Sequence record: PP777464.1
Length of the DNA stretch: 64,000 bases
Direction: 5' to 3' (one strand)
Of this stretch, positions 1 through 64,000 are shown piece by piece; within the stretch, counting starts at the first letter, position 1, and every line of letters begins with the position of its first letter. Below the pieces are notes generated by a model. The model ran no database searches. It worked only from the letters and a program-made list of their open reading frames with translations, and was not told the DNA's origin. The translations under genes and the position numbers were made by a program.

Positions 1-2
1 TC

Positions 3-407
3 ATGACTACTACTAATCAAGCTCGGTCCATCGCCAACGATAAAAATCATGCTGCAATGGTCGCTGGTTACATTGAAGCTATGCAATTCAGTACTGTACA
101 CAATGAGAACGGCGATTACCTGGAAGATTATGAGTTATCTGATGAAGCACGTCAAGCGGCGGTGATTGCATGTTCTCGCTTCATTGAGAAACACGGTAAT
201 GATCTGGAAGTAGTTCGCGGTATGTTTATTGATTACGGTTATGAGCAAGCTGGTCATGATCTGTTCCTTACCCGCGAAGGTCACGGAACTGGTTTTTGGG
301 ATCGTGGTTTAGGTCACTATGGCGATGTATTCACGAAGTACTGCGAAGAAATCAACGTTTGCGATCCCTATGTAGGCGATGATAATCTAATCTATATGGG
401 CGAATAA
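3..407 (+). CDS. Conserved phage early protein, acidic, with GHDxxLTRxGHGxGFWDR motif; function unknown
   Basis: 134-aa ORF with AGHDLFLTREGHGTGFWDRG, a motif I recall from other phage hypothetical proteins; upstream context cut by window edge. Confidence 0.7.
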   Translation: MTTTNQARSIANDKNHAAMVAGYIEAMQFSTVHNENGDYLEDYELSDEARQAAVIACSRFIEKHGNDLEVVRGMFIDYGYEQAGHDLFLTREGHGTGFWDRGLGHYGDVFTKYCEEINVCDPYVGDDNLIYMGE

Positions 408-413
408 AAGTAT

Positions 414-441
414 TTGACAAAGTATATCAGTACTGTATAAT
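414..441 (+). promoter_or_regulatory. Early sigma70 promoter
   Basis: TTGACA 414-419, 16-bp spacer containing CAGTACTG, TATAAT 436-441; leader hairpin GGGGAGA-actat-TCTCCCC 454-472. Confidence 0.85.
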
Positions 442-496
442 AGTTTACATCAAGGGGAGAACTATTCTCCCCACACCAATAAAAGGAAACAAAATT

Positions 497-769
497 ATGT
501 CCAGCTACTCCGCTACTATGATCATTAAAGATATGAACGGTAATCCTACTTCTGCTGGTGGATCATTTGGAAATATTAACTTAGATGGGCGGTTATCCAT
601 GCAATCAGCCATCGATACAGCGAAAGAAGTTTTTAAGAATGAATGTACTGTTAGTAAGCTGGATTATATGGGATTCGCTATCGAGAAAACTACTCGTTTT
701 GTGAACTACAAAAATCCACTGATGATTGATACTAACCTGAAAGCTAACGAAGTGGGGTACTTATTATGA
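497..769 (+). CDS. Hypothetical early protein
   Basis: 90 aa, AAGGA SD, directly behind promoter 414. Confidence 0.8.
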   Translation: MSSYSATMIIKDMNGNPTSAGGSFGNINLDGRLSMQSAIDTAKEVFKNECTVSKLDYMGFAIEKTTRFVNYKNPLMIDTNLKANEVGYLL

Positions 770-957
770 CAGTAGAAGAAGTTAAAAAAGTACTGGCAGT
801 ACTACGATATCATAATCATTGCAAGGTGAAGAATGATCCTGATTATCTTGATTCATCCCTGGAGGAAGACACCTTGAACGCTATAAGCCATATGCAGACA
901 TTAGCAAAGCGTATGACTGAAAAGAACATGCCGGACTATATCGGAAATAAAATTTAA
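766..957 (+). CDS. Hypothetical early protein
   Basis: 63 aa, ATGA overlap with upstream stop. Confidence 0.7.
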   Translation: MTVEEVKKVLAVLRYHNHCKVKNDPDYLDSSLEEDTLNAISHMQTLAKRMTEKNMPDYIGNKI

Positions 958-964
958 AAAGTAC

Positions 965-992
965 TTGCATTGTAGTTAGATTAACGTATAAT
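965..992 (+). promoter_or_regulatory. Early sigma70 promoter
   Basis: A-tract, AGTACT 960-965, TTGCAT-16-TATAAT; leader hairpin 1005-1026. Confidence 0.85.
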
Positions 993-1044
993 GTTTTATA
1001 TCGAGAGGGGGAAATGGTTTCCCCTCAAGTCCAGGAGATACACC

Positions 1045-1308
1045 ATGAACACTATCGAAATCACTATCAATGCACACGTATACGACAACGTAGTACTGCA
1101 AACTACTATGACCGCCAATGATACCAGTACTTTGCGGAATACTGTTATTAGTGCCGTATGTGCCGCTATCGGTGATGTCGCCCTGGAAAATGCAAAACAC
1201 GTAAACGATGGTTTCACTATGTGCAAACGTGATAACGCAAAACATATCATCGTGGAAGGTTACGGCGGTGTAGAATTTAATGTTTATATGAAAAAAGTAC
1301 TTGCATAA
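1045..1308 (+). CDS. Hypothetical early protein
   Basis: ORF 991-1308; start moved to ATG 1045 (AGGAG SD; upstream part is promoter/hairpin). Confidence 0.8.
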   Translation: MNTIEITINAHVYDNVVLQTTMTANDTSTLRNTVISAVCAAIGDVALENAKHVNDGFTMCKRDNAKHIIVEGYGGVEFNVYMKKVLA

Positions 1309-1328
1309 TAACTAAAACAAAGTATAAT
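1301..1328 (+). promoter_or_regulatory. Early sigma70 promoter
   Basis: AAAAAAGTAC-TTGCAT-16-TATAAT; hairpin GGGGGAG-atatc-CTCCCCC 1339-1357. Confidence 0.85.
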
Positions 1329-1375
1329 GTTTTGCATAGGGGGAGATATCCTCCCCCACTAAAAGGAGTAATAAA

Positions 1376-1600
1376 ATGGCTAACTTTGATGAACTGATGC
1401 GGGAAGTAGCTAACCTGGCAGAAGAGAAGAAATCATTCGATTCTATCTATAACACCGCTCACCGTGATTCAGTACTGGCATGTAACCAGGATCAAAAAGA
1501 TGAACTAATCGCCACCTATCATGAAGCATGGAAGTACTACCGACAATGGGAGAAAGAAGAAAGTGAGTCTACCATTGACGGCCTCAATAATCTAATCTAA
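1376..1600 (+). CDS. Hypothetical early protein, helical
   Basis: 74 aa, AAGGAG SD. Confidence 0.8.
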   Translation: MANFDELMREVANLAEEKKSFDSIYNTAHRDSVLACNQDQKDELIATYHEAWKYYRQWEKEESESTIDGLNNLI

Positions 1601-1619
1601 AAGTTTTATTTCAGTACTA

Positions 1620-1648
1620 TTGACATAGCTTGATAGTACTGATGTAAT
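1620..1648 (+). promoter_or_regulatory. Probable early sigma70 promoter
   Basis: TTGACA 1620-1625, TGTAAT 1643-1648, AGTACT upstream and in spacer. Confidence 0.6.
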
Positions 1649-1676
1649 AACTTTACTAACTACAAGGGGAAACATA

Positions 1677-1934
1677 ATGGATCAGTTCACACAATATCGG
1701 GTAAATCCACAAGCTATGGCCTACGTAGAAGACCATAAAACGTTACCAGTACTGCAACCAGTTAAAGGCCATATCTATCGTGCAATGTCGTGGTGTACGG
1801 CCCAGGATGGCTATAAAACCGTAGCCGTGGGTATGTATTGCGGTGATGGTGAATGGTTTGATCCAAATAATCCGGTAGCCATTGACAGTACTGAAAAAAT
1901 GAAATGGGCCGACTACATCGAAGATATTTCATAA
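1677..1934 (+). CDS. Hypothetical early protein
   Basis: 85 aa, AAGGGG SD. Confidence 0.8.
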   Translation: MDQFTQYRVNPQAMAYVEDHKTLPVLQPVKGHIYRAMSWCTAQDGYKTVAVGMYCGDGEWFDPNNPVAIDSTEKMKWADYIEDIS

Positions 1935-1941
1935 AAACTAT

Positions 1942-1969
1942 TTGACAGTACTAACCAATAATGTATAAT
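1942..1969 (+). promoter_or_regulatory. Early sigma70 promoter
   Basis: TTGACA-16-TATAAT, AGTACT overlapping -35; hairpin GCGGGGGAA-tag-TTCTCCCGC 1982-2002. Confidence 0.85.
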
Positions 1970-2024
1970 GTTTTACATAGAGCGGGGGAATAGTTCTCCC
2001 GCCAATAGTTTGGAGTAAAACATT

Positions 2025-2225
2025 ATGTCTATCGCTATCGCCCTGGTTGAAGTACTGAAAGAAGCTAAAGCCAACCAGATCGACGTAAAGATCCAGGAAC
2101 TACAAAACGGCTTAATCGGCTGTACTTGTACCGCTGGTGGAGCGGCAGACTATCGAGAACACGAATCACTCGAATCACTGGTTCGGTATCTTACCATGAT
2201 CGTTGATGATTGGAGAATCATCTAA
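2025..2225 (+). CDS. Hypothetical early protein
   Basis: 66 aa, GGAG SD. Confidence 0.8.
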   Translation: MSIAIALVEVLKEAKANQIDVKIQELQNGLIGCTCTAGGAADYREHESLESLVRYLTMIVDDWRII

Positions 2226-2240
2226 CAAAAAAGAATAAAA

Positions 2241-2268
2241 AAAGGGATTGACTCCGGTCAGTCCCTTT
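2241..2268 (+). terminator. Hairpin terminator overlapping a promoter (TTGACT 2248-2253, TATTAT 2271-2276)
   Basis: AAAGGGATTGAC-tccg-GTCAGTCCCTTT 12-bp stem after a stop codon. Confidence 0.7.
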
Positions 2269-2388
2269 GCTATTATATACGCATAGACAAAAACTAGCCC
2301 ACAGGGTGCATAGGTGTATCCAAAATATATAGTTAATAACGGTGAGTAACTATCTGCTGGTGGAACTAAAACTATTAATAAAAAAGTA

Positions 2389-2417
2389 TTGACAAAGTAT
2401 ATCAGTACTGCAATAAT
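2389..2417 (+). promoter_or_regulatory. Early sigma70 promoter
   Basis: TTGACAAAGTATATCAGTACTG identical to promoter 414; AATAAT -10. Confidence 0.75.
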
Positions 2418-2470
2418 GTATCTCGTAGGGCGGCAATGGTGCGACGGCCCACAAAGTTAGGAGATTCACC

Positions 2471-2803
2471 ATGAGTACTTCAATCGCTATCGTTAAAGCT
2501 TTCATCCGTACTAATGTTTCCTCTGTATTCATCGACGGCCTCGACCGTAACGTAGAATACTCAATCATTATCGCACAAACGGCAAACGGTTCTCGGTACA
2601 TCCTGAATGATAGTGAAGCAAATCACTACTACTTCACTAAAGCCACTGGCTTTAAACGCATCGATGCTGATGTAGTATACGCTAAGATGAATAAGCTGGT
2701 AGATAAGATTAACGCTAAAGGTACTATAGATTTACAGTACTGGACCGAAACCGATCCAGAGTATGGATCTCACCGCTACCTGAATCCAGGTATCAAAATG
2801 TAA
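2471..2803 (+). CDS. Hypothetical early protein
   Basis: 110 aa, AGGAG SD. Confidence 0.85.
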   Translation: MSTSIAIVKAFIRTNVSSVFIDGLDRNVEYSIIIAQTANGSRYILNDSEANHYYFTKATGFKRIDADVVYAKMNKLVDKINAKGTIDLQYWTETDPEYGSHRYLNPGIKM

Positions 2804-2810
2804 AAAGTAC

Positions 2811-2838
2811 TTGCATAGTACTTAGATTCATGTATAAT
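2811..2838 (+). promoter_or_regulatory. Early sigma70 promoter
   Basis: TTGCAT-16-TATAAT, with AGTACT at 2806 and 2817; hairpin GAGGGGGAA..TTCTCCCTC 2851-2872. Confidence 0.85.
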
Positions 2839-2892
2839 GTTTTACATAGAGAGGGGGAAATGGTTCTCCCTCCTAAATTAAGGAGTTTTATC

Positions 2893-3294
2893 ATGACCTT
2901 CTCAATCACTTCCTTCGCTGACGTTTTAGTACTGGCCCGGACTTTTGGTAAAGATGCACTGGAGTACGCTGTAAGTAATGGCACTATCCAACCGGAACAG
3001 TGCCGCATCATTGGAAACTGCAAACGTTGGGCGGTTTCCAATACTATTGCACTGGAAAACTTCCACGATGGCAACAATGAATATTCTGTTGATGTAGTAT
3101 TCGAAGCCGTTGATCTCGGCGGTATCTATAATACTAACCTGAATGATGTGCGTATCGTTCGCACTGGGTTCGGTGCTTATGATGTATCTATTCGTGAAGC
3201 TATGAACACCGGATACATTAGCAAGGACTTACTTGCTCACATCATGCAGCTGTGTACGGAACGTAACGAAGCACGCACTATCTTAGGACTGTAA
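2893..3294 (+). CDS. Hypothetical early protein
   Basis: ORF 2830-3294; start moved to ATG 2893 behind AAGGAG. Confidence 0.8.
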   Translation: MTFSITSFADVLVLARTFGKDALEYAVSNGTIQPEQCRIIGNCKRWAVSNTIALENFHDGNNEYSVDVVFEAVDLGGIYNTNLNDVRIVRTGFGAYDVSIREAMNTGYISKDLLAHIMQLCTERNEARTILGL

Positions 3295-3318
3295 GCGTTA
3301 CACATCACCAAACATCAT

Positions 3319-3338
3319 AGGCCGCCTTGTAGCGGCCT
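3319..3338 (+). terminator. Intergenic GC hairpin (terminator or processing site)
   Basis: AGGCCGC-cttgta-GCGGCCT, weak U tract. Confidence 0.5.
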
Positions 3339-3362
3339 TAACTATATCAGGAGTACATACAC

Positions 3363-3572
3363 ATGATCTATACAGTATACAACGTTCTAGGCACTATTGC
3401 AGGCGTACATGATAACGTCGATGGTGCTATGCGTACAGTACTGCAACAGGTTCCACTAAAGCCTAAGACCATTAAGCAGATGACAGCACGACTAACCAGG
3501 GCGACGGCTGGCGTGGAAGTATGGCAGGACTATGGGGATACACAGATAATCGTAAGCGTAACGAAGGATTAA
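3363..3572 (+). CDS. Hypothetical early protein
   Basis: 69 aa, AGGAG SD. Confidence 0.75.
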   Translation: MIYTVYNVLGTIAGVHDNVDGAMRTVLQQVPLKPKTIKQMTARLTRATAGVEVWQDYGDTQIIVSVTKD

Positions 3573-3596
3573 TGCGTAAAAGGATTTAGTACTGAA

Positions 3597-3668
3597 TCAT
3601 AAAAAAGTCAAGGCATTTTTAAACTTCAGCGTTAAAAAAATGCATAGGTAATCCCTTGACTTTTATGA
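3597..3668. repeat. Nested imperfect inverted repeat
   Basis: TCATAAAAAAGTCAAGG / CCTTGACTTTTATGA enclosing GCATTTTTAAAC / GTTAAAAAAATGC. Confidence 0.65.
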
Positions 3669-3763
3669 ATAAAAAGGGATTGGACTATGGCAAAATGCGT
3701 AGGGGGCTAAAGGGCGGGTAACCTTAGCGACTTCGATAAAGGGGTATTACTTATAAAATGTTA

Positions 3764-3791
3764 TTGACTTTTTATATGAATCGTATATTAT
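3764..3791 (+). promoter_or_regulatory. Promoter for F1 array
   Basis: TTGACT 3764-3769, 16 bp, TATTAT 3786-3791; GGAG SD before 3822. Confidence 0.6.
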
Positions 3792-3821
3792 TGGATTGAT
3801 ATTATTTTTAATGGAGTCCCT

Positions 3822-4019
3822 ATGCGTATTTTAACTCAAGAAGAGCACAACCACACACTCATATCCAACATGGCATATATCCTACATATGTCACATATCC
3901 GTGGTATTGCATATAAGCGTGAATTGGTTATGAAACTTTTCATAGGAACTAACTATCAAGAAAAGTATATCGAACTATACTTACAAGAATTACGAAGGGA
4001 CATAAAAGGTAGACTATGA
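3822..4019 (+). CDS. F1 paralog 1
   Basis: FIGTNYQEKY. Confidence 0.88.
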   Translation: MRILTQEEHNHTLISNMAYILHMSHIRGIAYKRELVMKLFIGTNYQEKYIELYLQELRRDIKGRL

Positions 4020-4216
4020 AAATGCGTATTTTAAATAAAGAAGATTATCAAGAACTGTTACGTAAAAACATGGTAAAGATTTATAACACAGACACAAACT
4101 TAGAACGAATTGAGTTATACCTTTTGATTACATTGGGTACAAGCTATCAGGGAAGATGGGTGATTCAATATATGGATGCATTGAAAAATGAAATATTGTC
4201 CACGAGGAAACAATGA
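4016..4216 (+). CDS. F1 paralog 2
   Basis: LGTSYQGRW. Confidence 0.88.
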   Translation: MKMRILNKEDYQELLRKNMVKIYNTDTNLERIELYLLITLGTSYQGRWVIQYMDALKNEILSTRKQ

Positions 4217-4422
4217 AAACTATAACACGAACCCAATCATTCGGTCTTATCTTGAAATACATGGACTTAATGTTTGATATCAGCAAAGACCTTTCTAAAA
4301 CTGAAATCCAAGTTGCAAGAGCAGAGATCCGCATGTTGGCTGTACTGAACACAAACCATCAGGAAGAGTATGTTGACGATTGGATTCATTTTTTAATAGA
4401 AGATATTAAGAGTAAACTATGA
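4213..4422 (+). CDS. F1 paralog 3
   Basis: LNTNHQEEY. Confidence 0.88.
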   Translation: MKTITRTQSFGLILKYMDLMFDISKDLSKTEIQVARAEIRMLAVLNTNHQEEYVDDWIHFLIEDIKSKL

Positions 4423-4631
4423 TTTTTTTAACACCAGAAGAATATAAGATACGTTTTGTTTCTGTCCAGAATAAAATCTTAATTATATACAATTCAAATG
4501 CAGACCTTAACTTATCAAGGGTATTAGAAAAAGATTTACTTATGGGTGCATTTTTGGATACAGACTTTCAGGTGTATTATGTAGGGGAATACTTAATTGC
4601 ACTCCAGAATTACATTAAGAGTAAACTATGA
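4419..4631 (+). CDS. F1 paralog 4
   Basis: LDTDFQVYY. Confidence 0.88.
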   Translation: MIFLTPEEYKIRFVSVQNKILIIYNSNADLNLSRVLEKDLLMGAFLDTDFQVYYVGEYLIALQNYIKSKL

Positions 4632-4840
4632 ATAGCATTAACTCAAATCTATATACCGAACGCGTCGCTGCAAGACAACTTGAAATTCTCATAGTATATG
4701 AAGAGACTGAGGATTTGAACTTAGCATTAGTATTGGAAAATGATATACTATTGGGTGCATTCCTCGGCACAGACTATCAGGAGCACTTCTTGAATGAGTA
4801 TATAATTGCACTCCAGAAATACATTAAGAGCAAACTATGA
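4628..4840 (+). CDS. F1 paralog 5
   Basis: LGTDYQEHF; close sister of paralog 4. Confidence 0.88.
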   Translation: MNSINSNLYTERVAARQLEILIVYEETEDLNLALVLENDILLGAFLGTDYQEHFLNEYIIALQKYIKSKL

Positions 4841-5055
4841 AACATTTAAGTAATTCCGAGAAGAATAAAATTATCATTGCTGCAATAAACAAATATTTTA
4901 CACTTCCTCACACAGAAGGTTTATGTGTAAGGGAACACAGGATAAACACCACCGATATACGCATGATGGCTGTACTGGGGACGAACTTTCAGGAAGAGTA
5001 TGTTGTTGCACACATAGTTGCCCTCACTGATTTAATAAGGGACAAATGCAAATGA
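4837..5055 (+). CDS. F1 paralog 6
   Basis: LGTNFQEEY. Confidence 0.88.
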   Translation: MKHLSNSEKNKIIIAAINKYFTLPHTEGLCVREHRINTTDIRMMAVLGTNFQEEYVVAHIVALTDLIRDKCK

Positions 5056-5270
5056 AAGACATAAACACCCAAGAATATCTTAAACGATTAGAACAAGGGA
5101 AGAACTTTAGACTTCAAGTTTACGATGATGAATCACTAACATCCAATGAAAAGTATGTTATACTAACAGACTCAACATTAATACCATTTGTAGGAACAAA
5201 CTATCAGGAGGTTATGGTTGACAACCACATCACGGCCTTAAAATGTCATGTCAGGGATTTAGGTAAATGA
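5046..5270 (+). CDS. F1 paralog 7
   Basis: VGTNYQEVM. Confidence 0.88.
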   Translation: MQMKDINTQEYLKRLEQGKNFRLQVYDDESLTSNEKYVILTDSTLIPFVGTNYQEVMVDNHITALKCHVRDLGK

Positions 5271-5524
5271 AACACTTAACACTAGATGAATATGAAACTA
5301 TAGTCCGTAAACTAACCCCTATAGCAAGGATAGTCTACGATGACCCCAGCCTTACATGGAACCAAATGCGAGCTAAAGTTAATGAGCTATGGTTGCTGTA
5401 CTTTATGGGGACTCAATATCAAGATAAGTTTTGCACAGAATATGTCGAACAATTAATGAATGTTATACAGGATAAACTAGATGATTATTGGCTCACAAAA
5501 CATGAAGACTTTATCAGGAGTTGA
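5267..5524 (+). CDS. F1 paralog 8
   Basis: MGTQYQDKF. Confidence 0.88.
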   Translation: MKHLTLDEYETIVRKLTPIARIVYDDPSLTWNQMRAKVNELWLLYFMGTQYQDKFCTEYVEQLMNVIQDKLDDYWLTKHEDFIRS

Positions 5525-5753
5525 GTATCAAACTGCCCTATTCTCTTTAATCCATGCCCTTAGAAAAAACAATGCCTTACATGGTGCACCTGAAGTGGAT
5601 GTTATCAACGGTGAACTTTATCTTATGAAATTCATTGGAACAAACTATCAAGATCTGTTCATTCAACGATACTTATCAGCATTAAGAAACCAAATCCAAT
5701 ATAAAACCCAGAGAGCCAAAAAAGAATGGAATAAAAAATGCGACACAGACTAA
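5502..5753 (+). CDS. F1 paralog 9
   Basis: IGTNYQDLF; start moved from 5481 to match family N-terminus MKTLSGVEY. Confidence 0.85.
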   Translation: MKTLSGVEYQTALFSLIHALRKNNALHGAPEVDVINGELYLMKFIGTNYQDLFIQRYLSALRNQIQYKTQRAKKEWNKKCDTD

Positions 5754-5989
5754 ATCACAAAATGTATTGTAAACTATTACAGACACTGGCACAGAAACAC
5801 TATGACACGGTATCTGGAATATTACCCTATGATATCATGCGTTTACTTCACTGTGAGGCCGAGATGCTTGTACTGATGACAGGCACAGATAAAAACGCAA
5901 TTGCCAAATCAATAGATATGTTCATCGAAGCACAATGTCAACACATTAGAACCGAGATATGGAGGCGAGAGAATGATAACACTAAATGA
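5738..5989 (+). CDS. F1 paralog 10 (divergent)
   Basis: MTGTDKNAI, motif degenerate. Confidence 0.75.
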   Translation: MRHRLNHKMYCKLLQTLAQKHYDTVSGILPYDIMRLLHCEAEMLVLMTGTDKNAIAKSIDMFIEAQCQHIRTEIWRRENDNTK

Positions 5990-6188
5990 GTATCAGTATC
6001 ATTGGAGGTTACAAGCTATAAGAAGGAAAGTTGTTAGTATTTCTTTAGACAAGTCTATTGCACAAGAGGACAAATGTGTTATAATAGCTGAAATGAAGTT
6101 GGGTGCATTCGTAGGAACAAACTATCAAAACATCTACACTGACGTATTGTTAAGTGCCTTACGTAACAAGGTGATATCAAAAGAATGA
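5973..6188 (+). CDS. F1 paralog 11
   Basis: VGTNYQNIY. Confidence 0.88.
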   Translation: MITLNEYQYHWRLQAIRRKVVSISLDKSIAQEDKCVIIAEMKLGAFVGTNYQNIYTDVLLSALRNKVISKE

Positions 6189-6403
6189 GAAAATTACAAG
6201 GCTTTGAATACATCAGACTCCTGAAAACATGTGCCAACAGAAGAGTAAAGATTCAATCTGATAAGAGCATCCCTGCCAACCTAAAACATGCATTGATAGC
6301 TGAACTCTATGCAGGGGCACTCATAGGGACAAACTATCAACAAATGTATATAGACATGTGGGTTGATGCATTAGTCAAGGAGATCCAAAGTAAATGCAAA
6401 TGA
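6185..6403 (+). CDS. F1 paralog 12
   Basis: IGTNYQQMY. Confidence 0.88.
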   Translation: MRKLQGFEYIRLLKTCANRRVKIQSDKSIPANLKHALIAELYAGALIGTNYQQMYIDMWVDALVKEIQSKCK

Positions 6404-6642
6404 TTAATTTAAGTAAATCTGAATATAAAGAACGCCAAGCAAAAATCTTACCTAAACTTAATGAAATCCATTTCGGTGAAGTAAACAAACACGAAAATAA
6501 GATGATTATGAAGCGTGAGACAAAGCTATGTGCATTCTTAGGAACTAACTATCAGGAGTATTATGTAGAGGAATATATAATTACACTTAAGAAATACATT
6601 GGAAGTAAACTAAGTAAACGTGCGAGAAATGCAAATGATTAA
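6394..6642 (+). CDS. F1 paralog 13
   Basis: LGTNYQEYY. Confidence 0.88.
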   Translation: MQMINLSKSEYKERQAKILPKLNEIHFGEVNKHENKMIMKRETKLCAFLGTNYQEYYVEEYIITLKKYIGSKLSKRARNAND

Positions 6643-6847
6643 TTTAAGTAAAGATGAATATTATGAACGTCTTGCAAAAACTTATCCAGCACGTAACGCC
6701 GTTTATAATAGTAACATTATTGAACGCTCAAAGAAGTTGATTGTAGTAAATGAGATTAAGATGCTTTCAGTCTTAGGAACAAACTATCAAGAGAATGCTG
6801 TACTGTTGTTAATTGATGCCCTCAAGAGAGAGATACAAAGTAAATGA
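6629..6847 (+). CDS. F1 paralog 14
   Basis: LGTNYQENA; MQM start at 6629. Confidence 0.88.
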   Translation: MQMINLSKDEYYERLAKTYPARNAVYNSNIIERSKKLIVVNEIKMLSVLGTNYQENAVLLLIDALKREIQSK

Positions 6848-7092
6848 TTAATTTATCTTTCCATGAATATCAAAAACGTTTAAATGCATCAAGGGATATA
6901 AGGATTCAAATCTTCAATAACAAAAGATTGAAACCTGACACCAGAAGAATCAAAATAATAGAAGCAGAGTTATGCAACTTCCTGGGGACGAACCATCAGG
7001 AAGGTAAGATAAAAAACTATCTTAGAGAACTCATGATTTGTATCGAAAATAAATGTGAGGTTGATGAACATGCAAATGATCAATTTAAGTAA
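6844..7092 (+). CDS. F1 paralog 15
   Basis: LGTNHQEGK. Confidence 0.88.
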   Translation: MINLSFHEYQKRLNASRDIRIQIFNNKRLKPDTRRIKIIEAELCNFLGTNHQEGKIKNYLRELMICIENKCEVDEHANDQFK

Positions 7093-7333
7093 AGATGAAT
7101 ATACCGAGCGTATGACAAAAATTACGCACAAACGTAATACAATCTATCACAACCCAGAAATTCAACACAGTAAGAAAATGATTATGATGCGTGAGTTAAA
7201 GATGGGTGTATTCTTAGGAACAAACTATCAAGAGCCAGAAGTAAATCGATTAATTGCTGAGTTACTATTGGAAATCAAAGGTAAGCTGTACTTTTATCAA
7301 ATGACCCAACCACTGAGGTGTACTGATCGATGA
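7070..7333 (+). CDS. F1 paralog 16
   Basis: LGTNYQEPE; MQM start at 7070 behind GAGG. Confidence 0.88.
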   Translation: MQMINLSKDEYTERMTKITHKRNTIYHNPEIQHSKKMIMMRELKMGVFLGTNYQEPEVNRLIAELLLEIKGKLYFYQMTQPLRCTDR

Positions 7334-7581
7334 ATGCGATGAATATTGTGAATAACATCAGATTAGCAGAAAGATTTGATAGAATTGGGGAAGCACTGAG
7401 AAGATACGATAAAGAATATGGTCATTTGAGCTTTTCTATAGAAAAGAGATATGAACTTGAAGCAGAGTTTAAAATGCAGAGTCTCTTAGGCACACAGTAT
7501 CAAAACCAATATATTCAAACTTGGATTGATTGTTTAATCCAGACAATTTATGTAAGAAACATTAAATGCAAAATGAAATGA
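7330..7581 (+). CDS. F1 paralog 17
   Basis: LGTQYQNQY. Confidence 0.88.
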   Translation: MNAMNIVNNIRLAERFDRIGEALRRYDKEYGHLSFSIEKRYELEAEFKMQSLLGTQYQNQYIQTWIDCLIQTIYVRNIKCKMK

Positions 7582-7802
7582 TATACTTAACACATGATGA
7601 GTTAACAGAAAGACTAGATAAATCCAAAAGACTTACAAATCAACTTCCTCACAACCCAAACCAAACCCCAGCGGAAAGGAGTGCAGAAGTTTTATTCCAA
7701 AGATTACCATACCTTCTTGGAACTGATAGGCAAGAGTATCATGTTGAACGTATAATTAAATATCTCAAAATTACTATTATGGAAAAAGTAAATGCAAAAT
7801 GA
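7566..7802 (+). CDS. F1 paralog 18
   Basis: LGTDRQEYH. Confidence 0.88.
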   Translation: MQNEMIYLTHDELTERLDKSKRLTNQLPHNPNQTPAERSAEVLFQRLPYLLGTDRQEYHVERIIKYLKITIMEKVNAK

Positions 7803-8049
7803 AATGAAATACTTAACAGACGATGAGTTAAAAGAACGATTAATTAAATCCAGAAAACTTACAAATCAACTTCCAAACGACACAAACAAGTCACATGCCG
7901 AAAGGAGTGCAGAAGTTTTATACATTCAACTCCTGTACTTTCTTGGAACTGACAGACAAGAGTATTACATTGAAAGTATGCTTCGATATCTTAAATTCTC
8001 TATAAAGGAAAAGGTACATGCTCAAGAATTTAAAAATCCTAACAGTTAA
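7792..8049 (+). CDS. F1 paralog 19
   Basis: LGTDRQEYY; close sister of paralog 18. Confidence 0.88.
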   Translation: MQNEMKYLTDDELKERLIKSRKLTNQLPNDTNKSHAERSAEVLYIQLLYFLGTDRQEYYIESMLRYLKFSIKEKVHAQEFKNPNS

Positions 8050-8260
8050 TGAATATCATAAGATTGTAATGAAAACTAATAGTGCAATATCTAAAAAATC
8101 AAACCCAAAGTACATACTGGAACACACATTCGAAGAACGTCAATTAGCTTTAGTTGAAGCAAAACTTCTTGCACTCCTAGGAACAAACTATCAGGAAGAA
8201 TACATCAGAAAACTAATATACCTTTTAACTAAACACATCAGGAAAAGAAAAAAAGCATGA
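8018..8260 (+). CDS. F1 paralog 20
   Basis: LGTNYQEEY. Confidence 0.88.
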   Translation: MLKNLKILTVNEYHKIVMKTNSAISKKSNPKYILEHTFEERQLALVEAKLLALLGTNYQEEYIRKLIYLLTKHIRKRKKA

Positions 8261-8487
8261 AGCACTTGACAGATGATGAACATGGGCTTATAGTAATGGA
8301 TGTAATCAACATCGAATACAAAAAGTTGATACGCTACCGTTGTTATGAAGATAAGCAACTCGTTCTAGCAGAACAGAAGTTGTTTCGACTCTTAAACACA
8401 AACTTCCAAGCACAATACGAAGAATCGTATTTGTACCTACTGTCGAGGAAAGCAAAAAGAGATTATGAAAATTTTAAGCCACAGTGA
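8257..8487 (+). CDS. F1 paralog 21
   Basis: LNTNFQAQY. Confidence 0.88.
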   Translation: MKHLTDDEHGLIVMDVINIEYKKLIRYRCYEDKQLVLAEQKLFRLLNTNFQAQYEESYLYLLSRKAKRDYENFKPQ

Positions 8488-8680
8488 ACAAACAGAATTG
8501 TTAATCTTTAATACAAGTAAATTCTTAAACATAACATTGTCTGATATAGATGAGGATGAAAAAGAGTTACTTAGAGCAGATTTAAGAGTTCTTTTATATG
8601 TTGGAACTAACTTCCAAGAGCAATTCGTTGAGGACTACATCGATGAACTTAAAGAATCTGTACTGAGAACATGCAAATGA
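8465..8680 (+). CDS. F1 paralog 22
   Basis: VGTNFQEQF. Confidence 0.88.
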   Translation: MKILSHSEQTELLIFNTSKFLNITLSDIDEDEKELLRADLRVLLYVGTNFQEQFVEDYIDELKESVLRTCK

Positions 8681-8913
8681 AAATCCTTTCACCAAGTGAA
8701 TACCACGAACTATTAAGTAGTTTAATTCTAAAATTGTATATAGCAAAGACCACAGATTTACCTGATGAAGAAAAAAATATTCTAATGAGTGAAATCTATG
8801 TTAATTCTACCCTAGGGACTAACTATCAAGAATGTAATATTAATGATTACATCAAAGAACTAAAAAGGTTTATCCAATGCAAATGCGAATCATTACCGAC
8901 GAAGAATACCTAA
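8671..8913 (+). CDS. F1 paralog 23
   Basis: LGTNYQECN. Confidence 0.88.
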   Translation: MQMKILSPSEYHELLSSLILKLYIAKTTDLPDEEKNILMSEIYVNSTLGTNYQECNINDYIKELKRFIQCKCESLPTKNT

Positions 8914-9128
8914 CAATCATAAATGGACTGTTTTCGAAGTTATTTGCCATTAACACATCAAAACTTCCAGATACTGATAAAATTATTAAGTTAAATGAAA
9001 TCTACGTTCAAGCTACTCTAGGAACAAACTATCAAGAAGCCAATGTGTATAATTACATTAATACACTCAAAAGGGTAATAAAATTAAAATGCACAGACAG
9101 CACAAACAGCCAATACACAAACCCCTAG
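8877..9128 (+). CDS. F1 paralog 24
   Basis: LGTNYQEAN; sister of paralog 23. Confidence 0.88.
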   Translation: MQMRIITDEEYLTIINGLFSKLFAINTSKLPDTDKIIKLNEIYVQATLGTNYQEANVYNYINTLKRVIKLKCTDSTNSQYTNP

Positions 9129-9328
9129 GAACAGCAGAATACATTGAACTAATGGCTGCAAACTTCTCATCCTTTAAGAAACTGATGCAAGAATCAAATA
9201 ATGATTTAGAATATCATATCAAAAGTTCAGATTTAAGATTACTACTCACTCTAGGAACAGACAGTCAGTACAAATTCGTACAGGAGCATATTAGAGCACT
9301 TTTAAATGGCATCAGGGATAAACTATGA
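9089..9328 (+). CDS. F1 paralog 25
   Basis: LGTDSQYKF. Confidence 0.85.
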   Translation: MHRQHKQPIHKPLGTAEYIELMAANFSSFKKLMQESNNDLEYHIKSSDLRLLLTLGTDSQYKFVQEHIRALLNGIRDKL

Positions 9329-9540
9329 AGGAAATATCAAATCAAGAGTACTTGGCACTATTCAGGAAGAATAATCACAAATATATGGCACTTGATTCAA
9401 GAACTGATATAAGTGAACTTCAGAAAAATCTTTTGCGTTCAGAGATGATAGTACTGACACTCTTAGGAACACAGCATCAAGAGAGAACTGTTAATTCACA
9501 CATAGAGATTCTTATGCAGATAGTACAGGAAAAGATATGA
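9325..9540 (+). CDS. F1 paralog 26
   Basis: LGTQHQERT. Confidence 0.88.
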   Translation: MKEISNQEYLALFRKNNHKYMALDSRTDISELQKNLLRSEMIVLTLLGTQHQERTVNSHIEILMQIVQEKI

Positions 9541-9758
9541 GAATCATAACACAACAAGATATGCTTAAGTTCGCAAGGGTTCATGCATCTGAATTTGATG
9601 CTATATTATCAAAAAGTTACAACAACCCTTATACACAAGATGTACATTACAGTGAATTATGGATGTATATACTTTTAGGTACAGATCATCAAGAGCAAGC
9701 AGTACAGAAGTATTTGAGAGCTTTACGTGATGCTACAGCTAATGGAGTACATGTTTAA
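9537..9758 (+). CDS. F1 paralog 27
   Basis: LGTDHQEQA. Confidence 0.88.
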   Translation: MRIITQQDMLKFARVHASEFDAILSKSYNNPYTQDVHYSELWMYILLGTDHQEQAVQKYLRALRDATANGVHV

Positions 9759-9759
9759 T

Positions 9760-10011
9760 ATGAAAGTACTGACAGAACTAGAAATGTATCATAGATTTAA
9801 TAAGTACTATCATTTACTTAAGCCTATACAGAGAATTAAATGTCCATTTGAAGAGAAACAGGTTTTAATCTATGAGCACAAGTTCTTTGTATCATTAGGT
9901 ACAGATCAACAAGAGTACTATTTGACGTTGTACTTGATTACATTAATAGATTTCATTCACTATAAAACCACACAATCTAAACAAGCTAATAAAGAGAAAT
10001 ATGAAAACTAA
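9760..10011 (+). CDS. F1 paralog 28
   Basis: LGTDQQEYY; start probably 9760 (MKVLTELE), ORF open from 9727. Confidence 0.85.
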   Translation: MKVLTELEMYHRFNKYYHLLKPIQRIKCPFEEKQVLIYEHKFFVSLGTDQQEYYLTLYLITLIDFIHYKTTQSKQANKEKYEN

Positions 10012-10339
10012 TATAAAACTCAAGGTATATAAATCATTTGCAAGTACATACATCAAATGCCATACATGTAACTCTGTAATGGACTACAAAGGTAAGCCAT
10101 TTGCACTTACTTATGATAATACAAGAGGTTTTTATATATCTTTTGCTGATTACAAATATAACATATACGAACACATTGACATTGAAGATTTAAGTACTTT
10201 ATCTGAAGAGGAATACTTTCAAGAATCATTAGTATGGGATTTGGAGTTTCCTATGCCATTAGTACATAAGATGATAGTACTAATAAAAGAAACTAAACCT
10301 GTACCTAATGGTTATGAAGAACACATTATTGAGTATTAA
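10001..10339 (+). CDS. F2 protein (EExxFQxSL family)
   Basis: LSEEEYFQESLVWD. Confidence 0.88.
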   Translation: MKTNIKLKVYKSFASTYIKCHTCNSVMDYKGKPFALTYDNTRGFYISFADYKYNIYEHIDIEDLSTLSEEEYFQESLVWDLEFPMPLVHKMIVLIKETKPVPNGYEEHIIEY

Positions 10340-10353
10340 TATATAAGGTAACT

Positions 10354-10695
10354 ATGAAAACTAATATACAACTCAATGTATACAGTTCAGAAGAACATAC
10401 ATATATCAAATGCAGTCTATGTAAAGATGTAATGGACTACAAGGGTAAGCCATTCACAATTACTTATGATTCTTATGTTAATGATTTATATATATCATTT
10501 CTTAATTACGAAAAGAAAATATACAAGCACGTTGATATTAAAGATTTAAGTACTTTATCTGAAGAAGAATACTTTCAAGAATCATTAGTATGGGATTTAG
10601 AATTTCCTATGCCATTAGTACATAAAATGGTAGTCCTAATGAAAGAAACTAAACCGGAGTTTAATGGTTATGAAGAACACATCGTTGAGTACTAA
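10354..10695 (+). CDS. F2 protein, recent duplicate of 10001
   Basis: LSEEEYFQESLVWD; C-terminal third nearly identical to 10001. Confidence 0.88.
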   Translation: MKTNIQLNVYSSEEHTYIKCSLCKDVMDYKGKPFTITYDSYVNDLYISFLNYEKKIYKHVDIKDLSTLSEEEYFQESLVWDLEFPMPLVHKMVVLMKETKPEFNGYEEHIVEY

Positions 10696-10698
10696 ACA

Positions 10699-10923
10699 AT
10701 GAAAATATTATCATACAAAGATTACCGCAAGCTTCGCGGTATTTTGCGACCAGAAATTCAAAGAATTAATTCTCTTCCTATATCTAATGCAGAATGTTCA
10801 GTACTGAAAGATGAGTTAATATTAAAACACACAGTAGGAACTAACTATCAAGCTGATAGTGTTCGATATCTAATTTGGGGATTAATATGCATAGTAAAGG
10901 AAAAACAAGCTCAAGTACTGTGA
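10699..10923 (+). CDS. F1 paralog (dispersed)
   Basis: VGTNYQADS. Confidence 0.85.
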   Translation: MKILSYKDYRKLRGILRPEIQRINSLPISNAECSVLKDELILKHTVGTNYQADSVRYLIWGLICIVKEKQAQVL

Positions 10924-11249
10924 CAATCGAAGTGAATTCTATTAATGCTGGTAATGCAGTAGATAAGTTCTTTATTGCTCAAGGGTACAGGAAAGATATT
11001 CATCAATATTGTTCAGTATATGGGGAGTACAATAGTACTGAAGATATAATTTATTGGTCAACACATCAAGATTATCTAACTAAAATTGGCATTCCAGATG
11101 TTAGTACTTTATCTGAAGAAGAATACTTTCAGTACAGCTTAGTACATGATTTACCTATACCTTTAGGGTTAATCAAGGGTATACAGGAAGAGGTTCATAA
11201 GCTTAAATCCATGAGTAAAGGTACTTTCATTAGAACAGTGCAATACTAG
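10875..11249 (+). CDS. F2 protein
   Basis: LSEEEYFQYSLVHD; start uncertain. Confidence 0.82.
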   Translation: MGINMHSKGKTSSSTVTIEVNSINAGNAVDKFFIAQGYRKDIHQYCSVYGEYNSTEDIIYWSTHQDYLTKIGIPDVSTLSEEEYFQYSLVHDLPIPLGLIKGIQEEVHKLKSMSKGTFIRTVQY

Positions 11250-11250
11250 C

Positions 11251-11279
11251 TTGACAGTACTTTTCATTACTGATATAGT
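11251..11279 (+). promoter_or_regulatory. sigma70 promoter
   Basis: TTGACA-17-TATAGT with TG extension; AGTACT overlapping -35. Confidence 0.7.
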
Positions 11280-11308
11280 ACCTGTACGTTAATCATGGGG
11301 TAAAAATT

Positions 11309-11554
11309 ATGTTGAATTTTTTAAATTTCCTTATCGTCTTGTGTATTGTTCTTGGGATTGCACCATTTGTATTGTATTTCATGGATTCAGATGAAATGCA
11401 GAAGATGAATTGTACAAGGACAGGACAGAGTAGAGTAGAGACGATTCTTATGCCTGTTACGGTTATTGTTAACAACATGCCCATTACCAACATGGTCCCT
11501 ACCCTAACGACAACGTACCAGTACTCTTGTACAGACGGAGAGAGGTGGAGATAA
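11309..11554 (+). CDS. Small membrane-anchored protein
   Basis: N-terminal hydrophobic helix, Cys pair flanking a beta-hairpin-like segment. Confidence 0.75.
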   Translation: MLNFLNFLIVLCIVLGIAPFVLYFMDSDEMQKMNCTRTGQSRVETILMPVTVIVNNMPITNMVPTLTTTYQYSCTDGERWR

Positions 11555-11877
11555 TGCGTAAGTTCAATTGTATTGTACGTAAGAATTCATGTTACATTGT
11601 AGTAGCTGATTTTAATACAGGTTCTGGATTGAAGATATTTGAGTACAGAAAATGCAATAATTCTTTTCATTGGAAATTGGGTGCAAGAAAAGCAAAAACA
11701 ATTTCAGTACCGAATTTATGTTCTATCTCTGAAGAAGAAGAGTTTCAGTACTTGTTAGTACATGATGATTCTTTAGGATTTACATTAGAAGATATGAAGA
11801 AAGTACAACAGCAGATGATTGCACATTGTCATCTTCCAAAGAATTTTGTTCAACACGTATGTGAATTCCACATATAA
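11527..11877 (+). CDS. F2 protein
   Basis: ISEEEEFQYLLVHD. Confidence 0.85.
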   Translation: MYRRREVEIMRKFNCIVRKNSCYIVVADFNTGSGLKIFEYRKCNNSFHWKLGARKAKTISVPNLCSISEEEEFQYLLVHDDSLGFTLEDMKKVQQQMIAHCHLPKNFVQHVCEFHI

Positions 11878-11886
11878 GAGAAGAAT

Positions 11887-12198
11887 ATGAAATTTAATAT
11901 AGCAAAAACATCGAGTATATGTATTTTTGGTTATGCAGAAGAGTTAGGTGATATTGACATTCTTTTGTACAAAAAGGATGGTGTTATGCATTTCAAGTAC
12001 CAGGATGAAGAGGCAGACAATTATCTTTTACCTAATTTAGTACACATGCAGGAAGAGGAATTATTCCAGTACAGCTTAATATACGACATTGATATTTGCA
12101 CGATGCCAGTATTAATTAGTATTCAAAAAGTGATGCTAGATATGTATGATAAGCTAATACAAGGTATGTCAGGGAGGATCATTGAAATTGACATATAA
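11887..12198 (+). CDS. F2 protein
   Basis: MQEEELFQYSLIYD. Confidence 0.85.
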   Translation: MKFNIAKTSSICIFGYAEELGDIDILLYKKDGVMHFKYQDEEADNYLLPNLVHMQEEELFQYSLIYDIDICTMPVLISIQKVMLDMYDKLIQGMSGRIIEIDI

Positions 12199-12226
12199 GA
12201 ATATACCTAAAGGAGATGCAATATAA

Positions 12227-12478
12227 ATGTACAAAAAAATAAACCGTTATTTGTATGCATCAAAGTACAGGGATTTTTGTTTACAAGGGGGAGATGACGA
12301 TTTTGCTCTGAGGTTATCGGAATTTAATATGTTATTTTATCTTGGTACAAAAGAACAAGAAGATACAGTACAGAAATTTCTCAATCATCTTGTACAAAAA
12401 ATTAATATGCAAATTTTGATGCTTAAGTTACAGAATGAGATAAATGAATATGAATCCAGAAATAGTTCAGGATCTTAA
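12227..12478 (+). CDS. F1 paralog (dispersed)
   Basis: LGTKEQEDT; AAGGAG SD. Confidence 0.8.
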   Translation: MYKKINRYLYASKYRDFCLQGGDDDFALRLSEFNMLFYLGTKEQEDTVQKFLNHLVQKINMQILMLKLQNEINEYESRNSSGS

Positions 12479-12854
12479 AAAAGTAATATTTCTTTTGAAT
12501 ACAAGAAGCTCTTTATATAAGGAGTTCAAGGATATTAAAACATCGTGTAATATAGATTTTTTTGAAACCATACATGCGGAGTTTCGTGATTTAATTGCAG
12601 ATGCATTGTTTGAATTTTCCGAGAAATATCAAGGTACAGTCTTCGGTGTTAAGAATGTTCTTCGTCCAAGTACAGGTACAAGGAAGATTGAGTTATCACA
12701 TTTTACAATTGGTAACAACGATTTATTCAGTTATAACCCCAGTACATCTTTATATTTTATTCCTGTTTCAGACAAAAATCATCCTATTCATTACGGATGG
12801 ATTATATCTTATACAATAAATGGAACGGAGTATCCTATTAAATGGCACGATTAG
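12444..12854 (+). CDS. Hypothetical protein
   Basis: 136-aa ORF in operon. Confidence 0.75.
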   Translation: MNMNPEIVQDLKKVIFLLNTRSSLYKEFKDIKTSCNIDFFETIHAEFRDLIADALFEFSEKYQGTVFGVKNVLRPSTGTRKIELSHFTIGNNDLFSYNPSTSLYFIPVSDKNHPIHYGWIISYTINGTEYPIKWHD

Positions 12855-12993
12855 GGTGTGAAGATTATAATATGAATATATTATTAAGAAATATTAATGC
12901 AGATTATTGTGTATGGGTTAAGAATAGAGATATGATGTATTATGATTTTTATTTAGATTGTGCCATTAAGCGTTTTTTAAGAGAAGAACATTA

Positions 12994-13176
12994 ATGAAAA
13001 CCGTTAATACAAAAGCAATAAATGATTTAAATGATTCTTTATTAGTAAGTATCAAGATGTATTACAATATACATTTAAAGGGTGGTATAGATAATTACAA
13101 TTATTATCTTTCATTAGTTACAATAGAACATTTAAATTATATAGATCAGTTATTACATCCAAATCCACCAAATTAA
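12994..13176 (+). CDS. Small hypothetical protein
   Basis: 60 aa, fills operon gap. Confidence 0.6.
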   Translation: MKTVNTKAINDLNDSLLVSIKMYYNIHLKGGIDNYNYYLSLVTIEHLNYIDQLLHPNPPN

Positions 13177-13187
13177 GGAATACCAAT

Positions 13188-13748
13188 ATGAATGATATTG
13201 AGTTATTGGTACATAAGATTTGCACAATATCGTTAGTGCTGGACAATGCGAATACAGTACAGAGTTCCCTTTTAAGAATTAATAAAGTTGGGAGTAGTTT
13301 ATATTTGGAAGTAAAAGCTGGTTTTGCAGGACAGTACAATGATAAAATCAAAGAAGAAGTTAAGGGAAATGAAGATGCTTTCATTGAGGTTTGTGCAACA
13401 GTTGGTTCAAATCCAATTTCAGTATCACCTTTAATGCGAAATGAAAATTCAGAATTTGATTCCAGTTTTGAAGGTTATTTGTGGTACAATTATGGTGATG
13501 ATTATTTTATATATCAGAATTCCAAAACGGATTATAGTGAAGAAGGTATAAAATTCATTGATCCTTACAATGAAGCAGAAGTATTTCAGACATCCCTAAT
13601 ATACAATACAAATCAAATGAAGTATCTTATGTTGTTTAGTACAATGCATTTGAATCCATTGAAAGATAATTTAAAATTTTTCATTCGTTTAGAATTAGTT
13701 GATATTGCTTATGATCTTTTAATGCAAGGATATAGTTATGAAGTATAA
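13188..13748 (+). CDS. F2 protein
   Basis: NEAEVFQTSLIYN; ends YDLLMQGYSYEV. Confidence 0.85.
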   Translation: MNDIELLVHKICTISLVLDNANTVQSSLLRINKVGSSLYLEVKAGFAGQYNDKIKEEVKGNEDAFIEVCATVGSNPISVSPLMRNENSEFDSSFEGYLWYNYGDDYFIYQNSKTDYSEEGIKFIDPYNEAEVFQTSLIYNTNQMKYLMLFSTMHLNPLKDNLKFFIRLELVDIAYDLLMQGYSYEV

Positions 13749-13818
13749 AATGCTTTATACAAAAGATATGATTTATGTTGAATTAGAAGACAATGACGAT
13801 GTATCCATCAATAGGTAA
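13738..13818 (+). pseudogene. Truncated copy of the 14321/14653-type F2 gene (26 codons)
   Basis: MKYKMLYTKDMIYVELEDNDDVSINR* matches the N-terminus MKYKMLYTL..IYVELE; 36-bp junction identical at 13719 and 14302. Confidence 0.75.
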
Positions 13819-13824
13819 TAATAT

Positions 13825-14331
13825 ATGAATGAGATAGAATTATTAGCACACAAGATTAGTACAGTAATGCTTATGCTCAAGAATAATCATTCTATGCATA
13901 AGTACATTTTTATAGGTGATTTACGCATAGAAGATAGATATGATAAATTATCGTTTATGTTTAAAGATGAAAGTAATGCAAAAGTTTGTTTTGCAGCATT
14001 TGCCCAAGGCAATCCAGAACAAGCATCTCCTGTTATATATGAAAATAGTGAAGGGTATTTGTGGGTCAACACAAACGATTATTTCTTTTATGTTTTGAAA
14101 CAAGATGATGAAGTAGAAGCACGAATTGATTTAATTGATATTAGTACAGATTGTAGTGCTGAATTATTTCAGAAATCGTTATTATACAGTCCTCGTCAAA
14201 TACATTATCTAAAGTTATTCAGTTCATTGTACGCGAATCCTTTAATTAAGGGTTTTAAATTTTATATCAAAATTCCGCACCTTTCAAACGTTTATGATTT
14301 ATTAATGCAAGGATATAGTTATGAAGTATAA
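13825..14331 (+). CDS. F2 protein, paralog of 13188
   Basis: CSAELFQKSLLYS; same C-terminus YDLLMQGYSYEV. Confidence 0.85.
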   Translation: MNEIELLAHKISTVMLMLKNNHSMHKYIFIGDLRIEDRYDKLSFMFKDESNAKVCFAAFAQGNPEQASPVIYENSEGYLWVNTNDYFFYVLKQDDEVEARIDLIDISTDCSAELFQKSLLYSPRQIHYLKLFSSLYANPLIKGFKFYIKIPHLSNVYDLLMQGYSYEV

Positions 14332-14632
14332 AATGCTGTATACATTAACATTAATATATGTAGAATTAGAATCCGATTCAGATGCATGGAATTTGGTTAA
14401 AGAGGTCGATACCAATCAATGGTACATGGCAAATTTAGACGCACATGTTGTTACGGATTATTTTATAGATTTTAATACATTATCTGAAGAAGAATTTTTC
14501 CAAATGCAATTGGTGGTTGACATGTACGGACATGACATGGTAACATTAAGAAATATACAGAAAGTCGTTAATGAATTCCAAAGCAAGAAAGATTATGAAG
14601 TAGGAGCGTATTATGACATCGACGTACAGTGA
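14321..14632 (+). CDS. F2 protein
   Basis: LSEEEFFQMQLVVD. Confidence 0.85.
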   Translation: MKYKMLYTLTLIYVELESDSDAWNLVKEVDTNQWYMANLDAHVVTDYFIDFNTLSEEEFFQMQLVVDMYGHDMVTLRNIQKVVNEFQSKKDYEVGAYYDIDVQ

Positions 14633-14979
14633 AAGCAATGAGTACAATAGTTATGAAGTATAAAATGCTTTATACATTATCAGGGATATATGTAGAATTA
14701 GAACCCGATTATCCAGATGGATGGAATTTTATTAAACGCTCCGAAAGAAATACATGGCACATGGCACATTTGGATAATGACGTAATATTAGACAATTTTG
14801 TGGATTTTAATACATTATCAGAAGAAGAATTCTTCCAAATGCAATGTGTGCTTGACACAAAAGGATTTGATGTGCTATTATTAAGGAATATACAGAAAGC
14901 TGTTAACGAATTAATATCCAATGACGAGTTAGGCAAAGTGAGGCTGTTCCATGATCTCGAAGTACCGTACCAGCAATGA
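14629..14979 (+). CDS. F2 protein, paralog of 14321
   Basis: LSEEEFFQMQCVLD; likely start ATG 14653. Confidence 0.85.
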   Translation: MKAMSTIVMKYKMLYTLSGIYVELEPDYPDGWNFIKRSERNTWHMAHLDNDVILDNFVDFNTLSEEEFFQMQCVLDTKGFDVLLLRNIQKAVNELISNDELGKVRLFHDLEVPYQQ

Positions 14980-15520
14980 AATTCAGTACACCTACGCTAA
15001 TGCAATCCTAATGGGACAAAAGTTAGCTTGTATTGTTGCAGCCTTATATAATGTACAGAAAGCAGCACATAATAAAAAACCATATACAAGAATCATTAAC
15101 GCATTCATGGGGTTTAAACCATCTGATTTTGATTCACATATTGCGTGCACAAGTTATTTTGACAAACGATTCAATACACCTGATACCCCAAATGCCCGTA
15201 GTGTTATTAGTCTTTTACAGTTTAATCCAACACCAGTTATATCAAAGAATGATTTGGATTACACATGGTACAATTCAAATCAAGATTCATTTTATTCTAA
15301 TGATCAATCGATTGAATATAATAAAATTAAATCAGAGGAAGCATTTTTTCAGGAATCATTATTTACACATGAACGTTCTTTGTTTTATAGTGTTATGTTG
15401 AGTACAGTATACAATAGTCCATTACACAAGAATAACAAAATTAATTTCAGTTTTTGTGCTTATGCGATTGATGGTGTTTATGAGTGCTTAATGGAGGTAT
15501 TGAGTTATGAAGCTGAATAA
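14951..15520 (+). CDS. F2 protein
   Basis: KSEEAFFQESLFTH. Confidence 0.83.
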   Translation: MISKYRTSNEIQYTYANAILMGQKLACIVAALYNVQKAAHNKKPYTRIINAFMGFKPSDFDSHIACTSYFDKRFNTPDTPNARSVISLLQFNPTPVISKNDLDYTWYNSNQDSFYSNDQSIEYNKIKSEEAFFQESLFTHERSLFYSVMLSTVYNSPLHKNNKINFSFCAYAIDGVYECLMEVLSYEAE

Positions 15521-15848
15521 TACATTTGATATTAATAAGTTAAGAGAATGGTTTAATAATATTGAAATTGACGCCATTCCTTATCATACATATGAACAAA
15601 GCGATTTACAAAGTATTGATATCAGAGAGTTGTACAAATATTATCAGAGTGCATTAGAGATGCATAAGTTATTTTTGAGTACAAATTTCATCCTAAATTA
15701 CAATTTTGAGGAATTTAATAATTATAATTTAGTACAGAAATATGTAGTAGCAAAGTACATGTACAATCAAGGTATAAAAGGTTGCATCGAATTCAATACC
15801 GTTCTTATTTTAGTTGAGGTAATTTTATGCACCGCATGTCTGATTTAG
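15507..15848 (+). CDS. Hypothetical protein
   Basis: 113 aa, GGAGG SD. Confidence 0.75.
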   Translation: MKLNNTFDINKLREWFNNIEIDAIPYHTYEQSDLQSIDIRELYKYYQSALEMHKLFLSTNFILNYNFEEFNNYNLVQKYVVAKYMYNQGIKGCIEFNTVLILVEVILCTACLI

Positions 15849-16324
15849 AGTTCAGTTTAGATGCAGCCTTTAAATTTGTTCACAAAATAGAAACAATATA
15901 TCGTACATTATGTGCAATAACATCAGTATCAAAAGAGTTTGATGTTGGTGAAAGGTATCAGGTGTGGAATAATTCATTTTATAATAAAGAACATTCTGCG
16001 ACGGCATTTTATATTTTAGCATTTAATCCCAGCAATTGTTACCCAGAGAAGCATGAACGTTATCCAAATGACGACATGTGGTTTGAGTACAAAGAAGATG
16101 CTGATATGTCGTCAATTGTAGTTCCTGATGATTTTAATGCACAAGATTTAACAGAAGAGTGGTGGTTCCAGCAGAATTTAGTACATGATGATATTGATTT
16201 ATTTTTCTATATTGCATTTAAAATGCTTTATCACAACAATATAGTTAAAGAAAGTTTATCGTTTTCATGTCTATATATTGATGATTTGTACAATGAAATT
16301 CAAATAAACATGCCTGTATCGTAA
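15827..16324 (+). CDS. F2 protein
   Basis: LTEEWWFQQNLVHD. Confidence 0.85.
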   Translation: MHRMSDLEFSLDAAFKFVHKIETIYRTLCAITSVSKEFDVGERYQVWNNSFYNKEHSATAFYILAFNPSNCYPEKHERYPNDDMWFEYKEDADMSSIVVPDDFNAQDLTEEWWFQQNLVHDDIDLFFYIAFKMLYHNNIVKESLSFSCLYIDDLYNEIQINMPVS

Positions 16325-16340
16325 GATATGGGCTTTTTTT
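16312..16340 (+). terminator. Intrinsic terminator
   Basis: GCCTGTATC-gtaa-GATATGGGC + T7. Confidence 0.75.
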
Positions 16341-16342
16341 GT

Positions 16343-16371
16343 TTGACACAAGTACAAATGCATGGTACAAT
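16343..16371 (+). promoter_or_regulatory. sigma70 promoter
   Basis: TTGACA-17-TACAAT with TG extension. Confidence 0.75.
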
Positions 16372-16398
16372 GTGTAATCATTTTTTAAGGAGATACCT

Positions 16399-16947
16399 AT
16401 GGAAAATTTTAAAATACCAGATGATTTCAATTCAGTACAAGAGATGGTACACAAGGTTCATTATATTTTTCATGAATTAATTATTGCCAATTCATCCGGT
16501 ATGCAAATTGAGTTAAAGGATATTGATAGAGAAGAAGTATTTCTGGCTTCCCCAAATTCAATCATTCCTTTTTATGGACAAGATCGTTTATGGTTCATGA
16601 GAGATACCCCAATTGACAAATACAAAATACAAACAAAATCAGAGTTTTATTCTATTTTTGAATATCTTAATATTACATTACAAACACAAGATATAAATGC
16701 AATAAGTGCCATGAGTGCTGAGGAATATTTTCAGTACAGTACATTGCATAGTCCAGAAGAAATCTTTGTTGTTATGCTCGTTGCAAAATTGAGTACAGTT
16801 GATTTTGGGACGTACCCAAATAAATCATTCAAGATTATTATTCCTGCATTCGTCGATCTTTATGATTTCATTGTGCACAAGAAAGAAAGTACAGTGTACG
16901 ATATGTATCGTTCAAATATCAGTATGATTACAGGGGAATTAAAATGA
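16399..16947 (+). CDS. F2 protein
   Basis: MSAEEYFQYSTLHS; AAGGAG SD. Confidence 0.85.
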   Translation: MENFKIPDDFNSVQEMVHKVHYIFHELIIANSSGMQIELKDIDREEVFLASPNSIIPFYGQDRLWFMRDTPIDKYKIQTKSEFYSIFEYLNITLQTQDINAISAMSAEEYFQYSTLHSPEEIFVVMLVAKLSTVDFGTYPNKSFKIIIPAFVDLYDFIVHKKESTVYDMYRSNISMITGELK

Positions 16948-17552
16948 ACATAGATCAATTAATGAAGTACAGTACAAGTGTAATTCCAGTGCTAAGTAAA
17001 GCATTAGATGCATTCAATGCTAAGTACCCTGAAGGTTCAGAGTTAAATATTCCTTTTACCACAGAAGGGATTGTTGATACGTACATTGTAAACATCAGTA
17101 GTACAGGTATTGTTTTGAAGCAAAAGTACGGCGAAAGTGAATATTATGGATTGAAGCTGGATAATATTTCAGGAGAGAAGACACCTTATGAGTTTTGGGT
17201 TCCGAATAACATTGAGTCATGGAAAACAAATATTAATAAGAGAGACGAAAGAAATTTACCTCTTGTACAAAATAATGAAAAAAGAATTGACGTATTTTAT
17301 TATTACAGTACAGCCCAGTTTCCAGAAGAGATTTATTTAAATTCAGAGGTTCATGAAGATATTGAATCATTTTTCTTTCAGTTATCATTGGTACAGGATA
17401 TCATGCCTGTGCAAATGTTCAGGGATGAAATAAATTTAGCGAAAGAGATTTCGGATATGTTACCTGAATTTAGTGTTCTTTATGGTAGTAGAGCTTTACC
17501 TGAAAATGTTTACAAAGAATTTATTTCCATTGTTAAAGGGTTGAATATATAA
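16944..17552 (+). CDS. F2 protein
   Basis: DIESFFFQLSLVQD. Confidence 0.83.
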   Translation: MNIDQLMKYSTSVIPVLSKALDAFNAKYPEGSELNIPFTTEGIVDTYIVNISSTGIVLKQKYGESEYYGLKLDNISGEKTPYEFWVPNNIESWKTNINKRDERNLPLVQNNEKRIDVFYYYSTAQFPEEIYLNSEVHEDIESFFFQLSLVQDIMPVQMFRDEINLAKEISDMLPEFSVLYGSRALPENVYKEFISIVKGLNI

Positions 17553-17553
17553 T

Positions 17554-17748
17554 ATGACCGCCTATGATATCAAACAAAGGCATACGAAGTTTGATTTGTT
17601 CACATACCAATTCCACAATGATATAGTGAATTTTAACATCAATGCGTCCTTGCATCCTACATCACAAGATGATTTTGACAACAGAGTGCTTAACATCGTG
17701 GTGCTTTTGTGTTATAATCATTTCAGTGAATATTTTAACACAAGATAA
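17554..17748 (+). CDS. Small hypothetical protein
   Basis: 64 aa, abuts upstream stop. Confidence 0.6.
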   Translation: MTAYDIKQRHTKFDLFTYQFHNDIVNFNINASLHPTSQDDFDNRVLNIVVLLCYNHFSEYFNTR

Positions 17749-17761
17749 GGTTGAGGCACAC

Positions 17762-18280
17762 ATGTATCAGGCCAAGTACAATACATCATATGCATTTGCA
17801 CACAACATTTTGAAGATCATCAAAGCGTTAGAGGGTGGATTGCTTAGTCATAAGTACACCAGAGTAGGTGACAATTGGTTCAGAAATGATGATGAGTTCA
17901 GAAGTCATAAGATTGTTTACAGCAATAATTACAGTGCCAATTACCTTCAGGATGTTGCTATGTGCTTCGAATACGTGTTACAGTTCAGGGGTTCCATCAG
18001 TCCTGATCTAAGAGAACACATGTACATTCGATACCTACCAATGCTTAAGGATGAGAAAACAATATTCAATTCAGTACACCACAGAGTACGAGAGAGATCA
18101 TTCAGGGATATTTTAGAAGATGAAGCTGCCTATTTTCAGCAATCATTGATTGATGCTCCTGATGTGTTACAGATGCAGAATTTGTATAATGTATTAGATG
18201 CGAACATCGATACGGATATCTTTTTTTCCTTAAGTGATTATGAAACATTTTTGGAAGATTTAAAGGAAATAGGATTATGA
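17762..18280 (+). CDS. F2 protein
   Basis: EDEAAYFQQSLIDA; start moved to 17762 (GAGG SD). Confidence 0.83.
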   Translation: MYQAKYNTSYAFAHNILKIIKALEGGLLSHKYTRVGDNWFRNDDEFRSHKIVYSNNYSANYLQDVAMCFEYVLQFRGSISPDLREHMYIRYLPMLKDEKTIFNSVHHRVRERSFRDILEDEAAYFQQSLIDAPDVLQMQNLYNVLDANIDTDIFFSLSDYETFLEDLKEIGL

Positions 18281-18621
18281 GTAGATTTTCAGTTTATATA
18301 GTAAACGTCAGTAAAGATGGTAGTTTAATTGAATTTGATGTAGTTGATAACAATGATAATTCATATGGTATTAAGGTACAGGACAATGATGTACAGTTCA
18401 GTACAAGGACAAATTTTGAGAATCCAGTCCAAGTTCCGAATTTCATAGAAGATGAAGCTGCACGATTCCAACACGAAACGGCCTTTGATAATTTAGCGAT
18501 GCATATTATTATGCAACAAAGTTTAGTTCAATTGCTTCAGGTATTCAGACAAAATATATATGTACATGAAGTGTCGATTAATGGCATTCAAAGTTCCGTT
18601 TTGTTCGGTACAAATATGTAA
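18277..18621 (+). CDS. F2 protein
   Basis: EDEAARFQHETAFD. Confidence 0.8.
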   Translation: MSRFSVYIVNVSKDGSLIEFDVVDNNDNSYGIKVQDNDVQFSTRTNFENPVQVPNFIEDEAARFQHETAFDNLAMHIIMQQSLVQLLQVFRQNIYVHEVSINGIQSSVLFGTNM

Positions 18622-18631
18622 GGAAAGTACA

Positions 18632-19186
18632 ATGAGTTCAATGAGTTTATTAGATACATTAGAAAAAGACAGAAGTGCCATTAAGAGATTAAAAAATCTT
18701 GTCCAGAGCATTGCGAACAACGCTGAGAAGTTCAGTGACAATCTTAGTATAGGTGATATAACCAGTACAGGAATAAAATCCCTGAAGTCAGATTTATTAA
18801 TTCATAAGGAAGATAAATTATTATTTGTATTGAGTTCAGATTTAATGGTTGCAAGTAATGGTTTCAATTCGATATCAACACAAGATGGTAGCACAGGATT
18901 ATATCTATCACAGGGTGTCCAGACGAACGAACAAAAGTGTTTTAGTTCAGGAGTACAGAATCCCTTTAAGTTCAGTACAGAACAAGCTACAGAGCTTTTA
19001 GATGCTTCAGAAGAGATGTTATTTCAGTACAAAACGGTTCATACAGATTTTGAATTACGATGCATGTACGCTGTTAAGCATTATGTTCAGGAGTTCGAGA
19101 ATTTAAGTTATCTTTTAGTTCGAACGAATACAAAGAACATTGGTGCATTAGAAGATTACATTTCAAAAGTTGTTAAAGGGTGCTAA
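18632..19186 (+). CDS. F2 protein
   Basis: ASEEMLFQYKTVHT; start moved to 18632 (AAGGA SD). Confidence 0.83.
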   Translation: MSSMSLLDTLEKDRSAIKRLKNLVQSIANNAEKFSDNLSIGDITSTGIKSLKSDLLIHKEDKLLFVLSSDLMVASNGFNSISTQDGSTGLYLSQGVQTNEQKCFSSGVQNPFKFSTEQATELLDASEEMLFQYKTVHTDFELRCMYAVKHYVQEFENLSYLLVRTNTKNIGALEDYISKVVKGC

Positions 19187-19195
19187 AGGGTGCTG

Positions 19196-19357
19196 ATGAA
19201 AGAGTTATTTGAAGAACAGTTCGATACATATGTGGATAATATTCTTTATTCTAGTCGTGCTAGTCAACGAGGAAATCGTGCTTACAACATAGATTACCTA
19301 TTAACGGTGCTGAGTTCACAGTACACCTACGCTGTGCAGAGGACATATTATGGATAA
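19196..19357 (+). CDS. Small hypothetical protein (53 aa, below ORF-track cutoff)
   Basis: MKELFEEQFDTY...QRTYYG*, fills the gap and overlaps the next start. Confidence 0.55.
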   Translation: MKELFEEQFDTYVDNILYSSRASQRGNRAYNIDYLLTVLSSQYTYAVQRTYYG

Positions 19358-19553
19358 TTTTAGAGATGTTGCAAAGGAGAAGTTCAAGTGCAGTTTAGAT
19401 TACGGTTTAAATGATTTTCTTACATGCACAATGTACAGGAATGATGATTATGAGCAATCCGTAATTTCGTTGCACAGATATTTCGAAATAATTTACGCAA
19501 GATATCTTAGAAGGTTAGATGGAATAGGGGATTGGAGTTATGATTACGTTTGA
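19350..19553 (+). CDS. Small hypothetical protein
   Basis: 67 aa, GAGG SD. Confidence 0.65.
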   Translation: MDNFRDVAKEKFKCSLDYGLNDFLTCTMYRNDDYEQSVISLHRYFEIIYARYLRRLDGIGDWSYDYV

Positions 19554-19755
19554 AGAGCCGGAAGTGGTATATTGCTATAGTGTGAAAGGTTTTGAATACA
19601 TGATGGATTCGATTTTGAAGGATACATATTTGGTTCAGATTGCAGTTGCAGATGATGCAGTACAACGAGTATTGAATATATACGAGAAGACGAGTCGAAG
19701 GCTTTGTGCGATGAAAAGGATTGAAGAAATCAAGCTTTCTAGGCTGAATAAATAG
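19540..19755 (+). CDS. Small hypothetical protein
   Basis: 71 aa, GGAG SD. Confidence 0.65.
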   Translation: MITFEEPEVVYCYSVKGFEYMMDSILKDTYLVQIAVADDAVQRVLNIYEKTSRRLCAMKRIEEIKLSRLNK

Positions 19756-19816
19756 AGACGTTTCGTTTTCACAGGCCGCAGGGGGGGGTCAAAAAAATTT
19801 TCGCTGAAAAACATGT

Positions 19817-19866
19817 NNNNNNNNNNNNNNNNNNNNNNNNNNNNNNNNNNNNNNNNNNNNNNNNNN
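19817..19866. other. Assembly gap (50 N)
   Basis: Run of N; true length unknown. Confidence 0.99.
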
Positions 19867-19915
19867 TCATGTTTCCTGAAACAAAAAATACCCCGCCGCA
19901 AACGTTCTCCTTATA

Positions 19916-20329
19916 TTGGAGTTTACCTTATTAATTACAGTAGAGATTATTATGGAAATAAAATATAAAGAATTTTGTATAGGGACATGGATGTACACGG
20001 GTGAGTTGATTACGTGTTGTAATTTGTACAAAGGTGATTTAAACTACACAAGGGGCAAGGTTATAAAGTTCTGGAATTCACAATTTTATTTAATGGATCT
20101 TGGTACTGGATTTAGTTGTAAAGCAACCGATATGCTGGACTATACCTTAATGGATGATGCTGCACTATTTCAGGAGTCATTAGTATTTGACAAGAAGTAC
20201 ATCTGTACATTAGAAGAGATTGTTGAAATCCAGCGTAGAATTAAATGCATTCACAGGGAATGTATAGATAAATGGTGTAAAACTGGTGAAACTAATTTTA
20301 GTAATCATTTCAATCTAGGGGAAGAGTGA
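19916..20329 (+). CDS. F2 protein, FDKKY subgroup
   Basis: MDDAALFQESLVFDKKY; CNLxKGD. Confidence 0.85.
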   Translation: MEFTLLITVEIIMEIKYKEFCIGTWMYTGELITCCNLYKGDLNYTRGKVIKFWNSQFYLMDLGTGFSCKATDMLDYTLMDDAALFQESLVFDKKYICTLEEIVEIQRRIKCIHRECIDKWCKTGETNFSNHFNLGEE

Positions 20330-20685
20330 TGGAATTTGATTTTTTAATATCAGTACATTCTTTTAAGAACAGTTTTCAGTACTTTTGTAATTTAAACAAA
20401 GGTGATTTGATGCACAGTGCAAATGAGTATATTCATTTTACGGATGGTAAATTCACATTCATTGATTACAATTCATTACAGTATCCACATCAGGATATGC
20501 CGGATTATACAGTAATGGATGCCGCTGAACTATTTCAGGAGTCATTAGTATTTGATAAGAAGTACTTGTGTACATTTGAAGAAGTTATTGCAATACAAAA
20601 TGAAATGAAAGAGTATGACTCTTTGAATAAAGGCAATGTCAGTATTAATCAAGAATACAAATTCAATATAGGAATACCAGAATGA
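20326..20685 (+). CDS. F2 protein, FDKKY subgroup
   Basis: MDAAELFQESLVFDKKY. Confidence 0.87.
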   Translation: MMEFDFLISVHSFKNSFQYFCNLNKGDLMHSANEYIHFTDGKFTFIDYNSLQYPHQDMPDYTVMDAAELFQESLVFDKKYLCTFEEVIAIQNEMKEYDSLNKGNVSINQEYKFNIGIPE

Positions 20686-21047
20686 CATATGATTATTCAA
20701 TGTACGTTTGTAAGTCCAGAACGGGGTGGGATTTGTGCTGTAATCTTGTCAAGGGTGATTCGGAACATGAGTTGAGTTTATATATTCAGTACTCGGATTT
20801 GTGTTTTAATTTCATTGATGTATTACATGATGACTTCGACTATAACTCTGAAAGTATTACAGATTATACAGTACTGGATGATGTTGAACTATTTCAAGCT
20901 TCTTTGGTGTTTGACAAGAATAAGTACTCATGTACAATAGAAGATATGATTTTTATACAAAATGAAATGAAGAGATATGTTAAAGAAAACACCTTTGATA
21001 CATCTACACCAACAACAAGTAATTATTATTTCAATACAGGTGAGTAA
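20682..21047 (+). CDS. F2 protein, FDKKY subgroup
   Basis: LDDVELFQASLVFDKNKY. Confidence 0.87.
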   Translation: MTYDYSMYVCKSRTGWDLCCNLVKGDSEHELSLYIQYSDLCFNFIDVLHDDFDYNSESITDYTVLDDVELFQASLVFDKNKYSCTIEDMIFIQNEMKRYVKENTFDTSTPTTSNYYFNTGE

Positions 21048-21048
21048 T

Positions 21049-21393
21049 ATGGAATATGATTTTTCTATGTTTATACCTAAGATTAGTACTTCACTGGAAG
21101 TGTATTGCAATCTTAACAAAGGTGATTATGAACACAAAATGGATCAGTACATTAAATTTAATGGTTCTTACTTTAGCTTCATTGATTATCAGGCCAAAGG
21201 AACAGTTGTAGAAAATATGAAAGACTATACAACTGTACAGGGTGAGGCTGAAATATTTCAAGAGTCATTAATATTTGACAAGAAGTACTTGTGTACACTA
21301 GAGGAAGTTATTGAACTCCAACAGAAGATGAAAGAATATAGAAGAATCTGTATAGAGACTGATTCCAAAGATAGGTATCGTTTTAAGCTATGA
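21049..21393 (+). CDS. F2 protein, FDKKY subgroup
   Basis: GEAEIFQESLIFDKKY; start moved to MEYDFS 21049. Confidence 0.87.
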   Translation: MEYDFSMFIPKISTSLEVYCNLNKGDYEHKMDQYIKFNGSYFSFIDYQAKGTVVENMKDYTTVQGEAEIFQESLIFDKKYLCTLEEVIELQQKMKEYRRICIETDSKDRYRFKL

Positions 21394-21575
21394 ATAAAAA
21401 AGAACAAATGGAATCATTCATGAATACAATACTTCGACGATTCGTAATTGATATTAGACATAACAACAGCATTAGGAATGACATGTACTTCGGTACATAT
21501 GATATTAGTGAATTGTATATAGCTAATATTCACATGGTTTACCGAGATTATATCAAGACACAACACAGGAGTTGA
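21390..21575 (+). CDS. Small hypothetical protein
   Basis: 61 aa, ATGA-coupled. Confidence 0.65.
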   Translation: MNKKEQMESFMNTILRRFVIDIRHNNSIRNDMYFGTYDISELYIANIHMVYRDYIKTQHRS

Positions 21576-21576
21576 T

Positions 21577-22047
21577 ATGAGTTTTGCAAGAGCATTAGAA
21601 ATTGCTAAGTTAATTGATTTATGTAAAAAGGAAATAGTACTCAATCAACTCAATGGGTATCTATTCAAGGAAGGTAAAGCTTATTGTCGAATGATATACG
21701 ATGACAGTAGTGAGTACATTCACATGTACGAAGAAAACTTAGATTCTTCTGAAACAACACTCACTGGGTGTGATGTTAATCTGGAAGATAATTACATGTA
21801 CTTCTGTCGTGATGCTGATATTTTAATACAATATACTGACATTATAACTGGTGCAGCAGAGAAACATCTTCCGTATTCAGTACTGGATAATGACTGGGGA
21901 AGTGAAGAGTTCTACTTCCAGCAGAATACTATCTACGAGGAATATGTGCTTGACAAGCTTGTCATTCTGTGGTACTTTAATAATACAGATTGTCCTAGCT
22001 TCTATTTGGACTTGGATCTACTACGAGTTATTAAAGAGGATATATGA
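21577..22047 (+). CDS. F2 protein, MSLxSAL subgroup
   Basis: WGSEEFYFQQNTIYE ... FYLDLD. Confidence 0.87.
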   Translation: MSFARALEIAKLIDLCKKEIVLNQLNGYLFKEGKAYCRMIYDDSSEYIHMYEENLDSSETTLTGCDVNLEDNYMYFCRDADILIQYTDIITGAAEKHLPYSVLDNDWGSEEFYFQQNTIYEEYVLDKLVILWYFNNTDCPSFYLDLDLLRVIKEDI

Positions 22048-22484
22048 GTTTAGCAAGTGCACTTAAACTGGCACACAAAATACATCACTTCCACGATAAC
22101 ATAAAAAGTGGTTTCTATGGTGATAAAGTAAGTGCATTTGGTAATGAGTATTATCTATCAGGTATAAAGACATACTCTGATGATATTTTACTTATGGGCC
22201 ATGATAAAGACAATACTATACAGTACTCTTCATGTAGTCAATATACTAGTTTTTTTGTATATATTCCAGGTACTAAGATTACTTTTGACACATCAAATAC
22301 ACCTGTTGACTTCGGGGTACTTGATGGGCCGTGGGGTACTGAAGAGTATTACTTCCAACAGAGTCTTATTTTTAACCAAGAAATGCTTGATTCCTTGGTT
22401 GTTTTGTGGTACTTTAAGGAATTGAATTTTGAACCCTTCTTCCTTGACTGGGGAGCATGTGAATATTTAAGTACAGGGGATTAG
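22044..22484 (+). CDS. F2 protein, MSLxSAL subgroup
   Basis: GPWGTEEYYFQQSLIFN. Confidence 0.87.
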   Translation: MSLASALKLAHKIHHFHDNIKSGFYGDKVSAFGNEYYLSGIKTYSDDILLMGHDKDNTIQYSSCSQYTSFFVYIPGTKITFDTSNTPVDFGVLDGPWGTEEYYFQQSLIFNQEMLDSLVVLWYFKELNFEPFFLDWGACEYLSTGD

Positions 22485-22486
22485 TA

Positions 22487-22978
22487 ATGTCATTAGAAAG
22501 TGCATTGAAAGAAGCAAAGAAGATTCATGAGTACATGATTATGGTACAAGAAGGTTCAGTGCCTGGTGTGTATAAAACATCTGATACTGAATTTTTTGTA
22601 AAAGACCGCGACGATTATGATGAGTCAGAGATATGTGCAGAAACGTTAGTACTACACACTGATACGGGTGATACTGATGACTGTGAATATCATATGTACA
22701 ATCAGTACATTAGTTATTGTAGAGATGAAGATATTATAATTTACAGTCCTGATTACGATGATTATGACACAATCATTCCGTATTCAGTACTGGAAGGTCC
22801 GTGGGATAGTGAAGAATATTACTTCCAGAACAGTACTGTGTACAATGAAGAAGAATTAGATGTTATTGTAATTATGTGGTACTTTAAAAGTATTGGTTCT
22901 GATAGTTTCTATTTCGATTATGAATACGTAGAGAATACTGTAGGGGAAGATAATGTCATTACAAAGTGCTCTGGATAA
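22487..22978 (+). CDS. F2 protein, MSLxSAL subgroup
   Basis: GPWDSEEYYFQNSTVYN. Confidence 0.87.
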   Translation: MSLESALKEAKKIHEYMIMVQEGSVPGVYKTSDTEFFVKDRDDYDESEICAETLVLHTDTGDTDDCEYHMYNQYISYCRDEDIIIYSPDYDDYDTIIPYSVLEGPWDSEEYYFQNSTVYNEEELDVIVIMWYFKSIGSDSFYFDYEYVENTVGEDNVITKCSG

Positions 22979-23396
22979 AGCAAAAGAACTACAGGTATAT
23001 ATTGAAGATATCAAGGCTGGGAAGTTCGAAGAAGTATACAAAGCCGAGAATGGTAACTACTACAAGGATAGTGATTTTACCACAACTACAGTTATTCTTG
23101 GGCTGAATTCCAAAAGTCCCGCAGATTTTTCACAATACAATCCAGATGCAGAATTTATCAGTTATGCTTATGGTGGTGAAATCCGTTTTTATAATCGCAG
23201 CAGACCTTTAAAATTGAACTTTGAAGTACTGAAAGGTCCGTGGGATAGTGAAGAGTATTACTTTCAGAATAGTACTTTGTATGATGATGAAGTACTAGAT
23301 ACTTTAGTTATTATGTGGTACTTTAAAAGTATTGATAGTACAAGATTTTATTTGGATTATGAATATGTACGTGAAGCATATAAGGGCAAACGATGA
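22953..23396 (+). CDS. F2 protein, MSLxSAL subgroup
   Basis: GPWDSEEYYFQNSTLYD. Confidence 0.87.
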   Translation: MSLQSALDKAKELQVYIEDIKAGKFEEVYKAENGNYYKDSDFTTTTVILGLNSKSPADFSQYNPDAEFISYAYGGEIRFYNRSRPLKLNFEVLKGPWDSEEYYFQNSTLYDDEVLDTLVIMWYFKSIDSTRFYLDYEYVREAYKGKR

Positions 23397-23707
23397 AATT
23401 CTTATACAGTATTCAGTACATTCCTGGTACAATTAGTTTAATGTATTTCTTCGATCATGATAATTTCCAGCTCCTTGCCATTAGAAGATGTAATGAATCT
23501 TTAATGATTGAATATCTTCACGATTGTGATTATATTCCTGACTTCCTTGAATGCGATTACAGAGATGATCATGAATCATTTATTTTTCAGGAATCACTTG
23601 TATGGGATAAGAGAATTAATTTTTATGCTTTACTTGAGATACAAAAACAAGTGAAGTACTACTGGGATTACTTAATTACCCAAAAATATATAGAGATTGA
23701 AATATAA
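23393..23707 (+). CDS. F2 protein
   Basis: HESFIFQESLVWDKR. Confidence 0.85.
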   Translation: MKFLYSIQYIPGTISLMYFFDHDNFQLLAIRRCNESLMIEYLHDCDYIPDFLECDYRDDHESFIFQESLVWDKRINFYALLEIQKQVKYYWDYLITQKYIEIEI

Positions 23708-24150
23708 TGTACGAAAGTGTTCTTAAGCACGCTGAAGAATTAGTTAATATAGTAAAGTTCTTTCAAAATAATGTAAAGTACTTAGACTATAAAGGGGCAT
23801 ATATTAGTACTATAAGTGTTGGAACAGATATACTAGGATTAGGTAATGAATATAAGTACGAGTCACATGATTATGATTTGGAATTCAAGTACTTCGTATG
23901 GGATTCTGGAACTTTCTATTCTATAGAGGAAGATGGCAAATATTTTGAATTCACAGAAGAAGAAGTACTATTTTTAAATTCAGAAGATGCTTACTTCCAG
24001 TACAGTACTATATACCCAAATGGGGCGTTAAGAGCTTTAGTAGTTTTTAATGCATTTCTGAAAGAGAACTTTAATAATTCTATATTCATTGATTTAGATT
24101 ATGTATATGAACTAAATCAGGTAATATATATGGAGTCCAGAGAAAAATGA
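23707..24150 (+). CDS. F2 protein
   Basis: NSEDAYFQYSTIYP. Confidence 0.85.
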   Translation: MYESVLKHAEELVNIVKFFQNNVKYLDYKGAYISTISVGTDILGLGNEYKYESHDYDLEFKYFVWDSGTFYSIEEDGKYFEFTEEEVLFLNSEDAYFQYSTIYPNGALRALVVFNAFLKENFNNSIFIDLDYVYELNQVIYMESREK

Positions 24151-24593
24151 GTTACGAAAGTGCAATCAAGAAAGCAAATGATATTCTAAAAGTTGTTAAG
24201 TTCTTCAAAGAAAATCCTGAATACGTAGATGATAAACGCAGAGAAGTTTCTAATGGTACGAAGATTACAATTGATTCTTTATTTGACACTAGCAACGACA
24301 ACTGTAGTACTATTGAATTAGCATACGATTATATTTCATTGAACAGAAAATATGATGAAGTTACGATAGAGCGTCATGAGAATGAAGAATCTTTTAAAAT
24401 TTCTGATATTTTATCTCTGAGTACAGAAGAAGGGTACTTCCAGGGAAGTACTGTTTATAATGAAGGAACACTAGACAATCTATGTACATTTAGTGTACTA
24501 TATCAGAAGTCAGTACTGGATATATTTTATCTAGACACTGAAAAACTTGATAGGTTAGTTGATTTCGTTACTATAGAAGAGGCATCCGTTTGA
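24147..24593 (+). CDS. F2 protein
   Basis: STEEGYFQGSTVYN. Confidence 0.85.
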   Translation: MSYESAIKKANDILKVVKFFKENPEYVDDKRREVSNGTKITIDSLFDTSNDNCSTIELAYDYISLNRKYDEVTIERHENEESFKISDILSLSTEEGYFQGSTVYNEGTLDNLCTFSVLYQKSVLDIFYLDTEKLDRLVDFVTIEEASV

Positions 24594-25123
24594 GAAAAAT
24601 TAACATTAATGATTATGATGCATTACAAGATTTATCAAAAAAGATTCGCACTATCGTACCAGTACTGAAAAAATGCAGTACTGGATTAATTGATCCTAGT
24701 ACAGTTATTAGTGAGAAGTACGATTTCCATAAACTTCTACAAGGGAATGGTGCATTCCAGAAGTGTGAGATACGTGAGAAACACGTCATTGATACATCAT
24801 TGCTTTCAATTGGTTCAGCCGTTCATAAGAATGTTGTATACCTTGAATCCAGATCTGAAACTATTCGACAGATGACTTTTAAGAAAAAGTGTACTGAAAT
24901 TGACGTGTACACTATGATATGGGGTTATCCAGAGTTATATCGTACTATTAATATTCCTAAGTACAATTACAATTCATTTGAAGAACAGTGCTTTCAACTA
25001 TCTTGTACTGATCCTGACTATGCTATTATTCAGTTCTATATGGAATTGCAGATGGCATTTAACAGTAATTTAAATATCAATTTATTAAAGGTTGATTTCG
25101 ATGAAGTATTCAAAAACATTTAA
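24590..25123 (+). CDS. F2 protein
   Basis: SFEEQCFQLSCTDP; TTG start. Confidence 0.8.
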   Translation: MRKININDYDALQDLSKKIRTIVPVLKKCSTGLIDPSTVISEKYDFHKLLQGNGAFQKCEIREKHVIDTSLLSIGSAVHKNVVYLESRSETIRQMTFKKKCTEIDVYTMIWGYPELYRTINIPKYNYNSFEEQCFQLSCTDPDYAIIQFYMELQMAFNSNLNINLLKVDFDEVFKNI

Positions 25124-25319
25124 TCGAATTGAATACATGAGAACTGTGAGTGCAGTGTGGGACATATGGTTCACTACTAAACCAAAAATGGATTACCATG
25201 ACTTTAAGCTATTGTTCTTCGTTGGCTCTAACAAACAGGATGTTGCAATGAAGGGTTATATTCAGCACTTACAGGAACTAATCCAGAAGAGAATATATGA
25301 AAATAATAGACCAAGATGA
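25092..25319 (+). CDS. F1 paralog (dispersed, divergent)
   Basis: VGSNKQDVA. Confidence 0.7.
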   Translation: MISMKYSKTFNRIEYMRTVSAVWDIWFTTKPKMDYHDFKLLFFVGSNKQDVAMKGYIQHLQELIQKRIYENNRPR

Positions 25320-25488
25320 TATTGCCAAACTATTCAATATATATTCTTCTAAAATGATGCAAACCGACTCATATAGTACTGAATTCAAAGAATTAAAAGT
25401 ACTGATGTATTTGGGTACACAGTATCAGGAACAAGTTGTTAAAGAATATATTGATTCTTTACAGAAGGATATCCGTTATGTACAATGA
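25297..25488 (+). CDS. F1 paralog (dispersed)
   Basis: LGTQYQEQV. Confidence 0.85.
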   Translation: MKIIDQDDIAKLFNIYSSKMMQTDSYSTEFKELKVLMYLGTQYQEQVVKEYIDSLQKDIRYVQ

Positions 25489-26032
25489 ACTTGACTTGGC
25501 ATTTGAGCGTGTAAAAATCTTCATTGAAACTTATATTATGCATGAAACTATACTGAAAACAAAAGGAATATGGTTCACTGATAAATTTCTTACTATGGCT
25601 ATGAGAGGTGGAATGAAACATCTGTACTGCACAGATAATGCAAGAATTTCAGTACTGAATTATGATGAAAGTGTAGCATCCAGTACCAGTTTAATTTCTA
25701 CATACAATGATAATGTTATTAGTATTATGTGCAATATGAATGTCCCATCTATTTCTGTATATAAAAACTGTGATAGTTCATTGGAGTACAAGATTGAGCA
25801 GTACTTATATCCTAACACAGAAGAAAACATCTTTCAAAATAGTCTTATGTGGGATGATACATCTACTAAGTGCATATATCTTTATAATAAATTAAAAGAG
25901 TACATTGTTGATAGTTCAATTAGTACTGCTGTATTCAGTGTTACTGTTTTTAATGATAATCGTGAAGATATGAGTTCTTACAGAGACATTGTAAGAATAC
26001 ATGCAATGTATAAGGATCTACTATGTTATTAA
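25478..26032 (+). CDS. F2 protein
   Basis: NTEENIFQNSLMWD; start moved to 25478. Confidence 0.83.
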   Translation: MYNELDLAFERVKIFIETYIMHETILKTKGIWFTDKFLTMAMRGGMKHLYCTDNARISVLNYDESVASSTSLISTYNDNVISIMCNMNVPSISVYKNCDSSLEYKIEQYLYPNTEENIFQNSLMWDDTSTKCIYLYNKLKEYIVDSSISTAVFSVTVFNDNREDMSSYRDIVRIHAMYKDLLCY

Positions 26033-26625
26033 ATGCAAATAAATGTTGTAGTATTGAGGTTCATTTGTATTTTAAGAAATTAGTAAATGATATTATCTAT
26101 ATGCAAGAAATCATTTATCACAAAAGAATGGACTTAGAAAAAGCATTAGTTCAGTTCTCTTTTAATCTCGATGGTGATATATCGTTAGATGGTGATGGAT
26201 TGCGTATAGCATTTGACGGTAATACAAATAGGGTTTTCTTTTGGATAGATAATAAATTATGTTCATCAATATGTCGTACTTTTTATAACCCTATTTCGGA
26301 CTTATATCAATTGGTGTATTCTAAAGGTGCAGTTGAAGCATCATACGGTGATAGCTTTGCACTAGGAAAGAGTATCCCATATATGCAATCATTTGATATT
26401 GAATTAGTCAGTACTGATGAAGATGCGATGTTCACAAATGATATAACAATGCAGCGTGAATCTGCAATGAGATATATTACAAATTCTATGCATACATTCT
26501 TCGAAAGAACAGAATTTGATAATGTGTATATAGCAAATGTAAATATTTTTACTGACCTTTGTCAGTTCTTGAGAAGTATTTTTGATTTCGATGAAAGCTA
26601 TTGTAAGCTTTATACTGAGGTTTAA
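26023..26625 (+). CDS. Probable divergent F2 protein
   Basis: STDEDAMFTNDITM. Confidence 0.72.
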   Translation: MLLNANKCCSIEVHLYFKKLVNDIIYMQEIIYHKRMDLEKALVQFSFNLDGDISLDGDGLRIAFDGNTNRVFFWIDNKLCSSICRTFYNPISDLYQLVYSKGAVEASYGDSFALGKSIPYMQSFDIELVSTDEDAMFTNDITMQRESAMRYITNSMHTFFERTEFDNVYIANVNIFTDLCQFLRSIFDFDESYCKLYTEV

Positions 26626-26630
26626 ATGCC

Positions 26631-26990
26631 ATGAATACCATTAGTATTACGTACTACACAACGAAAAAATACGTTTGTTGTTTACTTTCGTTAAAGACAA
26701 ATGATGATATGTTTGAAATGGCGGCATATACATTAGAATTATCAGAAGATGGTTTTCAATGTCATGAAGCGTACTCAAATACACGTGAAGATACAATTGA
26801 TACTACGCTAATGCAAGAAGATGAGTTATTTCAAGAAAGTTTAGTATGGGATAAAAAATACTATTGTGATTTTGATTTTCTTTGTTTAATCCAGAAAGAA
26901 ATGAAAAGGATCTTCGACAATTATCCGGTGAAGAGATTGAGTACTAAGCCGGAGCAGTACAGGAGAATTTTATTCCGTTATGAAGACTGA
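26631..26990 (+). CDS. F2 protein
   Basis: MQEDELFQESLVWDKKY. Confidence 0.86.
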   Translation: MNTISITYYTTKKYVCCLLSLKTNDDMFEMAAYTLELSEDGFQCHEAYSNTREDTIDTTLMQEDELFQESLVWDKKYYCDFDFLCLIQKEMKRIFDNYPVKRLSTKPEQYRRILFRYED

Positions 26991-27318
26991 ATTAGTAAAA
27001 ATAATGTACGCAACTCACACTAAGTTATTATTGGTTAAAATGAATTATAACAGAAAACATAATGAATTCTGTACATTAATCCGAAATGAGGAATCATTTA
27101 CATTGCGTACCAATGATAAGCCAATGCTAACTATAAATGATTTTTCATGTTTAGATACAGGTGAATTGTTCCAGGAGTCATTAGTACTGGATAGTAGTAT
27201 ACATTTGGAAATTGAAGTACTACAACAGTACCAGATACTTTTGAATCGTATTATGGAAAATTATCCATGTGAAGTTGGTGGACCAATGCAATTCAAATCA
27301 AAGATGTATGAACTATGA
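26980..27318 (+). CDS. F2 protein
   Basis: DTGELFQESLVLD. Confidence 0.85.
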   Translation: MKTELVKIMYATHTKLLLVKMNYNRKHNEFCTLIRNEESFTLRTNDKPMLTINDFSCLDTGELFQESLVLDSSIHLEIEVLQQYQILLNRIMENYPCEVGGPMQFKSKMYEL

Positions 27319-27325
27319 GGTTAGT

Positions 27326-27859
27326 ATGTTAGATAAAATAAAGAACGAGGGAACTCTATACAATCATCTTAAGTTGGATACGTTCGAGGCAGCAATCAGT
27401 ACTGCACAAGATATAATTGATATTATCAAGTACATTAAAGAAAATAAGTTAAAATGTGTGAAAACGCCAGAACGTACAATGTACAAAGATGACGACCTTC
27501 ACGTATCAGTTGTTAAGCCAAAAGATAAGGATGGTAATAGAGATTTCTATAATAACAGTGGACAGTATGAATGTGAATATGATCCCGAATTTAGAGGTGG
27601 ATTCATGTGCTTCAGTAAAACAGATACTTCACATGTTGAGATACGTACATTAAAAGGTCTAGGTAGATTTGAGTTCATGGATATAGAACTAAATGAAGAA
27701 AACTACTTCCAACAATCATTGCTTAATACTGAATACAATTTAGGTGTACTATTCATGTACAAGTACTTATATGAGCACTTAAATGAAGACTTCTATCTGG
27801 ACTTAGAAGATTACCATTTAGTATGGAAAGAAATGGTAGAACTTCGTGAGAACTCTTGA
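27326..27859 (+). CDS. F2 protein
   Basis: LNEENYFQQSLLNT ... FYLDLE; start moved to 27326. Confidence 0.85.
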   Translation: MLDKIKNEGTLYNHLKLDTFEAAISTAQDIIDIIKYIKENKLKCVKTPERTMYKDDDLHVSVVKPKDKDGNRDFYNNSGQYECEYDPEFRGGFMCFSKTDTSHVEIRTLKGLGRFEFMDIELNEENYFQQSLLNTEYNLGVLFMYKYLYEHLNEDFYLDLEDYHLVWKEMVELRENS

Positions 27860-27885
27860 CACCCTCCAAATCTTTGTGATATAAT
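27856..27885 (+). promoter_or_regulatory. sigma70 promoter
   Basis: TTGACA-18-TATAAT with TG extension. Confidence 0.75.
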
Positions 27886-27918
27886 CTCTTTATATTAATT
27901 GTAAAGGGTTATATCACT

Positions 27919-28398
27919 ATGTCCAAAGACCTATCATTTAGCAATGCACAAAAAATCGCACAAAATATCATTAAACTTCATAAGTTCTTTGTAACAGTTA
28001 AAGAGAATATAATTCTCCCACGATGCACACTTTATGCGTACAAAAATTATTTGTCAATGAATAGCAATTTGTTGCATACTACAGATGAGAATTTCTGTGG
28101 TATTCGTGTACTTGACGATGCACCATCAGGGGATTTTATCTCATATTGTTTCCATACATCTGATAGTTTTAAGTACTATCATCCTAGATCTAATGATGAT
28201 GATGAATATGACACATTTAATGTTAGATCAGAAGAAGAATTCTTCCAGTACAGTACTTTGTACAATGAGAGAATCGTGTTTAGTTCTACAATTTTTACAG
28301 TACTTAAAGATGAACTCAATGACGCAAATGATAGATTCTATATGGATTTAAACTTCGTAGATGAAATCATTGAGTACATGGAGAAAAATGGTCTATGA
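27919..28398 (+). CDS. F2 protein
   Basis: RSEEEFFQYSTLYN ... FYMDLN. Confidence 0.86.
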   Translation: MSKDLSFSNAQKIAQNIIKLHKFFVTVKENIILPRCTLYAYKNYLSMNSNLLHTTDENFCGIRVLDDAPSGDFISYCFHTSDSFKYYHPRSNDDDEYDTFNVRSEEEFFQYSTLYNERIVFSSTIFTVLKDELNDANDRFYMDLNFVDEIIEYMEKNGL

Positions 28399-28877
28399 TT
28401 ACAACAGAATATGATTACGATGGTGTTTTAGAATTTGCATCTAACATTCATCGCATTGCAAAGGAGTTCAGAAGTCCCCAACCTTTCGGTGGAATGCCTT
28501 TTGGTGGAATGTTCCAATATGACCAATTCAGTTCAACCAAAGGAAGACTTGCCTTTAAAAATAATAAGGGCAATCAAGTATATGCTGAGTTCTTTGACGA
28601 TAATGACTTTCACTACAGAGCTGAATATATTTCATATTGCCAAGGGTCTGATTTGAAGATTAACATTGATACATTTAGAGATTCAGTGTTTATCCCTTAT
28701 AGTGAGTTAGTTTTCATGACAGAAGAAATGTACTTCCAAGGGTCTTGTATTCATGATGCAAAAGTACTTAATGCTATATTACTTTATGGTGCACTACTTC
28801 ATCATTACAAATACAAACAACGATTCTTTATAGATTTAGTTGTATACCATCAATGCGTGGATTATTTGAATGCATAA
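28395..28877 (+). CDS. F2 protein
   Basis: MTEEMYFQGSCIHD. Confidence 0.86.
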   Translation: MITTEYDYDGVLEFASNIHRIAKEFRSPQPFGGMPFGGMFQYDQFSSTKGRLAFKNNKGNQVYAEFFDDNDFHYRAEYISYCQGSDLKINIDTFRDSVFIPYSELVFMTEEMYFQGSCIHDAKVLNAILLYGALLHHYKYKQRFFIDLVVYHQCVDYLNA

Positions 28878-29232
28878 TACAACAACAATTCAGTACATGA
28901 CGGATGGCAATGATTGCTTTGCTTCAAGATATGAATTCATCAAGAACCATTTCGTAACCTATATCCCTGAATATAATCAGTTTTATCTACAGATTTACCA
29001 AAATGATTCATATATGAATGAGATATATTCTGAAATAAAAATCCCTGATTATAGTACTTTATCAGAAGAGGAATTGTTTCAGGAGAGCACTGTCAATACT
29101 GAAGATGTGTACGAACTAATGGAATACCAGAAGGTACTTAAATATTTCCATGAAGTTCAGGATATACAAATGGATAGTGTTAAAACGTGGAATTATAACA
29201 CATACGAGGTAAATTATGTTCGAAATGATTAA
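28870..29232 (+). CDS. F2 protein
   Basis: LSEEELFQESTVNT. Confidence 0.86.
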   Translation: MHNTTTIQYMTDGNDCFASRYEFIKNHFVTYIPEYNQFYLQIYQNDSYMNEIYSEIKIPDYSTLSEEELFQESTVNTEDVYELMEYQKVLKYFHEVQDIQMDSVKTWNYNTYEVNYVRND

Positions 29233-29629
29233 AATTATGCAACGATGCATTGTTGACCAACATGGAATATATGGATATAGTTTAAGTGCAGCTATTGACA
29301 AAAACAAAACAACATATGTAAGCTATAATGCAGTACTTGGATTTGATATATTCATTAATGCCAACAATAAAATCAAACAAGCCAAGGATGTATCTATAAT
29401 GACCCCTGATGAGCTATTTCAGTACAGCTTAGTTCTGCCGGGCTGTATTGATTTACAACGTCTAGGAGCTATACAGAAGGTTTTACGCGAACATAAAGTA
29501 CAACCAAATAAAATCACACACATTCCAGAAACATTCTACAAACCCATAGAAGTAGAAACCCCTGATTATATGTTAAGTGATGATGAGTTCTACGAGAAAC
29601 ACTTCCCTGGTAAAGTTTGGAGAGACTAA
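29216..29629 (+). CDS. F2 protein
   Basis: MTPDELFQYSLVLP. Confidence 0.85.
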   Translation: MFEMIKIMQRCIVDQHGIYGYSLSAAIDKNKTTYVSYNAVLGFDIFINANNKIKQAKDVSIMTPDELFQYSLVLPGCIDLQRLGAIQKVLREHKVQPNKITHIPETFYKPIEVETPDYMLSDDEFYEKHFPGKVWRD

Positions 29630-30111
29630 TGAACCGAAAGTACAGAGAAACTATGAAGTTCGCTAAGGAGTGTTTAGAGACAGTTGATTTCATTTTCGAT
29701 AACAAAGACTCATTGGGTCGCCACTTCGTAATTACAAAGAAAGAAGATAAGAGATACAAATGTCAACGATTAGGATACAGTATTGAGTTCTCCTTAATGA
29801 TTGATGGCATGATAAACTCCTTATATGAATGTGGTAAGACTGATTACATTTCATTTAGATCTTGGAGTGAACGTGTCATGTTCTTGACTCCAAATGGAGT
29901 TGTATATCCTTTTCTTGATGATTTATCAGAAGAAAGTTACTTTCAAAATAGTTTAATTTACACAGAAAAAGAACTCAAGATGCTATTCATTATGTCGTAC
30001 TTTAAAAAGTACTGCAAATTTAAATCATTAGCTTTTGAGATTTCTGCAATGAAAGTATTCATTAAAAATGTAAAAGAATTAAAGAGGATTTACGATGTAC
30101 ATAGAAAATGA
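29617..30111 (+). CDS. F2 protein
   Basis: LSEESYFQNSLIYT. Confidence 0.85.
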   Translation: MERLMNRKYRETMKFAKECLETVDFIFDNKDSLGRHFVITKKEDKRYKCQRLGYSIEFSLMIDGMINSLYECGKTDYISFRSWSERVMFLTPNGVVYPFLDDLSEESYFQNSLIYTEKELKMLFIMSYFKKYCKFKSLAFEISAMKVFIKNVKELKRIYDVHRK

Positions 30112-30637
30112 TAATGTAAAATGCATTGCCGACATTTGTATAAAATTAATGAAAATTTTCATTAACCCAAAATACAAGACTCGTTCATTACGTCATGACA
30201 TTGATGAACATTGTGTAATTACTATTCTAGGTAATATGCTTGATGTAAAGTACGATGGTAAATTGTTATTCGGTATACGAGAAGAGAAGATAGATGATGT
30301 CTTCTTTTCTCCTAAAGATAAGTTTGAACCTTCTGATTATAAAGTAATTATTCGTGATGATAGTATCTACATTAGTAGTGATCATTCAAATTACGTCGAA
30401 CAGATATACACTGAAAATGTTGACTACAACCATGAACTACTAGATTTACCAACATCAGACATAGATATGGAGAGAATCAAATTTTCATTATCAAATAATG
30501 AGTACTTAGGTATACAAACATATTATGCACTTCAGGGAAAGATTCCACCTGCGATGTATATAAGAATTGAGATTGGTAATGTATTCAATGAGAAGGTTAT
30601 ATCAATTGCTGATAAAATATTGAAGGTACAATTATGA
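30095..30637 (+). CDS. Hypothetical protein, possibly divergent F2
   Basis: 180 aa, same size and context; motif not recognisable. Confidence 0.75.
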   Translation: MYIENDNVKCIADICIKLMKIFINPKYKTRSLRHDIDEHCVITILGNMLDVKYDGKLLFGIREEKIDDVFFSPKDKFEPSDYKVIIRDDSIYISSDHSNYVEQIYTENVDYNHELLDLPTSDIDMERIKFSLSNNEYLGIQTYYALQGKIPPAMYIRIEIGNVFNEKVISIADKILKVQL

Positions 30638-31191
30638 ATTTTACTAATTATAATTTACATAGACTTGAATTACGTCATTGTATTGCATTTGCAAAAACAT
30701 TAATGTGCATCATTGATACACTATCATCTAAAACTTTTCGAAAGGATAATGATTTATGCCTTAAAAAAGGTAAAGTACAAAAATACGATTATACAGATGA
30801 AACGTATTTTGATATCTTTTTGGGAACAAATGATAGTACAAGAGTAGGATGTTTGGGAACAGTTGGAACACATTGCTTTACATGGAATCCAAATTCAAGT
30901 AAAGTACGAATTGACACCAACGATACATGTTATGCTGACCTTAGTACTGAATCTGATTTAGAATCAGTTATGTTCCAACACATGTTAATTCATAAACCAA
31001 ATGAAATTCTTTATCTTGTTGCTTTTAGTTATCTCTTACAAAATTATAAATCAGGTTTTACTATTGAAACTGATATCGATGAGATTATGGATGAGATTCC
31101 TAGTTTAAAAGATATTCTTGAAGAAAAAGATTTCTATCAGGACTTTAGAGATTTATACAACATGCACAGGGAGTTATCTGATAATGAATAA
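30634..31191 (+). CDS. F2 protein
   Basis: DLESVMFQHMLIHK. Confidence 0.82.
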   Translation: MNFTNYNLHRLELRHCIAFAKTLMCIIDTLSSKTFRKDNDLCLKKGKVQKYDYTDETYFDIFLGTNDSTRVGCLGTVGTHCFTWNPNSSKVRIDTNDTCYADLSTESDLESVMFQHMLIHKPNEILYLVAFSYLLQNYKSGFTIETDIDEIMDEIPSLKDILEEKDFYQDFRDLYNMHRELSDNE

Positions 31192-31702
31192 AGATGATAT
31201 TCTAATCAGACTAATCAACAGTCTGTTAAAATTCGTGAATAGTGATAGCGATACACACAATGTAGGTGACATTGAATTCAAATCATTTGGAATGTACGGT
31301 GAGGACAAAACATATTATGCATCAATGAAATTCCAAGATTATTATGAAATGTTAATTGCGTTAACATACGAAGATGTGGACCAAAGATGGAGTTCCAGTA
31401 TTTCTCTGTCGAGAATGGTAATTCGTAGTAAACATCGTTACATTTCGTCAAAGAATACTCCTAATTTGTTTGATATTGTTTTGAATGAAAATACCAACCC
31501 CCCATCTAAACATGATATCGTACCTTTAACTGATGAAGTACAGTTTCAATTGAGTACCATTTGTGATGAAGATGTGATATCATGTATGAAAATTTACGAG
31601 AAGATTGGTAGTGATATCCCTAAGAACTATTACATAACAATAGATGGAACGTACCTCCGAGATGAGGCTCTAGCGTACATTGACAGCGTTTTACCAAAAT
31701 AA
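31184..31702 (+). CDS. F2 protein
   Basis: LTDEVQFQLSTICD; start moved to 31184. Confidence 0.82.
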   Translation: MNKDDILIRLINSLLKFVNSDSDTHNVGDIEFKSFGMYGEDKTYYASMKFQDYYEMLIALTYEDVDQRWSSSISLSRMVIRSKHRYISSKNTPNLFDIVLNENTNPPSKHDIVPLTDEVQFQLSTICDEDVISCMKIYEKIGSDIPKNYYITIDGTYLRDEALAYIDSVLPK

Positions 31703-31722
31703 AGACCCTTATGGGTCTTTTT
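31701..31722 (+). terminator. Intrinsic terminator
   Basis: AAAGACCC-ttat-GGGTCTTT + TT. Confidence 0.8.
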
Positions 31723-31733
31723 GTGTTTAGTGC

Positions 31734-31762
31734 TTTACATGAGCATTCAGGTGTGTTATAAT
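31734..31762 (+). promoter_or_regulatory. sigma70 promoter
   Basis: TTTACA-17-TATAAT with TG extension. Confidence 0.75.
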
Positions 31763-31789
31763 CGCTTTTAACAGAGTACAGGAGAAGAT

Positions 31790-32353
31790 ATGAGTACTGA
31801 ATTAATTAAAGAAATCACATTGTTGGTAAAGCATTGTTTTAAGTTCATTGATGATAATGGTTCACGCCAGTACATTAAAGTTAATGAGAAATATAACATT
31901 AACGTCCTAAAGAATGAAACCGTTAACAGTTATGCAAACATTGAGTTAGATGTTGAGGACAAATACACCGCATTACACATCATTTCGTCCGGCGATAGAA
32001 AACAAGATTATCGTTCTACATTTTATGATGATAGTGTTACTGTTGGTTATAAATTTCATAAAAATAAAATTGCTTATAAGAATACATACACACATGAAGT
32101 AATTGAAGAGTACAATTATAAAATTAAAAAAGACGAGTACGATGTACTTTTATTCAATGCGAACCTCATACACAACGCTGGTACTGTTCGCAATCTTATG
32201 TTAGCATATGAAATTCCAAAGATTATAGAAAGAAATGAATTGATAATCTTTAAAACTATATTAAAATTCAGTACAGAAGAATTAGAAGATCTAGTACTGG
32301 CTCTTAAGACGTTCATCAATGAACATGTACCTGTTAAATTAGAGGACTTATAA
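31790..32353 (+). CDS. Probable divergent F2 protein
   Basis: DEYDVLLFNANLIHN; AGGAG SD. Confidence 0.75.
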   Translation: MSTELIKEITLLVKHCFKFIDDNGSRQYIKVNEKYNINVLKNETVNSYANIELDVEDKYTALHIISSGDRKQDYRSTFYDDSVTVGYKFHKNKIAYKNTYTHEVIEEYNYKIKKDEYDVLLFNANLIHNAGTVRNLMLAYEIPKIIERNELIIFKTILKFSTEELEDLVLALKTFINEHVPVKLEDL

Positions 32354-32937
32354 TGCAAGCTGAACACATTCAAATTATGAAATTGATGCATGACATTGCA
32401 GAACTATCTGAAAAGCACAACATTACTGAACATGAGCCTATTGGAAATTATCGTCTTAAAGTTGAATGCAAATCACCATATCGTTTTGGTTCAGTAGTAC
32501 TGGAGTCTTATAAAGTTTACGATTATGGAACGACAAAAAAAGGTTCATGGGATACTATGGCAATGTATATCCGTACATCAAGGCATAGTGAGCGAATTGG
32601 TTCCATTACTCCAAACATGATATTTGTCAATGCTTTACACGAAGATATTAATCGAATTGTTGAATCTAATTTTGATGACGTAGAGAATGATACATATTTG
32701 GAAATTCCACCAGAACTAGATCAAAGTGAAGACATTCGTGAAGCATACATTTTCCAGAGATCAGTACTTGACAACTTCAAGGAGTTTGAGTACATGATGC
32801 TTTGCTATGAAACTGCAAAAGCTATTGACACTGGTGAATTGGTAATGTATAGTAAGTTCATTAACTGTGAATCCGATACATTAAAAGAGCTACACACGGC
32901 AATCAAAAACATCAAGGATACATATGAACGCTTATAG
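32353..32937 (+). CDS. F2 protein
   Basis: IREAYIFQRSVLDN. Confidence 0.82.
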   Translation: MQAEHIQIMKLMHDIAELSEKHNITEHEPIGNYRLKVECKSPYRFGSVVLESYKVYDYGTTKKGSWDTMAMYIRTSRHSERIGSITPNMIFVNALHEDINRIVESNFDDVENDTYLEIPPELDQSEDIREAYIFQRSVLDNFKEFEYMMLCYETAKAIDTGELVMYSKFINCESDTLKELHTAIKNIKDTYERL

Positions 32938-33502
32938 TTATATGACAGCCCGACACCAACAGCTATATGATATCAGTACAAAGATGCTACACATTGTTGG
33001 TAGTGCCAAAGAAATTAACAAACATTACCTCATTCGTGATGTGTCATTTTCATCTAAATGTATGTCCAAAGAATATTACGATCACGGTATTCTTACTATT
33101 TCTGGTGCCAGGAATATTTGTATTGTAAAAAATAATAGTAAAAGTAATGAAGAGTGCGAGATTAGATCCGATATCCAAATTAATGATGATGGAAGTTTTT
33201 CACACCATCCATTTCATATTAGTACTGTTGGTGTTTTATATAATATTAAAGTACTATTCGGTGATAAAGAGTATGAGTTAAAAGCTATCAATCCAGAATC
33301 AAGTACAGTTGATGAAGAACTGTTTCAGATGAGCACCGTTATACCTGAAGAGGTTCTTAGTACTGTTATTTTTTGTAGTTTAATTTATCACACATACAAA
33401 AAGTACCAGTTCGATTTCCACATTTTAGGAACGTACATCTTCAATACTTTGAATGTTGATCGTTTAAAAGCATTAAATGCAGCAATGGATAAGGTGCTAT
33501 AA
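32924..33502 (+). CDS. F2 protein
   Basis: TVDEELFQMSTVIP. Confidence 0.84.
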   Translation: MNAYSYMTARHQQLYDISTKMLHIVGSAKEINKHYLIRDVSFSSKCMSKEYYDHGILTISGARNICIVKNNSKSNEECEIRSDIQINDDGSFSHHPFHISTVGVLYNIKVLFGDKEYELKAINPESSTVDEELFQMSTVIPEEVLSTVIFCSLIYHTYKKYQFDFHILGTYIFNTLNVDRLKALNAAMDKVL

Positions 33503-33930
33503 TGACAAGAGATGAATGCTTATACATATGGGATATAATTGAAACTACACTTTCAAATCCAGAAAATTATAAAACAAAAAAAAGACAACGACACAAAATA
33601 TGGATAGATTTGTTCGTTGAGGGCATACACGCAGTGACTATTTGGGATTCACCGAGGGCATCATCATCTACTCTGTTGGACAATGAATGCATTGATTGCA
33701 TTAATTCCAATTTTCATCTCTACGGTACTACATATTTCGGCACATTTCTGGATATTGAAAGTAAAGATGATATTGATTCACTTGCTTTACAATACGGAGT
33801 ACTGTATGATACTAAATTAATTTACGATTTAGTACTAGCTTCTTATGTGTATAAATTAATGATGAAATATAATCATATTTCAGTTTCAGTTTATACTAAG
33901 GATATTCTTTCATTAAGAGACAAAACATGA
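33502..33930 (+). CDS. Probable divergent F2 protein
   Basis: DDIDSLALQYGVLYD. Confidence 0.72.
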   Translation: MTRDECLYIWDIIETTLSNPENYKTKKRQRHKIWIDLFVEGIHAVTIWDSPRASSSTLLDNECIDCINSNFHLYGTTYFGTFLDIESKDDIDSLALQYGVLYDTKLIYDLVLASYVYKLMMKYNHISVSVYTKDILSLRDKT

Positions 33931-34433
33931 GTTTATTAAATGCACGAGAATTAGTTGAGATGTATGAGATCTTATCTTCATATAAAAATTCCCCAAAAGA
34001 TGTAATTCTAAACAAAAAGTTCCATGTCAATGTTGATCATATGAAAAATATAGATATGATTTCTTTAGTGGAAAGTCGTAAATCGGGTATTGAGCGTGAT
34101 ATCATGCGTTTGATTTATATTACCAAACCATCATATACTAATGATAGTTCAATTAGTAATGAGACGTTTTTGTACACTCCTTATACTGATTGTACTTTAG
34201 TTTCAATGTCTAATCAGAAACAAGATACTATCCAATTCATCAATACCAGTACTGATAACATTGAAGAAAATGAATTCCAAAACAATACATTAAGTTCATG
34301 TAGTAGTGTTATAACCTTTATGTCATATCTGTGGTCAATCAAATCAAATGCAATTGTATATAGTTCTAATTACACACAAGATTGTATTGTTGAATCATTT
34401 AAAGTTCTAAAGGAATACTATGAAAATAACTAA
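33927..34433 (+). CDS. F2 protein
   Basis: NIEENEFQNNTLSS. Confidence 0.8.
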   Translation: MSLLNARELVEMYEILSSYKNSPKDVILNKKFHVNVDHMKNIDMISLVESRKSGIERDIMRLIYITKPSYTNDSSISNETFLYTPYTDCTLVSMSNQKQDTIQFINTSTDNIEENEFQNNTLSSCSSVITFMSYLWSIKSNAIVYSSNYTQDCIVESFKVLKEYYENN

Positions 34434-35001
34434 TGATTTTATTAGAAGCTTAGTGCACCCTATGCTTGGTGTTATGAAAAAACTACAGACTCTACCTGAA
34501 GACAACGATTACAAGTTTAATCGTTTTGATTCGGATGTGTTTTGTATTGAAATGGAAATTAATAACAATCGTTATTTTCATTTAAAATTCAAAGAATCGT
34601 CGAGTTCGCACTACAACTTTGACATGAATTTTAAAATAAGCAATGATATTGAAGAAAACGCAATATCAAATCATATTAGCAGAAATGGTTTCATGCATAG
34701 AACTAATATGTTCAATAATAAAAACAGTATTATATCTAAATGGAATCATCAATTCACTAAAATTTGTGATATTGATTGCAGTACATTTGGTGAAGAACAA
34801 TACTTTCAGTTAAGTACAATACATGAACTTCCACCATATGATTGTGTAAAAACATGGTTTGATATTCATAATATAATTGATGATGCAATCGTACTTCCAT
34901 TTGGGTTGTCAATATCATATACTGCACCTAAAACGTTTGTTTTTACTGAAGATATGATTATGAAAAAGATATGGGCGATGATGCCACTTATGCTTGATTA
35001 A
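34420..35001 (+). CDS. F2 protein
   Basis: FGEEQYFQLSTIHE. Confidence 0.85.
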   Translation: MKITNDFIRSLVHPMLGVMKKLQTLPEDNDYKFNRFDSDVFCIEMEINNNRYFHLKFKESSSSHYNFDMNFKISNDIEENAISNHISRNGFMHRTNMFNNKNSIISKWNHQFTKICDIDCSTFGEEQYFQLSTIHELPPYDCVKTWFDIHNIIDDAIVLPFGLSISYTAPKTFVFTEDMIMKKIWAMMPLMLD

Positions 35002-35012
35002 CGGAGAACTAC

Positions 35013-35564
35013 ATGAATCAAAGTCATGATCTTTTTAAATTATGTGCATCCAAAGATGTGGAAGGATGGGCAGATAAAATCAATACAATTATTAACCGTT
35101 ATCTTGGCTTCTGTGCACGTTCACGAAGTGAAGGTTCAATGCGTTTCCAAATAACCATGACAATCGATGGTGTTACGATTTATGTCAACGAAGAACGTCT
35201 TGGTATTAATCTCTATGATAGTTGTGTCTTTGCTATTCACCAGAAAATGGGGGCAGGTTGGGGTTGTAATAATATGAACACCAATGCTTTTTTCTGGGTA
35301 GGTCATAGCAACACAGTACTTGATCCTTCAAAGAAATCAAACCTTTTAGATGATAATTTGGTATATGATTTAGCTTACTCTGAAGAACAACATTTCCAGT
35401 TAAGTACAATACATAGCTTAGTTCAATATGAAGATTGTATCAAAGCATTAGAATTATGCCATTCACTTGAACTTAAAGAAAAATTGATACAAATTTACCC
35501 ACTGTTCTTCCATGAAGAAGTACAATGCACACTAGATCATATTTTATATGGGTACGACAAATGA
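35013..35564 (+). CDS. F2 protein
   Basis: YSEEQHFQLSTIHS. Confidence 0.85.
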   Translation: MNQSHDLFKLCASKDVEGWADKINTIINRYLGFCARSRSEGSMRFQITMTIDGVTIYVNEERLGINLYDSCVFAIHQKMGAGWGCNNMNTNAFFWVGHSNTVLDPSKKSNLLDDNLVYDLAYSEEQHFQLSTIHSLVQYEDCIKALELCHSLELKEKLIQIYPLFFHEEVQCTLDHILYGYDK

Positions 35565-36163
35565 GAAAAAGTTATCAAGAAGCTATTGACCTAATTCGAG
35601 AAGTTATTAAGGTGGCTCCTGATGCGATAGCATTCAAGAAGTCCCTATATAAAAAGTATGGTCCCATGTCAAGTATGTGCTGTCAAAAGAAACGTAGTAA
35701 ATTCACTACGCAGTACTGGCATGATTCTATTATCCTGAGTAATGAACATCAGCGTATTTTAACAATCGAATCAGTAGATAATCAATATGGTGAAGGAATG
35801 ATTTGTGTTCCTGACTATGATGAAATTAATTTCAATTGTGGAGATTATGAGACTACATTATTATTACACGAGGGTTACCCTGAAGGTGATGTAATGGCAG
35901 AGTATAACCCAAAAACCAAAATACTGAAACGTGGTATGCAGTTCAAAATCAATAACAAAGATGATGTGGAAGCAGCACTAATGCAACTTAGTACTAGTGA
36001 ACCTATCACTATTGATGTAGAAGAGTTATGGGGCATCATTTCAGTACTTAATGAGTGTTATAAAATTAAATCATTACACAAGTACGCTATCATTTTACAT
36101 ACTAATTGTGCAATGATAAAATGCAAGAACATACAAGAGATGGCGGTTCCAGATGAACTTTAA
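35561..36163 (+). CDS. Probable divergent F2 protein
   Basis: DVEAALMQLSTSEP; start moved to 35561. Confidence 0.75.
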   Translation: MRKSYQEAIDLIREVIKVAPDAIAFKKSLYKKYGPMSSMCCQKKRSKFTTQYWHDSIILSNEHQRILTIESVDNQYGEGMICVPDYDEINFNCGDYETTLLLHEGYPEGDVMAEYNPKTKILKRGMQFKINNKDDVEAALMQLSTSEPITIDVEELWGIISVLNECYKIKSLHKYAIILHTNCAMIKCKNIQEMAVPDEL

Positions 36164-36737
36164 AGAAATAGAAAGTAAAATTAAGTACTTTAAAGATATT
36201 AAAAAACTTTGGGAAAAGTATAAAATTGATTATCAATTCCAAGATGATGATACTGTTCAAAACATTGATATTAATATTCGTGTAAAGTTCAAGAATGGCA
36301 ATTATGGCGAAGTTAAATTGAATGCTATTGGTGTATTCCTTAAGGATTATGATGGTTCTTCACTCGCTCAATTCGATTTCACACCTGATCCTGATGATAT
36401 GTTATTGAGTGAAGTCAATGCATATGACCTTGAGATGTTTAATGGTAAACCTTTACTATTCCGCTTATCAGATGAATGGGATGAGATTTACTACACATAC
36501 AAAGATGGTGTGATTCGAGACGCAAATGATGAAGTAGTAAATGATATGGAAGAACGTCTATTTCAAGAATCATGTGTGTCATCGGAGTCATATACATATC
36601 AATATCTACTTGACATGTTCGATTTGTATAGTAAAATAGATTCAGAAATGAGTACATTGGGTATTCATTATCTTACAATCAACGACTTTGCACAACTTGA
36701 AACAGCGGTTAAAGCCCTGGTCAAAGTACTGAAATAG
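36153..36737 (+). CDS. F2 protein
   Basis: DMEERLFQESCVSS. Confidence 0.84.
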   Translation: MNFKEIESKIKYFKDIKKLWEKYKIDYQFQDDDTVQNIDINIRVKFKNGNYGEVKLNAIGVFLKDYDGSSLAQFDFTPDPDDMLLSEVNAYDLEMFNGKPLLFRLSDEWDEIYYTYKDGVIRDANDEVVNDMEERLFQESCVSSESYTYQYLLDMFDLYSKIDSEMSTLGIHYLTINDFAQLETAVKALVKVLK

Positions 36738-36746
36738 GAATGAATT

Positions 36747-37160
36747 ATGAAACTGTATCATGCGAGTACTGTAAAAATTGATAACTTTTATATCCCGTAT
36801 GGTGGTCTTCATATGGGAGGTAAACACAGTGCTTTAGAAGCTGCATTACGCAAGCTTAGAAGCCCACTGAACGTTGTTGACGCTGATACAGTATACTTAC
36901 ATACCTTAGAAGTTGATGTTGATAACGTGCTTCGGTGGACGGATATGGGCAGTGATGACGAATGGCGTGGAGTGATTGAGTACTGCGAAATTAACGGCTA
37001 TGATGCAGTTCAGTACAAAAACGATTACGAACCAGATACAGTTCCTAGCTATATGATTTGGGATACGTCTAAGGTTCGCATTGTCGAAGTTGATGCTATG
37101 CACATGGATGACGCAGAAATGATCATCGAAGATTTCCTTGATGAATATGAAGGTGTATAA
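36747..37160 (+). CDS. Putative ADP-ribosyltransferase-fold protein (ART-PolyVal-like)
   Basis: N-terminal LYHAS, GLHMG, helix SALEAA, YLHTLEV strand, GYDAVQYxNxYE, SYMIWD..KVRI; pattern of the phage ART-PolyVal clade. Confidence 0.6.
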   Translation: MKLYHASTVKIDNFYIPYGGLHMGGKHSALEAALRKLRSPLNVVDADTVYLHTLEVDVDNVLRWTDMGSDDEWRGVIEYCEINGYDAVQYKNDYEPDTVPSYMIWDTSKVRIVEVDAMHMDDAEMIIEDFLDEYEGV

Positions 37161-37678
37161 TGATTGAACCTATGACAGTACTAGCACGTACTAAATTATT
37201 ATTGAAGATTGCTGAAATATTCACTGTTCTTATGTACAATAATAAAGACATAAATGACTTAGATATTAAGCAACCGTGGCAAATTACAAAGTTCACGGCG
37301 TTCCACCGATTGTCATATAATGGTGAAACTGTTCTTGATTTTAATCCAAAAGCCAAGTTCGTGAATTACGCTGCATTATATGGATGTAATGGTGGATTAA
37401 CAAATGACTTCACTAAAATAAAAGTACAATCAGAATCATTAGAATTTAATGACTTACTATATCCAGAATTTAAGTTAACTGAAGAATCACTATTTCAGTA
37501 CTCACTAATTATAAAAGATGTATATGATCTTGAGTACTACAAAGAGTTAGTAGATATTTTTAAGAATACTCGACTTTCAAAAGATATTGTGATATTCTGG
37601 TATGTTGAGTATGTTACAGAGGAATTGCTTGAAGAATTTCTTCTAAATATGACAGCAATCAAGGAGAAGTTATGTTAG
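37160..37678 (+). CDS. F2 protein
   Basis: LTEESLFQYSLIIK. Confidence 0.85.
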   Translation: MIEPMTVLARTKLLLKIAEIFTVLMYNNKDINDLDIKQPWQITKFTAFHRLSYNGETVLDFNPKAKFVNYAALYGCNGGLTNDFTKIKVQSESLEFNDLLYPEFKLTEESLFQYSLIIKDVYDLEYYKELVDIFKNTRLSKDIVIFWYVEYVTEELLEEFLLNMTAIKEKLC

Positions 37679-38145
37679 ACATTTTAGGAAACATCGATAC
37701 AGCAAATTATTTTATTCAAGATGCACTGTTCAATACAGTACAGAAAGGGTTGGATGTACGATGTAATATCCATCAGGGAGATGGGTATTTTGTTGATATC
37801 ACTGAAACACGCAAGAACGTGTTCAATTTAAACATTACCACATTGACACGTCAAAACATTGCACGTATTTTGGTTAATAAAGATGAAATAGTTCTTCGTT
37901 ATAATTCCAAATTCTTGTTCACATACAAGAAGAAGACTGACATGTTCAGTACTAATTTGTTTGATGAACCCTTCAATCTGGAAGACTTAGAAGCAACTTT
38001 CTTTACACAGAACACTATGCTGAAATTCAATGATGTTGAATTTTCATCAGAAGTAATGTCTGAAACACTACAAATGGTTAAGGTAGTATTCTATGCTTTT
38101 CAACAGTTTAACGAAGAACGAAACAAGGTTAACAACAACAGATGA
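37672..38145 (+). CDS. Probable divergent F2 protein
   Basis: DLEATFFTQNTMLK. Confidence 0.72.
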   Translation: MLDILGNIDTANYFIQDALFNTVQKGLDVRCNIHQGDGYFVDITETRKNVFNLNITTLTRQNIARILVNKDEIVLRYNSKFLFTYKKKTDMFSTNLFDEPFNLEDLEATFFTQNTMLKFNDVEFSSEVMSETLQMVKVVFYAFQQFNEERNKVNNNR

Positions 38146-38506
38146 ACTAATCGCGGCGATGGGAGCCAATGAGAAATACTTCAATGGGATTCATTTTTTT
38201 AAAACGGATCTTAGTGAAAGTAAAGTACTATATGTGTATGGCTCCCAGTACTGCATTGTTACAAAGCACCCCGATGCGATTTCACTAAAATTTAATACTT
38301 ATTCAAAAAACTTCTTGACGATTAATAAAAGCAATGTTACTATGTCTGGTATAGGGAATCAGGTTGTTGAGATTCCTTTGGACTCAATTGATTCTATTGA
38401 GTTCTTTCAATACGAGTGCTTAGGTGTTGATTTTGGTACTGTCAGTACTGAATCTATGCGATCATTAATTAATTTACTTAAAGGTAAAGTTCATGCTTTT
38501 AACTAA
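38093..38506 (+). CDS. F2 protein
   Basis: IDSIEFFQYECLGV; start uncertain. Confidence 0.78.
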   Translation: MLFNSLTKNETRLTTTDELIAAMGANEKYFNGIHFFKTDLSESKVLYVYGSQYCIVTKHPDAISLKFNTYSKNFLTINKSNVTMSGIGNQVVEIPLDSIDSIEFFQYECLGVDFGTVSTESMRSLINLLKGKVHAFN

Positions 38507-38993
38507 TTCGATGAAGTATTCATTTAAAATTATCAAAGAAATACTAAATGGATCTAAAAATCATAGTGGGTCTTCCTTTACTAGTGACCAGATCCAACAC
38601 AGTACAAAGGATTGTACTGTAATCTTTGGGTTACATAGTCTGCGTTTGACAATAGTAAATAATATTGATAACACAGCAATTGTAATCACCCCATGTCATA
38701 TTCAGAATGATACTGGTGTATACTTACACCACATGGGGACTGTATTCTACATCTTCAATACTGAAGAAAACATTGTTAAAGAATACAACACACTCAATGT
38801 TGATGCTGGTGAGTTATTTCAATTGAGTACTGTCAATGATTGTAACTTCAGTGACAATGCAGAAGTACTTCCATTGTTTCTAAGTCTTCTCAATAACATG
38901 GAAAAACTAACCATTGCATACAACAAAAGTGACGTACCGCAAGCAGTATTGAATATCACCGAAGCAATGGAGAAATACAAAGCTGTGACCTAA
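38493..38993 (+). CDS. F2 protein
   Basis: VDAGELFQLSTVND. Confidence 0.83.
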   Translation: MLLTNSMKYSFKIIKEILNGSKNHSGSSFTSDQIQHSTKDCTVIFGLHSLRLTIVNNIDNTAIVITPCHIQNDTGVYLHHMGTVFYIFNTEENIVKEYNTLNVDAGELFQLSTVNDCNFSDNAEVLPLFLSLLNNMEKLTIAYNKSDVPQAVLNITEAMEKYKAVT

Positions 38994-39035
38994 TATATGT
39001 GCACATGGAGTGCCTTTGAAGATCAAGGATAGATC

Positions 39036-39509
39036 ATGGAGATTAAAACTGTTGAGAATGGAAAGATAGATGACATTTTAGAGTTGGACGCATTCAAAGT
39101 TCATGATATAATGTTCAATGTAAAGGACATAATTCAGTGCTTGTTTTTATGCAGTAAAACTATGCACGACTTCTTTCACAATCCAAATACTAATGTTTTC
39201 ATACTAACAATCAGTACTAGTAATTCGTTTATCATGGGTATGCCTATGAGTACAAATGACGAGTACATTGATTGTGTTATTCGTAACAATGATAATATTA
39301 CCCCACAATCTGAAGTACGTAAGAAAAAGAATACATACACCATCAAAGATGATAAAATCATGATGTGTTGTAGTAAAGGGTTTATTTTGGATAATTTTAA
39401 AGTGAAAGATAGTTATCATGATTTTAAAGTATCAGAGACACAAACTAATGTAGTTCTTTACGCAAGTGATATTGAAAGCCTAACAGTTAAAGATCCCGAT
39501 TTGGAGTAA
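39036..39509 (+). CDS. Hypothetical protein
   Basis: 157 aa, AAGGA SD. Confidence 0.8.
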   Translation: MEIKTVENGKIDDILELDAFKVHDIMFNVKDIIQCLFLCSKTMHDFFHNPNTNVFILTISTSNSFIMGMPMSTNDEYIDCVIRNNDNITPQSEVRKKKNTYTIKDDKIMMCCSKGFILDNFKVKDSYHDFKVSETQTNVVLYASDIESLTVKDPDLE

Positions 39510-39511
39510 GT

Positions 39512-39643
39512 ATGGCTAAAAATGTAAACAACTTTGTACAAAAGCATATGAATGAGTTTAATAAACCTCAAACACATGTGGACCGTAAAAAAGCAATGAA
39601 GAATGGTAAAGTAAAACACAAGTCGAGATTTATTCTCGACTAA
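39512..39643 (+). CDS. Small basic protein (43 aa, below ORF-track cutoff)
   Basis: MAKNVNNFVQKHMNEFNKPQTHVDRKKAMKNGKVKHKSRFILD; GGAG SD; resembles the phage N.V.K...FNK...H.DRKK...K.KHK peptides. Confidence 0.7.
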   Translation: MAKNVNNFVQKHMNEFNKPQTHVDRKKAMKNGKVKHKSRFILD

Positions 39644-39649
39644 TTTTTT
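39621..39649 (+). terminator. Intrinsic terminator
   Basis: AGTCGAGA-tttat-TCTCGACT + aaTTTTTT. Confidence 0.7.
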
Positions 39650-39676
39650 GTCCGAAATTTAGGAGATTGTATTACT

Positions 39677-40525
39677 ATGGATACAACAGATTTTCGTAAT
39701 TTCAAAAAGTATTCAGTACTTGAACATATCAACGAATTTCTGAATTCCCCAACACCATTTGGTATCAGTACATCAGATACATACGATGGATATAGAATCT
39801 TCCCATGCAATGACTTTCAAATTTCTGTCAAAAAAGGTACTTCAAAAGAAGTTGCAATTCGTGATGTAGTACTGTATAGCGATTCTTCTATTTCTTACTG
39901 TCATGATGTGAACAATTTTGAATCTCTTTCAACACCTAATTGTTCATACTACAAATCCAATGACACAATGATGTACAAAGAAGAACACATCAATGGGGTT
40001 TCGTTTTATAAAACCGCCAGCGATAAATCATATACATCTAGAGATGATTTTGGAAAATATACATGCACTATGTATACGGATGATGAAAAATCAAATCGTA
40101 TTCATTCATTCGAATCCAAATTCAAAGAGAGTGAAGTTTCAAATATCACTATACAAGAAAAGGTTACCGAAGATGGTGTTGTGTATCGTAGTACTGCATT
40201 CTTCCGAATGAAAGATATTGCAACTGGTCGCCCAATGATGTATAATATTGACATATTCATGAAAGGTGAATCATCGGAAGTGGTGATTAGTACTGGTTAT
40301 CGTACCAACTACACATTTACAATGGAATCACCTGATGCATCGTTGGTACATCTATTCAACAATTTATATACTTTCCAATTCGAACTTGGTTTCGAAACAA
40401 ATGAATATCAAATATTTGAGATATTAAAAAGTAATATTATTAATAAATTGGAATATTACTTCAAGTTAGGTGGGAAGATGAACATAGTTAATACTATGTT
40501 ACGCAACATAAAAGAAACAATGTAA
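39677..40525 (+). CDS. Hypothetical protein
   Basis: 282 aa, AGGAG SD. Confidence 0.85.
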   Translation: MDTTDFRNFKKYSVLEHINEFLNSPTPFGISTSDTYDGYRIFPCNDFQISVKKGTSKEVAIRDVVLYSDSSISYCHDVNNFESLSTPNCSYYKSNDTMMYKEEHINGVSFYKTASDKSYTSRDDFGKYTCTMYTDDEKSNRIHSFESKFKESEVSNITIQEKVTEDGVVYRSTAFFRMKDIATGRPMMYNIDIFMKGESSEVVISTGYRTNYTFTMESPDASLVHLFNNLYTFQFELGFETNEYQIFEILKSNIINKLEYYFKLGGKMNIVNTMLRNIKETM

Positions 40526-40541
40526 TTATGGAGGATTTGGT

Positions 40542-40835
40542 ATGGATACTAAATTCAAACTTATTTTCAAAACAGAGCCGTATATCCCTTATACTGGTGA
40601 ACGTTTTATTCCACCTGGTGCAGTGGAGATTGAGCATCCTGATGGAACAAAATTGTATCTCAGCCCATGTTCGTATGAACGTGCAGTTGAAATGCTAATT
40701 ATGAATAGCAAACACTGTAGTAATAAGTACATTAGCTACTTATACAATGAACATATTCTAGAATTTAATGATGAGAATATGTTTATGCTGGCTATTAACG
40801 ATTTCAATAACTGGCACGAAAGTTTGACTATTTGA
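40542..40835 (+). CDS. Hypothetical protein
   Basis: 97 aa, GGAGG SD. Confidence 0.8.
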   Translation: MDTKFKLIFKTEPYIPYTGERFIPPGAVEIEHPDGTKLYLSPCSYERAVEMLIMNSKHCSNKYISYLYNEHILEFNDENMFMLAINDFNNWHESLTI

Positions 40836-40845
40836 TAAAATATTG

Positions 40846-40873
40846 TGGACATGACAATTCCTTGTGATATAAT
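40846..40873 (+). promoter_or_regulatory. sigma70 promoter
   Basis: TGGACA-16-TATAAT, with TGTGA just upstream of the -10. Confidence 0.65.
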
Positions 40874-40906
40874 GTTCACATCTTTTTTTGATAAATGGAG
40901 ATATAG

Positions 40907-41293
40907 ATGAATACAAGTTCTGTTCTAAAAGCTATTGGTGGTGTACTTCTGATTGAAGTCCAGGGTGAACCTAAGCTATGTTGCTTAGAAGACATGAAGA
41001 ATACTAAACACTTCAGTACTGGACAGATTTTCAATGCTATTCGTGTTCTTAACGACAAATCAGTACAAGACTATGGAAAGGTATGGCCTTCGTATGTAAA
41101 TCCTGAAGGTGAAATTAGTGCTGATTGGAAAACAATTGAAGCAGTACGTGTGAGTTGTGAGAGCGATTGGGATTTCATCGTTGAAGTATGTGACCAACTG
41201 CAAGAAGATGTGCCAGAGATTATCGAACGTAAAGAAGTTCTAGCACAACTTGATAAATTCCGTCACGGTACTCTACCGTATGACGTAATCTAA
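40907..41293 (+). CDS. Hypothetical protein
   Basis: 128 aa, GGAG SD. Confidence 0.82.
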   Translation: MNTSSVLKAIGGVLLIEVQGEPKLCCLEDMKNTKHFSTGQIFNAIRVLNDKSVQDYGKVWPSYVNPEGEISADWKTIEAVRVSCESDWDFIVEVCDQLQEDVPEIIERKEVLAQLDKFRHGTLPYDVI

Positions 41294-41344
41294 TCTGATT
41301 TATTAAAAACTATCTAACTAACATTATATAAAAAGGAATTTAAA

Positions 41345-41650
41345 ATGGAAGACAACGGAATGAAATTTGATATGTTTGAAGGTATACCAGAGTTCGATTT
41401 CAATAAACTTGAAAATGGTGAAGAATCAGAACTAGTAAGTGTTACACTAAAATCAGATACCAAAAAGAAATATTCCCCATCAGTTCGTTCACGTTCTCAA
41501 GAAGAATATGAAACCTTCATTGAGAGTATTCATTACGAAACGTTCCATCATGCAGATGGTACTCCGTATGAAGTTCGTGTTACAGTACTGAAGCCTGAAG
41601 TAAACCCAATGGAAAATCTACGTCCTGTTTACTGCTGGGCAAGCCACTAA
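41345..41650 (+). CDS. Hypothetical protein, acidic
   Basis: 101 aa, AAGGA SD. Confidence 0.8.
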   Translation: MEDNGMKFDMFEGIPEFDFNKLENGEESELVSVTLKSDTKKKYSPSVRSRSQEEYETFIESIHYETFHHADGTPYEVRVTVLKPEVNPMENLRPVYCWASH

Positions 41651-41657
41651 TAAACCA

Positions 41658-41689
41658 AAGGACGGGATATAATATCTCGTCTTTTTTTT
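41658..41689 (+). terminator. Intrinsic terminator
   Basis: GACGGGATA-taa-TATCTCGTC + T8. Confidence 0.8.
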
Positions 41690-41701
41690 GTCTGGAGATA
41701 T

Positions 41702-42550
41702 ATGAAACTTTATCTAATCGTTGACTACAGTAAGGGTTATTATGACTACGCAGAAGAATCTGAAGGGTATTGCTCGTCTACTAATGTCAATGTACGCACC
41801 AGTAGTACACATGAGCATGAATCTATTACAAACCTAAAAGATTTCATCGCATATCGAGCATTTGAAAAGAATTTCTGTCGTAGTAGATATTCGAAGTTTG
41901 AGTACCCGTTAATTGATGTTCCTGATGAATTGATGTTCCAGTTAATGCTAACTGGAGTACAAGATTATGATTACATCGCGTACAATCACATTACTAAGAA
42001 AATTTATATCGGTACGTCAACACATGACATTTCTATGTATGCATCATGCCCGGATGATCGAATGAATGATAGAAAATCATACTATAGTGGATCAGTTGGT
42101 TCAAATGATTCATTAAATAAAAATTTATTCTTTGAGTACGAGTTTGATAATCATCGAGGGAAAAAAGACCGAGAAGATTATTGTACTGAAATTGATAGTA
42201 CCAATGGATATGAAGAAGTGAAAGAAGCGATAATGCCATATATCCTTGACAAGTACTACAAAGATTTTCAGTACTGTAGTAATTTTCTAATCCGAAATTC
42301 TATCATAATCGGTCGTCAAAGTACTGCATTCTCTAAGTACTACAATGATTCCCCTGTTGCTGAAAATGAAAACTGTAATATTCTCTCAATTCCACGTGAA
42401 GATATGGTATTCATGTTCACATCTTTCATTGAAGATGATGAGTTGTATGTAAAAAACAAGCACAGGTTCATGCCAAGTAAGATTGAGGTTATGAGAAGCT
42501 TAAGTGCAGATATCTTAACTAATTTCACTGAAAAAACAGAATACAACTGA
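41702..42550 (+). CDS. Large protein with internal F2 motif
   Basis: 282 aa; DVPDELMFQLMLTG. Confidence 0.82.
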   Translation: MKLYLIVDYSKGYYDYAEESEGYCSSTNVNVRTSSTHEHESITNLKDFIAYRAFEKNFCRSRYSKFEYPLIDVPDELMFQLMLTGVQDYDYIAYNHITKKIYIGTSTHDISMYASCPDDRMNDRKSYYSGSVGSNDSLNKNLFFEYEFDNHRGKKDREDYCTEIDSTNGYEEVKEAIMPYILDKYYKDFQYCSNFLIRNSIIIGRQSTAFSKYYNDSPVAENENCNILSIPREDMVFMFTSFIEDDELYVKNKHRFMPSKIEVMRSLSADILTNFTEKTEYN

Positions 42551-42576
42551 GACATACCATAAGTTTATGATATAAT
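42549..42576 (+). promoter_or_regulatory. Probable promoter upstream of the structured non-coding region
   Basis: GAGACA-16-TATAAT with TG extension. Confidence 0.55.
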
Positions 42577-42580
42577 GTAA

Positions 42581-42612
42581 GGTGACAGCAGAATATGTTG
42601 TCGCCTTTTTTT
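42581..42612 (+). terminator. Terminator-like hairpin
   Basis: GGTGACAGCA-gaata-TGTTGTCGCC + T7. Confidence 0.7.
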
Positions 42613-43210
42613 AATCCTGAAAGGTTCCATATGGAAATGATTAAAGCCTAATCCACTCGAAAAGTAGAGGGTAGATGAGTAGTCCTTTCAGTACGAACAG
42701 CAAATGAAACCCGTTAGATGATGGCATAGTTTGAACCACTCACGGCAATGCGGCTGTATAAAGAACTCCAATAGGATAAAGAGAGTTCCTCGATAGACAT
42801 ATAAGGATCGCACCTTACCAATTATCTAAGGGAGATTTCATGAGAAATTTGCGGTCGTAATTTATACAATATAGTTGCGTCCAAAATTCGTGAAATCAAA
42901 TACAAGTACTGGTCATATGGTATTTGTATTATGTGTCGGGATGTTTAAGACCGACGACCGTTGCTACAAGAACCGCGATAGAGAGAAACAGAGCAACCCG
43001 CTTTCGCCTCGTAAGAGAATTCGTGATATGAACTATGTGAAGGCCACCAGCGTCAAACTTTTTTTGTTCTTTCCCCTGCGGGGGGGATGAAATATGCTCA
43101 AGCAAACCCCGTCAATATTAATTAAAACAAATCATAGTACTTTCGTCGAATTAGACATGCGAAGCGTGTATAATTCGACTGGTGTTGATGTAGTCAACGC
43201 CATGTACAGT
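42611..43210 (+). ncRNA. Candidate large structured ncRNA (~600 nt)
   Basis: No credible ORF over ~680 nt; more than 12 nested helices with G-U pairs and a GNRA loop (see finding); strand inferred from upstream promoter. Confidence 0.65.
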
Positions 43211-43232
43211 CATTGATGTTTCCATAGGAATA

Positions 43233-43778
43233 ATGATGTCATTTATTAAAAAATCTAAAAGCGTCACTTATAAAACACTAGAATTTGTTGATTCAGACAA
43301 TCAGAACCAAGACCAAGAGAATTTTACTGGTTTTGTTGTGATTAAAGAAAAGGGATGTATTTCGTACATCAAAGAGTTGCAGTGCGGTTTTGAATTAACT
43401 TCCATTAAGTTATTCCCAACCAAGAAGCCTACAATTCTTAAAGCTCGTTATGGGAACTACTACGAAGAGCGTTATAGTAATAATCTAATCAGTGCGAAAG
43501 CACATATCGTCAATGGAGAACTAGAAGGAGAATATAGAAAATTCAACCCACAAGGAAAATGTGTTTGGGTTAAATACTTCAATTCAGGAAATGATGTAAC
43601 ATCAGAAATTATTGAGTTTTTAGGTTTAACATGTACCCTTGAAACTCTTCATGATTACAAATTTAATACTGAAGAAGAGTTTAATCTGATGATGCGTTAT
43701 GGATCACATTTTAAATTTTTATATGAATACAACATTGACAGTAGTACTTTTGATGACATAGTACTTAACTGTCTATAA
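43233..43778 (+). CDS. MORN-variant-like repeat protein with F2-like tail
   Basis: NGELEGEYRKFNPQGKCVWVKYF; NTEEEFNLMMRY. Confidence 0.6.
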   Translation: MMSFIKKSKSVTYKTLEFVDSDNQNQDQENFTGFVVIKEKGCISYIKELQCGFELTSIKLFPTKKPTILKARYGNYYEERYSNNLISAKAHIVNGELEGEYRKFNPQGKCVWVKYFNSGNDVTSEIIEFLGLTCTLETLHDYKFNTEEEFNLMMRYGSHFKFLYEYNIDSSTFDDIVLNCL

Positions 43779-43794
43779 TCAAAGGAAATTATGT

Positions 43795-44319
43795 ATGTCG
43801 AAGAAGGATGCTTCGAAGAAAAAACAATCAGTACATTTCAGTACTGGGAAAGATAACTGGACTACTCCAAAGGATTTCTTTGAAGATTTGGATGAACTCT
43901 GGGGATTTACACTAGATGCAGCATGTGTTAAAGAAACAGCATTGTGTGATAATTTCTTTACACCAGAAGACAATTCACTTGAACAGGACTGGGGAAACAA
44001 TATCGTGTGGCTCAACCCACCGTACAGTGATTTGAAAACGTGGTTATCTAAGGCAGTTGATGCATATAACAAAGGTGCTACAGTACTGATTCTCGTACCA
44101 TCAAGAACTGATACTATAGCCTTTCAGGATTATGCTGCGAAAGTTTGTGATTGTATTTGTTTTATAAAAGGTCGCTTAAAGTTCGGTATCCCTGAAGAAC
44201 CAGATAAAAAGACTGACAGTGCTCCATTCCCTAGTTGTTTAATAGTACTGGATAAGTATTTGACTCCAGCTAAAATCAACCATCTTAAATCTATTGGTCA
44301 GGTGATGAAGAACATATGA
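43795..44319 (+). CDS. Phage DNA N6-adenine methyltransferase (phage Dam family)
   Basis: DNWTTP, FTLDAA, catalytic WLNPPYS, LVPSRTDT, KGRLKF, SAPFPS. Confidence 0.9.
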   Translation: MSKKDASKKKQSVHFSTGKDNWTTPKDFFEDLDELWGFTLDAACVKETALCDNFFTPEDNSLEQDWGNNIVWLNPPYSDLKTWLSKAVDAYNKGATVLILVPSRTDTIAFQDYAAKVCDCICFIKGRLKFGIPEEPDKKTDSAPFPSCLIVLDKYLTPAKINHLKSIGQVMKNI

Positions 44320-44849
44320 AAGAAACATGCGTAGTGACATTCGGAAGAATTAACCCTGTACATCGAGGTCATGGTTTAGTGTTTGAAAAAGCTCAAGCAC
44401 TACAAGAACAGTACAATGCTGATTTGAAAATATTCCTTAGTACCAGTACTGATGCCATCAAAAACCCATTACCTCCTGAACTGAAAATGTACTATACAGA
44501 AGGATTTTACCCATCTGTACAAGAAAATATCTATACAGAAGATAATCTGTTTGATATAATGAGAGAACTGGATGGAAAGTACTTAGATGTTCTTTTCATA
44601 TGTGGTTCAGATAGACTTGAACCATTCCAAAAAACACTTGACACGTACAATGGGAAGTTATATAATTTTTGTTCAATCAAGGCAGTTCAAGCTGGAATTG
44701 ACCGAAATATAAGTCGCTACAGTTCCACACAGATGCGTGAGTTTGCCAAGAATGAAGATTTTAATAGCTTCAGTACTTTTCTACCTGGTAATGATGATGC
44801 ACTGAAAACTAAACTATTTGAAGATGTAATAAAATACATGAGGAAATAA
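44316..44849 (+). CDS. Cytidyltransferase-like HIGH-motif nucleotidyltransferase
   Basis: TFGRINPVHRGH, NPL, GSDR, SSTQMRE; family seen in T4-like/cyanophages. Confidence 0.8.
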   Translation: MKETCVVTFGRINPVHRGHGLVFEKAQALQEQYNADLKIFLSTSTDAIKNPLPPELKMYYTEGFYPSVQENIYTEDNLFDIMRELDGKYLDVLFICGSDRLEPFQKTLDTYNGKLYNFCSIKAVQAGIDRNISRYSSTQMREFAKNEDFNSFSTFLPGNDDALKTKLFEDVIKYMRK

Positions 44850-44851
44850 CT

Positions 44852-45145
44852 ATGTCAGTACTGTTTAAAACTAACCCAGTACTTTGGGATCAGAATGAGG
44901 ATTCGGGTTTCCGTTCAATCCATGTTGAATTCAAAGGTAATACGGTGGTTGCAATCATTGCAAACAAAACTTTAGGAAACTGGACTGCACAAGTTGTTCC
45001 TATGGGATATTCTTATACATCTGATGAAGTTGCGTTTCTGGCTGAATTATATAGTCAAACACCATTCATCATCAATGTTCTAGAGCGTAGTGATAAGTTA
45101 ACACATGACGAAGTAATTGACTTCCTGGCGAACTTACATGTCTGA
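44852..45145 (+). CDS. Hypothetical protein
   Basis: 97 aa, GAGG SD. Confidence 0.8.
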   Translation: MSVLFKTNPVLWDQNEDSGFRSIHVEFKGNTVVAIIANKTLGNWTAQVVPMGYSYTSDEVAFLAELYSQTPFIINVLERSDKLTHDEVIDFLANLHV

Positions 45146-45425
45146 TGATTCAAATCTAACAGGTTATTTTTTGCAAGAATCAATGATCAAATTCAGTGAA
45201 CATTTTCCAGTACTAGATGGTGTGGAGATGTGGCATGTAAAACCACTCTTCCACACTTTCAGTAAAGAGCACAAAATGTTATTGACTGAGGCTTGTAAAT
45301 CGAATAAAATATGCCAAATCAAGATTGGTGTAAATGTCTACAAAGGATTAGTCATCTTTTTTGACAACAACAGCAACTACTTTTATATTGTTAAGGAGCA
45401 TTACGTTGACAAATACAAATACTAA
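45138..45425 (+). CDS. Hypothetical protein
   Basis: ORF 45117-45425; likely ATG 45138. Confidence 0.75.
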   Translation: MSDDSNLTGYFLQESMIKFSEHFPVLDGVEMWHVKPLFHTFSKEHKMLLTEACKSNKICQIKIGVNVYKGLVIFFDNNSNYFYIVKEHYVDKYKY

Positions 45426-46020
45426 TACATATTTTCGTTATCTTCGCCTAGGGCTTTCCCTACGCCCAATCCGTGGTAAGTGTGATTCACTTGCTGATTT
45501 GGATTATGCATATGCATTACATTGTGATGGTGTTCAATATGTATTAGGTGACTATGGCACATTCGAAGAATCCAATGACAGTTCAGAAATTATTGCTGGT
45601 GTTGCTAACCTTAACAACATTGCCAATAGTTCTCGTCATGAAATCGTTCTTGAAATTCAGAACTTCATTGAGAAAAATACTGGCAAGCGTACATGGTCAT
45701 ATGTCGGTACTGATGCACAAATGTCAATCGCATTTGGTAACGAAGATGGTTATGTAGCACAACTTATTATGGATTTTGAATCAGAAGAGAAGTTCCAAGA
45801 ATACAAAGAAAAAATCATCCAATCCTTATTGCAAATGGGTATTCCTGAAGATCGTATGCCTGAAATTCAAAGCATTGATGAGTTTGTTCTTATCCCATCT
45901 GATGAAAAATATGATGCGATGTTCACAGCACTGAACATTCCTGGTGTAGTGGTTGAGTACTTCGATGATGGTGATAGTGACATTTACCTAGATCTCGACG
46001 ACGATGATGACGATGAATAA
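45406..46020 (+). CDS. Hypothetical protein with poly-Asp tail
   Basis: TTG start 45406, 7 nt after TAAGGAG; ends DLDDDDDDE. Confidence 0.8.
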   Translation: MTNTNTNTYFRYLRLGLSLRPIRGKCDSLADLDYAYALHCDGVQYVLGDYGTFEESNDSSEIIAGVANLNNIANSSRHEIVLEIQNFIEKNTGKRTWSYVGTDAQMSIAFGNEDGYVAQLIMDFESEEKFQEYKEKIIQSLLQMGIPEDRMPEIQSIDEFVLIPSDEKYDAMFTALNIPGVVVEYFDDGDSDIYLDLDDDDDDE

Positions 46021-46025
46021 TACAT

Positions 46026-46054
46026 ATAGCCCGACATAAGTTCGGGCTATTTTT
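46026..46054 (+). terminator. Intrinsic terminator
   Basis: ATAGCCCGA-cataagt-TCGGGCTAT + TTTT. Confidence 0.8.
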
Positions 46055-46066
46055 GTAAGGGGAAAT

Positions 46067-46336
46067 ATGAATTACAAACATATACAATTCACTTATATGG
46101 AATTATTTAAATTACACCACAATCACCGAAGTACTAACACAATTAATAAAAATGCGTTTACCCATAAAATATGGTCAAATTATCTAGAAGAATTACGTGA
46201 GTATTTTGTTAATACTGAAATTGTCATTAATGGAAAAAAACGAAAGATACTTAGAGTAGATAGTTTCGGTGGTAGATTAGTACTTTCATATAAATTTGAT
46301 AACGACCTATTCTCTGTGGATTTGGTGAATATATGA
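46067..46336 (+). CDS. F3 small protein
   Basis: MNYKHIQFTY ... SFGGRLVL. Confidence 0.82.
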   Translation: MNYKHIQFTYMELFKLHHNHRSTNTINKNAFTHKIWSNYLEELREYFVNTEIVINGKKRKILRVDSFGGRLVLSYKFDNDLFSVDLVNI

Positions 46337-46593
46337 ATTATAAAGATTTCCAATTAACATTCAAGTGCATTCGTGACCTAGCAAATAAAAATAATAGTAT
46401 ATTTTTAGAAGATACATGTAATGAAATGATTAATACTGTGCGTGAGAGGATTAAAGAAAAATTCAGTACTGTAATTATTAATAACGATCATGCAGAATTT
46501 TCAGATATAATCATTAAGCTCGATGGTAAAGTTGAGGTACAGTTCTTCACAGATTTTGGATTTACGAGTGTTCCTCTGGAGATATTCCCTTGA
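46333..46593 (+). CDS. F3 small protein
   Basis: MNYKDFQLTF ... DGKVEV. Confidence 0.82.
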   Translation: MNYKDFQLTFKCIRDLANKNNSIFLEDTCNEMINTVRERIKEKFSTVIINNDHAEFSDIIIKLDGKVEVQFFTDFGFTSVPLEIFP

Positions 46594-46901
46594 AATTAAA
46601 TTTGAATGATGTTCAATTCACATATAAAAATATATACGGTTTGTATGACATGTATCTTTTTAGTGGGAAGATTGGTGAACATGTAGAATCAAAAGAATCA
46701 CCATTTATTCATAATTACTATGATTACTTAGATTCTATTGCTGAATATATAAAAAAGAATTACAGTACTTACACTGATGGAGATGATATATTCGAATATT
46801 CAGGTGTCAAATCTTATCAAGGTATTATCCATGTAGAATTTCTTGAAAAAACTGATAGGGAATTTATGGAGATCAAAGTTTTGAAGTTAACGGACCTATA
46901 A
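46590..46901 (+). CDS. F3 small protein
   Basis: NLNDVQFTYK ... SYQGIIHV. Confidence 0.82.
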   Translation: MKLNLNDVQFTYKNIYGLYDMYLFSGKIGEHVESKESPFIHNYYDYLDSIAEYIKKNYSTYTDGDDIFEYSGVKSYQGIIHVEFLEKTDREFMEIKVLKLTDL

Positions 46902-46911
46902 GGATTGACAT

Positions 46912-47223
46912 ATGAATCTTAATGATATACAATTCACATACAAATTTTTGTATATCCAATACGCTACGGTTGATGCTGGAGAATATCTCTACGGTGAAAT
47001 CTATCGTTCGGTATGGATAAAGTTTTTGGATGAATTACATGAATATTACCATGATTTGTGTATAGTTCGTGATAATAAAATATACAAATTCCGCGATATT
47101 GTTAGTCATAGCGGTAAGCTACGATTGGAATTAAGTACTGATAGTGATGTTGATTGGATTGGTGTAAATTTACTGGAGTTGGAGAATGAAAAACAACTTA
47201 AAGGAAATACAAGTATTTTATAA
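46912..47223 (+). CDS. F3 small protein
   Basis: MNLNDIQFTYKFLY ... SHSGKLRL. Confidence 0.82.
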   Translation: MNLNDIQFTYKFLYIQYATVDAGEYLYGEIYRSVWIKFLDELHEYYHDLCIVRDNKIYKFRDIVSHSGKLRLELSTDSDVDWIGVNLLELENEKQLKGNTSIL

Positions 47224-47470
47224 ATTCTTATACTTGTCATATGTAAAAGATGAGTACTATGAAAGTGTGTATTATTTTTTATGGCAACATTACCGTACTA
47301 TAGTAAGAGATTTATATATAGGAAAATCTATCATATCCAATGGTGAAAAATGTATATGTACTGATGTTGTTAGTTTTAATGGTTCTTTAACACTGTGTTT
47401 CAGATGCGATAATAATAGTGGGTCATTTTCATTAAACGTATATCAGTTAGAAGGAATAAATTTTGAATAA
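47186..47470 (+). CDS. F3 small protein
   Basis: EIQVFYKFLY ... YIGKSI ... SFNGSLTL. Confidence 0.82.
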   Translation: MKNNLKEIQVFYKFLYLSYVKDEYYESVYYFLWQHYRTIVRDLYIGKSIISNGEKCICTDVVSFNGSLTLCFRCDNNSGSFSLNVYQLEGINFE

Positions 47471-47663
47471 ATGTCCATATTGCAACAGTACTCAATTAGC
47501 TCGTTTCCGTTTAGATTCAGACTGGGCCACTGGTGCTGGTGATTTCTTTCCCATCAATGATGATTCGGAATACACTGAAGAACAGCACAAAGATTTTGAT
47601 AAATCATGGCGACCTGACATTGAGTGCATTTATTGCCTTAATTGTGAGCGTATCCATGACTAA
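47463..47663 (+). CDS. Zinc-ribbon protein
   Basis: CPYC ... CLNC; TTG start. Confidence 0.7.
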   Translation: MNKCPYCNSTQLARFRLDSDWATGAGDFFPINDDSEYTEEQHKDFDKSWRPDIECIYCLNCERIHD

Positions 47664-47919
47664 AGCTGAACTGATCGTGCAAACACTGCGTTTATTGAGG
47701 GATTTAGATATCCCACGCACGGATGTGAAACTTGAAGATATCTACATTGAATCTCTTAGTGAAGATTACACCGATACCGTAATGATGCTGAATGACGTGC
47801 TTTATCGCATAGATAGCATCAGTCGTCTTGGAAGTACTTTAAAAGTGAATATGGAAAGAGTTGATAAACTTTACGTACATATATATAGTCTACCCATTTC
47901 AATATTAAACTATAGATGA
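47656..47919 (+). CDS. F3-like small protein
   Basis: Start moved to ATG 47656; RIDSISRLGSTLKV. Confidence 0.7.
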   Translation: MTKAELIVQTLRLLRDLDIPRTDVKLEDIYIESLSEDYTDTVMMLNDVLYRIDSISRLGSTLKVNMERVDKLYVHIYSLPISILNYR

Positions 47920-48206
47920 ATATTATATTGATACAAAAAACATATGCTATACTGATGAAAGAATATACTAATACTTATGATGAAAAGTGTAGTGCAAATC
48001 ATAATATGTATAAATTCATTACTCAAGAGTACAGGGATTATATATATGCTGCGTTAGTGGGTAGATATTTCAGTACTAAAAAACGTAAAGAACTCAAAGT
48101 TGTAGATATTACTTTTTTCTACAACGGGCATATAACAATTCATGGTGTGGAACATAATTCACAAATATATCGTAACTACCCATCTAACGAGGTAACATTT
48201 TTATGA
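47916..48206 (+). CDS. F3 small protein
   Basis: LIQKTY ... LVGRYF ... YNGHITI. Confidence 0.8.
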   Translation: MNIILIQKTYAILMKEYTNTYDEKCSANHNMYKFITQEYRDYIYAALVGRYFSTKKRKELKVVDITFFYNGHITIHGVEHNSQIYRNYPSNEVTFL

Positions 48207-48365
48207 GAGCATTATTTTTTATCTGGAGTCTTTTCTCACTAGCAGTACTGACAGTAAGTGGGATTTGTTTCCTTTCGACAATGAATGTCTGGTACATTAA
48301 TTTACTATTCCCATTCGTAGGTGTTGGTTTAGGATTTACTTTACATAGTGTTTGTAAGGATTTTA

Positions 48366-48650
48366 ATGGCAAATAAATCGAATGAAGTACTTGTTGCTGA
48401 AACAATGAAGATGGTTTATGCCATAACAACTAGTAATGATTTGTCTTACCCAATTAAGTCCAAGTTGAGGGATATAACTCTTCAGGTTATACAGCAGTAC
48501 TACAAATCTAAACACAAAAGTATTATTAGTGTTTATCGTGATTATGAAAGGATTCGTATTCTGTTCTGGAACAAGAACCGAGTTCGTGAGGAATGTGATA
48601 TAGAGAACTTTAAATTTGAGAATCTTTATTGTTACAAAGCGGGACAATAG
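48366..48650 (+). CDS. F3-like small protein
   Basis: ATG 48366 behind TAAGGA. Confidence 0.7.
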   Translation: MANKSNEVLVAETMKMVYAITTSNDLSYPIKSKLRDITLQVIQQYYKSKHKSIISVYRDYERIRILFWNKNRVREECDIENFKFENLYCYKAGQ

Positions 48651-48668
48651 CTCAAGTAGTGATATAAT
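48641..48668 (+). promoter_or_regulatory. Possible promoter
   Basis: GGGACA-16-TATAAT with TG extension. Confidence 0.5.
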
Positions 48669-48708
48669 ATTGGATGAGGAACAATAACTAACACAAGGAG
48701 TGTGTAAA

Positions 48709-49437
48709 GTGCTTGACCGTATCCGTTTCGCTACAGAGATGGCGAATGAATTAAACATGGCAAATTTTCAAATGTTAACATCAGTGATGGCTGAACATGC
48801 ATGTGCTTATTCTGTAAGTGGTGTGCAGTGCGGTCAGGAGAATATGTTAGCAGATGTATATAGCGAAGTTCAAAGTAAACAATACAGTGTAAAGACGTAC
48901 AAGGATAAGTTCGTTAGTCTTTATATGAATGAAGACATTGCAGAAGACCGCAAATATACTGATTTTATTATTGAACGAAGAGTATCAGGTGTATCCAACC
49001 CAAATGCTGACAGTACTACAGTATTTGCAGAAGTACTTCAAGATATATATGAAAATGAATTGAAAAGTAAGAATCATTACAATGTACGTGAAACTAACAC
49101 AGTGCTCTTGGGATATGATGAAGACGATCAATATTATTATTTCCGTATGACTGAAGTTCCTTTTGAATATAAATCACCAAGTACTACTGCTGTAAAAGAA
49201 TTTACCGAGAAAAGCAAGAACTACAAGAAACATGAAGGCAACCGTTGTAGTATAAATGGTTATAATGAAGATGGTGTTCATATATATGAATGGGTTCATC
49301 CTAATTGCCAGACATATACCCGTTGCTTGAAGAAACGTTATAATTTAGAAGACAATGAATCCTTCTACTTTAAAGTTAAGAAACAAGGCTATACTCGCCC
49401 TGAAGATTCAGAATTGATGGGTATGGTATATTTCTAA
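48709..49437 (+). CDS. Hypothetical protein
   Basis: GTG 48709, 8 nt after AAGGAG; ~242 aa. Confidence 0.8.
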   Translation: MLDRIRFATEMANELNMANFQMLTSVMAEHACAYSVSGVQCGQENMLADVYSEVQSKQYSVKTYKDKFVSLYMNEDIAEDRKYTDFIIERRVSGVSNPNADSTTVFAEVLQDIYENELKSKNHYNVRETNTVLLGYDEDDQYYYFRMTEVPFEYKSPSTTAVKEFTEKSKNYKKHEGNRCSINGYNEDGVHIYEWVHPNCQTYTRCLKKRYNLEDNESFYFKVKKQGYTRPEDSELMGMVYF

Positions 49438-49446
49438 GGAACTGTT

Positions 49447-49728
49447 ATGGATTTTTACCTACACACATGGTCATACGAACAATACATTACATTATATCTT
49501 GAGATTATTAATACTGATCCCAGATATGGTTGTGATTTTGCTGATATTATAAAAGAGTATGCAGATGAGTTTGAGTTTGTATATCTTGGCTCTGACCTAT
49601 TCGTGAAGAGTGTAGGTAAAACCGGACGCATCACTGAGATTGATTATGATACTGTTAGTGTGAATTTCTATGTTGATTTTCCTTGTGATGGCGTTGATGG
49701 TGTATATTGTCTATATGAAATAATTTAA
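49447..49728 (+). CDS. F3 small protein
   Basis: YLGSDLFV..GKTGRITEIDY. Confidence 0.78.
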   Translation: MDFYLHTWSYEQYITLYLEIINTDPRYGCDFADIIKEYADEFEFVYLGSDLFVKSVGKTGRITEIDYDTVSVNFYVDFPCDGVDGVYCLYEII

Positions 49729-49734
49729 ATTTTT

Positions 49735-49759
49735 AGGCCAGCGTTTGCTGGTCTTTTTT
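49735..49759 (+). terminator. Intrinsic terminator
   Basis: AGGCCAGC-gttt-GCTGGTCT + T5. Confidence 0.8.
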
Positions 49760-49772
49760 CGCAGGTACAAAG

Positions 49773-50072
49773 ATGATTAGTATAGATTTAATTAACAGTA
49801 CTATAAAGTTGTTGGCTGATGTAGTGAGAGAATCCAATGGAACTGTATACCCATCAATGTATAAAATCTTTGAACGATACATCAAGGATTGTAACATATC
49901 CTTATATGGACTGGCGGTTGATATAGACGACCACTATGAAATTAATACTTCATATAAAACAGGAATGTTAATTGGTATTAATATGATGGGATATTTTCCT
50001 TATTACTGTATAGGATTACCAGATAGTACTATGGTAGATTATCCAGCCAGTACTATTAAACTAAGAGGATAG
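49773..50072 (+). CDS. F3-like small protein
   Basis: LYGLAVDI ... KTGMLIGI. Confidence 0.72.
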   Translation: MISIDLINSTIKLLADVVRESNGTVYPSMYKIFERYIKDCNISLYGLAVDIDDHYEINTSYKTGMLIGINMMGYFPYYCIGLPDSTMVDYPASTIKLRG

Positions 50073-50076
50073 AATT

Positions 50077-50766
50077 TTGATTAAAGATTTAGATAGAATT
50101 TTATATGTACTGAGGGGTGTAATTACATTACAACCACAGGTTAATCGTATGGAGAGAGCCTTTGAATTAAAATCAAGAGAAACTCCATATTCACATATAT
50201 CAAATGTAGTTGGTTCATTCAGTACTGAAGACTCCCCTTATGATATTTGTGTATGTGAAGTACAGCCAAGTTCGGATCTTGGGTTTGCTATTTTTGATAA
50301 AAATCAAAATCTAATTAGTATGTTTCAGTGCAATAATCCTTTTTGGAAAACATGCCTGTATCCAGAGTGGGCTATGCTTGATCCAACCAAGAGTTCCATT
50401 AAAGTATATGACTCTAAAAATGATGAAGTCGTTATTGATTTGGATGAGTCAATGTCAGAGGAAGAACACTTTCAGCTAATGATGATGCGTGCTATGCCTG
50501 AATACAATGCAATGATTAACACTGTGCAATACATTAAGGATACCATGCCATCGTTGCGTACACATGAGTTTTGTCATCCGGTATTGTATGAACATTTGGA
50601 TTTAGATTTCAGTACTATTAAATTTAAAGATAATGTTATTAATTACATTCAAGAGAATGTTAAATTTGATTTTATTAGTACAATGACAAATAATCCAAAT
50701 ACTAATTTCAGGCATCAGTACAATGAATCTTTGTCTGGTGGTCGTGATACAACTTGGTGGAAATAA
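50077..50766 (+). CDS. F2 protein (outlier position)
   Basis: MSEEEHFQLMMMR; TTG start with GAGG SD. Confidence 0.82.
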   Translation: MIKDLDRILYVLRGVITLQPQVNRMERAFELKSRETPYSHISNVVGSFSTEDSPYDICVCEVQPSSDLGFAIFDKNQNLISMFQCNNPFWKTCLYPEWAMLDPTKSSIKVYDSKNDEVVIDLDESMSEEEHFQLMMMRAMPEYNAMINTVQYIKDTMPSLRTHEFCHPVLYEHLDLDFSTIKFKDNVINYIQENVKFDFISTMTNNPNTNFRHQYNESLSGGRDTTWWK

Positions 50767-50767
50767 T

Positions 50768-51031
50768 ATGAATATCCAAGATAGATTGCAATTGTTGCAC
50801 ACACTTGAAGAAGCTGCTTTTGAACTTGTTAATAAAATTGCACAAGAACTCCCAAAAGGAACCAAAGTTCGTGTTCGTGAAATGGATTATTTAACGGGAA
50901 AAATTGATGAAAAAGTTCTAACAGTGATCAAAGTAACATACTATGAATCAGAGTTATCAATTCAATGTAATTCAGATAATGGTTACGTTTCCTACTATGG
51001 CACAGATGTAGATATAGAGGTAATAAAATGA
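50768..51031 (+). CDS. F3 small protein
   Basis: PKGTKVRV ... TVIKVTYYESELSI; start moved to 50768. Confidence 0.78.
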   Translation: MNIQDRLQLLHTLEEAAFELVNKIAQELPKGTKVRVREMDYLTGKIDEKVLTVIKVTYYESELSIQCNSDNGYVSYYGTDVDIEVIK

Positions 51032-52170
51032 CCCTTTTACAAATATATGAAGATTTAATGCACTTATGTAATACTCGTGAGGCTTTCTTTTATGTGGATC
51101 ATAAAAGTCCTGCTGGTGGAACATATCGTGTATTCAGTTATCGTCTAGCATCATATACCGATTTCATGCAACCCAATGCATTAGAAACCCGTGGTTCTAT
51201 GTGGGAAATTGATGAAGACGGTGATATGATTCGTTGTGCTGCTCGTACTATGAAAAAGTTCTTCAATGCTTACGAAAATCCTGCTACAATGTTCCCTGCT
51301 GATACCACATTCGATGACATTGCAGTAGTGATGCCTAAGTTGGATGGTTCAGTAATCAGTACTTACCGTGATAATGATGGTGTAATTCGTTGTAAATCAC
51401 ATACTGCATTGTATTCAGACCATGCGATTAACAGTACTCGTCTTCTCAATGAGAACCAAAATTTGTATCAATACATTGACGAAGCAGACCGTTTGGGCTA
51501 TACTGTTAATCTGGAGTATACAAGTCCAGAGTACCGTATTGTATTACCATACCAGGTTGAACAAATATTTGTACTAAACGTTCGCCATCGCAAGAGTGGT
51601 GAACTATTATGTGGTTCTGCATTACGTAACAAGTTTCCATGCCTTGCACAGTACAGTACTAACATGACAGGTAAAGATATTCATTACACTTTCCCTGTTC
51701 GTGCTACATTCAAAGAAAGTGTTGAAGAAGTTAAGAAAATGCTTGACATTGAAGGTTTTGTGTGCATCCTAAATAATGGTACAATGTGCAAAATCAAAAC
51801 CGACTGGTATTGTTCTTTGCATTTAACGAAAGACAGTATTATATTCGATTCCCATTTATATGAAGCTGTATTAAATGGTTCGAGTGATGATTTAAAACAG
51901 TTGTTCAGTACTGACGAATATGCTACCCAAAAGATATTAAGAATGGAACAACTAGTCTTTTCGTGCTATAATGCTTTACAAGATGAAGTTGAAAGCTTCG
52001 TCAAGGAACACAAGCACTTGGAGCGAAAGGAATTCGCTAAGAAGGTTCAGGAGTGTTTAACTAATGAACTGAATCGTCAGGGCTTGGCCTTTGCAATGTA
52101 CAACAATAAGAAAGTCGATTACAAAGAGACTCTTATTAAGTACATGAAAATTGTACTAAAGGATTTTTAG
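51028..52170 (+). CDS. rnlA: RNA ligase 1 (T4 RnlA-like)
   Basis: FSYRLASYTDF, LETRG, KKFFN, motif I KLDGS, T.NLEY.SPE.RIV..Y, motif IV EGFV, motif V KIKTDWY. Confidence 0.93.
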   Translation: MTLLQIYEDLMHLCNTREAFFYVDHKSPAGGTYRVFSYRLASYTDFMQPNALETRGSMWEIDEDGDMIRCAARTMKKFFNAYENPATMFPADTTFDDIAVVMPKLDGSVISTYRDNDGVIRCKSHTALYSDHAINSTRLLNENQNLYQYIDEADRLGYTVNLEYTSPEYRIVLPYQVEQIFVLNVRHRKSGELLCGSALRNKFPCLAQYSTNMTGKDIHYTFPVRATFKESVEEVKKMLDIEGFVCILNNGTMCKIKTDWYCSLHLTKDSIIFDSHLYEAVLNGSSDDLKQLFSTDEYATQKILRMEQLVFSCYNALQDEVESFVKEHKHLERKEFAKKVQECLTNELNRQGLAFAMYNNKKVDYKETLIKYMKIVLKDF

Positions 52171-52196
52171 TACTATCTAGCCTAGCACAAGGAGAA

Positions 52197-52454
52197 GTGA
52201 TGGCTAAACCTAAGTATAAAAATGACGGTTCCCTTTCTCCGACAGAATTCAGGAAAATACAAGAAGAAATCGATGAATTACAGCACAAACGCTCTAAGAA
52301 AGGTGTGAAGATTAGTAAGAAACGAATCGAGAATACTTTCGGGTGTAGTAGTACTGAATACAAGAAGAAAAGGAAACCAAAAGGTGTTAAGCCGAGAATA
52401 CATGATGTAACTCGCTATACATCAAAACGTGAAAATAAATTCGACCCACTATAA
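52197..52454 (+). CDS. Lys/Arg-rich small protein
   Basis: 85 aa, AAGGAG SD. Confidence 0.75.
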   Translation: MMAKPKYKNDGSLSPTEFRKIQEEIDELQHKRSKKGVKISKKRIENTFGCSSTEYKKKRKPKGVKPRIHDVTRYTSKRENKFDPL

Positions 52455-52463
52455 GGAGTTCAT

Positions 52464-52700
52464 ATGAAAGTTGAAGTTCAGCATAGTATTGTTCAGGATA
52501 TGTCAGTAGTTAAATTTCTTTCCTTGAAAGATTATTTCAGATGTATCAAGTTCCTAGAAGAATCTCAATTACAGTGGACCCCATTAAAGTACAGTTCATC
52601 CAATGATACTGCTAGTATTCGTTGTGATGAATCTGTACTTGTGAAAATCTCCAAGCGATTTGGGATTGGGAAATACAATGATAAACAATGCACAAAGTAA
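52464..52700 (+). CDS. Hypothetical protein
   Basis: 78 aa, TAAGGAG SD. Confidence 0.8.
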   Translation: MKVEVQHSIVQDMSVVKFLSLKDYFRCIKFLEESQLQWTPLKYSSSNDTASIRCDESVLVKISKRFGIGKYNDKQCTK

Positions 52701-52989
52701 TTTACTATATATAAAGTCAGTAGAAGCTGAAATTAAAAATTCAGTACAAACTATCGTCGATGAAATGATTGACAAATACAAGAGCAATCTTATTGGAAAG
52801 AAAGTCAGATGTTGGGATTACACATTCAAACACTGGTACGATTCCGAGATTGTGAAAGTTGATGTGAATACTGATAGTAATGGTCTAATTAATGGTATTG
52901 CGTATATTGGTGTTTTAATACGCAAGGGAACACCACAGGAATGGCTCACCTATCATAATATAGAGCATGTTAAATTTTTAGAGGATTAA
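52678..52989 (+). CDS. F3 small protein
   Basis: NLIGKKVRC; start moved to 52678. Confidence 0.78.
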   Translation: MINNAQSNLLYIKSVEAEIKNSVQTIVDEMIDKYKSNLIGKKVRCWDYTFKHWYDSEIVKVDVNTDSNGLINGIAYIGVLIRKGTPQEWLTYHNIEHVKFLED

Positions 52990-52992
52990 TGG

Positions 52993-53925
52993 ATGCCAAC
53001 TATCACACTAACAGTTGGATTGCCTGGGTGTGGTAAAACTACATGGGCAGTGCAAGAGATTAAAAAAGCCAAATCCAAGACTATCAACATCAACCGTGAT
53101 GATATTCGTGAATCTATGGCTGGGTCACATGATGCTTACAAATTCAACGATGCTAATGAGCAGTACGTAACTAATTTACAGTTCAGTGCAGCAAATTCAG
53201 CAGCAGAGAATGGTTGGAACATCATCATATCCGATACGAACCTTAAACAACATTTCCGTAATCTATGGAAAGTATGGGCTATAGATAATGGTTATGATTA
53301 CAAAGAAAAGAACTTCTATGATGATTTTGTACCTAATGAAGACCGTGGTGCAGATGTTCATGAATTCTTTAAGATTAAAGAGTTCGTAAAACTTTGTAAG
53401 AAATATAACCTCCAGCGTGAGCGTTCAGTACAAGATAATATCATTGACACTATGGCAGATACGTACTATTATAGTAAGGCATTACACATTGGTTACTATG
53501 GTAATTCACGAGAAGCTGCTATTATCGTTGATATCGACGGTACTCTTGCTCATAAATGGGGACGTAACCCGTTCGATGAAAGTACTGTACTCCAGGATAC
53601 ACCAGACGAAGAAGTTATTTTATCTGTTATCGCTGAAGCAGTTTTTCATAAACGCAAGATTATCGTCATGAGTGGGCGTACTGAAGGGTGTCGTGCTGAT
53701 ACCGAACAGTGGCTTAAGAATTGGGGTGTTCCTTATGATGCGTTGTTTATGCGAGGCATCGATGACAAACGTCCTGATGATGTTGTAAAATTCGACCTGT
53801 ACATGAAAAATGTGGTTGATCATTACGATGTTAAAAAGGTTTATGATGATAGATCACAAGTTGTATTCATGTGGCGTAAGCTACTTGGGTTGAAAGTAAT
53901 GCAAGTTGCTGAAGGTAATTTCTAA
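52993..53925 (+). CDS. pseT: Polynucleotide 5'-kinase / 3'-phosphatase (T4 PseT-like)
   Basis: P-loop GLPGCGKTT, NRDDIR, DTNL; HAD DIDGT, SGR, LFMR..DD.R.D..VK, DDR. Confidence 0.95.
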   Translation: MPTITLTVGLPGCGKTTWAVQEIKKAKSKTININRDDIRESMAGSHDAYKFNDANEQYVTNLQFSAANSAAENGWNIIISDTNLKQHFRNLWKVWAIDNGYDYKEKNFYDDFVPNEDRGADVHEFFKIKEFVKLCKKYNLQRERSVQDNIIDTMADTYYYSKALHIGYYGNSREAAIIVDIDGTLAHKWGRNPFDESTVLQDTPDEEVILSVIAEAVFHKRKIIVMSGRTEGCRADTEQWLKNWGVPYDALFMRGIDDKRPDDVVKFDLYMKNVVDHYDVKKVYDDRSQVVFMWRKLLGLKVMQVAEGNF

Positions 53926-53928
53926 TAC

Positions 53929-53956
53929 AAAAGGGATCATATATTGGTCCCTTTTT
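53929..53956 (+). terminator. Intrinsic terminator
   Basis: AAAGGGATCA-tatat-TGGTCCCTTT + TT. Confidence 0.75.
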
Positions 53957-53992
53957 CTTTTAAGGTACATTATAGTGAATGTAACAACACAG

Positions 53993-54151
53993 ATGTTATT
54001 ACGAAATGAATACTTAGAAAATATAGAAAGATTCTATAGAATGTCTTTGTATAAAAATAAGCATAAAAAATATAGTTTTGATAAACTACTAAATTCTAGT
54101 ACTGAAGATTATCTATTTTCATCAATGTTTTATGTGAGAGGATTATTGTAA
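53993..54151 (+). CDS. Small hypothetical protein
   Basis: In-frame ATG 53993 of ORF 53906-54151; TAATG-coupled to the next gene. Confidence 0.5.
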   Translation: MLLRNEYLENIERFYRMSLYKNKHKKYSFDKLLNSSTEDYLFSSMFYVRGLL

Positions 54152-54411
54152 TGGATAAATTTCACACAGATATATCACAGATAGGTAATCTTATCAATAG
54201 TCTAATTACTGATTTAGAAGAAAAGTACTTAGGACGAAATGTATACTTAGAAATGTATGAAACATATGGTGTTATTGATATGATTTATTACAGTGCATTG
54301 AAGTGTGAAATACGTTTAACTGTATGTTTATATGAAAAAGGTACATTTAAAAGAAGTACTGCAATTCGCCAAGTTGGAGTTGATGACATGGAATTATACG
54401 AGGAACAATGA
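54151..54411 (+). CDS. F3 small protein
   Basis: EEKYLGRNVY..YGVIDMIYY. Confidence 0.82.
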   Translation: MDKFHTDISQIGNLINSLITDLEEKYLGRNVYLEMYETYGVIDMIYYSALKCEIRLTVCLYEKGTFKRSTAIRQVGVDDMELYEEQ

Positions 54412-54662
54412 TGTTTGAGCAGGACTTAGAGCTATTCAAAAGTTATATCGAGTACTTAGTTACATTAGAAAAAGAGCTAACTACAAAGTATAAAGGTATT
54501 CGTGTTCTGTGCTGGTATGATGATTCGGATTATAAACGTGAACTAACAATCGACCGAATCTATTTCATTGACGGTGTATTGAATGTGCATGGTGTAAATG
54601 ATTTTGGACATTCATATACTTATTCGAATAATGCTAAATTCAAGAGGATCGACCATGAATGA
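54408..54662 (+). CDS. F3 small protein
   Basis: TKYKGIRVLC ... IDRIYFIDGVLNV. Confidence 0.82.
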   Translation: MMFEQDLELFKSYIEYLVTLEKELTTKYKGIRVLCWYDDSDYKRELTIDRIYFIDGVLNVHGVNDFGHSYTYSNNAKFKRIDHE

Positions 54663-54957
54663 GTACTATCAAAATTTATTCAATTACATAAAACAAATAG
54701 ATGATCTTGCTTTCGATTTTCTTAGTACTGAAAAAGTTCTTGAACCTCTCTATTATGATTGTATTAGTTCACTATGTTTAGATGAAAAAGAGATATTAGC
54801 AAACAACTTACCATCCACGGTCTGTACAATCAATGGTTCCAAGGCATTAGTGTGCGAGGTTAATTTTCATAAATCACTTAATACAATTGTTTACAAGTTC
54901 GATAACACTGTGTTTAAACATGTAACAAGTAATATTAAATCTGTGAGGTTCTTATGA
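54655..54957 (+). CDS. F3-like small protein
   Basis: Start moved to 54655 (GAGG SD). Confidence 0.72.
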   Translation: MNEYYQNLFNYIKQIDDLAFDFLSTEKVLEPLYYDCISSLCLDEKEILANNLPSTVCTINGSKALVCEVNFHKSLNTIVYKFDNTVFKHVTSNIKSVRFL

Positions 54958-55250
54958 ATTTAAAACTTTTGTTAGAACAGGTACATTTATTGTATAGCTG
55001 TGCTGATGGTTCTGATAAGGAGTATAGTGAAGTTTATTTAGAACTGTTTAGAACGGAAATACACATAATTAGAAGATACTTAATTGATAATAAAACTGAA
55101 GTAAAAGTTAGATACCATAATGGTACTTTAAAGAATGGTATAATTATTGGATTGATAGTTACACGAATGTCTAGTAATATTAAAGTTGCAGTTAGATTAA
55201 TGACTGATGATGGTGTCTACACCATAGAAGTAAGTGAGATTATATATTAA
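54954..55250 (+). CDS. F3 small protein
   Basis: EVKVRYHNG...GIIIGL. Confidence 0.75.
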   Translation: MNLKLLLEQVHLLYSCADGSDKEYSEVYLELFRTEIHIIRRYLIDNKTEVKVRYHNGTLKNGIIIGLIVTRMSSNIKVAVRLMTDDGVYTIEVSEIIY

Positions 55251-55556
55251 ATGGATATACAAACATTCAATAAACTAAAGTACTATGACAATGGTTTTGC
55301 TATTATCATTGATGAACTAGATGGAATACCATATGAGTATCATAATGATGTAATGAAGATAGTAAAAAGTATTTGTAATGATTTAAAAACTATTTTCGAA
55401 AATGAATATGTATACGACTTAGGTACAAACAATAAGAAACTATACATAAAGAAATTCTGTGGAACGCATTGTGGTCTGATGGTTGATTTAGGTTTAAGTG
55501 CTGACAACAATTTCGAAGCATGTAGTTTATATCTGGATGAAATGCGAATCTCATGA
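55251..55556 (+). CDS. F3-like small protein
   Basis: 101 aa, helix then beta strands. Confidence 0.7.
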   Translation: MDIQTFNKLKYYDNGFAIIIDELDGIPYEYHNDVMKIVKSICNDLKTIFENEYVYDLGTNNKKLYIKKFCGTHCGLMVDLGLSADNNFEACSLYLDEMRIS

Positions 55557-55613
55557 GACATATCTTGATTCGGTGATATAATTTCATTACAACACTGACA
55601 TGGAGTAGTTGTT

Positions 55614-55943
55614 GTGAATAACGATTTTTTAAAAATGTGGGAAAAAACAATAGTAATTCTATCTAGTTCATTAATGCACATTTTCAGTACTGATAATTCT
55701 TATAGTTCACATATATTTGATTTAATATGTAATAACTATGTAAATGGTATATCAGATGAAATATGTCCATTCATTGCGTATTCACCGGATGGTATTGAAG
55801 AATTTAATATATGCAACATCAGTTGTGGTTTTGGTGATTGGCTTGTGTTAAATGATCGAGGTGGAATCTGTTTATACATCGAAGATATTGGTAAATTTAT
55901 ATACAAAGGAGTAGAATATGTTAACAATCGCAGCAGTTATTAG
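55614..55943 (+). CDS. Hypothetical protein
   Basis: 109 aa, GTG start with GGAG SD. Confidence 0.7.
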   Translation: MNNDFLKMWEKTIVILSSSLMHIFSTDNSYSSHIFDLICNNYVNGISDEICPFIAYSPDGIEEFNICNISCGFGDWLVLNDRGGICLYIEDIGKFIYKGVEYVNNRSSY

Positions 55944-56514
55944 TGTACTTGGTGTAGTTATTGCAGGTATGCTTGCATACAATTACAATCGTAGTGTTAT
56001 CGGCTATGTACTACTTAGTCTAGTACTAACCCCAGTACTCACCATCGTTACTTTATTAGTGCTAGGTGAACGTAATATCAACTTCATGATTAATGATAAA
56101 CGTGATCAGGTTACACCAGAACCTGAAAAAGTTATTCCTGAAGAACAAGAAGAACTTAAAGTTGAAGTTCAAATGCAAGTGAATGTTCACAATGCACTTG
56201 ATGAATCTGACCCTAAAGTTAATGTTACTGTTGTTCCTGTAGTTAATGAAGTAAAGCCTAAAGCAGCACCGAAAAGTACTAAAGCACCAAAGAACACCAA
56301 AACTACAAAGAAAGCTCGCTATACTAAAGGGAAGAATAAAAACAAAGTCCAAGATGAACCACAACAAGGTACACACGACCATACTTCCCATATTATTACA
56401 GCAGCCACCACCGCAGCAATCGTAACGCCATATATCTCTTCTGCTGATACTGGTTCATATGATAGCTCTAGCTGTGATTCAAGCTCTAGTTCAAGTTCCG
56501 GTAGCTGTGATTAA
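55918..56514 (+). CDS. Membrane protein with Lys-rich linker and Ser/Cys-rich acidic tail
   Basis: Two N-terminal TM helices; KAAPKSTKAPK; HIITAATTAA; ends SYDSSSCDSSSSSSSGSCD. Confidence 0.82.
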   Translation: MLTIAAVISVLGVVIAGMLAYNYNRSVIGYVLLSLVLTPVLTIVTLLVLGERNINFMINDKRDQVTPEPEKVIPEEQEELKVEVQMQVNVHNALDESDPKVNVTVVPVVNEVKPKAAPKSTKAPKNTKTTKKARYTKGKNKNKVQDEPQQGTHDHTSHIITAATTAAIVTPYISSADTGSYDSSSCDSSSSSSSGSCD

Positions 56515-56516
56515 CA

Positions 56517-56849
56517 ATGAAACATCTTGCACAATATAATCAGTACTTGATTGCGTTGCATCAAATGAAAGATGATTTCTATAAAAGTGCAGAAACAGAA
56601 CTCGTCGGTAAGATAGTAAAATTTACTGACGAGTACATCAACCGATATGCGGAAATGGACGATGATCCAGAGTATGAATCATACTACCAGTACATAAATT
56701 CCAATACAAGAATGAGAATTATTGAAATTCTAAAATACGGTATACGTTTAATTGCACAAGTAGAATACATCAATCACGATGCAATTGATGCCGCTGCCTT
56801 TGGTGATGAAATAAGTTTAGAATATCTTATTCAAGTTGATGAGGAATAA
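56517..56849 (+). CDS. F3 small protein
   Basis: ELVGKIVKF ... RIIEI. Confidence 0.78.
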   Translation: MKHLAQYNQYLIALHQMKDDFYKSAETELVGKIVKFTDEYINRYAEMDDDPEYESYYQYINSNTRMRIIEILKYGIRLIAQVEYINHDAIDAAAFGDEISLEYLIQVDEE

Positions 56850-56851
56850 TA

Positions 56852-57067
56852 ATGACTACCTTTTTTGCAATATATGGATTTGTTGCGTTTTGCTCATTTA
56901 TATGTAACTTTCTAGTACTGAATTGGAAATGTTTCAAAGATGAAATCATAACTGCAATGAGTCTACAATCAGCAGCACTAATGGCTATAATTTGGCCTGT
57001 AACTATGGTGTATCTTTTTATCTCAATAACAAAAGATATCATATCCCACTTCAAGAGAAAGAAATAA
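56852..57067 (+). CDS. Small membrane protein
   Basis: Two hydrophobic helices, IIWP motif, basic tail. Confidence 0.8.
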   Translation: MTTFFAIYGFVAFCSFICNFLVLNWKCFKDEIITAMSLQSAALMAIIWPVTMVYLFISITKDIISHFKRKK

Positions 57068-57321
57068 TGTTCAACACCGACTATTCACATTTGCGATATC
57101 TTATGTCTTTGGCTGATGATTTTATTAATGATTTGAAGCCGAAGTATATTGGACAAGAAGTACGTTTGATAAACTCAAGGGGTTATGGGAAGTACATTAT
57201 CGCTGATATGTATATTAGCGGTGGTGAATGGCGTTTCAAAGTTAATACGTATCTTAAAGATGGTTCTTTTGCAGGTACACAAGTTACAAAACACACTAAC
57301 ATTATATGGTTGGAACAATAA
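57067..57321 (+). CDS. F3 small protein
   Basis: PKYIGQEVRL ... IIADMYISGG; start moved to 57067. Confidence 0.8.
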   Translation: MFNTDYSHLRYLMSLADDFINDLKPKYIGQEVRLINSRGYGKYIIADMYISGGEWRFKVNTYLKDGSFAGTQVTKHTNIIWLEQ

Positions 57322-58064
57322 TGAAACATTTTTTGGAAGTTACAGTACCGGATGATAAAGATTTATATATCGTTGGTGATTTACACGGCAATGGAAAACT
57401 GTGGGATGCTACCAAGAAAGAATTTGGTATCACCAATAATGACTATGTTTTTTGTGTAGGTGATGTTATTGACCGTGGTGACCAGAATTCCAAACTACTG
57501 TTTGAATTCCTTTTCGGTGAAAACCGTTTTATGATTGCTGGTAACCACGAGATCATGTGCGTTGATTCTGAAACTCACCGTGACTGGCATCACTGTTGGG
57601 TACAAAATGGTGGAGATAAGTTCATTGATGAAGTTGGTGAGACAGGTATACAGTTCTTCCGTCAGTACTTAAAGGATCTCCCTATGATTATCCAAATCAA
57701 TCACCGAGGATTGAAGATTGGACTGGTTCATGCTGGTGTTCCTTTGGAATATACCACATGGGAACGTTTCGTTAGTGGGACAAAATCACTTAGTGCTGAT
57801 ATAATTGAGAAGTGCTTGTGGGACCGTGATACATTCGACTACTGCAAGAAAAATAACACATATTACGTCCCTAGACTTGATGGTATCCATTGCGTCTTTA
57901 GTGGTCATACCGCAGTATCCGACCCACTCATTTATGGTAATCGTATCTGGATTGATAGTCAGTTCTTAACTGGTGATTTGACTCTTGCAACTCCCCAAAG
58001 TGGTGGGATGAGATACTTACGTAAAGAAAAAGATGAGTACTCATTTAACCGCTTCAAAAGGTAA
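57321..58064 (+). CDS. Ser/Thr protein phosphatase (lambda NinI / PphA family)
   Basis: GDLHG, GDVIDRG, GNHE, W..NGG, VHAG, LWDR, GHT, ID. Confidence 0.93.
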   Translation: MKHFLEVTVPDDKDLYIVGDLHGNGKLWDATKKEFGITNNDYVFCVGDVIDRGDQNSKLLFEFLFGENRFMIAGNHEIMCVDSETHRDWHHCWVQNGGDKFIDEVGETGIQFFRQYLKDLPMIIQINHRGLKIGLVHAGVPLEYTTWERFVSGTKSLSADIIEKCLWDRDTFDYCKKNNTYYVPRLDGIHCVFSGHTAVSDPLIYGNRIWIDSQFLTGDLTLATPQSGGMRYLRKEKDEYSFNRFKR

Positions 58065-58068
58065 TAAT

Positions 58069-58338
58069 ATGCATGATGTAGTTAAAAAATACTTAAATGA
58101 TAGATATGTTGTGAAAAAATCTATTAATTCTATCCTAAAAGACCATGCTAATCAAATACGTGAGATTCTATCAAAGAAACTTATTGGTTGCTCAGTTGAA
58201 TTCAACTACAAAAAGAATGTGGTGAAGAGTGGAGTTATTAGTCGTGTAGTTGCTGTTTATGACCAAAATGTATATGTTGAAATTGAATATGATGGTAAAT
58301 TATTACAATTAAGTACTGAAGATTTAACATTTTTATAA
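58069..58338 (+). CDS. F3 small protein
   Basis: KKLIGCSVEF ... GVISRV; start moved to 58069. Confidence 0.8.
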   Translation: MHDVVKKYLNDRYVVKKSINSILKDHANQIREILSKKLIGCSVEFNYKKNVVKSGVISRVVAVYDQNVYVEIEYDGKLLQLSTEDLTFL

Positions 58339-58348
58339 GGAAATAGAA

Positions 58349-58576
58349 ATGAAAGTAATTCAAGTTATGGTAGAAAAATACCAAACTGAAGATGGTCGTA
58401 TTTTTGATTCAGCAAAACAAGCTGAACACCATGAACGTATTATTTCTGGAGCACGTAAAGTGTGCCCTACATGTAATGGTACACAACAAGTTCCATCTGA
58501 AGACTATCGCAGTTATTATGCTTGTCCACATTGTGATGGTAAAGGGTTTGTAGAAAAACAAGAGGTATGGAAATGA
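58349..58576 (+). CDS. DnaJ-type zinc-finger small protein
   Basis: CPTCNGT and CPHCDGKG (CxxCxGxG). Confidence 0.8.
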   Translation: MKVIQVMVEKYQTEDGRIFDSAKQAEHHERIISGARKVCPTCNGTQQVPSEDYRSYYACPHCDGKGFVEKQEVWK

Positions 58577-58986
58577 AATTATATTGCTTAACAAACATGT
58601 ACTGTCAAGGTGTCCAAGCTGGCATTCAAGCATTTCATGCTGGCATAAAACTAATTAAAGAATATGAAGGTACTGCTTTCAGTACTATTATTGATGAATG
58701 GTATTATGACCACGAAACTATTGTAGTACTAAATGCTGGTGGTCATGATAAGTTAAATTCTTATTATGATGACCTTTGTAAGCAGGGAAAAGTGCCATTC
58801 GCTAAATTCAATGAAGCCGGATTAAATGATGCAACTACATGTGTAGCAGTACTATGTACATCTGAAATGGTTGAAGACATGTCTGTTATGCGTATGAATC
58901 TTCCTGCTGGGGATCAACTAATGCAAGTAAAATATGGTGCATTGTTTAACACATTAAAAGCAATTAGCACAATGAGGACTGTTTGA
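58567..58986 (+). CDS. Peptidyl-tRNA hydrolase 2-like protein
   Basis: GIQAFHA, W...HETIVVLN.G, F.E..L....T.VAV; PTH2-like pattern. Confidence 0.55.
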   Translation: MEMKLYCLTNMYCQGVQAGIQAFHAGIKLIKEYEGTAFSTIIDEWYYDHETIVVLNAGGHDKLNSYYDDLCKQGKVPFAKFNEAGLNDATTCVAVLCTSEMVEDMSVMRMNLPAGDQLMQVKYGALFNTLKAISTMRTV

Positions 58987-60185
58987 TGGATTTTCCAGAG
59001 AAGTTATTTGTGGCTCGTTCATATGTAAATCATAACCAAGTTACTGGTTACATTATAGATGCCACAAAATCACACACAAAAGCGTTTGAGACTAAAAAAG
59101 AAAAGGCCGAGTACTGGGCTAAGAAAAACAATCTACCTTCACTATGGATTGATAATGTGCCTACAATTGGGTTTTCTGTGGTACATAAGCTCACTGTTCA
59201 TGCTCGCGAAACATACTTCACCATACGTCACCCTGAAGGTTTCGAGTTCTTGGTGAGTGCTAAAAACATGAACGACCTTATCATCAACAATGATATTGTT
59301 AAGGGTGTATTTGTTGAACCTATGTTCTTTAATAATAGTTTAGAACTAATTAACGGTAAAACTAAAACCTTTGCTAAATTGGTTGAGAAGGAGAATAAGA
59401 AAGAACATCAAAAAGAAGTTGTTTCTAAATTGAAAGTGGGTGATGGTTTTAGACACAATAAGGAAGATTACTATTATTGTGGTAAAGTAAATGCTATTTG
59501 TATCAAGAAAACTAAAGAGTTTTCATTTTCTGATAAGAGTTCCAAGTATCACTTAGTATATAATACTACTCGTGGGACATATGCTCTTAATGCTCGTCTT
59601 GAAACTTATGCGTTAGAACCAAGTGCTGCACTGAATGTAAAAACTACAGTTCAAGATGAAATTGTTAAAGCTAATGCATTTTGGCAAAATATCCAACGAA
59701 ATCGCAGTAACCCATTATGTGAAAGCAATATTCCAGTACTGATAAGTGATAAGTCGTTTAAAGCACAAGATTTGAAAGTAAAGTACGAAGAAATCAATCC
59801 TGATGATATAATGAGTAATGGACGATTCAATGAGAACGTACCGTTCATGTGTAAAGTTGATGAACAGGCATATCGTGTTTTCTTTGGTGTAAAGAACAAT
59901 ACAACCAGAAGTTATTATGGTCGCAATGGTGATTATATTCTTCAATACACTGATGTATTTGAACGATACAGTGCGTATCCAGTTGAAATTGATGCTAATG
60001 GTATTATGACAATGGATGTGGATTTAAACGAACATGTATCATTTGGTACATGGAATGGATACCGTTCTCCTTTCTTCCCACCAACTGAAAATAAAACAGC
60101 ATCAACTCGTTACTACCAAGAAAAACCTTGTCACGTCCAGCTATCACTAAGTAATAAACTTTACATTGGAAAGTATTATCTATAA
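58983..60185 (+). CDS. Hypothetical protein (400 aa)
   Basis: Long ORF, GAGG SD; no motif recognised. Confidence 0.85.
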   Translation: MMDFPEKLFVARSYVNHNQVTGYIIDATKSHTKAFETKKEKAEYWAKKNNLPSLWIDNVPTIGFSVVHKLTVHARETYFTIRHPEGFEFLVSAKNMNDLIINNDIVKGVFVEPMFFNNSLELINGKTKTFAKLVEKENKKEHQKEVVSKLKVGDGFRHNKEDYYYCGKVNAICIKKTKEFSFSDKSSKYHLVYNTTRGTYALNARLETYALEPSAALNVKTTVQDEIVKANAFWQNIQRNRSNPLCESNIPVLISDKSFKAQDLKVKYEEINPDDIMSNGRFNENVPFMCKVDEQAYRVFFGVKNNTTRSYYGRNGDYILQYTDVFERYSAYPVEIDANGIMTMDVDLNEHVSFGTWNGYRSPFFPPTENKTASTRYYQEKPCHVQLSLSNKLYIGKYYL

Positions 60186-60196
60186 GGGAATATACA

Positions 60197-61615
60197 ATGA
60201 GCATTTTAGCAATTCTTGAAAGCATTAAAAATACTAGCAGTACTCTGGGTAAAAAAGCTATCCTTGAACAAAACAAAGATAATCAAACATTACAAAAAGT
60301 ACTGAAATATACACTAGACCCTTCAATTGTAAGTGGATATAAAAAGCTACCACAAGCTGATGATCTATACCAACATATGACATTAGACGAAGCAATTGAT
60401 AAGCTAGAATGCATTTACAAACGTGGTGTGACCGGAAATGCTGGACGTGACTTCATTGCTTCAGTACTGGGTTCTGTATCAGAAGATGACCAAGAAGTTC
60501 TTCGTAAAATGCTCACGAAGAACCTTGATTGTGGTATCCAAGAAAAGAACTGTAATGATGTGTTCGGGAAAGGTTTCATCAAAGACGAACCATACATGCG
60601 TTGTTCTTTGATTGACAAAAAGACTGCAAAGAACATTAACTTCAAAGATTATGGTTATGCTATATCAGAAGTTAAAATGGATGGTCAGTACTTGAACCAC
60701 GTTGTCATTAATGGTTCATTAACTTCTACATCCCGTAATGGTAAACTATACGACTTCCTAGGTTGTCGTGATGGTGAGATGGCAGGTCTTGCTCACATTA
60801 TCCAAAGTAAAGATGAACGTTTTAGTAGTGGTGTAGTCTTTATGGGTGAAGGTGTAGTACTGGACAATGATGGAGAAACCATTCTCCCACGCACTACTGG
60901 TAACGGTATCATTCAGAAAGCTGGTAAAGATAGCATCAGTCAGAATGAAGCAATGCGTACTGTATTCGTTCTCTGGGATGTTGTTCCATATGATGCATTT
61001 TGTGAAGGTGTATGGAATGTAAAACGCAAAGAACGCCGCGAGATCTTAGTAGATGCAATTAACGAACTCGGTAGTGATTTTGTTCGTATGGTTGGATTCC
61101 GTAAAGTTCTAAACATCAAAGAAGCATTTGAGTACAATAGTGAACTAATGAACGAAGGTGAAGAGGGTTCAGTACTGAAATGTGAAGATGGTATCTGGAA
61201 ATCTCACACTTCTCCTAAGCAGTTGAAAATGAAACTTAAAATGCAATTGGACTTGCGTATTGTTGGTTTCAATGAAGGTGAAGGTAAGCGTAAAGGTAGC
61301 CTTGGTTCTTTACAACTGGAAAGTGCTTGTGGTACATTGAAAGTTAATGTAGGCACTGGAATTAAAGAGAAAGACGCAGAATGGACGTTTAAAACCATTT
61401 GGGAAAGAATGCAAGAACTCATTGGTCAAGTAGTGACAGTAGAGTGCAATGATATTGTGTTCGATAAGCGAACTGGCGAGCCATCACTATTTTTACCAGT
61501 GTTTATTGAATTTAGATTTGACAAAAACACCTGTGACGACTATACTCGTATCTTAGAAATTCGTGATAGTGCTGTTGAGGTGTTCTCTAATAGTATTCTT
61601 GAATCACTCGGTTAA
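60197..61615 (+). CDS. lig: ATP-dependent DNA ligase (T4 gp30-like)
   Basis: N-terminal domain with DLxCG, motif I EVKMDG, SRNGK, GE, WD, motif IV EGSVLK, motif V KMK, OB fold GTG, LFLPVF..FR.DK. Confidence 0.95.
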   Translation: MSILAILESIKNTSSTLGKKAILEQNKDNQTLQKVLKYTLDPSIVSGYKKLPQADDLYQHMTLDEAIDKLECIYKRGVTGNAGRDFIASVLGSVSEDDQEVLRKMLTKNLDCGIQEKNCNDVFGKGFIKDEPYMRCSLIDKKTAKNINFKDYGYAISEVKMDGQYLNHVVINGSLTSTSRNGKLYDFLGCRDGEMAGLAHIIQSKDERFSSGVVFMGEGVVLDNDGETILPRTTGNGIIQKAGKDSISQNEAMRTVFVLWDVVPYDAFCEGVWNVKRKERREILVDAINELGSDFVRMVGFRKVLNIKEAFEYNSELMNEGEEGSVLKCEDGIWKSHTSPKQLKMKLKMQLDLRIVGFNEGEGKRKGSLGSLQLESACGTLKVNVGTGIKEKDAEWTFKTIWERMQELIGQVVTVECNDIVFDKRTGEPSLFLPVFIEFRFDKNTCDDYTRILEIRDSAVEVFSNSILESLG

Positions 61616-61634
61616 TCATTTATAGGAGGTAATT

Positions 61635-62426
61635 ATGAAATTTGTTGTAACGTCAGACGTACACGGTGGCACTGATTACCTCCATAGTGGTGATTACAGT
61701 GATACAGTACTGATTATTGCTGGGGATTTTGATGAAGTTAAACGTAGTCGTTATCGTACTGGCATCGAATCCCTGTGCAAGCAGTTCAAGAATGTAGTAC
61801 TGGTTCCTGGTAATCATGAGTACTACGGTTCAAACATTCACAAGACTAATAAAGTACTGTCCGATATGCAAGATGAGATTCCAAATTTCATCTTTTTGCA
61901 AAACAAATTTGTATGGCTGGATGGTGTACTGCTGGTTGGTAGTACACTGTGGACTGACTTTGATAAAGGCAACGCACTGGTTAAGTTTGATGCTCAACAA
62001 AAGATGAATGATTATAAACACATTCGTCATGGAACAACATCAGAACCGTGGAAACGTAAGCTCAAACCTGATGATGTTGAGTTCATGCATCATCAGGATA
62101 AACAATTTATCAAAAATTCAGTTAACACAGTTCGTCTAATGAATGATAATGATTTCAAGGTTGTGGTGGTAACACATCATGCACCAAGTTATCAGAGTGT
62201 ATCTCCGAGATACAAGAATGACTCACTGAATGGATGTTATTGTTCTGATATGGACCAGTACATCGAAGATTTGGGTGCTGATGTTTGGATTCATGGTCAC
62301 GTTCATAGTAGCTTTGACTACAACATTGGGAAAACTCGTATCATTTGTAATCCAAGAGGTTATGAATCTTACAGTGGTGCATGTGAGAACTTCGATTACG
62401 ATCCTAAATTTGTATTTGAAATCTAA
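61635..62426 (+). CDS. Calcineurin-like metallophosphoesterase
   Basis: SDVH, AGD, PGNHEYY, G.TLWTDF, THHAPS, HGHVH, NPRGY. Confidence 0.92.
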   Translation: MKFVVTSDVHGGTDYLHSGDYSDTVLIIAGDFDEVKRSRYRTGIESLCKQFKNVVLVPGNHEYYGSNIHKTNKVLSDMQDEIPNFIFLQNKFVWLDGVLLVGSTLWTDFDKGNALVKFDAQQKMNDYKHIRHGTTSEPWKRKLKPDDVEFMHHQDKQFIKNSVNTVRLMNDNDFKVVVVTHHAPSYQSVSPRYKNDSLNGCYCSDMDQYIEDLGADVWIHGHVHSSFDYNIGKTRIICNPRGYESYSGACENFDYDPKFVFEI

Positions 62427-62435
62427 GGAATTACT

Positions 62436-62831
62436 ATGATATATACATTGCATATAAAAGACAAAATGCTTGTTATATTGGGTAGCTGTCATTTGTATCG
62501 ACGATGGGGTATGCGTATACTATACTCTTGTGATAAAACCCAATACTACAATCCTGATGGTACTGGCACTGTGATGAAAGATAGGTATAACTTCACCAGT
62601 GATGTAAGACAAGCAGACGATTTGGATTCATTTGTGGGAAAGGTGTATGTTCTTGTACATGATGATAGTCGTGGTGATGTGTTACCATTCAGTACTTTAT
62701 CAATTAATACGTTCTTTAAATACGAACAATTTTCAAATTCACTAAGAATGATTGAGATTGATTTTGATGACATCCCAGTTGGTATACGATATGAATTTCT
62801 TCATGCTCTTGCGTCAATAGGGGTGTACTGA
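62436..62831 (+). CDS. Hypothetical protein
   Basis: 131 aa, AAGGA SD. Confidence 0.8.
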   Translation: MIYTLHIKDKMLVILGSCHLYRRWGMRILYSCDKTQYYNPDGTGTVMKDRYNFTSDVRQADDLDSFVGKVYVLVHDDSRGDVLPFSTLSINTFFKYEQFSNSLRMIEIDFDDIPVGIRYEFLHALASIGVY

Positions 62832-63214
62832 TGGAAAATATCGTTGTGTATGTAATTGAGTACAATGATGAAATAAAGTACGTAATTAATGGTTATAAAC
62901 ATTACTCCAGTGCAGCCAGAAAGCTGGAAATATATTCAAAAGAAGCAAGAAACTACTGCTTAGATGATGATTCAGTTGAGGTTTGGATTGATGGAAATGC
63001 AGAGTACTTTGATGCTAACTTCTATGAAGATCTTGACAAATCAAATGAATTATACATTTATGTAGAAAATGAACGTTATTACACAAATTCTTTGTTTGAC
63101 ATTACCGACTCTACGGTGTATGATAATGCTATGGTTAAGTTGTTAAAGATTGACCACGATATGTTTAATAAACATACAATTTGCGGTTTACTCGATTTTT
63201 TAAGAAACTTGTAG
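62831..63214 (+). CDS. Hypothetical protein, acidic
   Basis: 127 aa, TGATG-coupled. Confidence 0.8.
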   Translation: MENIVVYVIEYNDEIKYVINGYKHYSSAARKLEIYSKEARNYCLDDDSVEVWIDGNAEYFDANFYEDLDKSNELYIYVENERYYTNSLFDITDSTVYDNAMVKLLKIDHDMFNKHTICGLLDFLRNL

Positions 63215-63239
63215 ACAAATACGAACACTGTGATATAAT
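63212..63239 (+). promoter_or_regulatory. sigma70 promoter for clpP
   Basis: TAGACA-16-TATAAT, with TGTGA just upstream of the -10. Confidence 0.7.
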
Positions 63240-63273
63240 ACTCACATCAATGAAACAATAGAGGAAAATAACA

Positions 63274-63969
63274 ATGGTTGAACAATTCAATTTTGGTGGT
63301 TATGCTGGTGGTGAAGTTCGCGACATTTCTATTCCTTATGTAGTTGAAAAAGTTAATGGTGCAGAACGTACTTATGATCTAGCATCTCGTATGATGCAAG
63401 ACCGTATCATTTTCCTTGATACTGACTTCAATGACCAAATGGCACATATCATCAAGCAACAATTGGTGTGGTTGGATTCTCAGGGTTCTGAACCAATTAC
63501 CTTCTACATTAGTTCTCCTGGTGGTTCAGTACACGCAGGTTTAGGTATCGCTGACATTGCTAAGTCTTGTGTATCTCCTATCCGTACAGTAGTAATGGGT
63601 TATGCAGCATCAATGGGTTGCTATACACAATCAGTAGTTGGTACTAAAGGTTTCCGTCTAGGCGGGAAGCGTTCTTACTTCATGTGTCACCAAGTAAGTT
63701 CCGGTACTCAGGGTCTGATTACTGATCAGAAGATTTCCTTGAAACACTCTGATGCATTGAACACACTACTGACTAAAGAAATTGCTGAAGCAGTTGGTGT
63801 ATCACACGAACAACTACTGAAAGATGCGGATCGTGACCTGTGGTTGAACGCTGAAGAAGCACTCGAATACGGTGAACATGGTTTCATTGATGGTATCATC
63901 CTTGGTCCACGCAACGAAGAAGGTAAGTATCTCGTCAAACGTCGCGGTGGCGTGGAAGAGTGGGTCTAA
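63274..63969 (+). CDS. clpP: ClpP protease proteolytic subunit
   Basis: E...D..SR...DRIIFL, YISSPGGSV.AG, G.AASMG (catalytic Ser), CHQ (His), D.DRD. Confidence 0.93.
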   Translation: MVEQFNFGGYAGGEVRDISIPYVVEKVNGAERTYDLASRMMQDRIIFLDTDFNDQMAHIIKQQLVWLDSQGSEPITFYISSPGGSVHAGLGIADIAKSCVSPIRTVVMGYAASMGCYTQSVVGTKGFRLGGKRSYFMCHQVSSGTQGLITDQKISLKHSDALNTLLTKEIAEAVGVSHEQLLKDADRDLWLNAEEALEYGEHGFIDGIILGPRNEEGKYLVKRRGGVEEWV

Positions 63970-63986
63970 TTTGAATTTCATTTGAT

Positions 63987-64000
63987 GCCTCATTTGGGGC
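63987..64000 (+). terminator. Probable terminator cut by the window end
   Basis: GCCTC-attt-GGGGC after the clpP stop. Confidence 0.4.

What the first reader, a model, noticed from the sequence alone, without database searches (positions are those of the whole stretch)
1..64000. Extreme over-representation of AGTACT (core GTAC)
Seen: about 25 AGTACT in the first 3.6 kb by eye, where base composition predicts roughly 1. It remains dense from 20 to 64 kb and often extends to CAGTACTG, AAGTACTT or TAGTACTA. It sits inside or beside almost every early promoter (429, 960, 1296, 1613/1635, 1947, 2404, 2806/2817) and at 11256. In genes it appears through codon pairs such as AGT-ACT (Ser-Thr) and GTA-CTN (Val-Leu). 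Known: phages usually deplete palindromic hexamers, and AGTACT is the ScaI site (WGTACW is TatI, GTAC is RsaI). Inference: the motif is positively selected, e.g. as the binding site of a phage DNA-organising or protective protein, a self-mark for a phage methyltransferase, or an operator at early promoters.
Basis: partly seen in the sequence, partly recalled or inferred. Interest (0 to 1): 0.75.

Follow-up and report, generated by a model that had tools for sequence, protein, structure and literature searches.

The report
Selected AGTACT palindrome marking jumbo-phage DNA
A giant E. coli phage and its relatives keep the 6-letter palindrome AGTACT about nine times more often than chance, even bending their protein sequences to hold it. 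This makes their DNA about 35 times richer in the word than the host's, most likely as the landing site of an unidentified phage protein.

Summary
The window is 99.7-100% identical to Asteriusvirus jumbo coliphage fEgEco12. It holds 200 AGTACT against about 20 expected, the most enriched hexamer. Sites lie in all three reading frames and in spacers. A synonymous-codon shuffle gives 49±6 in genes against 171 observed. Ser-Thr and Val-Leu dipeptides are in excess. Sites are the best-conserved hexamer against phage 121Q (75% vs 42%). They are spaced more evenly than random and prefer the 8-mer CAGTACTG.

The enrichment holds in every RaK2-like enterobacterial jumbo phage tested. It is absent from distant relatives and from T4, T5, rV5, Goslar and FelixO1. 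E. coli itself under-represents the word. Early sigma70-type promoters carry it at fixed positions, also in Pectobacterium phage CBB.

Best reading: a recognition site for a clade-specific symmetric double-stranded-DNA reader, which was not identified. It would act as a self-mark and as an early-promoter operator.

Found on the way:
- The 11.8-20 kb hole is an 8.3-kb block with no ACT at all on the coding strand. AGTACA substitutes there.
- GCGC is absent from whole genomes of the clade.
- The window encodes a clade-conserved protein with a restriction-endonuclease fold.

The parts
1..64000 (.). 200 dispersed AGTACT sites (preferred 8-mer CAGTACTG). 170 lie wholly within one called ORF, in all three frames; the other 30 are intergenic or span an ORF boundary.
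   Evidence: Frames: AGT-ACT 69, xAG-TAC-Txx 41, xxA-GTA-CTx 60. The frame labels printed for frames 1 and 2 are swapped; one search shows T never precedes frame 1, since TAG is a stop.
414..441 (+). Early sigma70-type promoter (TTGACA-16-TATAAT) with AGTACT at 429-434, one base upstream of the -10 hexamer
960..992 (+). Early promoter with AGTACT at 960-965, overlapping the first T of the -35 hexamer TTGCAT
1296..1328 (+). Early promoter with AGTACT at 1296-1301 abutting -35 (same architecture as the one at 960)
1613..1648 (+). Early promoter with two AGTACT 22 bp apart, one upstream of the TTGACA at 1620-1625 and one in the spacer next to the -10
1942..1969 (+). Early promoter with AGTACT at 1947-1952 overlapping the end of the -35 hexamer (TTGAC-AGTACT)
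2389..2417 (+). Early promoter with AGTACT at 2404-2409, two bases upstream of the -10
2806..2838 (+). Early promoter with AGTACT on both sides of the -35 hexamer (2806 and 2817)
11251..11279 (+). Promoter-like TTGACA-17-TATAGT with AGTACT at 11256-11261 overlapping the -35
3594..9346 (.). AGTACT-free stretch 1. It is a tandem array of about 25 small paralogous genes just inside and after the left terminal repeat. GTAC is at chance level and ACT is normal.
   Evidence: 121Q has the same hole.
11753..20042 (+). ACT-free block. There is no ACT on the coding strand over 8.3 kb (about 24 small fast-evolving genes and their spacers), so AGTACT and TGTACT are impossible. AGTACA is about 15x enriched here instead.
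   Evidence: 121Q has a homologous block of 7.5 kb.
19817..19866 (.). Assembly gap or mask (50 N), intergenic, with collinear flanks
43795..44319 (+). Phage N6-adenine DNA methyltransferase (Dam family, 174 aa). It is the only amino-methyltransferase found and its specificity is unknown.
   Evidence: TIGR01712, 91.8 bits, cutoff 97. Clade-specific.
48700..49437 (+). Clade-conserved 245-aa protein with a PD-(D/E)XK restriction-endonuclease fold and no adjacent methyltransferase. It is a candidate reader of GCGC (absent from the genome) or, less likely, of AGTACT.
   Evidence: pLDDT 92. Best structural matches are ThaI (Z 8.2), NhoI, SfiI, HinP1I, SwaI, NaeI.

Best explanation
AGTACT, best as CAGTACTG, is a positively selected recognition site on double-stranded DNA. 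The phage keeps about one site every 300-400 bp across its whole 375-kb genome, and about twice that density in the terminal repeats. At early sigma70-type promoters the same site flanks the -35 hexamer and abuts the -10 hexamer, where a bound protein would control early transcription, most simply by shutting it off.

Shown: selection on the DNA word, its palindromic reading, its even genome-wide coverage, its fixed promoter positions, its restriction to the clade, and its rarity in the host.

For: - Enrichment of 9x in the window and 1,115 sites in the whole fEgEco12 genome against a control count of 151.
- Sites occur in all three frames and in spacers. The synonymous shuffle gives 49±6 against 171.
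- 52% of Ser-Thr dipeptides are written AGT-ACT (121 expected). Ser-Thr is in excess (786 vs 530), as is Val-Leu (762 vs 594), while the reverse dipeptides are not.
- Given GTAC, only the A...T combination is enriched (3.9x; odds ratio 3.2). So the whole palindrome is read, not a half.
- The C(-1)/G(+1) preference holds in spacers and in two reading frames.
- 75% of sites are conserved in 121Q against 42% for all hexamers. This ranks 1 of 301. The substitution rate is 0.03-0.13 inside sites against 0.12-0.21 in flanks.
- Counts per 0.5-2 kb bin are under-dispersed (variance/mean 0.70-0.88), with fewer empty bins than Poisson, in three genera.
- Enrichment is seen in Asterius-, Alcyoneus-, Mimas- and Eneladusvirus, Kae01 and Munch. 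It is not seen in PA5oct, XacN1, Atu_ph07, T4, T5, rV5, Goslar or FelixO1. That pattern argues for a phage factor rather than a host factor.
- E. coli K-12 has 400 sites in 4.64 Mb, against a control count of 1,147.
- In promoters, AGTACT starts at -7/-8 from TATAAT 44 times and at -27 22 times, counted over both repeat copies. The same architecture is found in CBB.
- Where ACT is banned, the nearest ACT-free variant AGTACA rises to 39 in genes against 15±3 under the synonymous shuffle. So the demand for the word persists there.
Against: - No reader was found. Twenty candidate and island proteins hit only PHROGs of unknown function or unrelated enzymes (dCMP deaminase, endonuclease VII). Ten clade-specific window proteins hit no NCBIfam family, and protein-atlas searches of two further conserved window proteins gave no usable lead.
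- About 85% of sites lie inside genes, which is unlike ordinary operators.
- Fixed promoter positions may partly reflect duplication of promoter cassettes within the repeat.
- Even coverage fits other genome-wide processes equally well, such as modification, strand marking or priming.
- Modification of the site was not tested and could itself be what is read.
Confidence: 0.45

Rival explanations
1. The word is the target of a phage DNA-modifying enzyme, for example the Dam-family N6A methyltransferase at 43,795-44,319. It would be kept dense because the modification itself is what protects or marks the genome. This is the phage analogue of cyanobacterial HIP1 and its orphan methyltransferases.
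For: - HIP1 is an over-represented palindrome tied to orphan methyltransferases (PMC4390886).
- The N6A methyltransferase is clade-specific. It is present in CBB and Kae01 and absent from PA5oct and XacN1.
- AGTACT holds two adenines.
- ScaI and RsaI were not among the ten enzymes used on fEgEco12 DNA (PMC13070987).
Against: - Only two methyltransferases were found by catalytic-motif search. One is in the Dam family, whose characterised members methylate GATC as far as I recall. The other aligns end to end with DNMT3 catalytic domains, a CpG-type enzyme.
- The RaK2 authors report behaviour consistent with Dam, Dcm, CpG and EcoKI-type methylation and a methylated CpG (PMC3622015).
- A methyltransferase removes selection against a site. 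It does not by itself explain a 9x gain or the cost in protein sequence.
Confidence: 0.15
2. The restriction-endonuclease-fold protein at 48,700-49,437 reads AGTACT and nicks or cuts it in a controlled way. Examples would be MutH-like strand discrimination after replication, T5-like nicks, or starts for recombination-dependent replication. A 6-bp site would need about 10x enrichment to reach the density that GATC has in E. coli.
For: - The model is confident (pLDDT 92). Twelve of the thirteen best matches to solved structures are type II restriction endonucleases (the other is a Holliday-junction resolvase of the same fold), and MutH scores Z 5.1.
- Invariant D52, S63-V-K65 and E92 are compatible with an active site (the assignment is my inference).
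- The protein is clade-specific and 53-89% identical across the clade.
- Site spacing is even, with a maximum gap of about 2 kb.
Against: - The same genomes contain no GCGC at all (0 against 178-381 expected). That is the classic signature of a nuclease's own target, so GCGC is the more economical assignment for this protein.
- HinP1I (GCGC) is among its structural and feature neighbours.
- No MutS, MutL or MutH homologue was found in the phage six-frame ORFs.
- Restriction patterns of virion DNA were normal (PMC13070987), though nicks would not show on native gels.
Confidence: 0.12
3. AGTACT is the preferred template site of the phage primase. The 3' T would be the uncopied base and the primer would be pppGUACU. 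The word is enriched so that both strands are primed often, because a palindrome serves both strands at once.
For: - Coverage is even and genome-wide.
- T4 and T7 primases read short template words with an uncopied 3' base and make short primers (own knowledge).
- ACT would then be the minimal trinucleotide, and it is the very word banned on one strand in 11.8-20 kb.
Against: - I know of no phage that enriches its primase sites.
- Fixed placement inside promoters is not explained.
- AGTACA, which lacks the presumed 3' T, is itself strongly selected in the ACT-free block.
- There is no reason to forbid all priming on one strand for 8 kb.
Confidence: 0.08
4. A host protein reads the site. The known E. 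coli candidate is the nucleoid-occlusion factor SlmA, whose 12-bp site GTGAGTACTCAC has the same core.
For: - The core is identical (PMC3020112).
- Early promoters must work with host proteins only.
Against: - The flanks are the opposite of the SlmA site. G at -1 and C at +1 are the least used letters (20/200 and 11/200), and there is no GT...AC signal at ±2-3.
- Unrelated phages of the same hosts under-represent the word.
- Hosts of the clade span several genera.
Confidence: 0.03
5. The enrichment is a by-product of amino-acid or codon usage, dispersed repeats or mutation bias, or it is read in RNA.
For: - Ser, Thr, Val, Leu and Tyr codons can spell the word.
- All genes in the window share one strand.
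Against: - It survives the synonymous and codon-order shuffles.
- It occurs in spacers at a higher density than in genes (4.4 vs 2.9 per kb).
- There is no sequence context beyond ±1, so it is not a repeat family.
- All six positions are protected and C is the least protected, which is unlike a very-short-patch (VSP) type repair drive.
- Enrichment is equal in blocks of minus-strand genes.
- Palindromy has no use in single-stranded RNA.
Confidence: 0.02

Closest known systems
HIP1 (GCGATCGC), the highly iterated palindrome of cyanobacteria (PMC4390886)
   Same: A short palindrome many-fold over-represented across a whole genome. It lies inside genes in any frame. It is conserved above background and its function is still unproven.
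   Different: HIP1 is chromosomal, 8 bp, and contains the sites of two orphan methyltransferases. Here the genome is a lytic phage, the core is 6 bp, no cognate methyltransferase is evident, and the word is also built into promoters.
Operators of phage early-gene repressors and the genome-coating protein p6 of phage phi29
   Same: A dyad-symmetric site at fixed positions flanking -35 and abutting -10. A genome-wide coat that also switches early promoters is known for p6 (own knowledge).
   Different: Ordinary operators number a handful, not about 1,100. p6 has no strict sequence motif.
ScaI/Eco255I-type restriction-modification sites (AGTACT)
   Same: The same 6-bp palindrome. The window encodes a protein of restriction-endonuclease fold and a DNA methyltransferase 4.4 kb apart.
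   Different: Phages normally lose sites of restriction enzymes, whereas this one gains them. The specificity of both proteins is unknown. The genome's total lack of GCGC points to another target for the nuclease.
SlmA-binding sites of E. coli (GTGAGTACTCAC; PMC3020112)
   Same: Identical central hexamer. A dimeric reader, with sites scattered along a chromosome.
   Different: The flanking letters required by SlmA are the ones disfavoured here.
ACA-less and GCU-less mRNAs that escape MazF and MqsR (PMC5408214, PMC9102682). This is the closest known for the ACT-free block.
   Same: Total absence of one trinucleotide from the sense strand of a set of genes.
   Different: Here it is a natural contiguous 8.3-kb block in a phage. 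The review lists no RNase that needs exactly ACU, and no MazF or ChpB homologue is encoded.

Membership tests
Highly iterated palindrome (HIP1-type) | Short palindrome many-fold over-represented genome-wide | tested here: met
   200 vs about 20 in the window. 1,115 vs 116-126 expected in the genome.
Highly iterated palindrome (HIP1-type) | Present in coding DNA in all frames and in spacers, beyond what codon usage gives | tested here: met
   Frames 69/41/60. Synonymous shuffle 49±6 vs 171.
Highly iterated palindrome (HIP1-type) | Sites conserved between relatives above background | tested here: met
   75% vs 42%, rank 1 of 301.
Highly iterated palindrome (HIP1-type) | Cognate orphan methyltransferase that modifies the palindrome or its core | tested here: inconclusive
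   Only a Dam-family N6A methyltransferase and a DNMT3-like C5 methyltransferase were found. Neither has a known specificity.
Transcription-factor operator | Dyad symmetry and fixed position relative to -35 and -10 | tested here: met
   Offsets of -7/-8 (44 times) and -27 (22 times). Same architecture in CBB.
Transcription-factor operator | Sites confined to regulatory regions | tested here: not met
   170 of 200 sites lie inside ORFs.
Transcription-factor operator | An identified cognate regulator | tested here: inconclusive
   No DNA-binding family was recognised among 32 proteins scanned.
Type II restriction-modification target (ScaI type) | Cognate endonuclease and methyltransferase of that specificity | not testable with these tools
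   A protein of endonuclease fold (48,700-49,437) and an N6A methyltransferase (43,795-44,319) exist. Specificity cannot be read from sequence.
Type II restriction-modification target (ScaI type) | Phage genomes avoid the site | tested here: not met
   Enriched 9x. GCGC, CGTACG and GGTACC are the avoided words.
SlmA-binding site | 12-bp GTGAGTACTCAC with conserved outer GT...AC | tested here: not met
   G(-1) and C(+1) are the rarest flanks. There is no outer signal.
Polar strand-specific motifs (Chi, KOPS) | Non-palindromic word with strand polarity | tested here: not met
   The word is a palindrome. The one asymmetry (AGTACA 44-45, TGTACT 0 in 11.8-20 kb) follows from the ban on ACT.
mRNA-interferase-resistant transcripts (for the ACT-free block) | One trinucleotide absent from the sense strand only, also across codon junctions and in spacers | tested here: met
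   ACT 0 and AGT 203 in 8.0 kb. The synonymous shuffle gives 48±5 ACT.
mRNA-interferase-resistant transcripts (for the ACT-free block) | A ribonuclease with that specificity acting during infection | tested here: inconclusive
   No MazF or ChpB homologue in the phages. Known toxins cut ACA, ACY or UUACU (PMC5408214). The RNA run laid on the block had no reads.

The most novel reading that the evidence does not exclude
The clade writes a three-part oligonucleotide code into its genome to separate self from host.
- A positive mark: AGTACT at 3/kb against 0.09/kb in E. coli, read by an unknown clade-specific protein that coats or protects phage DNA and gates early promoters.
- A negative mark: GCGC at 0 against 7.9/kb in E. 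coli. This would let the orphan restriction-fold nuclease at 48,700-49,437 shred host DNA without any methyltransferase.
- In Asteriusvirus, an 8-kb block of ACU-less messages that survive an ACU-specific ribonuclease used for host or early-message shut-off.
Probability: 0.2. Interest if true: 0.9.

Novelty: new variant of a known kind. Interest (0 to 1): 0.8.

Why it matters
Phages are textbook cases of losing short palindromes. Here a whole clade of the largest coliphages does the opposite, at a measurable cost to its proteins, and no paper in the searchable library mentions it.

The word gives a direct handle for finding a new sequence-specific DNA reader by pull-down or DAP-seq.

The word also gives a simple diagnostic signature for these phages in metagenomes. 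It warns that ScaI-type host enzymes would be devastating to them unless the site is masked.

The two companion findings make concrete, cheap predictions about how jumbo phages without a nucleus take over the cell. These are the GCGC-free genomes with an orphan nuclease, and the ACT-free gene block.

Tried and rejected
Rejected explanations
- Strand-specific pentamer AGTAC (primase- or Chi-like). This was suggested by AGTACA 44 against TGTACT 0 in 11.8-20 kb. It was dropped when that block proved to lack every ACT, and when the XGTACY table showed only the full palindrome enriched.
- Recent foreign origin of the AGTACT-free blocks. Their genes have homologues only in Asteriusvirus, and 121Q has the same holes.
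- Very-short-patch-type (VSP) repair drive. All six positions are protected and C is the least protected.
- Phage homologues of SlmA, SeqA, MutS, MutL and MutH. None were found by phmmer against six-frame ORFs of four genomes. The same holds for MazF, MazE, ChpB and ChpS.

Searches that gave nothing useful
- Reader hunt. PHROGs on 20 proteins, NCBIfam on 12 and the protein atlas on 3 gave nothing DNA-binding. The one exception is the restriction-endonuclease-fold lead for 48,700-49,437.
- A profile of that protein against PDB sequences found nothing. Foldseek against PDB gave no significant hit. Only VIA-align gave the nuclease fold.
- RNA evidence. The one raw RNA run of a holder sample (X21) had no read on window 9,001-15,000, so transcription and RNA cleavage were not tested.
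- Literature. No paper was found on AGTACT, GTAC, ScaI or GCGC in these phages. The fEgEco12, RaK2 and CBB papers do not mention them.
- No whole genome is held for the window, so the near-identical public record was used instead.

Full report
IDENTITY AND GAP
The window is 99.7-100% identical to Escherichia phage fEgEco12 (PP777464.1, 374,733 bp, Asteriusvirus). Window position 1 corresponds to record position 16,745, and from window 12,000 onward the offset is 17,269. That phage has 20,993-bp direct terminal repeats (PMC13070987), so window 1 to about 4,250 lies in the left repeat. Nearly all genes are on the + strand.

The 50-N run at 19,817-19,866 was tested first. The window matches the record at the same offset on both sides (932/932 and 969/969 letters). 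The run lies in a spacer between ORFs 19,540-19,755 and 19,916-20,329. Its letters were not read. The 200 bases around its counterpart were left out when the record was fetched.

- There are 200 AGTACT in 64 kb against 21 (composition) or 18 (first-order Markov) expected. It is the most deviant of all 4,096 hexamers. Among palindromic hexamers it stands alone at 9.3x, with the next at 2.1x.
- The first 3.6 kb hold exactly 25.
- The context carries information only at ±1. C precedes the word and G follows it, so CAGTACTG is the preferred form. G(-1) and C(+1) are disfavoured. It is therefore not part of a longer repeat.
- 170 sites lie inside ORFs in all three frames: AGT-ACT 69, xAG-TAC-Txx 41, xxA-GTA-CTx 60. 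Spacers are denser still, at 4.4 against 2.9 per kb.
- Shuffling synonymous codons within each gene gives 49.1±5.6 (z 21.6). Shuffling codon order gives 22.9±4.8.

Genome-wide results point the same way.
- 52% of Ser-Thr pairs are spelled AGT-ACT, where 121 were expected and 411 were seen.
- The proteome is bent. Ser-Thr is 786 against 530 expected and Val-Leu is 762 against 594, while Thr-Ser and Leu-Val sit at expectation.
- The C/G flank preference holds in spacers and in two frames.

SELECTION ACTS ON INDIVIDUAL SITES AND ON COVERAGE
The window was aligned to phage 121Q (83% identity over 56.9 kb, with the gap neighbourhood excluded).
- 134 of 178 AGTACT are conserved (75%). All hexamers give 42% and same-composition hexamers give 41%. 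This is rank 1 of 301 frequent hexamers.
- Per-base divergence falls from 0.12-0.21 in the flanks to 0.03-0.13 inside the word.
- Given a GTAC core, only the A...T pair is enriched (3.9x; all 15 other pairs are at 0.99x or below; odds ratio 3.2). The whole palindrome is read, as by a symmetric dimer.
- In the genome body the sites are more evenly spread than random. Variance/mean is 0.70-0.88 at 0.5-2 kb. There are 13 empty 1-kb bins against 26 expected. The longest gap is 1,976 bp against about 2,700 expected. CBB and Kae01 behave alike.
- Density is about 2-3/kb everywhere, including blocks of minus-strand genes, and about 6.5/kb in the terminal repeats.

WHO HAS IT
Enriched:

| Phage | Word counted | Sites | Comparison |
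|---|---|---|---|
| fEgEco12 | AGTACT | 1,115 | control 151 |
| 121Q | AGTACT | 903 | control 134 |
| Salmonella SD-15_S21 | AGTACT | 843 | control 134 |
| A4 | AGTACT | 922 | control 146 |
| Erwinia Kaldavass | AGTACT | 1,114 | control 174 |
| Yersinia fHe-Yen9-04 | AGTACT | 1,008 | control 137 |
| RaK2 | HAGTACTD | 836 | control 120 |
| GAP32 | HAGTACTD | 856 | control 143 |
| CBB | AGTACT | 1,235 | Markov expectation 110 |
| Kae01 | AGTACT | 941 | Markov expectation 102 |

The 8-mer CAGTACTG is also enriched: 151 in CBB, 68 in Munch, 76 in Kae01, 176 in XbC2 and 233 in JNE01, against 2-6 in controls. "Control" is the same word read backwards.

Not enriched:
- Distant relatives: PA5oct has 15 against 89 expected. 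XacN1 has 0, but it avoids almost every 6-bp palindrome. Atu_ph07 has 16 against a control of 70 (counts of HAGTACTD).
- Unrelated enterobacterial phages: T4 29/51, T5 23/40, rV5 16/49, Goslar 15/82, FelixO1 20/31.
- E. coli K-12 has 400 sites in 4.64 Mb against a control of 1,147.

So one phage genome carries nearly three times as many sites as the host chromosome, at 35 times the density. A trait shared by one phage clade across several host genera, and missing from other phages of the same hosts, points to a phage-encoded reader.

PROMOTERS
In fEgEco12, AGTACT near TTGACA-N16-18-TATAAT elements is sharply placed.
- It starts 7-8 bases before the -10 hexamer (44 cases).
- It starts at -27, overlapping the first base of the -35 (22 cases).
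- It starts at -17/-18, overlapping the end of the -35.

These counts cover both repeat copies. Pairs of sites 20-24 bp apart are about twice as frequent as chance, and most of them are these promoters. Pectobacterium phage CBB, a different genus, shows the same AGTACT-[-35]-spacer-AGTACT-n-TATAAT layout. A protein on these sites would cover the -35 flank and the spacer, which is the geometry of a repressor. Some of the regularity may come from duplication of promoter cassettes.

THE TWO HOLES
Stretch 3,594-9,346 is an array of small paralogous genes with GTAC at chance level and no site. It simply lacks the enrichment.

The second hole is different. From 11,753 to 20,042 there is no ACT at all on the + strand, although ACT occurs every 48 bp on average in the genome. 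The gap equals 171 mean spacings. The reverse complement AGT is normal at 203.
- Thr is never ACT there.
- Even with the block's own codons, a synonymous shuffle creates 48±5 ACT across codon junctions, against 0 seen.
- 121Q has the homologous 7.5-kb ACT-free block, Kae01 has a 1.2-kb one, and CBB has none.
- The block holds about 24 fast-evolving genes of unknown function. Aligned hexamers in the block are 35% conserved against 121Q, compared with 40-45% in the rest of the window, and one of its proteins is 56% identical to its 121Q homologue. They fall in Asteriusvirus-only PHROG families.
- The block ends at the spacer that holds the N run. The 'zero' holds for read letters only.

Because AGTACT and TGTACT both contain ACT, neither can occur there. 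AGTACA, the nearest ACT-free neighbour, is about 15 times over composition. In genes it is 39 against 15±3 under the synonymous shuffle and 5±2 under the codon-order shuffle. Its sites are modestly conserved (19/38 against 35% background).

Two things follow. The strand asymmetry needs no strand-specific reader. The demand for the AGTACT-like word persists where the exact word is forbidden, and it tolerates A at position 6.

The most natural cause of a total, sense-strand-only ban on a trinucleotide is immunity of those messages to an ACU-cutting endoribonuclease. ACA-less messages escape MazF in the same way (PMC5408214). No such enzyme was found, and the RNA run laid on the block had no reads.

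ENZYMES THAT COULD READ SHORT WORDS
A search for catalytic motifs finds two DNA methyltransferases in the genome.
- A 174-aa phage N6A enzyme at window 43,795-44,319 (TIGR01712, just under the cut-off).
- A 286-aa C5 enzyme at record 279,943-280,803 that aligns end to end with DNMT3 catalytic domains. The RaK2 authors report restriction behaviour consistent with Dam, Dcm, CpG and EcoKI-type methylation, and a methylated CpG.

Neither points to AGTACT.

GCGC is absent from fEgEco12, 121Q, CBB and Kae01 (0 against 178-381 expected). It occurs 7.9 times per kb in E. coli.

The window encodes a 245-aa protein (48,700-49,437) found only in this clade, at 53-89% identity.
- Its language-model neighbours are all type II restriction endonucleases.
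- Its confident model (pLDDT 92) matches ThaI (Z 8.2), NhoI, SfiI, HinP1I, SwaI, NaeI, DpnI, BglI, MspI, EcoRV and MutH.
- These Z values are middling. It is the run of one fold at the top of the list that carries the weight.
- There is no adjacent methyltransferase.

A nuclease whose target is missing from its own genome needs none, so GCGC is its most economical target. AGTACT is the less likely alternative.

VERDICT
The finding is real and not an artefact of coding. I could not find it described. I commit to a sequence-specific, symmetric, phage-encoded reader of double-stranded DNA as the most likely mechanism (0.45). Modification, controlled nicking and priming are live rivals. A host factor or a by-product is unlikely.

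Noticed in passing
window 11,753-20,042 (+ strand); PP777464.1 29,020-37,311; 121Q 161,804-169,313: An 8.3-kb block of about 24 small genes has not one ACT on the coding strand, where about 120 are expected. AGT is normal. The ban also holds across codon junctions and in spacers. The leading idea is ACU-less messages immune to an ACU-specific ribonuclease.
   Followed up: partly
whole window; whole genomes of fEgEco12, 121Q, CBB and Kae01: GCGC is completely absent (0 against 178-381 expected per genome). E. coli has 7.9 per kb. CGTACG and GGTACC are also absent from fEgEco12.
   Followed up: partly
window 48,700-49,437 (+): A clade-restricted 245-aa protein with a PD-(D/E)XK restriction-endonuclease fold (ThaI, NhoI, SfiI and HinP1I are the nearest). 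Invariant residues are D52, S63-V-K65 and E92. It has no neighbouring methyltransferase and is annotated as hypothetical.
   Followed up: partly
PP777464.1 279,943-280,803 (outside the window): A 286-aa C5 DNA methyltransferase aligns over its whole length with the catalytic domains of animal DNMT3A/3B (E 1e-23). That is closer than to bacterial M.HhaI or M.HaeIII.
   Followed up: no
window 8,000-43,000; Kae01 20-50 kb: AGTACA (coding strand) stays 3-4 times above the genome's baseline for about 23 kb beyond the ACT-free block, where ACT is not depleted. Kae01 shows the same just after its terminal repeat. The ACT ban does not explain this.
   Followed up: no
window 3,594-9,346: A tandem array of about 25 overlapping 70-90-aa paralogous genes has no AGTACT and no GTAC enrichment. 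TGTACT recurs in a shared Ala-Val-Leu context.
   Followed up: partly
XacN1 (AP018399.1) and PA5oct (MK797984.1), whole genomes: XacN1 lacks GATC entirely and lacks about 25 different 6-bp palindromes. In PA5oct, AGTACT is among the most depleted hexamers (15 against 89).
   Followed up: no
fEgEco12, CBB and Kae01 genome bodies: The flank preference shifts between genera. CAGTAC outnumbers AAGTAC in Asteriusvirus, and AAGTAC outnumbers CAGTAC in CBB and Kae01. This would be expected if a reader co-evolves at the outer positions.
   Followed up: no
window 1-12,000: A megablast of this stretch lists six records named as Campylobacter phages among its hits. They were not inspected.
   Followed up: no
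window 19,760-19,900: The spacer holding the N run has a G-run, A-runs and a TGAAAC word on its right flank. This resembles the TGAAACG '-35' of the second promoter class described for CBB. The ACT-free block ends here.
   Followed up: no

What the first reader, a model, noticed from the sequence alone, without database searches (positions are those of the whole stretch)
3822..10011. 28 consecutive small paralogs (F1) sharing one motif: a tandem library of variant helical proteins
Seen: 28 back-to-back ORFs of ~65-90 aa share M(K/R)xL(T/S)xxEY, a highly variable middle, then (E)xx(L/M)xx(F/L)(L/V/I)GT[NDQ][YFH]QExx(V/I)xx(Y/W)(I/L)xxL...K. They follow one promoter (3764) and are nearly all joined by stop/start overlaps. 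Pairwise similarity is low apart from sister pairs (4/5, 13/14/16, 18/19, 23/24). All copies are intact, so they appear maintained and diversified rather than decaying. I do not recognise the family. Inference: a constant docking motif plus a variable surface suggests a repertoire of inhibitors or decoys against polymorphic host defence proteins, or variable subunits for a common partner, expressed early in roughly equal amounts.
Basis: partly seen in the sequence, partly recalled or inferred. Interest (0 to 1): 0.88.

Follow-up and report, generated by a model that had tools for sequence, protein, structure and literature searches.

The report
Tandem small-protein family in jumbo phage
A giant E. 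coli phage carries 28 back-to-back genes for variants of one tiny three-helix protein of unknown function just inside its terminal repeat; each variant is kept by selection across related phages, so this looks like an uncharacterised set of early, probably host-directed, proteins.

Summary
The window is Escherichia phage fEgEco12 (Asteriusvirus, 375 kb). Window 3822-10011 holds 28 contiguous + strand ORFs of one family. A 29th copy lies at 10699 and three divergent members further downstream; there are none elsewhere in the genome. The array starts 98 bp after the end of the 20,993-bp left direct terminal repeat, behind a conserved sigma70-like promoter.

The family is phrog_4148 (unknown function). 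Pfam, NCBIfam, PADLOC and PDB give no match. It occurs only in Asteriusvirus phages and a few uncultured relatives. AlphaFold2 gives a very confident three-helix bundle (pLDDT 96) with no informative structural neighbour.

Arrays in eight phages are syntenic with 23-29 copies. Each position has its own ortholog, with occasional whole-cassette gain or loss. Ortholog dN/dS is about 0.35, so this is not decay, and no region shows positive selection.

The conserved "motif" is mostly the fold's skeleton (hydrophobic heptads plus two helix caps at one pole). Nearly all exposed positions vary. The proteins are absent from the phAPEC6 virion proteome.

Best reading, by inference only: an early, polycistronic set of intracellular binders for host takeover or counter-defence. 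Expression, targets and any docking role remain untested.

The parts
1..3724 (+). Last 3.7 kb of the left 20,993-bp direct terminal repeat (DTR). It holds small genes, most with their own near-consensus sigma70-type promoter and several with a GC-rich 5' hairpin.
   Evidence: Window 3000-3724 is identical to the last 725 bases of the record. DTR length comes from PMC13070987. Promoters and hairpins.
3690..3745 (.). Conserved GC-rich block spanning the DTR boundary (3724/3725); probably a genome-terminus recognition site.
   Evidence: The intergenic alignment is 96% identical over 8 phages. The DTR ends of fEgEco12 and vB_Ec-M-J coincide within 1 nt in that alignment.
3764..3791 (+). Sigma70-like promoter candidate, TTGACT-16-TATTAT, in front of the array.
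   Evidence: largely conserved in 8 phages. This is a consensus match only.
3813..3816 (+). GGAG Shine-Dalgarno-like sequence, 5 nt before the first ATG.
3822..4019 (+). Family copy 1 (g057)
4016..4216 (+). Copy 2 (g058)
4213..4422 (+). Copy 3
4419..4631 (+). Copy 4 (sister of copy 5, 51% identity)
4628..4840 (+). Copy 5
4837..5055 (+). Copy 6
5046..5270 (+). Copy 7; this cassette is absent from Ecwhy_1, SP27 and vB_Ec-M-J.
   Evidence: Contigs in public runs skip 5064 to 5285.
5267..5524 (+). Copy 8
5481..5753 (+). Copy 9 (the conserved Met is at 5502)
5738..5989 (+). Copy 10, the most divergent motif in the array (TGTDKN)
5973..6188 (+). Copy 11
6185..6403 (+). Copy 12
6394..6642 (+). Copy 13, the copy that was modelled. 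Among the eight phages compared, an ortholog occurs only in EC.P1; tblastn also finds near-identical copies in WPEC3 and CMSTMSU.
6620..6847 (+). Copy 14 (conserved Met at 6635)
6844..7092 (+). Copy 15
7055..7333 (+). Copy 16 (conserved Met at 7076)
7330..7581 (+). Copy 17
   Evidence: Contigs skip 7324 to 7563.
7566..7802 (+). Copy 18 (sister of copy 19, 64% aa identity). This is the only pair within the array still detectable as a DNA tandem repeat.
7792..8049 (+). Copy 19
8018..8260 (+). Copy 20
8257..8487 (+). Copy 21. Its Leu-Thr codons (TTG ACA) form a promoter-like site at 8266-8294.
8465..8680 (+). Copy 22
8671..8913 (+). Copy 23 (absent in SP27 and 121Q)
8877..9128 (+). Copy 24
9089..9328 (+). 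Copy 25
9325..9540 (+). Copy 26
9537..9758 (+). Copy 27
9727..10011 (+). Copy 28 (conserved Met at 9760)
10001..10695 (+). Two copies of a second paralog family (112-113 aa, signature E-E-Y-F-Q-E-S-L), continuing directly from the array with no intervening strong promoter.
10699..10923 (+). Copy 29 of the first family, set among second-family genes.
   Evidence: HMM E 2.7e-20; phrog_4148 E 3.6e-10.
10875..11249 (+). Third adjacent copy of the second family; last gene before the next strong promoter.
11251..11279 (+). Next strong promoter-like site (TTGACA-17-TATAGT with TG), of the type found in front of the DTR genes. It marks the likely end of the block.
12227..12478 (+). Divergent outlying member (matches the C-terminal half of the profile).
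   Evidence: HMM E 9e-7.
25092..25488 (+). Two divergent outlying members (25092-25319 and 25297-25488).
   Evidence: HMM E 5.5e-5 and 2.8e-13.

Best explanation
The array is an old, selectively maintained multigene family of small soluble three-helix-bundle proteins (phrog_4148). It is specific to Asteriusvirus jumbo phages and a few uncultured relatives.

It grew by tandem duplication of a unit of roughly 210-230 bp. It still gains and loses whole cassettes in register, but each position now has its own conserved ortholog, so each copy has its own job.

The genes lie in the first 100 bp of unique DNA inside the left terminal repeat. They are most likely transcribed by host RNA polymerase from a sigma70-type promoter as one long early message, and translated by coupling across overlapping stop and start codons.

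The shared residues build the scaffold: the hydrophobic core and two helix caps that meet at one pole. Almost every exposed position differs between copies, and net charge runs from -7 to +9. I therefore read the family as a repertoire of intracellular binders on one scaffold. Each copy would engage a different host (or phage) macromolecule during takeover or counter-defence, and each is individually dispensable.

Shown: the family, its position, fold prediction, synteny, purifying selection, cassette turnover, and absence from the virion proteome. Inferred: early transcription, translational coupling, binder function, host targets.
For: - Reality and extent of the family.
- Position 98 bp after the DTR end, with the same layout in vB_Ec-M-J.
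- Promoter type: a sigma70-like site at 3764, near-consensus sites before the DTR genes, and no strong + strand terminator within the block.
- By analogy, the DTR genes of the related jumbo phage PA5oct are early and highly transcribed (PMC7318152).
- Translation signals: 15 of 27 junctions are ATGA overlaps; a Shine-Dalgarno-like sequence of 4 nt or more precedes 14 of 29 starts, against 15% at random positions.
- Fold: pLDDT 96.1, three helices. Independently predicted BFVD models of paralogs superpose with TM up to 0.81/0.93.
- Conserved columns are core heptads plus caps; surface columns have entropy above 3 bits; pI ranges 4.4-9.9.
- Conservation is at the protein level: synonymous codons vary at motif columns and dS in the motif is 0.22.
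- Synteny, with 23-29 copies and an ortholog at 70% aa or better for each position.
- dN/dS is 0.34-0.43 against phages divergent enough to measure, like the downstream accessory genes (0.34-0.42).
- Whole-cassette presence or absence between phages and in public contigs.
- Not among the 62 virion proteins of phAPEC6, where the array is gp467c-gp489c.
- Standalone proteins only: 84 representatives, of which only a 5,271-aa protein with a weak partial match falls outside 52-121 aa, so there are no domain fusions.
Against: - No expression data. The only raw RNA-seq run placed zero reads (no test), and metatranscriptome contigs may derive from DNA.
- No homology or structural similarity to any known anti-defence, regulatory or host-takeover protein.
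- No positive-selection signal of the kind expected in an arms race. Copies are conserved across phages isolated on different E. coli and Salmonella hosts.
- No partner is known. The homodimer prediction gave no answer.
- The promoter is only a consensus match, and such sites are not enriched in the region.
- It is not known which genome end enters the cell first.
Confidence: 0.45

Rival explanations
1. Adapter library for one common partner. The conserved pole (the N-terminal L-T-x-x-E-Y plus the G-T-N-Y-Q-E turn) docks every copy onto the same host or phage machine, for example RNA polymerase, a protease or a nuclease. The variable surfaces then select different substrates or sites.
For: In the model the two conserved polar motifs are brought together by a beta-bridge between residue 4 and the invariant Thr. 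T49 is invariant and Q52 is present in 28 of 29 copies, more conserved than a helix cap alone would need. E40 and K70 are also conserved polar positions. The motif has the lowest dN/dS, 0.19.
Against: The same residues fit textbook fold elements: capping box, hydrophobic staple, Gly C-cap. No candidate partner has been identified, and no co-varying neighbour gene is present. The second family next door has no known fold.
Confidence: 0.2
2. Packaged internal proteins, like the T4 internal proteins. A conserved N-terminal targeting peptide would load a variable set of proteins into the capsid, to be injected with the DNA against host restriction.
For: There is a conserved N-terminal decapeptide with a variable body. 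The locus is hyperplastic, with cassette turnover.
Against: No member (gp467c-gp489c) is among the 62 virion proteins of phAPEC6, although a 4.7-kDa protein was detected there. In the model the N-terminal motif is an integral part of the fold. The genes sit in an early-type block, not with the head genes.
Confidence: 0.05
3. Functionless by-product: selfish or neutral duplicated filler DNA, or decaying duplicates.
For: Individual cassettes are dispensable. One copy each in 121Q and PBECO4 carries a stop. dN/dS is looser than for the DTR genes.
Against: 28 of 28 frames are open, against 3.4 expected. dN/dS is about 0.35 with dS up to 0.35 across the genus. Each position is conserved as its own ortholog. 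The fold prediction is very confident. The family also persists as arrays in very divergent uncultured phages.
Confidence: 0.03
4. The repeated unit works at the nucleic-acid level, as an array of protein-binding sites or RNA elements, and the ORFs are secondary.
For: The hexamer AAC-TAT inside the motif is fixed beyond what the protein requires: Asn is AAC in 17 of 17 copies (p = 4e-7), and genus-wide the count is 124 to 6. The array sits next to the genome terminus.
Against: Other motif codons vary freely. The copies are too diverged for DNA-level repeat detection, apart from one pair. Rfam finds nothing. The substitution pattern is that of coding sequence.
Confidence: 0.03

Closest known systems
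Terminal multigene families of large eukaryotic DNA viruses (African swine fever virus MGF110/360/505; poxvirus terminal gene families). This comparison rests on my own knowledge.
   Same: Tandem paralogs next to the terminal repeats, copy number differing between isolates by whole-gene gain and loss, members individually dispensable, and linked to host interaction.
   Different: The host domain and the proteins are unrelated, and there is no homology. Here the proteins are only about 70 aa and the array is essentially gap-free and co-oriented. No host-range or immune role has been shown for this family.
Host-takeover modules of small early genes in or beside terminal redundancies: Bacillus phage SPO1 gp37-60, T5 pre-early region, Twort-like 'Tre' genes (own knowledge); PA5oct DTR early genes (PMC7318152).
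   Same: Many genes under 100 aa at a genome end behind sigma70-type promoters, mostly of unknown function, and thought to act on the host early in infection.
   Different: Those modules are collections of unrelated genes, not 28-32 paralogs on one scaffold. Early timing is measured there and only inferred here.
T4 tifA tandem amplification, a phage 'genomic accordion' (bioRxiv 10.1101/2022.04.14.488369, seen).
   Same: Tandem multiplication of a small counter-defence gene in a phage genome through recombination.
   Different: The accordion makes recent, near-identical copies for dosage. Here the youngest pair has dS of about 0.5-0.6 and most pairs are about 25% identical, so this is ancient diversification, not dosage.
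Colicin/pyocin immunity proteins such as Im7 and Im9 (own knowledge).
   Same: Proteins of about 85 aa, all helical. A conserved patch plus variable helices gives partner-specific inhibition. These proteins also occur as arrays of orphan copies in bacteria.
   Different: No copy matches Pfam Colicin_Pyocin even at E up to 1, and no Im structure appears among the fold matches. This family has three long helices rather than four short ones.
T4 internal proteins IPI-III and their hyperplastic loci (own knowledge).
   Same: A conserved N-terminal decapeptide on otherwise variable small proteins; a locus that varies between related phages; an anti-restriction role for one member.
   Different: This family is not found in virions, and its N-terminal motif is part of the fold rather than a cleaved signal.

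Membership tests
PHROG phrog_4148 (unknown function) | Full-length match to the family profile | tested here: met
   All 9 copies tested match over about 70 of 74 profile positions, E 3.6e-10 to 3.7e-25.
Any curated Pfam, NCBIfam or PADLOC family | A profile match shared by several members, or one above the curated cut-off | tested here: not met
   All 29 copies were scanned at E up to 1. Every hit is confined to one member and lies below the cut-off.
Any protein with a solved structure | Sequence-profile or fold similarity above background | tested here: not met
   Profile against PDB: best E 0.19. Foldseek: E above 1. VIA-align: best Z 6.7, below the tool's stated background for helical models. 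ESM Atlas: nothing specific.
Colicin/pyocin immunity proteins (PF01320) | Match to the Colicin_Pyocin profile, or the four-helix Im fold | tested here: not met
   No such hit in any of the 29 members. No Im chain among the fold matches.
T4-type internal (capsid-packaged) proteins | Presence in purified virions | tested here: not met
   In phAPEC6 the array is gp467c-gp489c. None of these is in the 62-protein virion list (PMC7247149). Caveat: small proteins are harder to detect.
T4-type internal (capsid-packaged) proteins | N-terminal targeting peptide removed by the prohead protease | not testable with these tools
   This needs N-terminal sequencing or mass spectrometry of the mature protein.
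Helix-turn-helix DNA-binding proteins | Short helix, tight turn and recognition helix geometry, or a match to an HTH family | tested here: not met
   The helices are 20, 15 and 28 residues long and there is no HTH profile hit. Only weak TetR-like rows appear (TM 0.42-0.52).
Viral terminal multigene family (as a kind, not by homology) | Tandem paralogs adjacent to the terminal repeat | tested here: met
Viral terminal multigene family (as a kind, not by homology) | Copy-number and content variation between isolates | tested here: met
   23-29 contiguous copies; cassettes 7, 13, 23, x1 and others are present or absent.
Viral terminal multigene family (as a kind, not by homology) | Role in host range or evasion of host defence | not testable with these tools
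   This needs deletion mutants and plating on host or defence panels.
Known anti-defence proteins (Acr, Ocr, Tad, Gad and others) | Homology to a characterised inhibitor | tested here: inconclusive
   No dedicated anti-defence profile library was available. Solved inhibitor structures in the PDB gave no match. The T4 Vs.4 row is at noise level (E 6.5).

The most novel reading that the evidence does not exclude
Asteriusvirus phages carry a natural 'binder library'. One ultra-stable three-helix scaffold has been duplicated about 30 times and resurfaced, so that each copy neutralises or redirects a different host factor or defence protein. That would make it the largest single-scaffold host-interaction multigene family known in a bacteriophage, and a prokaryotic-virus counterpart of the terminal multigene families of large eukaryotic DNA viruses.
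Probability: 0.3. Interest if true: 0.8.

Novelty: new variant of a known kind. Interest (0 to 1): 0.6.

Why it matters
Jumbo phages are being proposed for therapy while about 80% of their genes are unknown. In this phage 44 kb next to the terminal repeat is entirely 'hypothetical', and this family alone makes up about 6 kb of it.

A family of around 30 diverged copies of one confidently folded mini-scaffold, each kept by selection, is a compact and tractable system. The proteins are about 70 aa, soluble and easy to express one by one.

If the copies bind distinct host proteins, they would give a panel of new inhibitors of E. coli functions or defence systems. They would also give a natural example of how a virus builds specificity on a fixed scaffold, and a phage parallel to the multigene families that set host range in large eukaryotic viruses.

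If instead they share one partner, they would reveal a new adapter logic. Either way the array is a marker locus whose cassette content distinguishes Asteriusvirus strains.

Tried and rejected
I searched the GenBank record through its locus handle instead.
- ESM Atlas feature search: no usable hit.
- RNA evidence: the raw RNA-seq run X22 placed 0 reads, so it is no test. Metatranscriptome contigs cover parts of the array but may derive from DNA.
- Complex prediction homodimer of copy 13: 'no answer' (score 0.01). This is not evidence for or against self-association.
- Weak Pfam DUF7237 hit of copy 13 (E 0.05): not shared by any other copy, so dropped.
- The idea that the second family's 'LSEEEY' is homologous to this family's N-terminal motif: the match is limited to three copies, and that family's signature is different (E-x-F-Q-E-S-L). 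Dropped.
- Fold searches for the second family, to get a functional hint from the neighbourhood: best Z 5.0 and Foldseek E above 0.04 with TM about 0.2. Nothing usable.
- Literature searches for a description of this family or of tandem small-protein arrays in Asteriusvirus or Rak2-like phages: none found. The fEgEco12, UE-S1, Sharanji and phAPEC6 papers do not mention it; the CBB paper only notes 22 paralogous ORFs in that different genus.
- Test of independent expansion in the divergent metagenomic arrays: uninformative, since all comparisons are about 33% identical.

Full report
**Identity of the window.** Megablast places window 3000-12000 at 100% identity on Escherichia phage fEgEco12 (PP777464.1, 374,733 bp). 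This is a lytic jumbo myovirus of the genus Asteriusvirus. Window position equals record position minus 17,269. The depositors annotate every gene of the finding (g057-g084) as a hypothetical protein. Their paper does not mention the array.

**Checking the observation.**
- The ORF listing returns exactly the 28 + strand ORFs described, 65-94 aa each, from 3822 to 10011.
- They align into one family with the stated N-terminal M-(K/R)-x-L-(T/S)-x-x-E-Y and central G-T-(N/D)-x-Q-E motifs.
- The region contains 28 stop-free runs of at least 60 aa on the + strand, against a mean of 3.4 (max 8) in shuffles.
- A profile built from the copies finds a 29th full copy at 10699-10923 and three divergent members at 12227, 25092 and 25297.
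- A six-frame scan of the whole 375-kb record gives 32 matches, all inside this window.
- At the conserved Met, 15 of 27 internal junctions are ATGA overlaps. Most of the rest overlap by 8-40 nt, and three starts sit 1-2 nt after the upstream stop.
- Rfam finds nothing on either strand.
- At the DNA level, only copies 18/19 within the array still register as a tandem repeat.

**Position in the genome.** The fEgEco12 paper reports 20,993-bp direct terminal repeats, confirmed by restriction mapping (PMC13070987). I confirmed the boundary: window 3000-3724 is identical to the last 725 bases of the record, and the identity stops there. The first copy starts at 3822, so the array begins 98 bp into unique DNA.

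vB_Ec-M-J has the same layout, with its annotated repeat ending at 21525 and the first family gene starting at 21624. The 250-bp segment across the boundary is 96% identical in eight phages, and the two mapped repeat ends coincide within 1 nt.

That segment carries a TTGACT-16-TATTAT promoter-like site (3764-3791) and a GGAG 5 nt before the first ATG. Upstream, most of the terminal-repeat genes have their own near-consensus TTGACA-17-TATAAT promoter, several followed by a GC-rich 5' hairpin. Downstream, the next strong promoter of that type is at 11251, immediately after the last gene of the block.

No strong + strand terminator lies within the block. Promoter-like sites as such are not enriched, and one good match lies inside copy 21. 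A single promoter is therefore plausible but unproven.

**What the proteins are.**
- *Sequence libraries.* Pfam, NCBIfam and PADLOC give only scattered single-member chance hits. PHROGs places the family in phrog_4148, of unknown function.
- *Deep profile search.* Against 1.84 billion representative proteins, the profile finds only 84 at E up to 0.001. Apart from one 5,271-aa protein with a weak partial match, all are 52-121 aa, so none is a domain fusion.
- *Distribution.* tblastn finds the family in 34 phage records, all Escherichia or Salmonella Asteriusvirus. The profile finds 33 matches in PBECO4 and 27 in 121Q, but none in the related jumbo phages CBB (Mimasvirus) and fENko-Kae01. In those two phages the DNA just inside the terminal repeat starts directly with 170-210-aa genes.
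- *Uncultured relatives.* Divergent members sit in uncultured phage contigs that share essentially no nucleotide similarity with this phage. They are arrayed there as well, with 15 members in one 4.7-kb contig.
- *Fold.* AlphaFold2 with the 29-copy alignment gives a three-helix bundle at pLDDT 96.1 and pTM 0.81. The helices span residues 8-27, 33-47 and 54-81. A small beta-bridge joins residue 4 to the invariant Thr of the G-T-N motif.
- *Structure searches.* Foldseek and VIA-align against the PDB, and the ESM Atlas, give only generic helical matches. BFVD returns only other Asteriusvirus family members, whose independent models superpose well, with TM up to 0.81/0.93 at 28% identity.

**What is conserved and what varies.** The column statistics show that the conserved positions fall into three groups:
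- the heptad hydrophobic positions of the three helices;
- L4-T5-x-x-E8-Y9, a classical capping box with hydrophobic staple at the start of helix 1 (this reading rests on my own knowledge of helix-capping motifs);
- G48-T49-N50-x-Q52-E53, the turn and N-cap of helix 3, plus E40 and K70.

Nearly every other, presumably exposed, column has entropy above 3 bits. Net charge ranges from -7 to +9 and pI from 4.4 to 9.9. The two polar motifs meet at one pole of the model.

A conserved functional pole is still possible: T49 is invariant and Q52 is present in 28 of 29 copies. That is the basis of the adapter rival.

Conservation is at the protein level. G, T, Q and L columns use several synonymous codons, and dS inside the motif is 0.22. 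One oddity remains. The motif Asn is always AAC and the motif Tyr always TAT (p = 4e-7 and 3e-4 against local usage), and genus-wide the counts are 124 to 6 and 115 to 2. I cannot explain this.

**Evolution.**
- I fetched the locus from seven further phages for comparison and mapped members with the profile.
- Clustering at 70% aa identity or better shows syntenic arrays of 23-29 contiguous copies in which each position has its own ortholog.
- Single cassettes are present or absent, for example 7, 13, 23 and an extra 18/19-like copy 'x1'.
- Copy 13 illustrates this. It is 100% identical in EC.P1 and WPEC3, but has only paralog-level hits in Ecwhy_1 and WPEC5, which are about 97% identical overall.
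- Contigs from public runs show cassette-sized skips of 220, 427 and 238 bases whose ends lie near copy boundaries.
- Adjacent copies are more alike than non-adjacent ones, 30.7% against 24.4%, as expected from tandem duplication.
- Nei-Gojobori dN/dS for orthologs is 0.34-0.43 against phages divergent enough to measure. This equals the downstream accessory genes (0.34-0.42) and is looser than the terminal-repeat genes (0.14-0.24).
- By region, dN/dS is 0.19 for the G-T-N-Y-Q-E block, 0.27 for helix 2, and 0.36-0.48 elsewhere. It never approaches 1.
- The youngest paralog pairs have dS of 0.5-2.0 and dN/dS of 0.26-0.60.
- The array is therefore old and under purifying selection copy by copy. 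It is not a recent dosage 'accordion', and it shows no gene-wide signal of diversifying selection. Pairwise averages cannot exclude a few selected sites.
- 121Q and PBECO4 each have one copy with an in-frame stop, so single copies are dispensable.

**Where the proteins act.** In phAPEC6 the array is gp467c-gp489c. The published virion proteome of 62 proteins contains nothing between gp347 and gp549, although it detected a 4.7-kDa protein (PMC7247149). The family therefore appears non-structural.

A Shine-Dalgarno-like sequence of at least 4 nt precedes 14 of 29 starts, against 15% of random positions. Together with the overlaps, this fits coupled translation.

In the distantly related jumbo phage PA5oct, RNA-seq showed that the terminal-repeat genes are highly transcribed early (PMC7318152). 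That is support by analogy only. My attempt to get direct RNA evidence failed: the raw RNA run placed no reads.

**Surroundings.**
- The block continues with a second paralog family: 15 members in the window, with a variable beta-rich N-terminal half and an E-x-F-Q-E-S-L signature. Three of its copies surround copy 29.
- Its model (pLDDT 81) has no informative structural neighbour.
- By BLAST-level clustering, 32% of coding bases in the window belong to paralog families.
- Everything from g047 to g161, about 44 kb, is annotated as hypothetical. Recognisable DNA-metabolism genes start near g162.

**Interpretation.** What is shown: a real, lineage-specific, ancient tandem family of small, confidently folded, non-virion proteins, each kept by selection, at the inner edge of the left terminal repeat.

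What is inferred: early transcription by host polymerase, and a function as a repertoire of intracellular binders built on one scaffold and aimed at different host or phage macromolecules.

I put 0.45 on that reading. I put 0.2 on the variant in which the conserved pole docks all copies onto one common partner. The remaining explanations (packaged internal proteins, functionless filler, DNA- or RNA-level element) get little weight, and each is contradicted by a test above.

The closest known parallels are analogies, not homologies:
- the terminal multigene families of large eukaryotic DNA viruses;
- the host-takeover modules of small early genes at phage genome ends;
- colicin-type immunity proteins, for the logic of a conserved patch plus variable specificity.

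No paper in the searchable library describes this family.

**Verdict.** Its mechanistic reading (docking motif, anti-defence decoys, equal early expression) is plausible but untested, and the conserved motif is better explained as fold skeleton. I rate this a new variant of a known kind, of moderate to high interest because it is large, clean and experimentally tractable.

Noticed in passing
window 3690-3745: A GC-rich block spans the terminal-repeat boundary and is nearly invariant in 8 phages. The repeat ends of fEgEco12 (mapped by PhageTerm) and vB_Ec-M-J (annotated) coincide within 1 nt in the alignment, so this is probably the terminus recognition or cleavage site.
   Followed up: partly
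window 408-496, 958-1003, 1309-1375, 1601-1676, 1935-2024, 2390-2470: Most of the terminal-repeat genes in the window are preceded by their own near-consensus sigma70 promoter (TTGACA-17-TATAAT type), and several also by a GC-rich hairpin at the predicted 5' end of the mRNA. The array's own promoter lacks such a hairpin.
   Followed up: partly
motif codons of all copies, e.g. window 3957-3962, 6544-6549: Inside G-T-N-Y-Q-E the Asn codon is AAC in 17 of 17 copies and the Tyr codon is TAT in 16 of 16. Genus-wide the counts are 124 to 6 and 115 to 2, against mixed usage elsewhere in the same genes. This is a nucleotide-level constraint (AACTAT) that I could not explain.
   Followed up: partly
window 8266-8294 and 5276-5304: The conserved Leu-Thr codons of copies 21 and 8 (TTG ACA and TTA ACA), with TATAGT 17 nt downstream, form good promoter-like sites inside the array. 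The site in copy 21 is unchanged in all 8 phages compared, apart from one spacer base in PBECO4, but that gene is little diverged anyway. Internal promoters cannot be excluded.
   Followed up: partly
window 10001-12198, 19916-21393, 26631-27318, 28870-29232, 34420-35564, 50077-50766: A second paralog family of 15 members (103-229 aa) has a variable beta-rich N-terminal part and an invariant F-Q within an E-x-F-Q-E-S-L-x-x-D signature (phrog_13866). The AlphaFold2 model has pLDDT 81 and no informative PDB neighbour.
   Followed up: partly
window 13188-39509: There is a long run of back-to-back 100-210-aa genes including several smaller paralog families. In the sister genera (CBB, fENko-Kae01) similar runs of 170-210-aa genes begin immediately after the terminal repeat, where Asteriusvirus has the small-protein array.
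   Followed up: partly
window 5064-5285, 6612-7040, 7324-7563: Contigs from public sequencing runs (a phage-rich sample and a wastewater metatranscriptome) join across these points. This removes one or two whole cassettes, with a few replaced letters at two of the joints. Natural populations therefore carry array-length variants.
   Followed up: partly
L006 (PBECO4 KC295538.1) and L008 (121Q KM507819.1): PBECO4's annotation misses many family genes (patchy calls against 33 profile matches). One PBECO4 copy has an in-frame TGA and one 121Q copy an in-frame TAA. These are either real pseudogenes or sequencing errors in early assemblies.
   Followed up: no
window 19817-19866: A run of 50 N. I left it as it is and did not examine it.
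   Followed up: no
L010 (logan SRR22590157 contig) and L011 (logan SRR34023385 contig): Uncultured phage contigs (GC about 29-30%) carry 15 and 12 divergent family members in arrays, only about 33% identical to any fEgEco12 copy. The family and its tandem organisation are therefore older than the genus Asteriusvirus as sampled by isolates.
   Followed up: partly

What the first reader, a model, noticed from the sequence alone, without database searches (positions are those of the whole stretch)
10001..50766. About 50 dissimilar proteins (F2) share a short EExxFQxS[LT] motif: a possible modular adaptor system
Seen: about 50 ORFs of 100-280 aa carry [ST]-x-E-E-x-[YLF]-F-Q-x-[SN]-[LT]-[VIL]-x-[DN], usually 30-70 aa from the C-terminus and followed by a helix; about 7 more have degenerate versions. 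The N-terminal two-thirds are often unalignable. They fill most of 10-39 kb. Inference: a fixed motif on many different bodies resembles an adaptor library (compare poxvirus ankyrin/F-box proteins), in which a variable domain selects a target and the motif docks on one shared hub. Candidate hubs are a protease (the window encodes ClpP), a virion-loading or ejection apparatus, or host RNA polymerase. I do not know this family as described.
Basis: partly seen in the sequence, partly recalled or inferred. Interest (0 to 1): 0.88.

Follow-up and report, generated by a model that had tools for sequence, protein, structure and literature searches.

The report
Expanded FQ-motif protein family, jumbo phage
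About fifty neighbouring genes of an E. coli jumbo phage (fEgEco12, a RaK2-like phage) are fast-diverging copies of one small uncharacterised protein with no recognisable fold, all keeping an almost invariant EExxFQxS helix; the function is unknown and the "adaptor library" idea is neither shown nor excluded.

Summary
The window is 100% identical to Escherichia phage fEgEco12 (375 kb, Asteriusvirus-like).

- **Family size:** an iterated profile finds 44 + strand ORFs (103-229 aa), 43 in 10001-38993 and one at 50077-50766. F and Q are invariant in all 44. Five weaker ORFs keep FQ and three more are degenerate.
- **Beyond the window:** at least 15 further members lie at 275-297 kb of the same genome, so about 10% of its genes belong. 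RaK2 has about 30, GAP32 and CBB a few. Only 142 clusters exist among 1.84 billion proteins.
- **Annotation:** no Pfam or NCBIfam match. The family is split over 31 PHROGs, all of unknown function.
- **Structure:** a confident AlphaFold2 model (pLDDT 89.5, pTM 0.85) shows one compact alpha+beta domain. The motif is a short helix plus linker at pLDDT about 96. Nothing similar was found in the PDB (best Z 2.9) or the ESM Atlas.
- **What it is not:** the motif is not a disordered docking peptide, and at least 14 members are homologous end to end. In about 15 members only the motif segment is detectably shared.
- **Conservation:** the motif's polar residues are more conserved than any core position outside the motif, which suggests a shared functional site.
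- **Expression context:** phAPEC6 counterparts were not found in virions. Strong sigma70-like promoters suggest early expression.

No partner was identified.

The parts
10001..12198 (+). Five short-type members (103-124 aa): 10001-10339, 10354-10695, 10875-11249, 11527-11877, 11887-12198
   Evidence: Motif-region profile E 3e-16 to 3e-15. FQ lies 39-43 aa from the C-end. 10001 and 10354 are 73% identical tandem copies.
13188..16947 (+). Seven members: 13188-13748, 13825-14331, 14321-14632, 14629-14979, 14951-15520, 15827-16324, 16399-16947
   Evidence: Profile E 1e-17 to 3e-14. 13825 and 15827 align end to end with the core subfamily profile that excludes them, probability 94%.
16944..19186 (+). 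Members 17642-18280 and 18560-19186; weak members 16944-17552 and 18277-18621, which keep FQ
   Evidence: Strong members. Weak members: profile E 0.0026 and about 0.02, with the motif visible in the alignments.
19817..19866 (.). Assembly gap or mask of 50 N. It is intergenic and not part of any member.
   Evidence: The coordinate offset to PP777464.1 is the same on both sides. The gap lies between annotated g110 and g111. The letters were not read.
19916..21393 (+). Four short-type tandem members: 19916-20329 (annotated start 19952), 20326-20685, 20682-21047, 20977-21393
   Evidence: Profile E 2e-18 to 3e-16. Their N-terminal parts are mutually related. They match phrog_15629 and phrog_13866.
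21577..25123 (+). Core subfamily and neighbours: 21577-22047, 22044-22484, 22487-22978, 22953-23396 (model 2), 23393-23707, 23707-24150, 24147-24593; weak member 24590-25123
   Evidence: Profile hits. Six of them belong to the 51-member full-length cluster. The model of 22953-23396 has pLDDT 89.5 and pTM 0.85. 24590-25123 matches the full-length profile at E 2.7e-5.
25436..26032 (+). Member 25436-26032 (198 aa)
   Evidence: Profile E 2.7e-14. It matches phrog_32681.
26631..30111 (+). Eight members: 26631-26990, 26980-27318, 27269-27859, 27919-28398 (model 1), 28395-28877, 28870-29232, 29216-29629, 29617-30111
   Evidence: Profile E 3e-17 to 1e-11. 27919 and 29617 align end to end with the core profile, probability 98-99%. 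Model 1 has pLDDT 68.8.
30634..31702 (+). Members 30634-31191 and 31118-31702
   Evidence: Profile hits. 30634 aligns end to end, probability 92%. 31118 aligns only over the motif and the following helices.
31790..36737 (+). Members 32924-33502, 33927-34433, 34420-35001, 35013-35564, 36153-36737; weak or degenerate 31790-32353 (FQ replaced by FN), 32353-32937, 33502-33930, 35525-36163 (F replaced by M)
   Evidence: For these members only the motif-centred segment is detectably similar to the core subfamily.
37160..38993 (+). Members 37160-37678 and 38493-38993; weak member 38093-38506
   Evidence: Profile E 5e-10 and 3e-9. The weak member has E 0.0056 and keeps FQ.
50077..50766 (+). Outlying member (229 aa), with FQ 97 aa from the C-end
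   Evidence: Profile E 6e-12. It matches phrog_32531.
11251..11279 (+). Sigma70-like promoter candidate in an intergenic gap. Similar candidates: 16343-16371, 17599-17627, 27856-27885, 31734-31762, 40846-40873.
   Evidence: 10-12 of 12 consensus matches. Sites with 11 or more matches: 19 on the + strand against 1 on the - strand across 1-60000.
16312..16333 (+). Terminator-like hairpin just upstream of promoter candidate 16343. A second pair lies at 31701-31720 and 31734.

Best explanation
This is a lineage-specific, tandemly amplified family of small, non-virion proteins of RaK2-like jumbo phages. I call it the FQ-domain family here.

- **Fold.** In the members that can be judged, each protein is one compact alpha+beta domain. 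The order of elements is an N-terminal helix, a seven-strand beta meander, and then a helical C-terminal part.
- **Motif.** [ST]-E-E-x-[YLF]-F-Q-x-S-[LT]-[VIL]-[YHW]-D is the short third helix plus the tight linker into the fourth helix. It is an integral keystone of the domain, not an appended docking peptide.
- **Shared site (inferred).** The motif's polar residues are more conserved than any hydrophobic core position outside the motif. It therefore most likely also forms a shared functional site, for the same ligand, partner or activity, on every paralogue.
- **Evolution.** The rest of the surface diverges quickly through duplication, loss and substitution.
- **Role (inferred).** The genes sit in operon-like arrays behind strong sigma70-like promoters, next to T4-type counter-defence genes (RNA ligase 1 and polynucleotide kinase). 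The most likely role is an early-expressed repertoire of host-interaction (take-over or anti-defence) proteins.

**Shown:** the family, its size and distribution, protein-level selection, tandem birth and death, the folded context of the motif, and absence from the virion proteome of a relative.

**Inferred:** early timing, the shared functional site, and the host-directed role.
For: - **Identity.** The window is 100% identical to fEgEco12.
- **Family in the window.** 44 strong members, plus weaker ones.
- **Elsewhere in the genome.** Further hits outside the window, including at least 15 ORFs at 275-297 kb.
- **Other phages.** phAPEC6 48 hits, RaK2 29-30, GAP32 5-6, CBB 2-4. Only 142 true clusters in 1.84e9 proteins, all 65-229 aa, with no fusions seen.
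- **Fold.** Model 2 has pLDDT 89.5 and pTM 0.85, with the motif at H100-106 plus linker 107-111. Model 1 matches independent BFVD models of SP27, RaK2 and other family members over nearly its whole length; for the listed SP27 and RaK2 models TM is 0.53-0.59 at 14-20% identity.
- **End-to-end homology.**
- **Tandem duplication.** The best paralogue is the immediate neighbour in 16 of 33 cases. Copies differ between fEgEco12 and phAPEC6, and family orthologues are 74% identical against 86% for neighbouring genes.
- **Polar motif conservation.**. The motif is retained in a distant contig.
- **Protein-level selection.**
- **Not in virions.**
- **Promoters.**
- **CBB homologues.** They lie inside the region its authors suspect to be early, PMC5259590.
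- **Context genes.**
Against: - No expression data were obtained. The one raw-read RNA run gave no reads, and the metatranscriptome contigs cannot show transcription.
- No function, partner or ligand is known.
- For about 15 members, mainly at 31-39 kb, only 20-60 residues around the motif are detectably homologous. A common fold for all members is therefore not shown.
- Short-type members (103-138 aa) lack the N-terminal helix and the first strands.
- Each conserved polar residue could in principle be a helix-capping residue, which would make the motif purely structural.
Confidence: 0.5

Rival explanations
1. Adaptor library. The invariant motif surface docks every paralogue on one hub of the host or the phage, such as a protease, RNA polymerase or another conserved machine. 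The divergent remainder of each protein selects a different target.
For: - Polar motif residues are more conserved than any core position outside the motif.
- The motif is near-identical in distant phages although the rest is unrecognisable.
- N-terminal parts of many members are not alignable.
- The phage encodes its own ClpP at 63274-63969.
Against: - The motif lies in a confidently folded helix plus linker of a single domain, not in a flexible tail.
- Many members are homologous end to end.
- Orthologue divergence is not concentrated in one module.
- No hub has been identified.
- The virion-loading variant is disfavoured by the mass-spectrometry data.
Confidence: 0.2
2. Purely structural keystone. 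The motif only stabilises the fold through helix caps and one buried Phe. The paralogues share no partner or activity and have unrelated, possibly dispensable, functions.
For: - S/T followed by E-E at a helix start, and D before the next helix, are classical capping positions (general knowledge, applied to the secondary structure).
- The region has very high pLDDT.
- The motif is always at a similar distance from the C-end.
Against: - Q at 98% and S at 83% conservation exceed what the fold's own hydrophobic core positions show.
- Capping residues are usually exchangeable.
Confidence: 0.15
3. Small enzymes. D...E-E...Q-x-S...D forms a catalytic or metal-binding site, and the paralogues act on different substrates.
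For: There is a cluster of conserved acidic and polar residues: D 64%, E 80%, E 77%, Q 98%, S 83%, D 42%.
Against: - No similarity to any enzyme fold or family.
- 60-70 paralogous enzymes of 100-200 aa in one phage would be without precedent known to me.
Confidence: 0.07
4. Processing or degradation signal. [YLF]-F-Q resembles the sites of 3C/TEV-type proteases (my own knowledge). Alternatively it could act as an internal degron, so that a protease cuts or destroys all members.
For: Resemblance to the pattern E-x-x-Y-x-Q only. The phage encodes ClpP.
Against: - The residue after Q is variable, while the next four positions are conserved.
- The site lies in a folded helix.
- No 3C-like protease was seen among the window ORFs that I scanned.
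Confidence: 0.04
5. Packaged internal or inner-body proteins that carry a targeting signal, as in T4 internal proteins.
For: phAPEC6 has an inner body (PMC7247149). A conserved short signal on diverse proteins is the T4 precedent (my own knowledge).
Against: - None of the syntenic phAPEC6 gene products gp404c-gp466c is among the 62 virion proteins.
- The motif is internal and folded.
Confidence: 0.03

Closest known systems
PHROG families 9317, 12674, 13866, 15629, 19795 and 26 others (all 'unknown function')
   Same: These are the same proteins. 44 window members hit 31 PHROGs, with cross-hits between them.
   Different: PHROGs does not unite them, and no name, motif, structure or function is attached. 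The RaK2 paper only remarks that about 10% of its gene products are paralogues (PMC3622015).
Poxvirus ankyrin / PRANC (F-box-like) proteins
   Same: It is a multi-copy family in a large DNA virus, with a conserved C-proximal element and a divergent remainder.
   Different: - PRANC is a separate C-terminal domain that binds Skp1, and the ankyrin part is a repeat array.
- Here there is one compact domain, no Pfam match to PRANC, F-box or ankyrin, no known hub, and the host has no SCF ligase.
Lineage-specific expansions in giant viruses and jumbo phages (for example about 35 zinc-ribbon paralogues in Bacillus phage G, PMC7824862; ASFV multigene families, from my own knowledge)
   Same: It shows tandem arrays of small paralogues, copy-number turnover between close relatives and fast divergence, and it is presumed to be host-directed.
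   Different: The fold is unrelated. Here a single short motif is kept nearly invariant, and the family reaches about 10% of all genes.
T4 internal proteins with an N-terminal capsid-targeting sequence (my own knowledge)
   Same: A short conserved peptide is shared by otherwise dissimilar phage proteins.
   Different: The T4 signal is N-terminal, cleaved and leads to packaging. Here the motif is internal and folded, and relatives are absent from virions.
Tandem arrays of polymorphic-toxin immunity proteins (SUKH / SMI1-KNR4 type; my own knowledge)
   Same: They are arrays of many small alpha+beta paralogues that diverge quickly.
   Different: There is no sequence or structural match to those families. 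Those arrays lack one invariant motif.

Membership tests
FQ-domain family (as defined here; equals a set of PHROGs of unknown function) | Significant match to the profile of the ~85-aa motif region, with F-Q at the motif position | tested here: met
   44 ORFs at E<1e-9 with F and Q invariant. 0 hits in shuffled or minus-strand controls.
FQ-domain family | One shared fold over the whole protein | tested here: inconclusive
   - Met for at least 14 window members, and supported by near-full-length matches to BFVD models.
- Only the motif segment is detectable in about 15 others.
- Short-type members lack the N-terminal elements.
Short linear docking motif on unrelated proteins | The motif lies in a disordered or flexible region | tested here: not met
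   It is a helix at 100-106 plus linker, at pLDDT about 96, inside a domain with pTM 0.85.
Short linear docking motif on unrelated proteins | The carrier proteins are not homologous to each other | tested here: not met
   There is a 51-member full-length cluster, and leave-out profile alignments run end to end. This stays unresolved for some members.
Poxvirus-type ankyrin/PRANC or F-box adaptors | Match to PRANC, F-box or ankyrin profiles | tested here: not met
   No such Pfam hit in any of the 44 members.
T4-type packaged internal proteins | Presence in the virion | tested here: not met
   phAPEC6 gp404c-gp466c are absent from Table 1 of PMC7247149. This is a relative's data, not fEgEco12's own.
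Any solved or Atlas-predicted fold | Structural match above background | tested here: not met
   With the confident model: best Foldseek E 0.52, best Z 2.9 against 48,161 PDB chains, best Atlas TM 0.35.
Early (host RNA polymerase-transcribed) phage genes | Transcription early in infection | not testable with these tools
   Only promoter-like sites and an author's suggestion for phage CBB. The RNA runs gave no usable signal.
Adaptors of a Clp protease | Binding to ClpP, ClpX or ClpA | not tested

The most novel reading that the evidence does not exclude
The 60-70 FQ-domain paralogues form a binder repertoire. All engage one conserved host or phage hub through the invariant acidic EExxFQxS helix-linker. 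Their fast-evolving beta-sheet faces capture different host targets. This would be a bacteriophage counterpart of the poxvirus ankyrin/PRANC adaptors, built on a fold not seen before.
Probability: 0.2. Interest if true: 0.85.

Novelty: new member of a known kind. Interest (0 to 1): 0.6.

Why it matters
About a tenth of the genes of a 375-kb phage, and tens of genes in related Klebsiella, Salmonella and Cronobacter jumbo phages, belong to one family. It has no name, no Pfam model and no recognisable fold, and databases split it into 31 unrelated-looking groups.

Uniting these groups gives a single handle on the largest block of 'dark matter' in RaK2-like phages: one profile and one motif to mutate. 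The combination of copy-number turnover, fast divergence and one nearly frozen polar motif is the signature expected of proteins in direct conflict with the host. The family is therefore a good place to look for new take-over or anti-defence mechanisms, and it offers a candidate new protein fold for experimental structure work.

Tried and rejected
- **DNA-level explanation** (a conserved promoter, recombination site or RNA element inside the genes): rejected. Synonymous codons vary freely and Ser uses both codon families.
- **Pfam, NCBIfam and a PDB sequence-profile search:** no meaningful hit.
- **Fold searches with the first, mediocre model:** nothing outside the family.
- **Fold searches with the confident model:** nothing.
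- **ESM Atlas feature search:** no usable hit.
- **Homodimer prediction of 22953-23396:** no answer, score 0.00, and the partner's own fold was uncertain without an alignment. This is no evidence either way.
- **RNA evidence:** the only raw-read RNA run gave zero reads on 26500-32400. Short contigs in wastewater metatranscriptomes and one cDNA-labelled library cannot prove transcription.
- **P0046 (773 aa, 13 stretches) from the big search:** a tandem-repeat false positive.
- **The two 282-aa ORFs (39677-40525, 41702-42550):** not related to each other or demonstrably to the family.
- **Acidity as a sign of DNA mimicry:** median pI is 4.9, but neighbouring non-family ORFs are similar at 5.3. 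It is not distinctive.
- **Resemblance of Q-x-S-L-[VI] to beta-clamp-binding peptides, and of [YL]-F-Q to 3C/TEV protease sites:** both come from memory, sit in a folded context and were not tested.

Full report
**Source and context**

Window 21000-31000 is 100.0% identical to Escherichia phage fEgEco12 (PP777464.1, 374,733 bp). It is 86-99% identical to other Asteriusvirus-type jumbo coliphages such as PBECO4, 121Q, SP27 and phAPEC6. Window coordinates equal record coordinates minus 17269. All genes of the region lie on the + strand, are tightly packed, and are annotated as hypothetical proteins. G+C is about 31-33% in 10-40 kb. Downstream lie T4-type RNA ligase 1 (51028-52170), polynucleotide kinase/phosphatase (52993-53925), two metallophosphoesterases, an ATP-dependent DNA ligase, and a phage ClpP (63274-63969).

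**The assembly gap**

The 50 N at 19817-19866 are the only unread letters. ORFs on both sides have the same offset to the deposited record, so the N run has the record's length. It falls between annotated g110 (window 19540-19755) and g111 (19952-20329). No annotated CDS and no family member crosses it. I did not read or fill those letters. The 88-aa minus-strand ORF listed across it is an artefact of reading through N.

Yes.
- Simple patterns find the title motif in 17 ORFs, FQxS[LT] in 35, and FQ plus two hydrophobic positions in 46.
- The looser 'core' pattern gives 18 hits, all on the + strand and none on the - strand.
- A profile built from the ~85-residue region and iterated to convergence finds 44 ORFs at E<1e-9. 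It finds none in five shuffles of all 171 ORFs and none in 103 minus-strand open frames.
- F and Q are invariant in all 44. FQ lies 39-71 residues from the C-end, and 97 in the outlier at 50077-50766.
- Five further ORFs keep FQ at weaker scores, and three look like degenerate members.
- The 43 strong members cover 68% of 10001-38993, or 82% with the weak ones.
- The conserved Ser is encoded by AGY 19 times and by TCN 14 times, and F and Q use both of their codons. Selection therefore acts on the protein, not on a DNA or RNA element.

**Size and distribution of the family**

- Searching the whole fEgEco12 record with the family profile gives 57 matches. 13 of them lie outside the window, mostly at 275-332 kb.
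- Reading 274-298 kb directly shows at least 15 ORFs with the same motif, there 28-45 residues from the C-end. Roughly 60-70 of the 670 annotated genes belong.
- The same profiles find 48 matches in phAPEC6, 29-30 in Klebsiella phage RaK2, 5-6 in Cronobacter phage GAP32 and 2-4 in Pectobacterium phage CBB. Sensitivity falls with distance, so these are lower bounds.
- An exhaustive profile search of 1.84 billion representative proteins returns only 143 hits, one of them a tandem-repeat false positive. All the others are 65-229 aa, so no fusions to other domains were seen.
- The most distant hits come from about 350-kb Salmonella phages (Munch, SE_PL) and from metagenomic contigs.
- One such contig has at least 11 tandem members. 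Their motifs read almost exactly like those of the window, although the proteins show no BLAST similarity to it.

**What is known about it**

Nothing specific.
- There is no Pfam or NCBIfam family and no PDB sequence relative.
- The 44 members are scattered over 31 PHROGs, all of unknown function.
- The fEgEco12 paper does not mention paralogues or motifs.
- The RaK2 paper notes only that nearly 10% of its gene products are paralogues. The CBB paper lists 22 paralogous ORFs.
- A comparative survey of 224 jumbo phages describes other expansions, for example about 35 zinc ribbons in phage G. My term search of that survey did not turn up this family.

**One family or a motif on unrelated bodies?**

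Pairwise, the segments N-terminal to the motif region are mostly unalignable. There are 14 related pairs among 40 segments, in five small groups. Several lines of evidence nevertheless point to shared descent over more than the motif:
- A cluster of 51 sequences, including nine window members, is linked by BLASTP matches (E below 1e-8) covering at least 70% of the longer protein.
- PHROG cross-hits run over nearly the full length.
- N-terminal-only profile comparison recovers the N-terminal helix between subfamilies, with probability 82-86% against below 1% for reversed controls.
- Single sequences compared with the core-subfamily profile that excludes them align end to end at 92-99% probability for 13825, 15827, 27919, 29617 and 30634. 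They align through the last strands plus motif for about six more.

For about 15 members, mainly at 31-39 kb, only 20-60 residues around the motif are detectable, even with small orthologue profiles. Short-type members (103-138 aa) lack the N-terminal helix and first strands.

**Structure**

Its N-terminal helix and its motif region were confident.
- That model matched independent BFVD models of uncharacterised SP27, RaK2 and other family proteins over nearly its whole length. For the listed SP27 and RaK2 models, TM by query is 0.53-0.59 at 14-20% identity. It matched nothing else.
- The second model (22953-23396, 119-sequence alignment) is confident, with mean pLDDT 89.5 and pTM 0.85. Its elements are helix 3-21, seven strands between 28 and 88, a short helix 90-94, helix 100-106, a five-residue linker, helix 112-126, strand 132-135 and helix 137-146.
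- The motif E100-E101-x-x-F104-Q105-x-S107 is the third helix and the start of the linker. Block means of pLDDT there are 95-97.
- With this model Foldseek finds nothing in the PDB (best E 0.52). The exhaustive aligner gives a best Z of 2.9 against 48,161 chains. The ESM Atlas gives TM of at most 0.35. The tool notes that such models typically reach Z 7-8 by chance, so this fold is unusually isolated. That does not prove it is new.

**What the conservation says**

Over 186 sequences the information content is:

| Position | Bits |
|---|---|
| F | 4.3 |
| Q | 4.2 |
| S | 3.2 |
| first E / second E | 3.2 / 3.1 |
| [LT] | 2.9 |
| [VIL] | 2.5 |
| Any hydrophobic core position outside the motif | at most 2.4 |

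. Polar residues that outlast the core usually mark a functional site. Against this, S/T-E-E at a helix start and D before the next helix are classical capping positions, so a purely structural reading is not excluded. I could not compute burial, because the coordinates are not exposed.

**Evolution**

- The closest paralogue is the immediate neighbour in 16 of 33 cases and lies within two genes in 21.
- Between fEgEco12 and phAPEC6, 37 members have reciprocal best hits with a median 74% identity. The figure is 86% for 59 neighbouring non-family ORFs.
- Six members within the compared stretch have no reciprocal best hit there, among them one copy of each of three duplicated pairs. A seventh, 50077-50766, lies outside that stretch.
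- Divergence between orthologues is spread out: N part 71%, pre-motif 70%, motif 82%, C part 78%. There is no sharply hypervariable module.

**Expression and location**

- The syntenic phAPEC6 genes are gp404c-gp466c. None is among the 62 virion proteins found by mass spectrometry, whose list has nothing between gp347 and gp549.
- Promoter-like sites are not more numerous than in shuffles overall. However, the near-consensus ones (11-12 of 12) are 19 on the + strand against 1 on the - strand.
- Several of them occupy the few intergenic gaps (11251, 16343, 27856, 31734, 40846, plus 17599 at 10 of 12). Two follow terminator-like hairpins.
- The CBB homologues (CBB_454, 468, 469) lie in the block that the CBB authors suspect to be early.
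- Direct RNA evidence could not be obtained.

**Interpretation**

- **Best supported:** a lineage-specific multigene family of small non-virion proteins, probably expressed early. It is built, at least in its core members, on one compact and apparently unprecedented alpha+beta domain. The keystone helix-linker of that domain carries a conserved polar site.
The motif is not a portable peptide and the bodies are not unrelated. A common partner or ligand for the conserved site remains plausible and untested. I put it at about 0.2.
- **Tests that failed or were not made.** The homodimer test gave no verdict. ClpP, RNA polymerase and other hubs were not tested.

Noticed in passing
window 3822-10011, plus 10699-10923, 12227-12478 and 25297-25488: This is a second tandem paralogue family: about 30 very small + strand ORFs (60-94 aa), linked by BLASTP at E<1e-3. 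The three I scanned match phrog_4148 (unknown function). It lies directly upstream of the FQ family.
   Followed up: partly
record PP777464.1 275.5-297 kb (locus L006), outside the window: A second cluster of at least 15 FQ-family ORFs (119-180 aa) has the motif only 28-45 aa from the C-end. It is interspersed with a DNA methyltransferase. Further weak hits lie at 106, 120, 311, 317 and 332 kb.
   Followed up: partly
window 51028-53925: A T4-type RNA ligase 1 and a polynucleotide kinase/phosphatase sit side by side, separated only by two small ORFs. This is the classical tRNA-repair pair that counters the PrrC anticodon nuclease. The phAPEC6 paper makes the same suggestion.
   Followed up: no
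window 63274-63969: The phage encodes its own ClpP (Pfam CLP_protease, E 1e-41). No unfoldase partner was looked for.
   Followed up: no
window 1-60000: Near-consensus sigma70-like promoter sites (11-12 of 12 matches) show a strong strand bias: 19 on the + strand against 1 on the - strand. Several lie exactly in the rare intergenic gaps, and two sit just after terminator-like hairpins (16312 with 16343, and 31701 with 31734).
   Followed up: partly
locus L007 (Logan ERR13998736 contig, 50 kb), 7940-17860: A metagenomic phage contig carries at least 11 tandem family members. Their motifs are nearly identical to the window's, although the proteins have no BLAST similarity to it. There are no Pfam hits on any neighbouring gene.
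   Followed up: partly
window 46067-47470: A small third paralogue group consists of four ORFs of 89-103 aa: 46067, 46590, 46912 and 47186.
   Followed up: no
window 39677-40525 and 41702-42550: Two ORFs of exactly 282 aa lie 1.2 kb apart. They are not similar to each other (BLASTP E 4.3) and belong to different PHROGs. Each has an isolated FQ, but membership of the family could not be shown.
   Followed up: partly
window 43795-44849: The fEgEco12 record labels g162 'type I restriction-modification system methyltransferase subunit' and g163 'ribonucleotide reductase A'. The phAPEC6 record calls the syntenic genes Dam methyltransferase and cytidyltransferase. The fEgEco12 labels look doubtful for proteins of 174-177 aa.
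   Followed up: no
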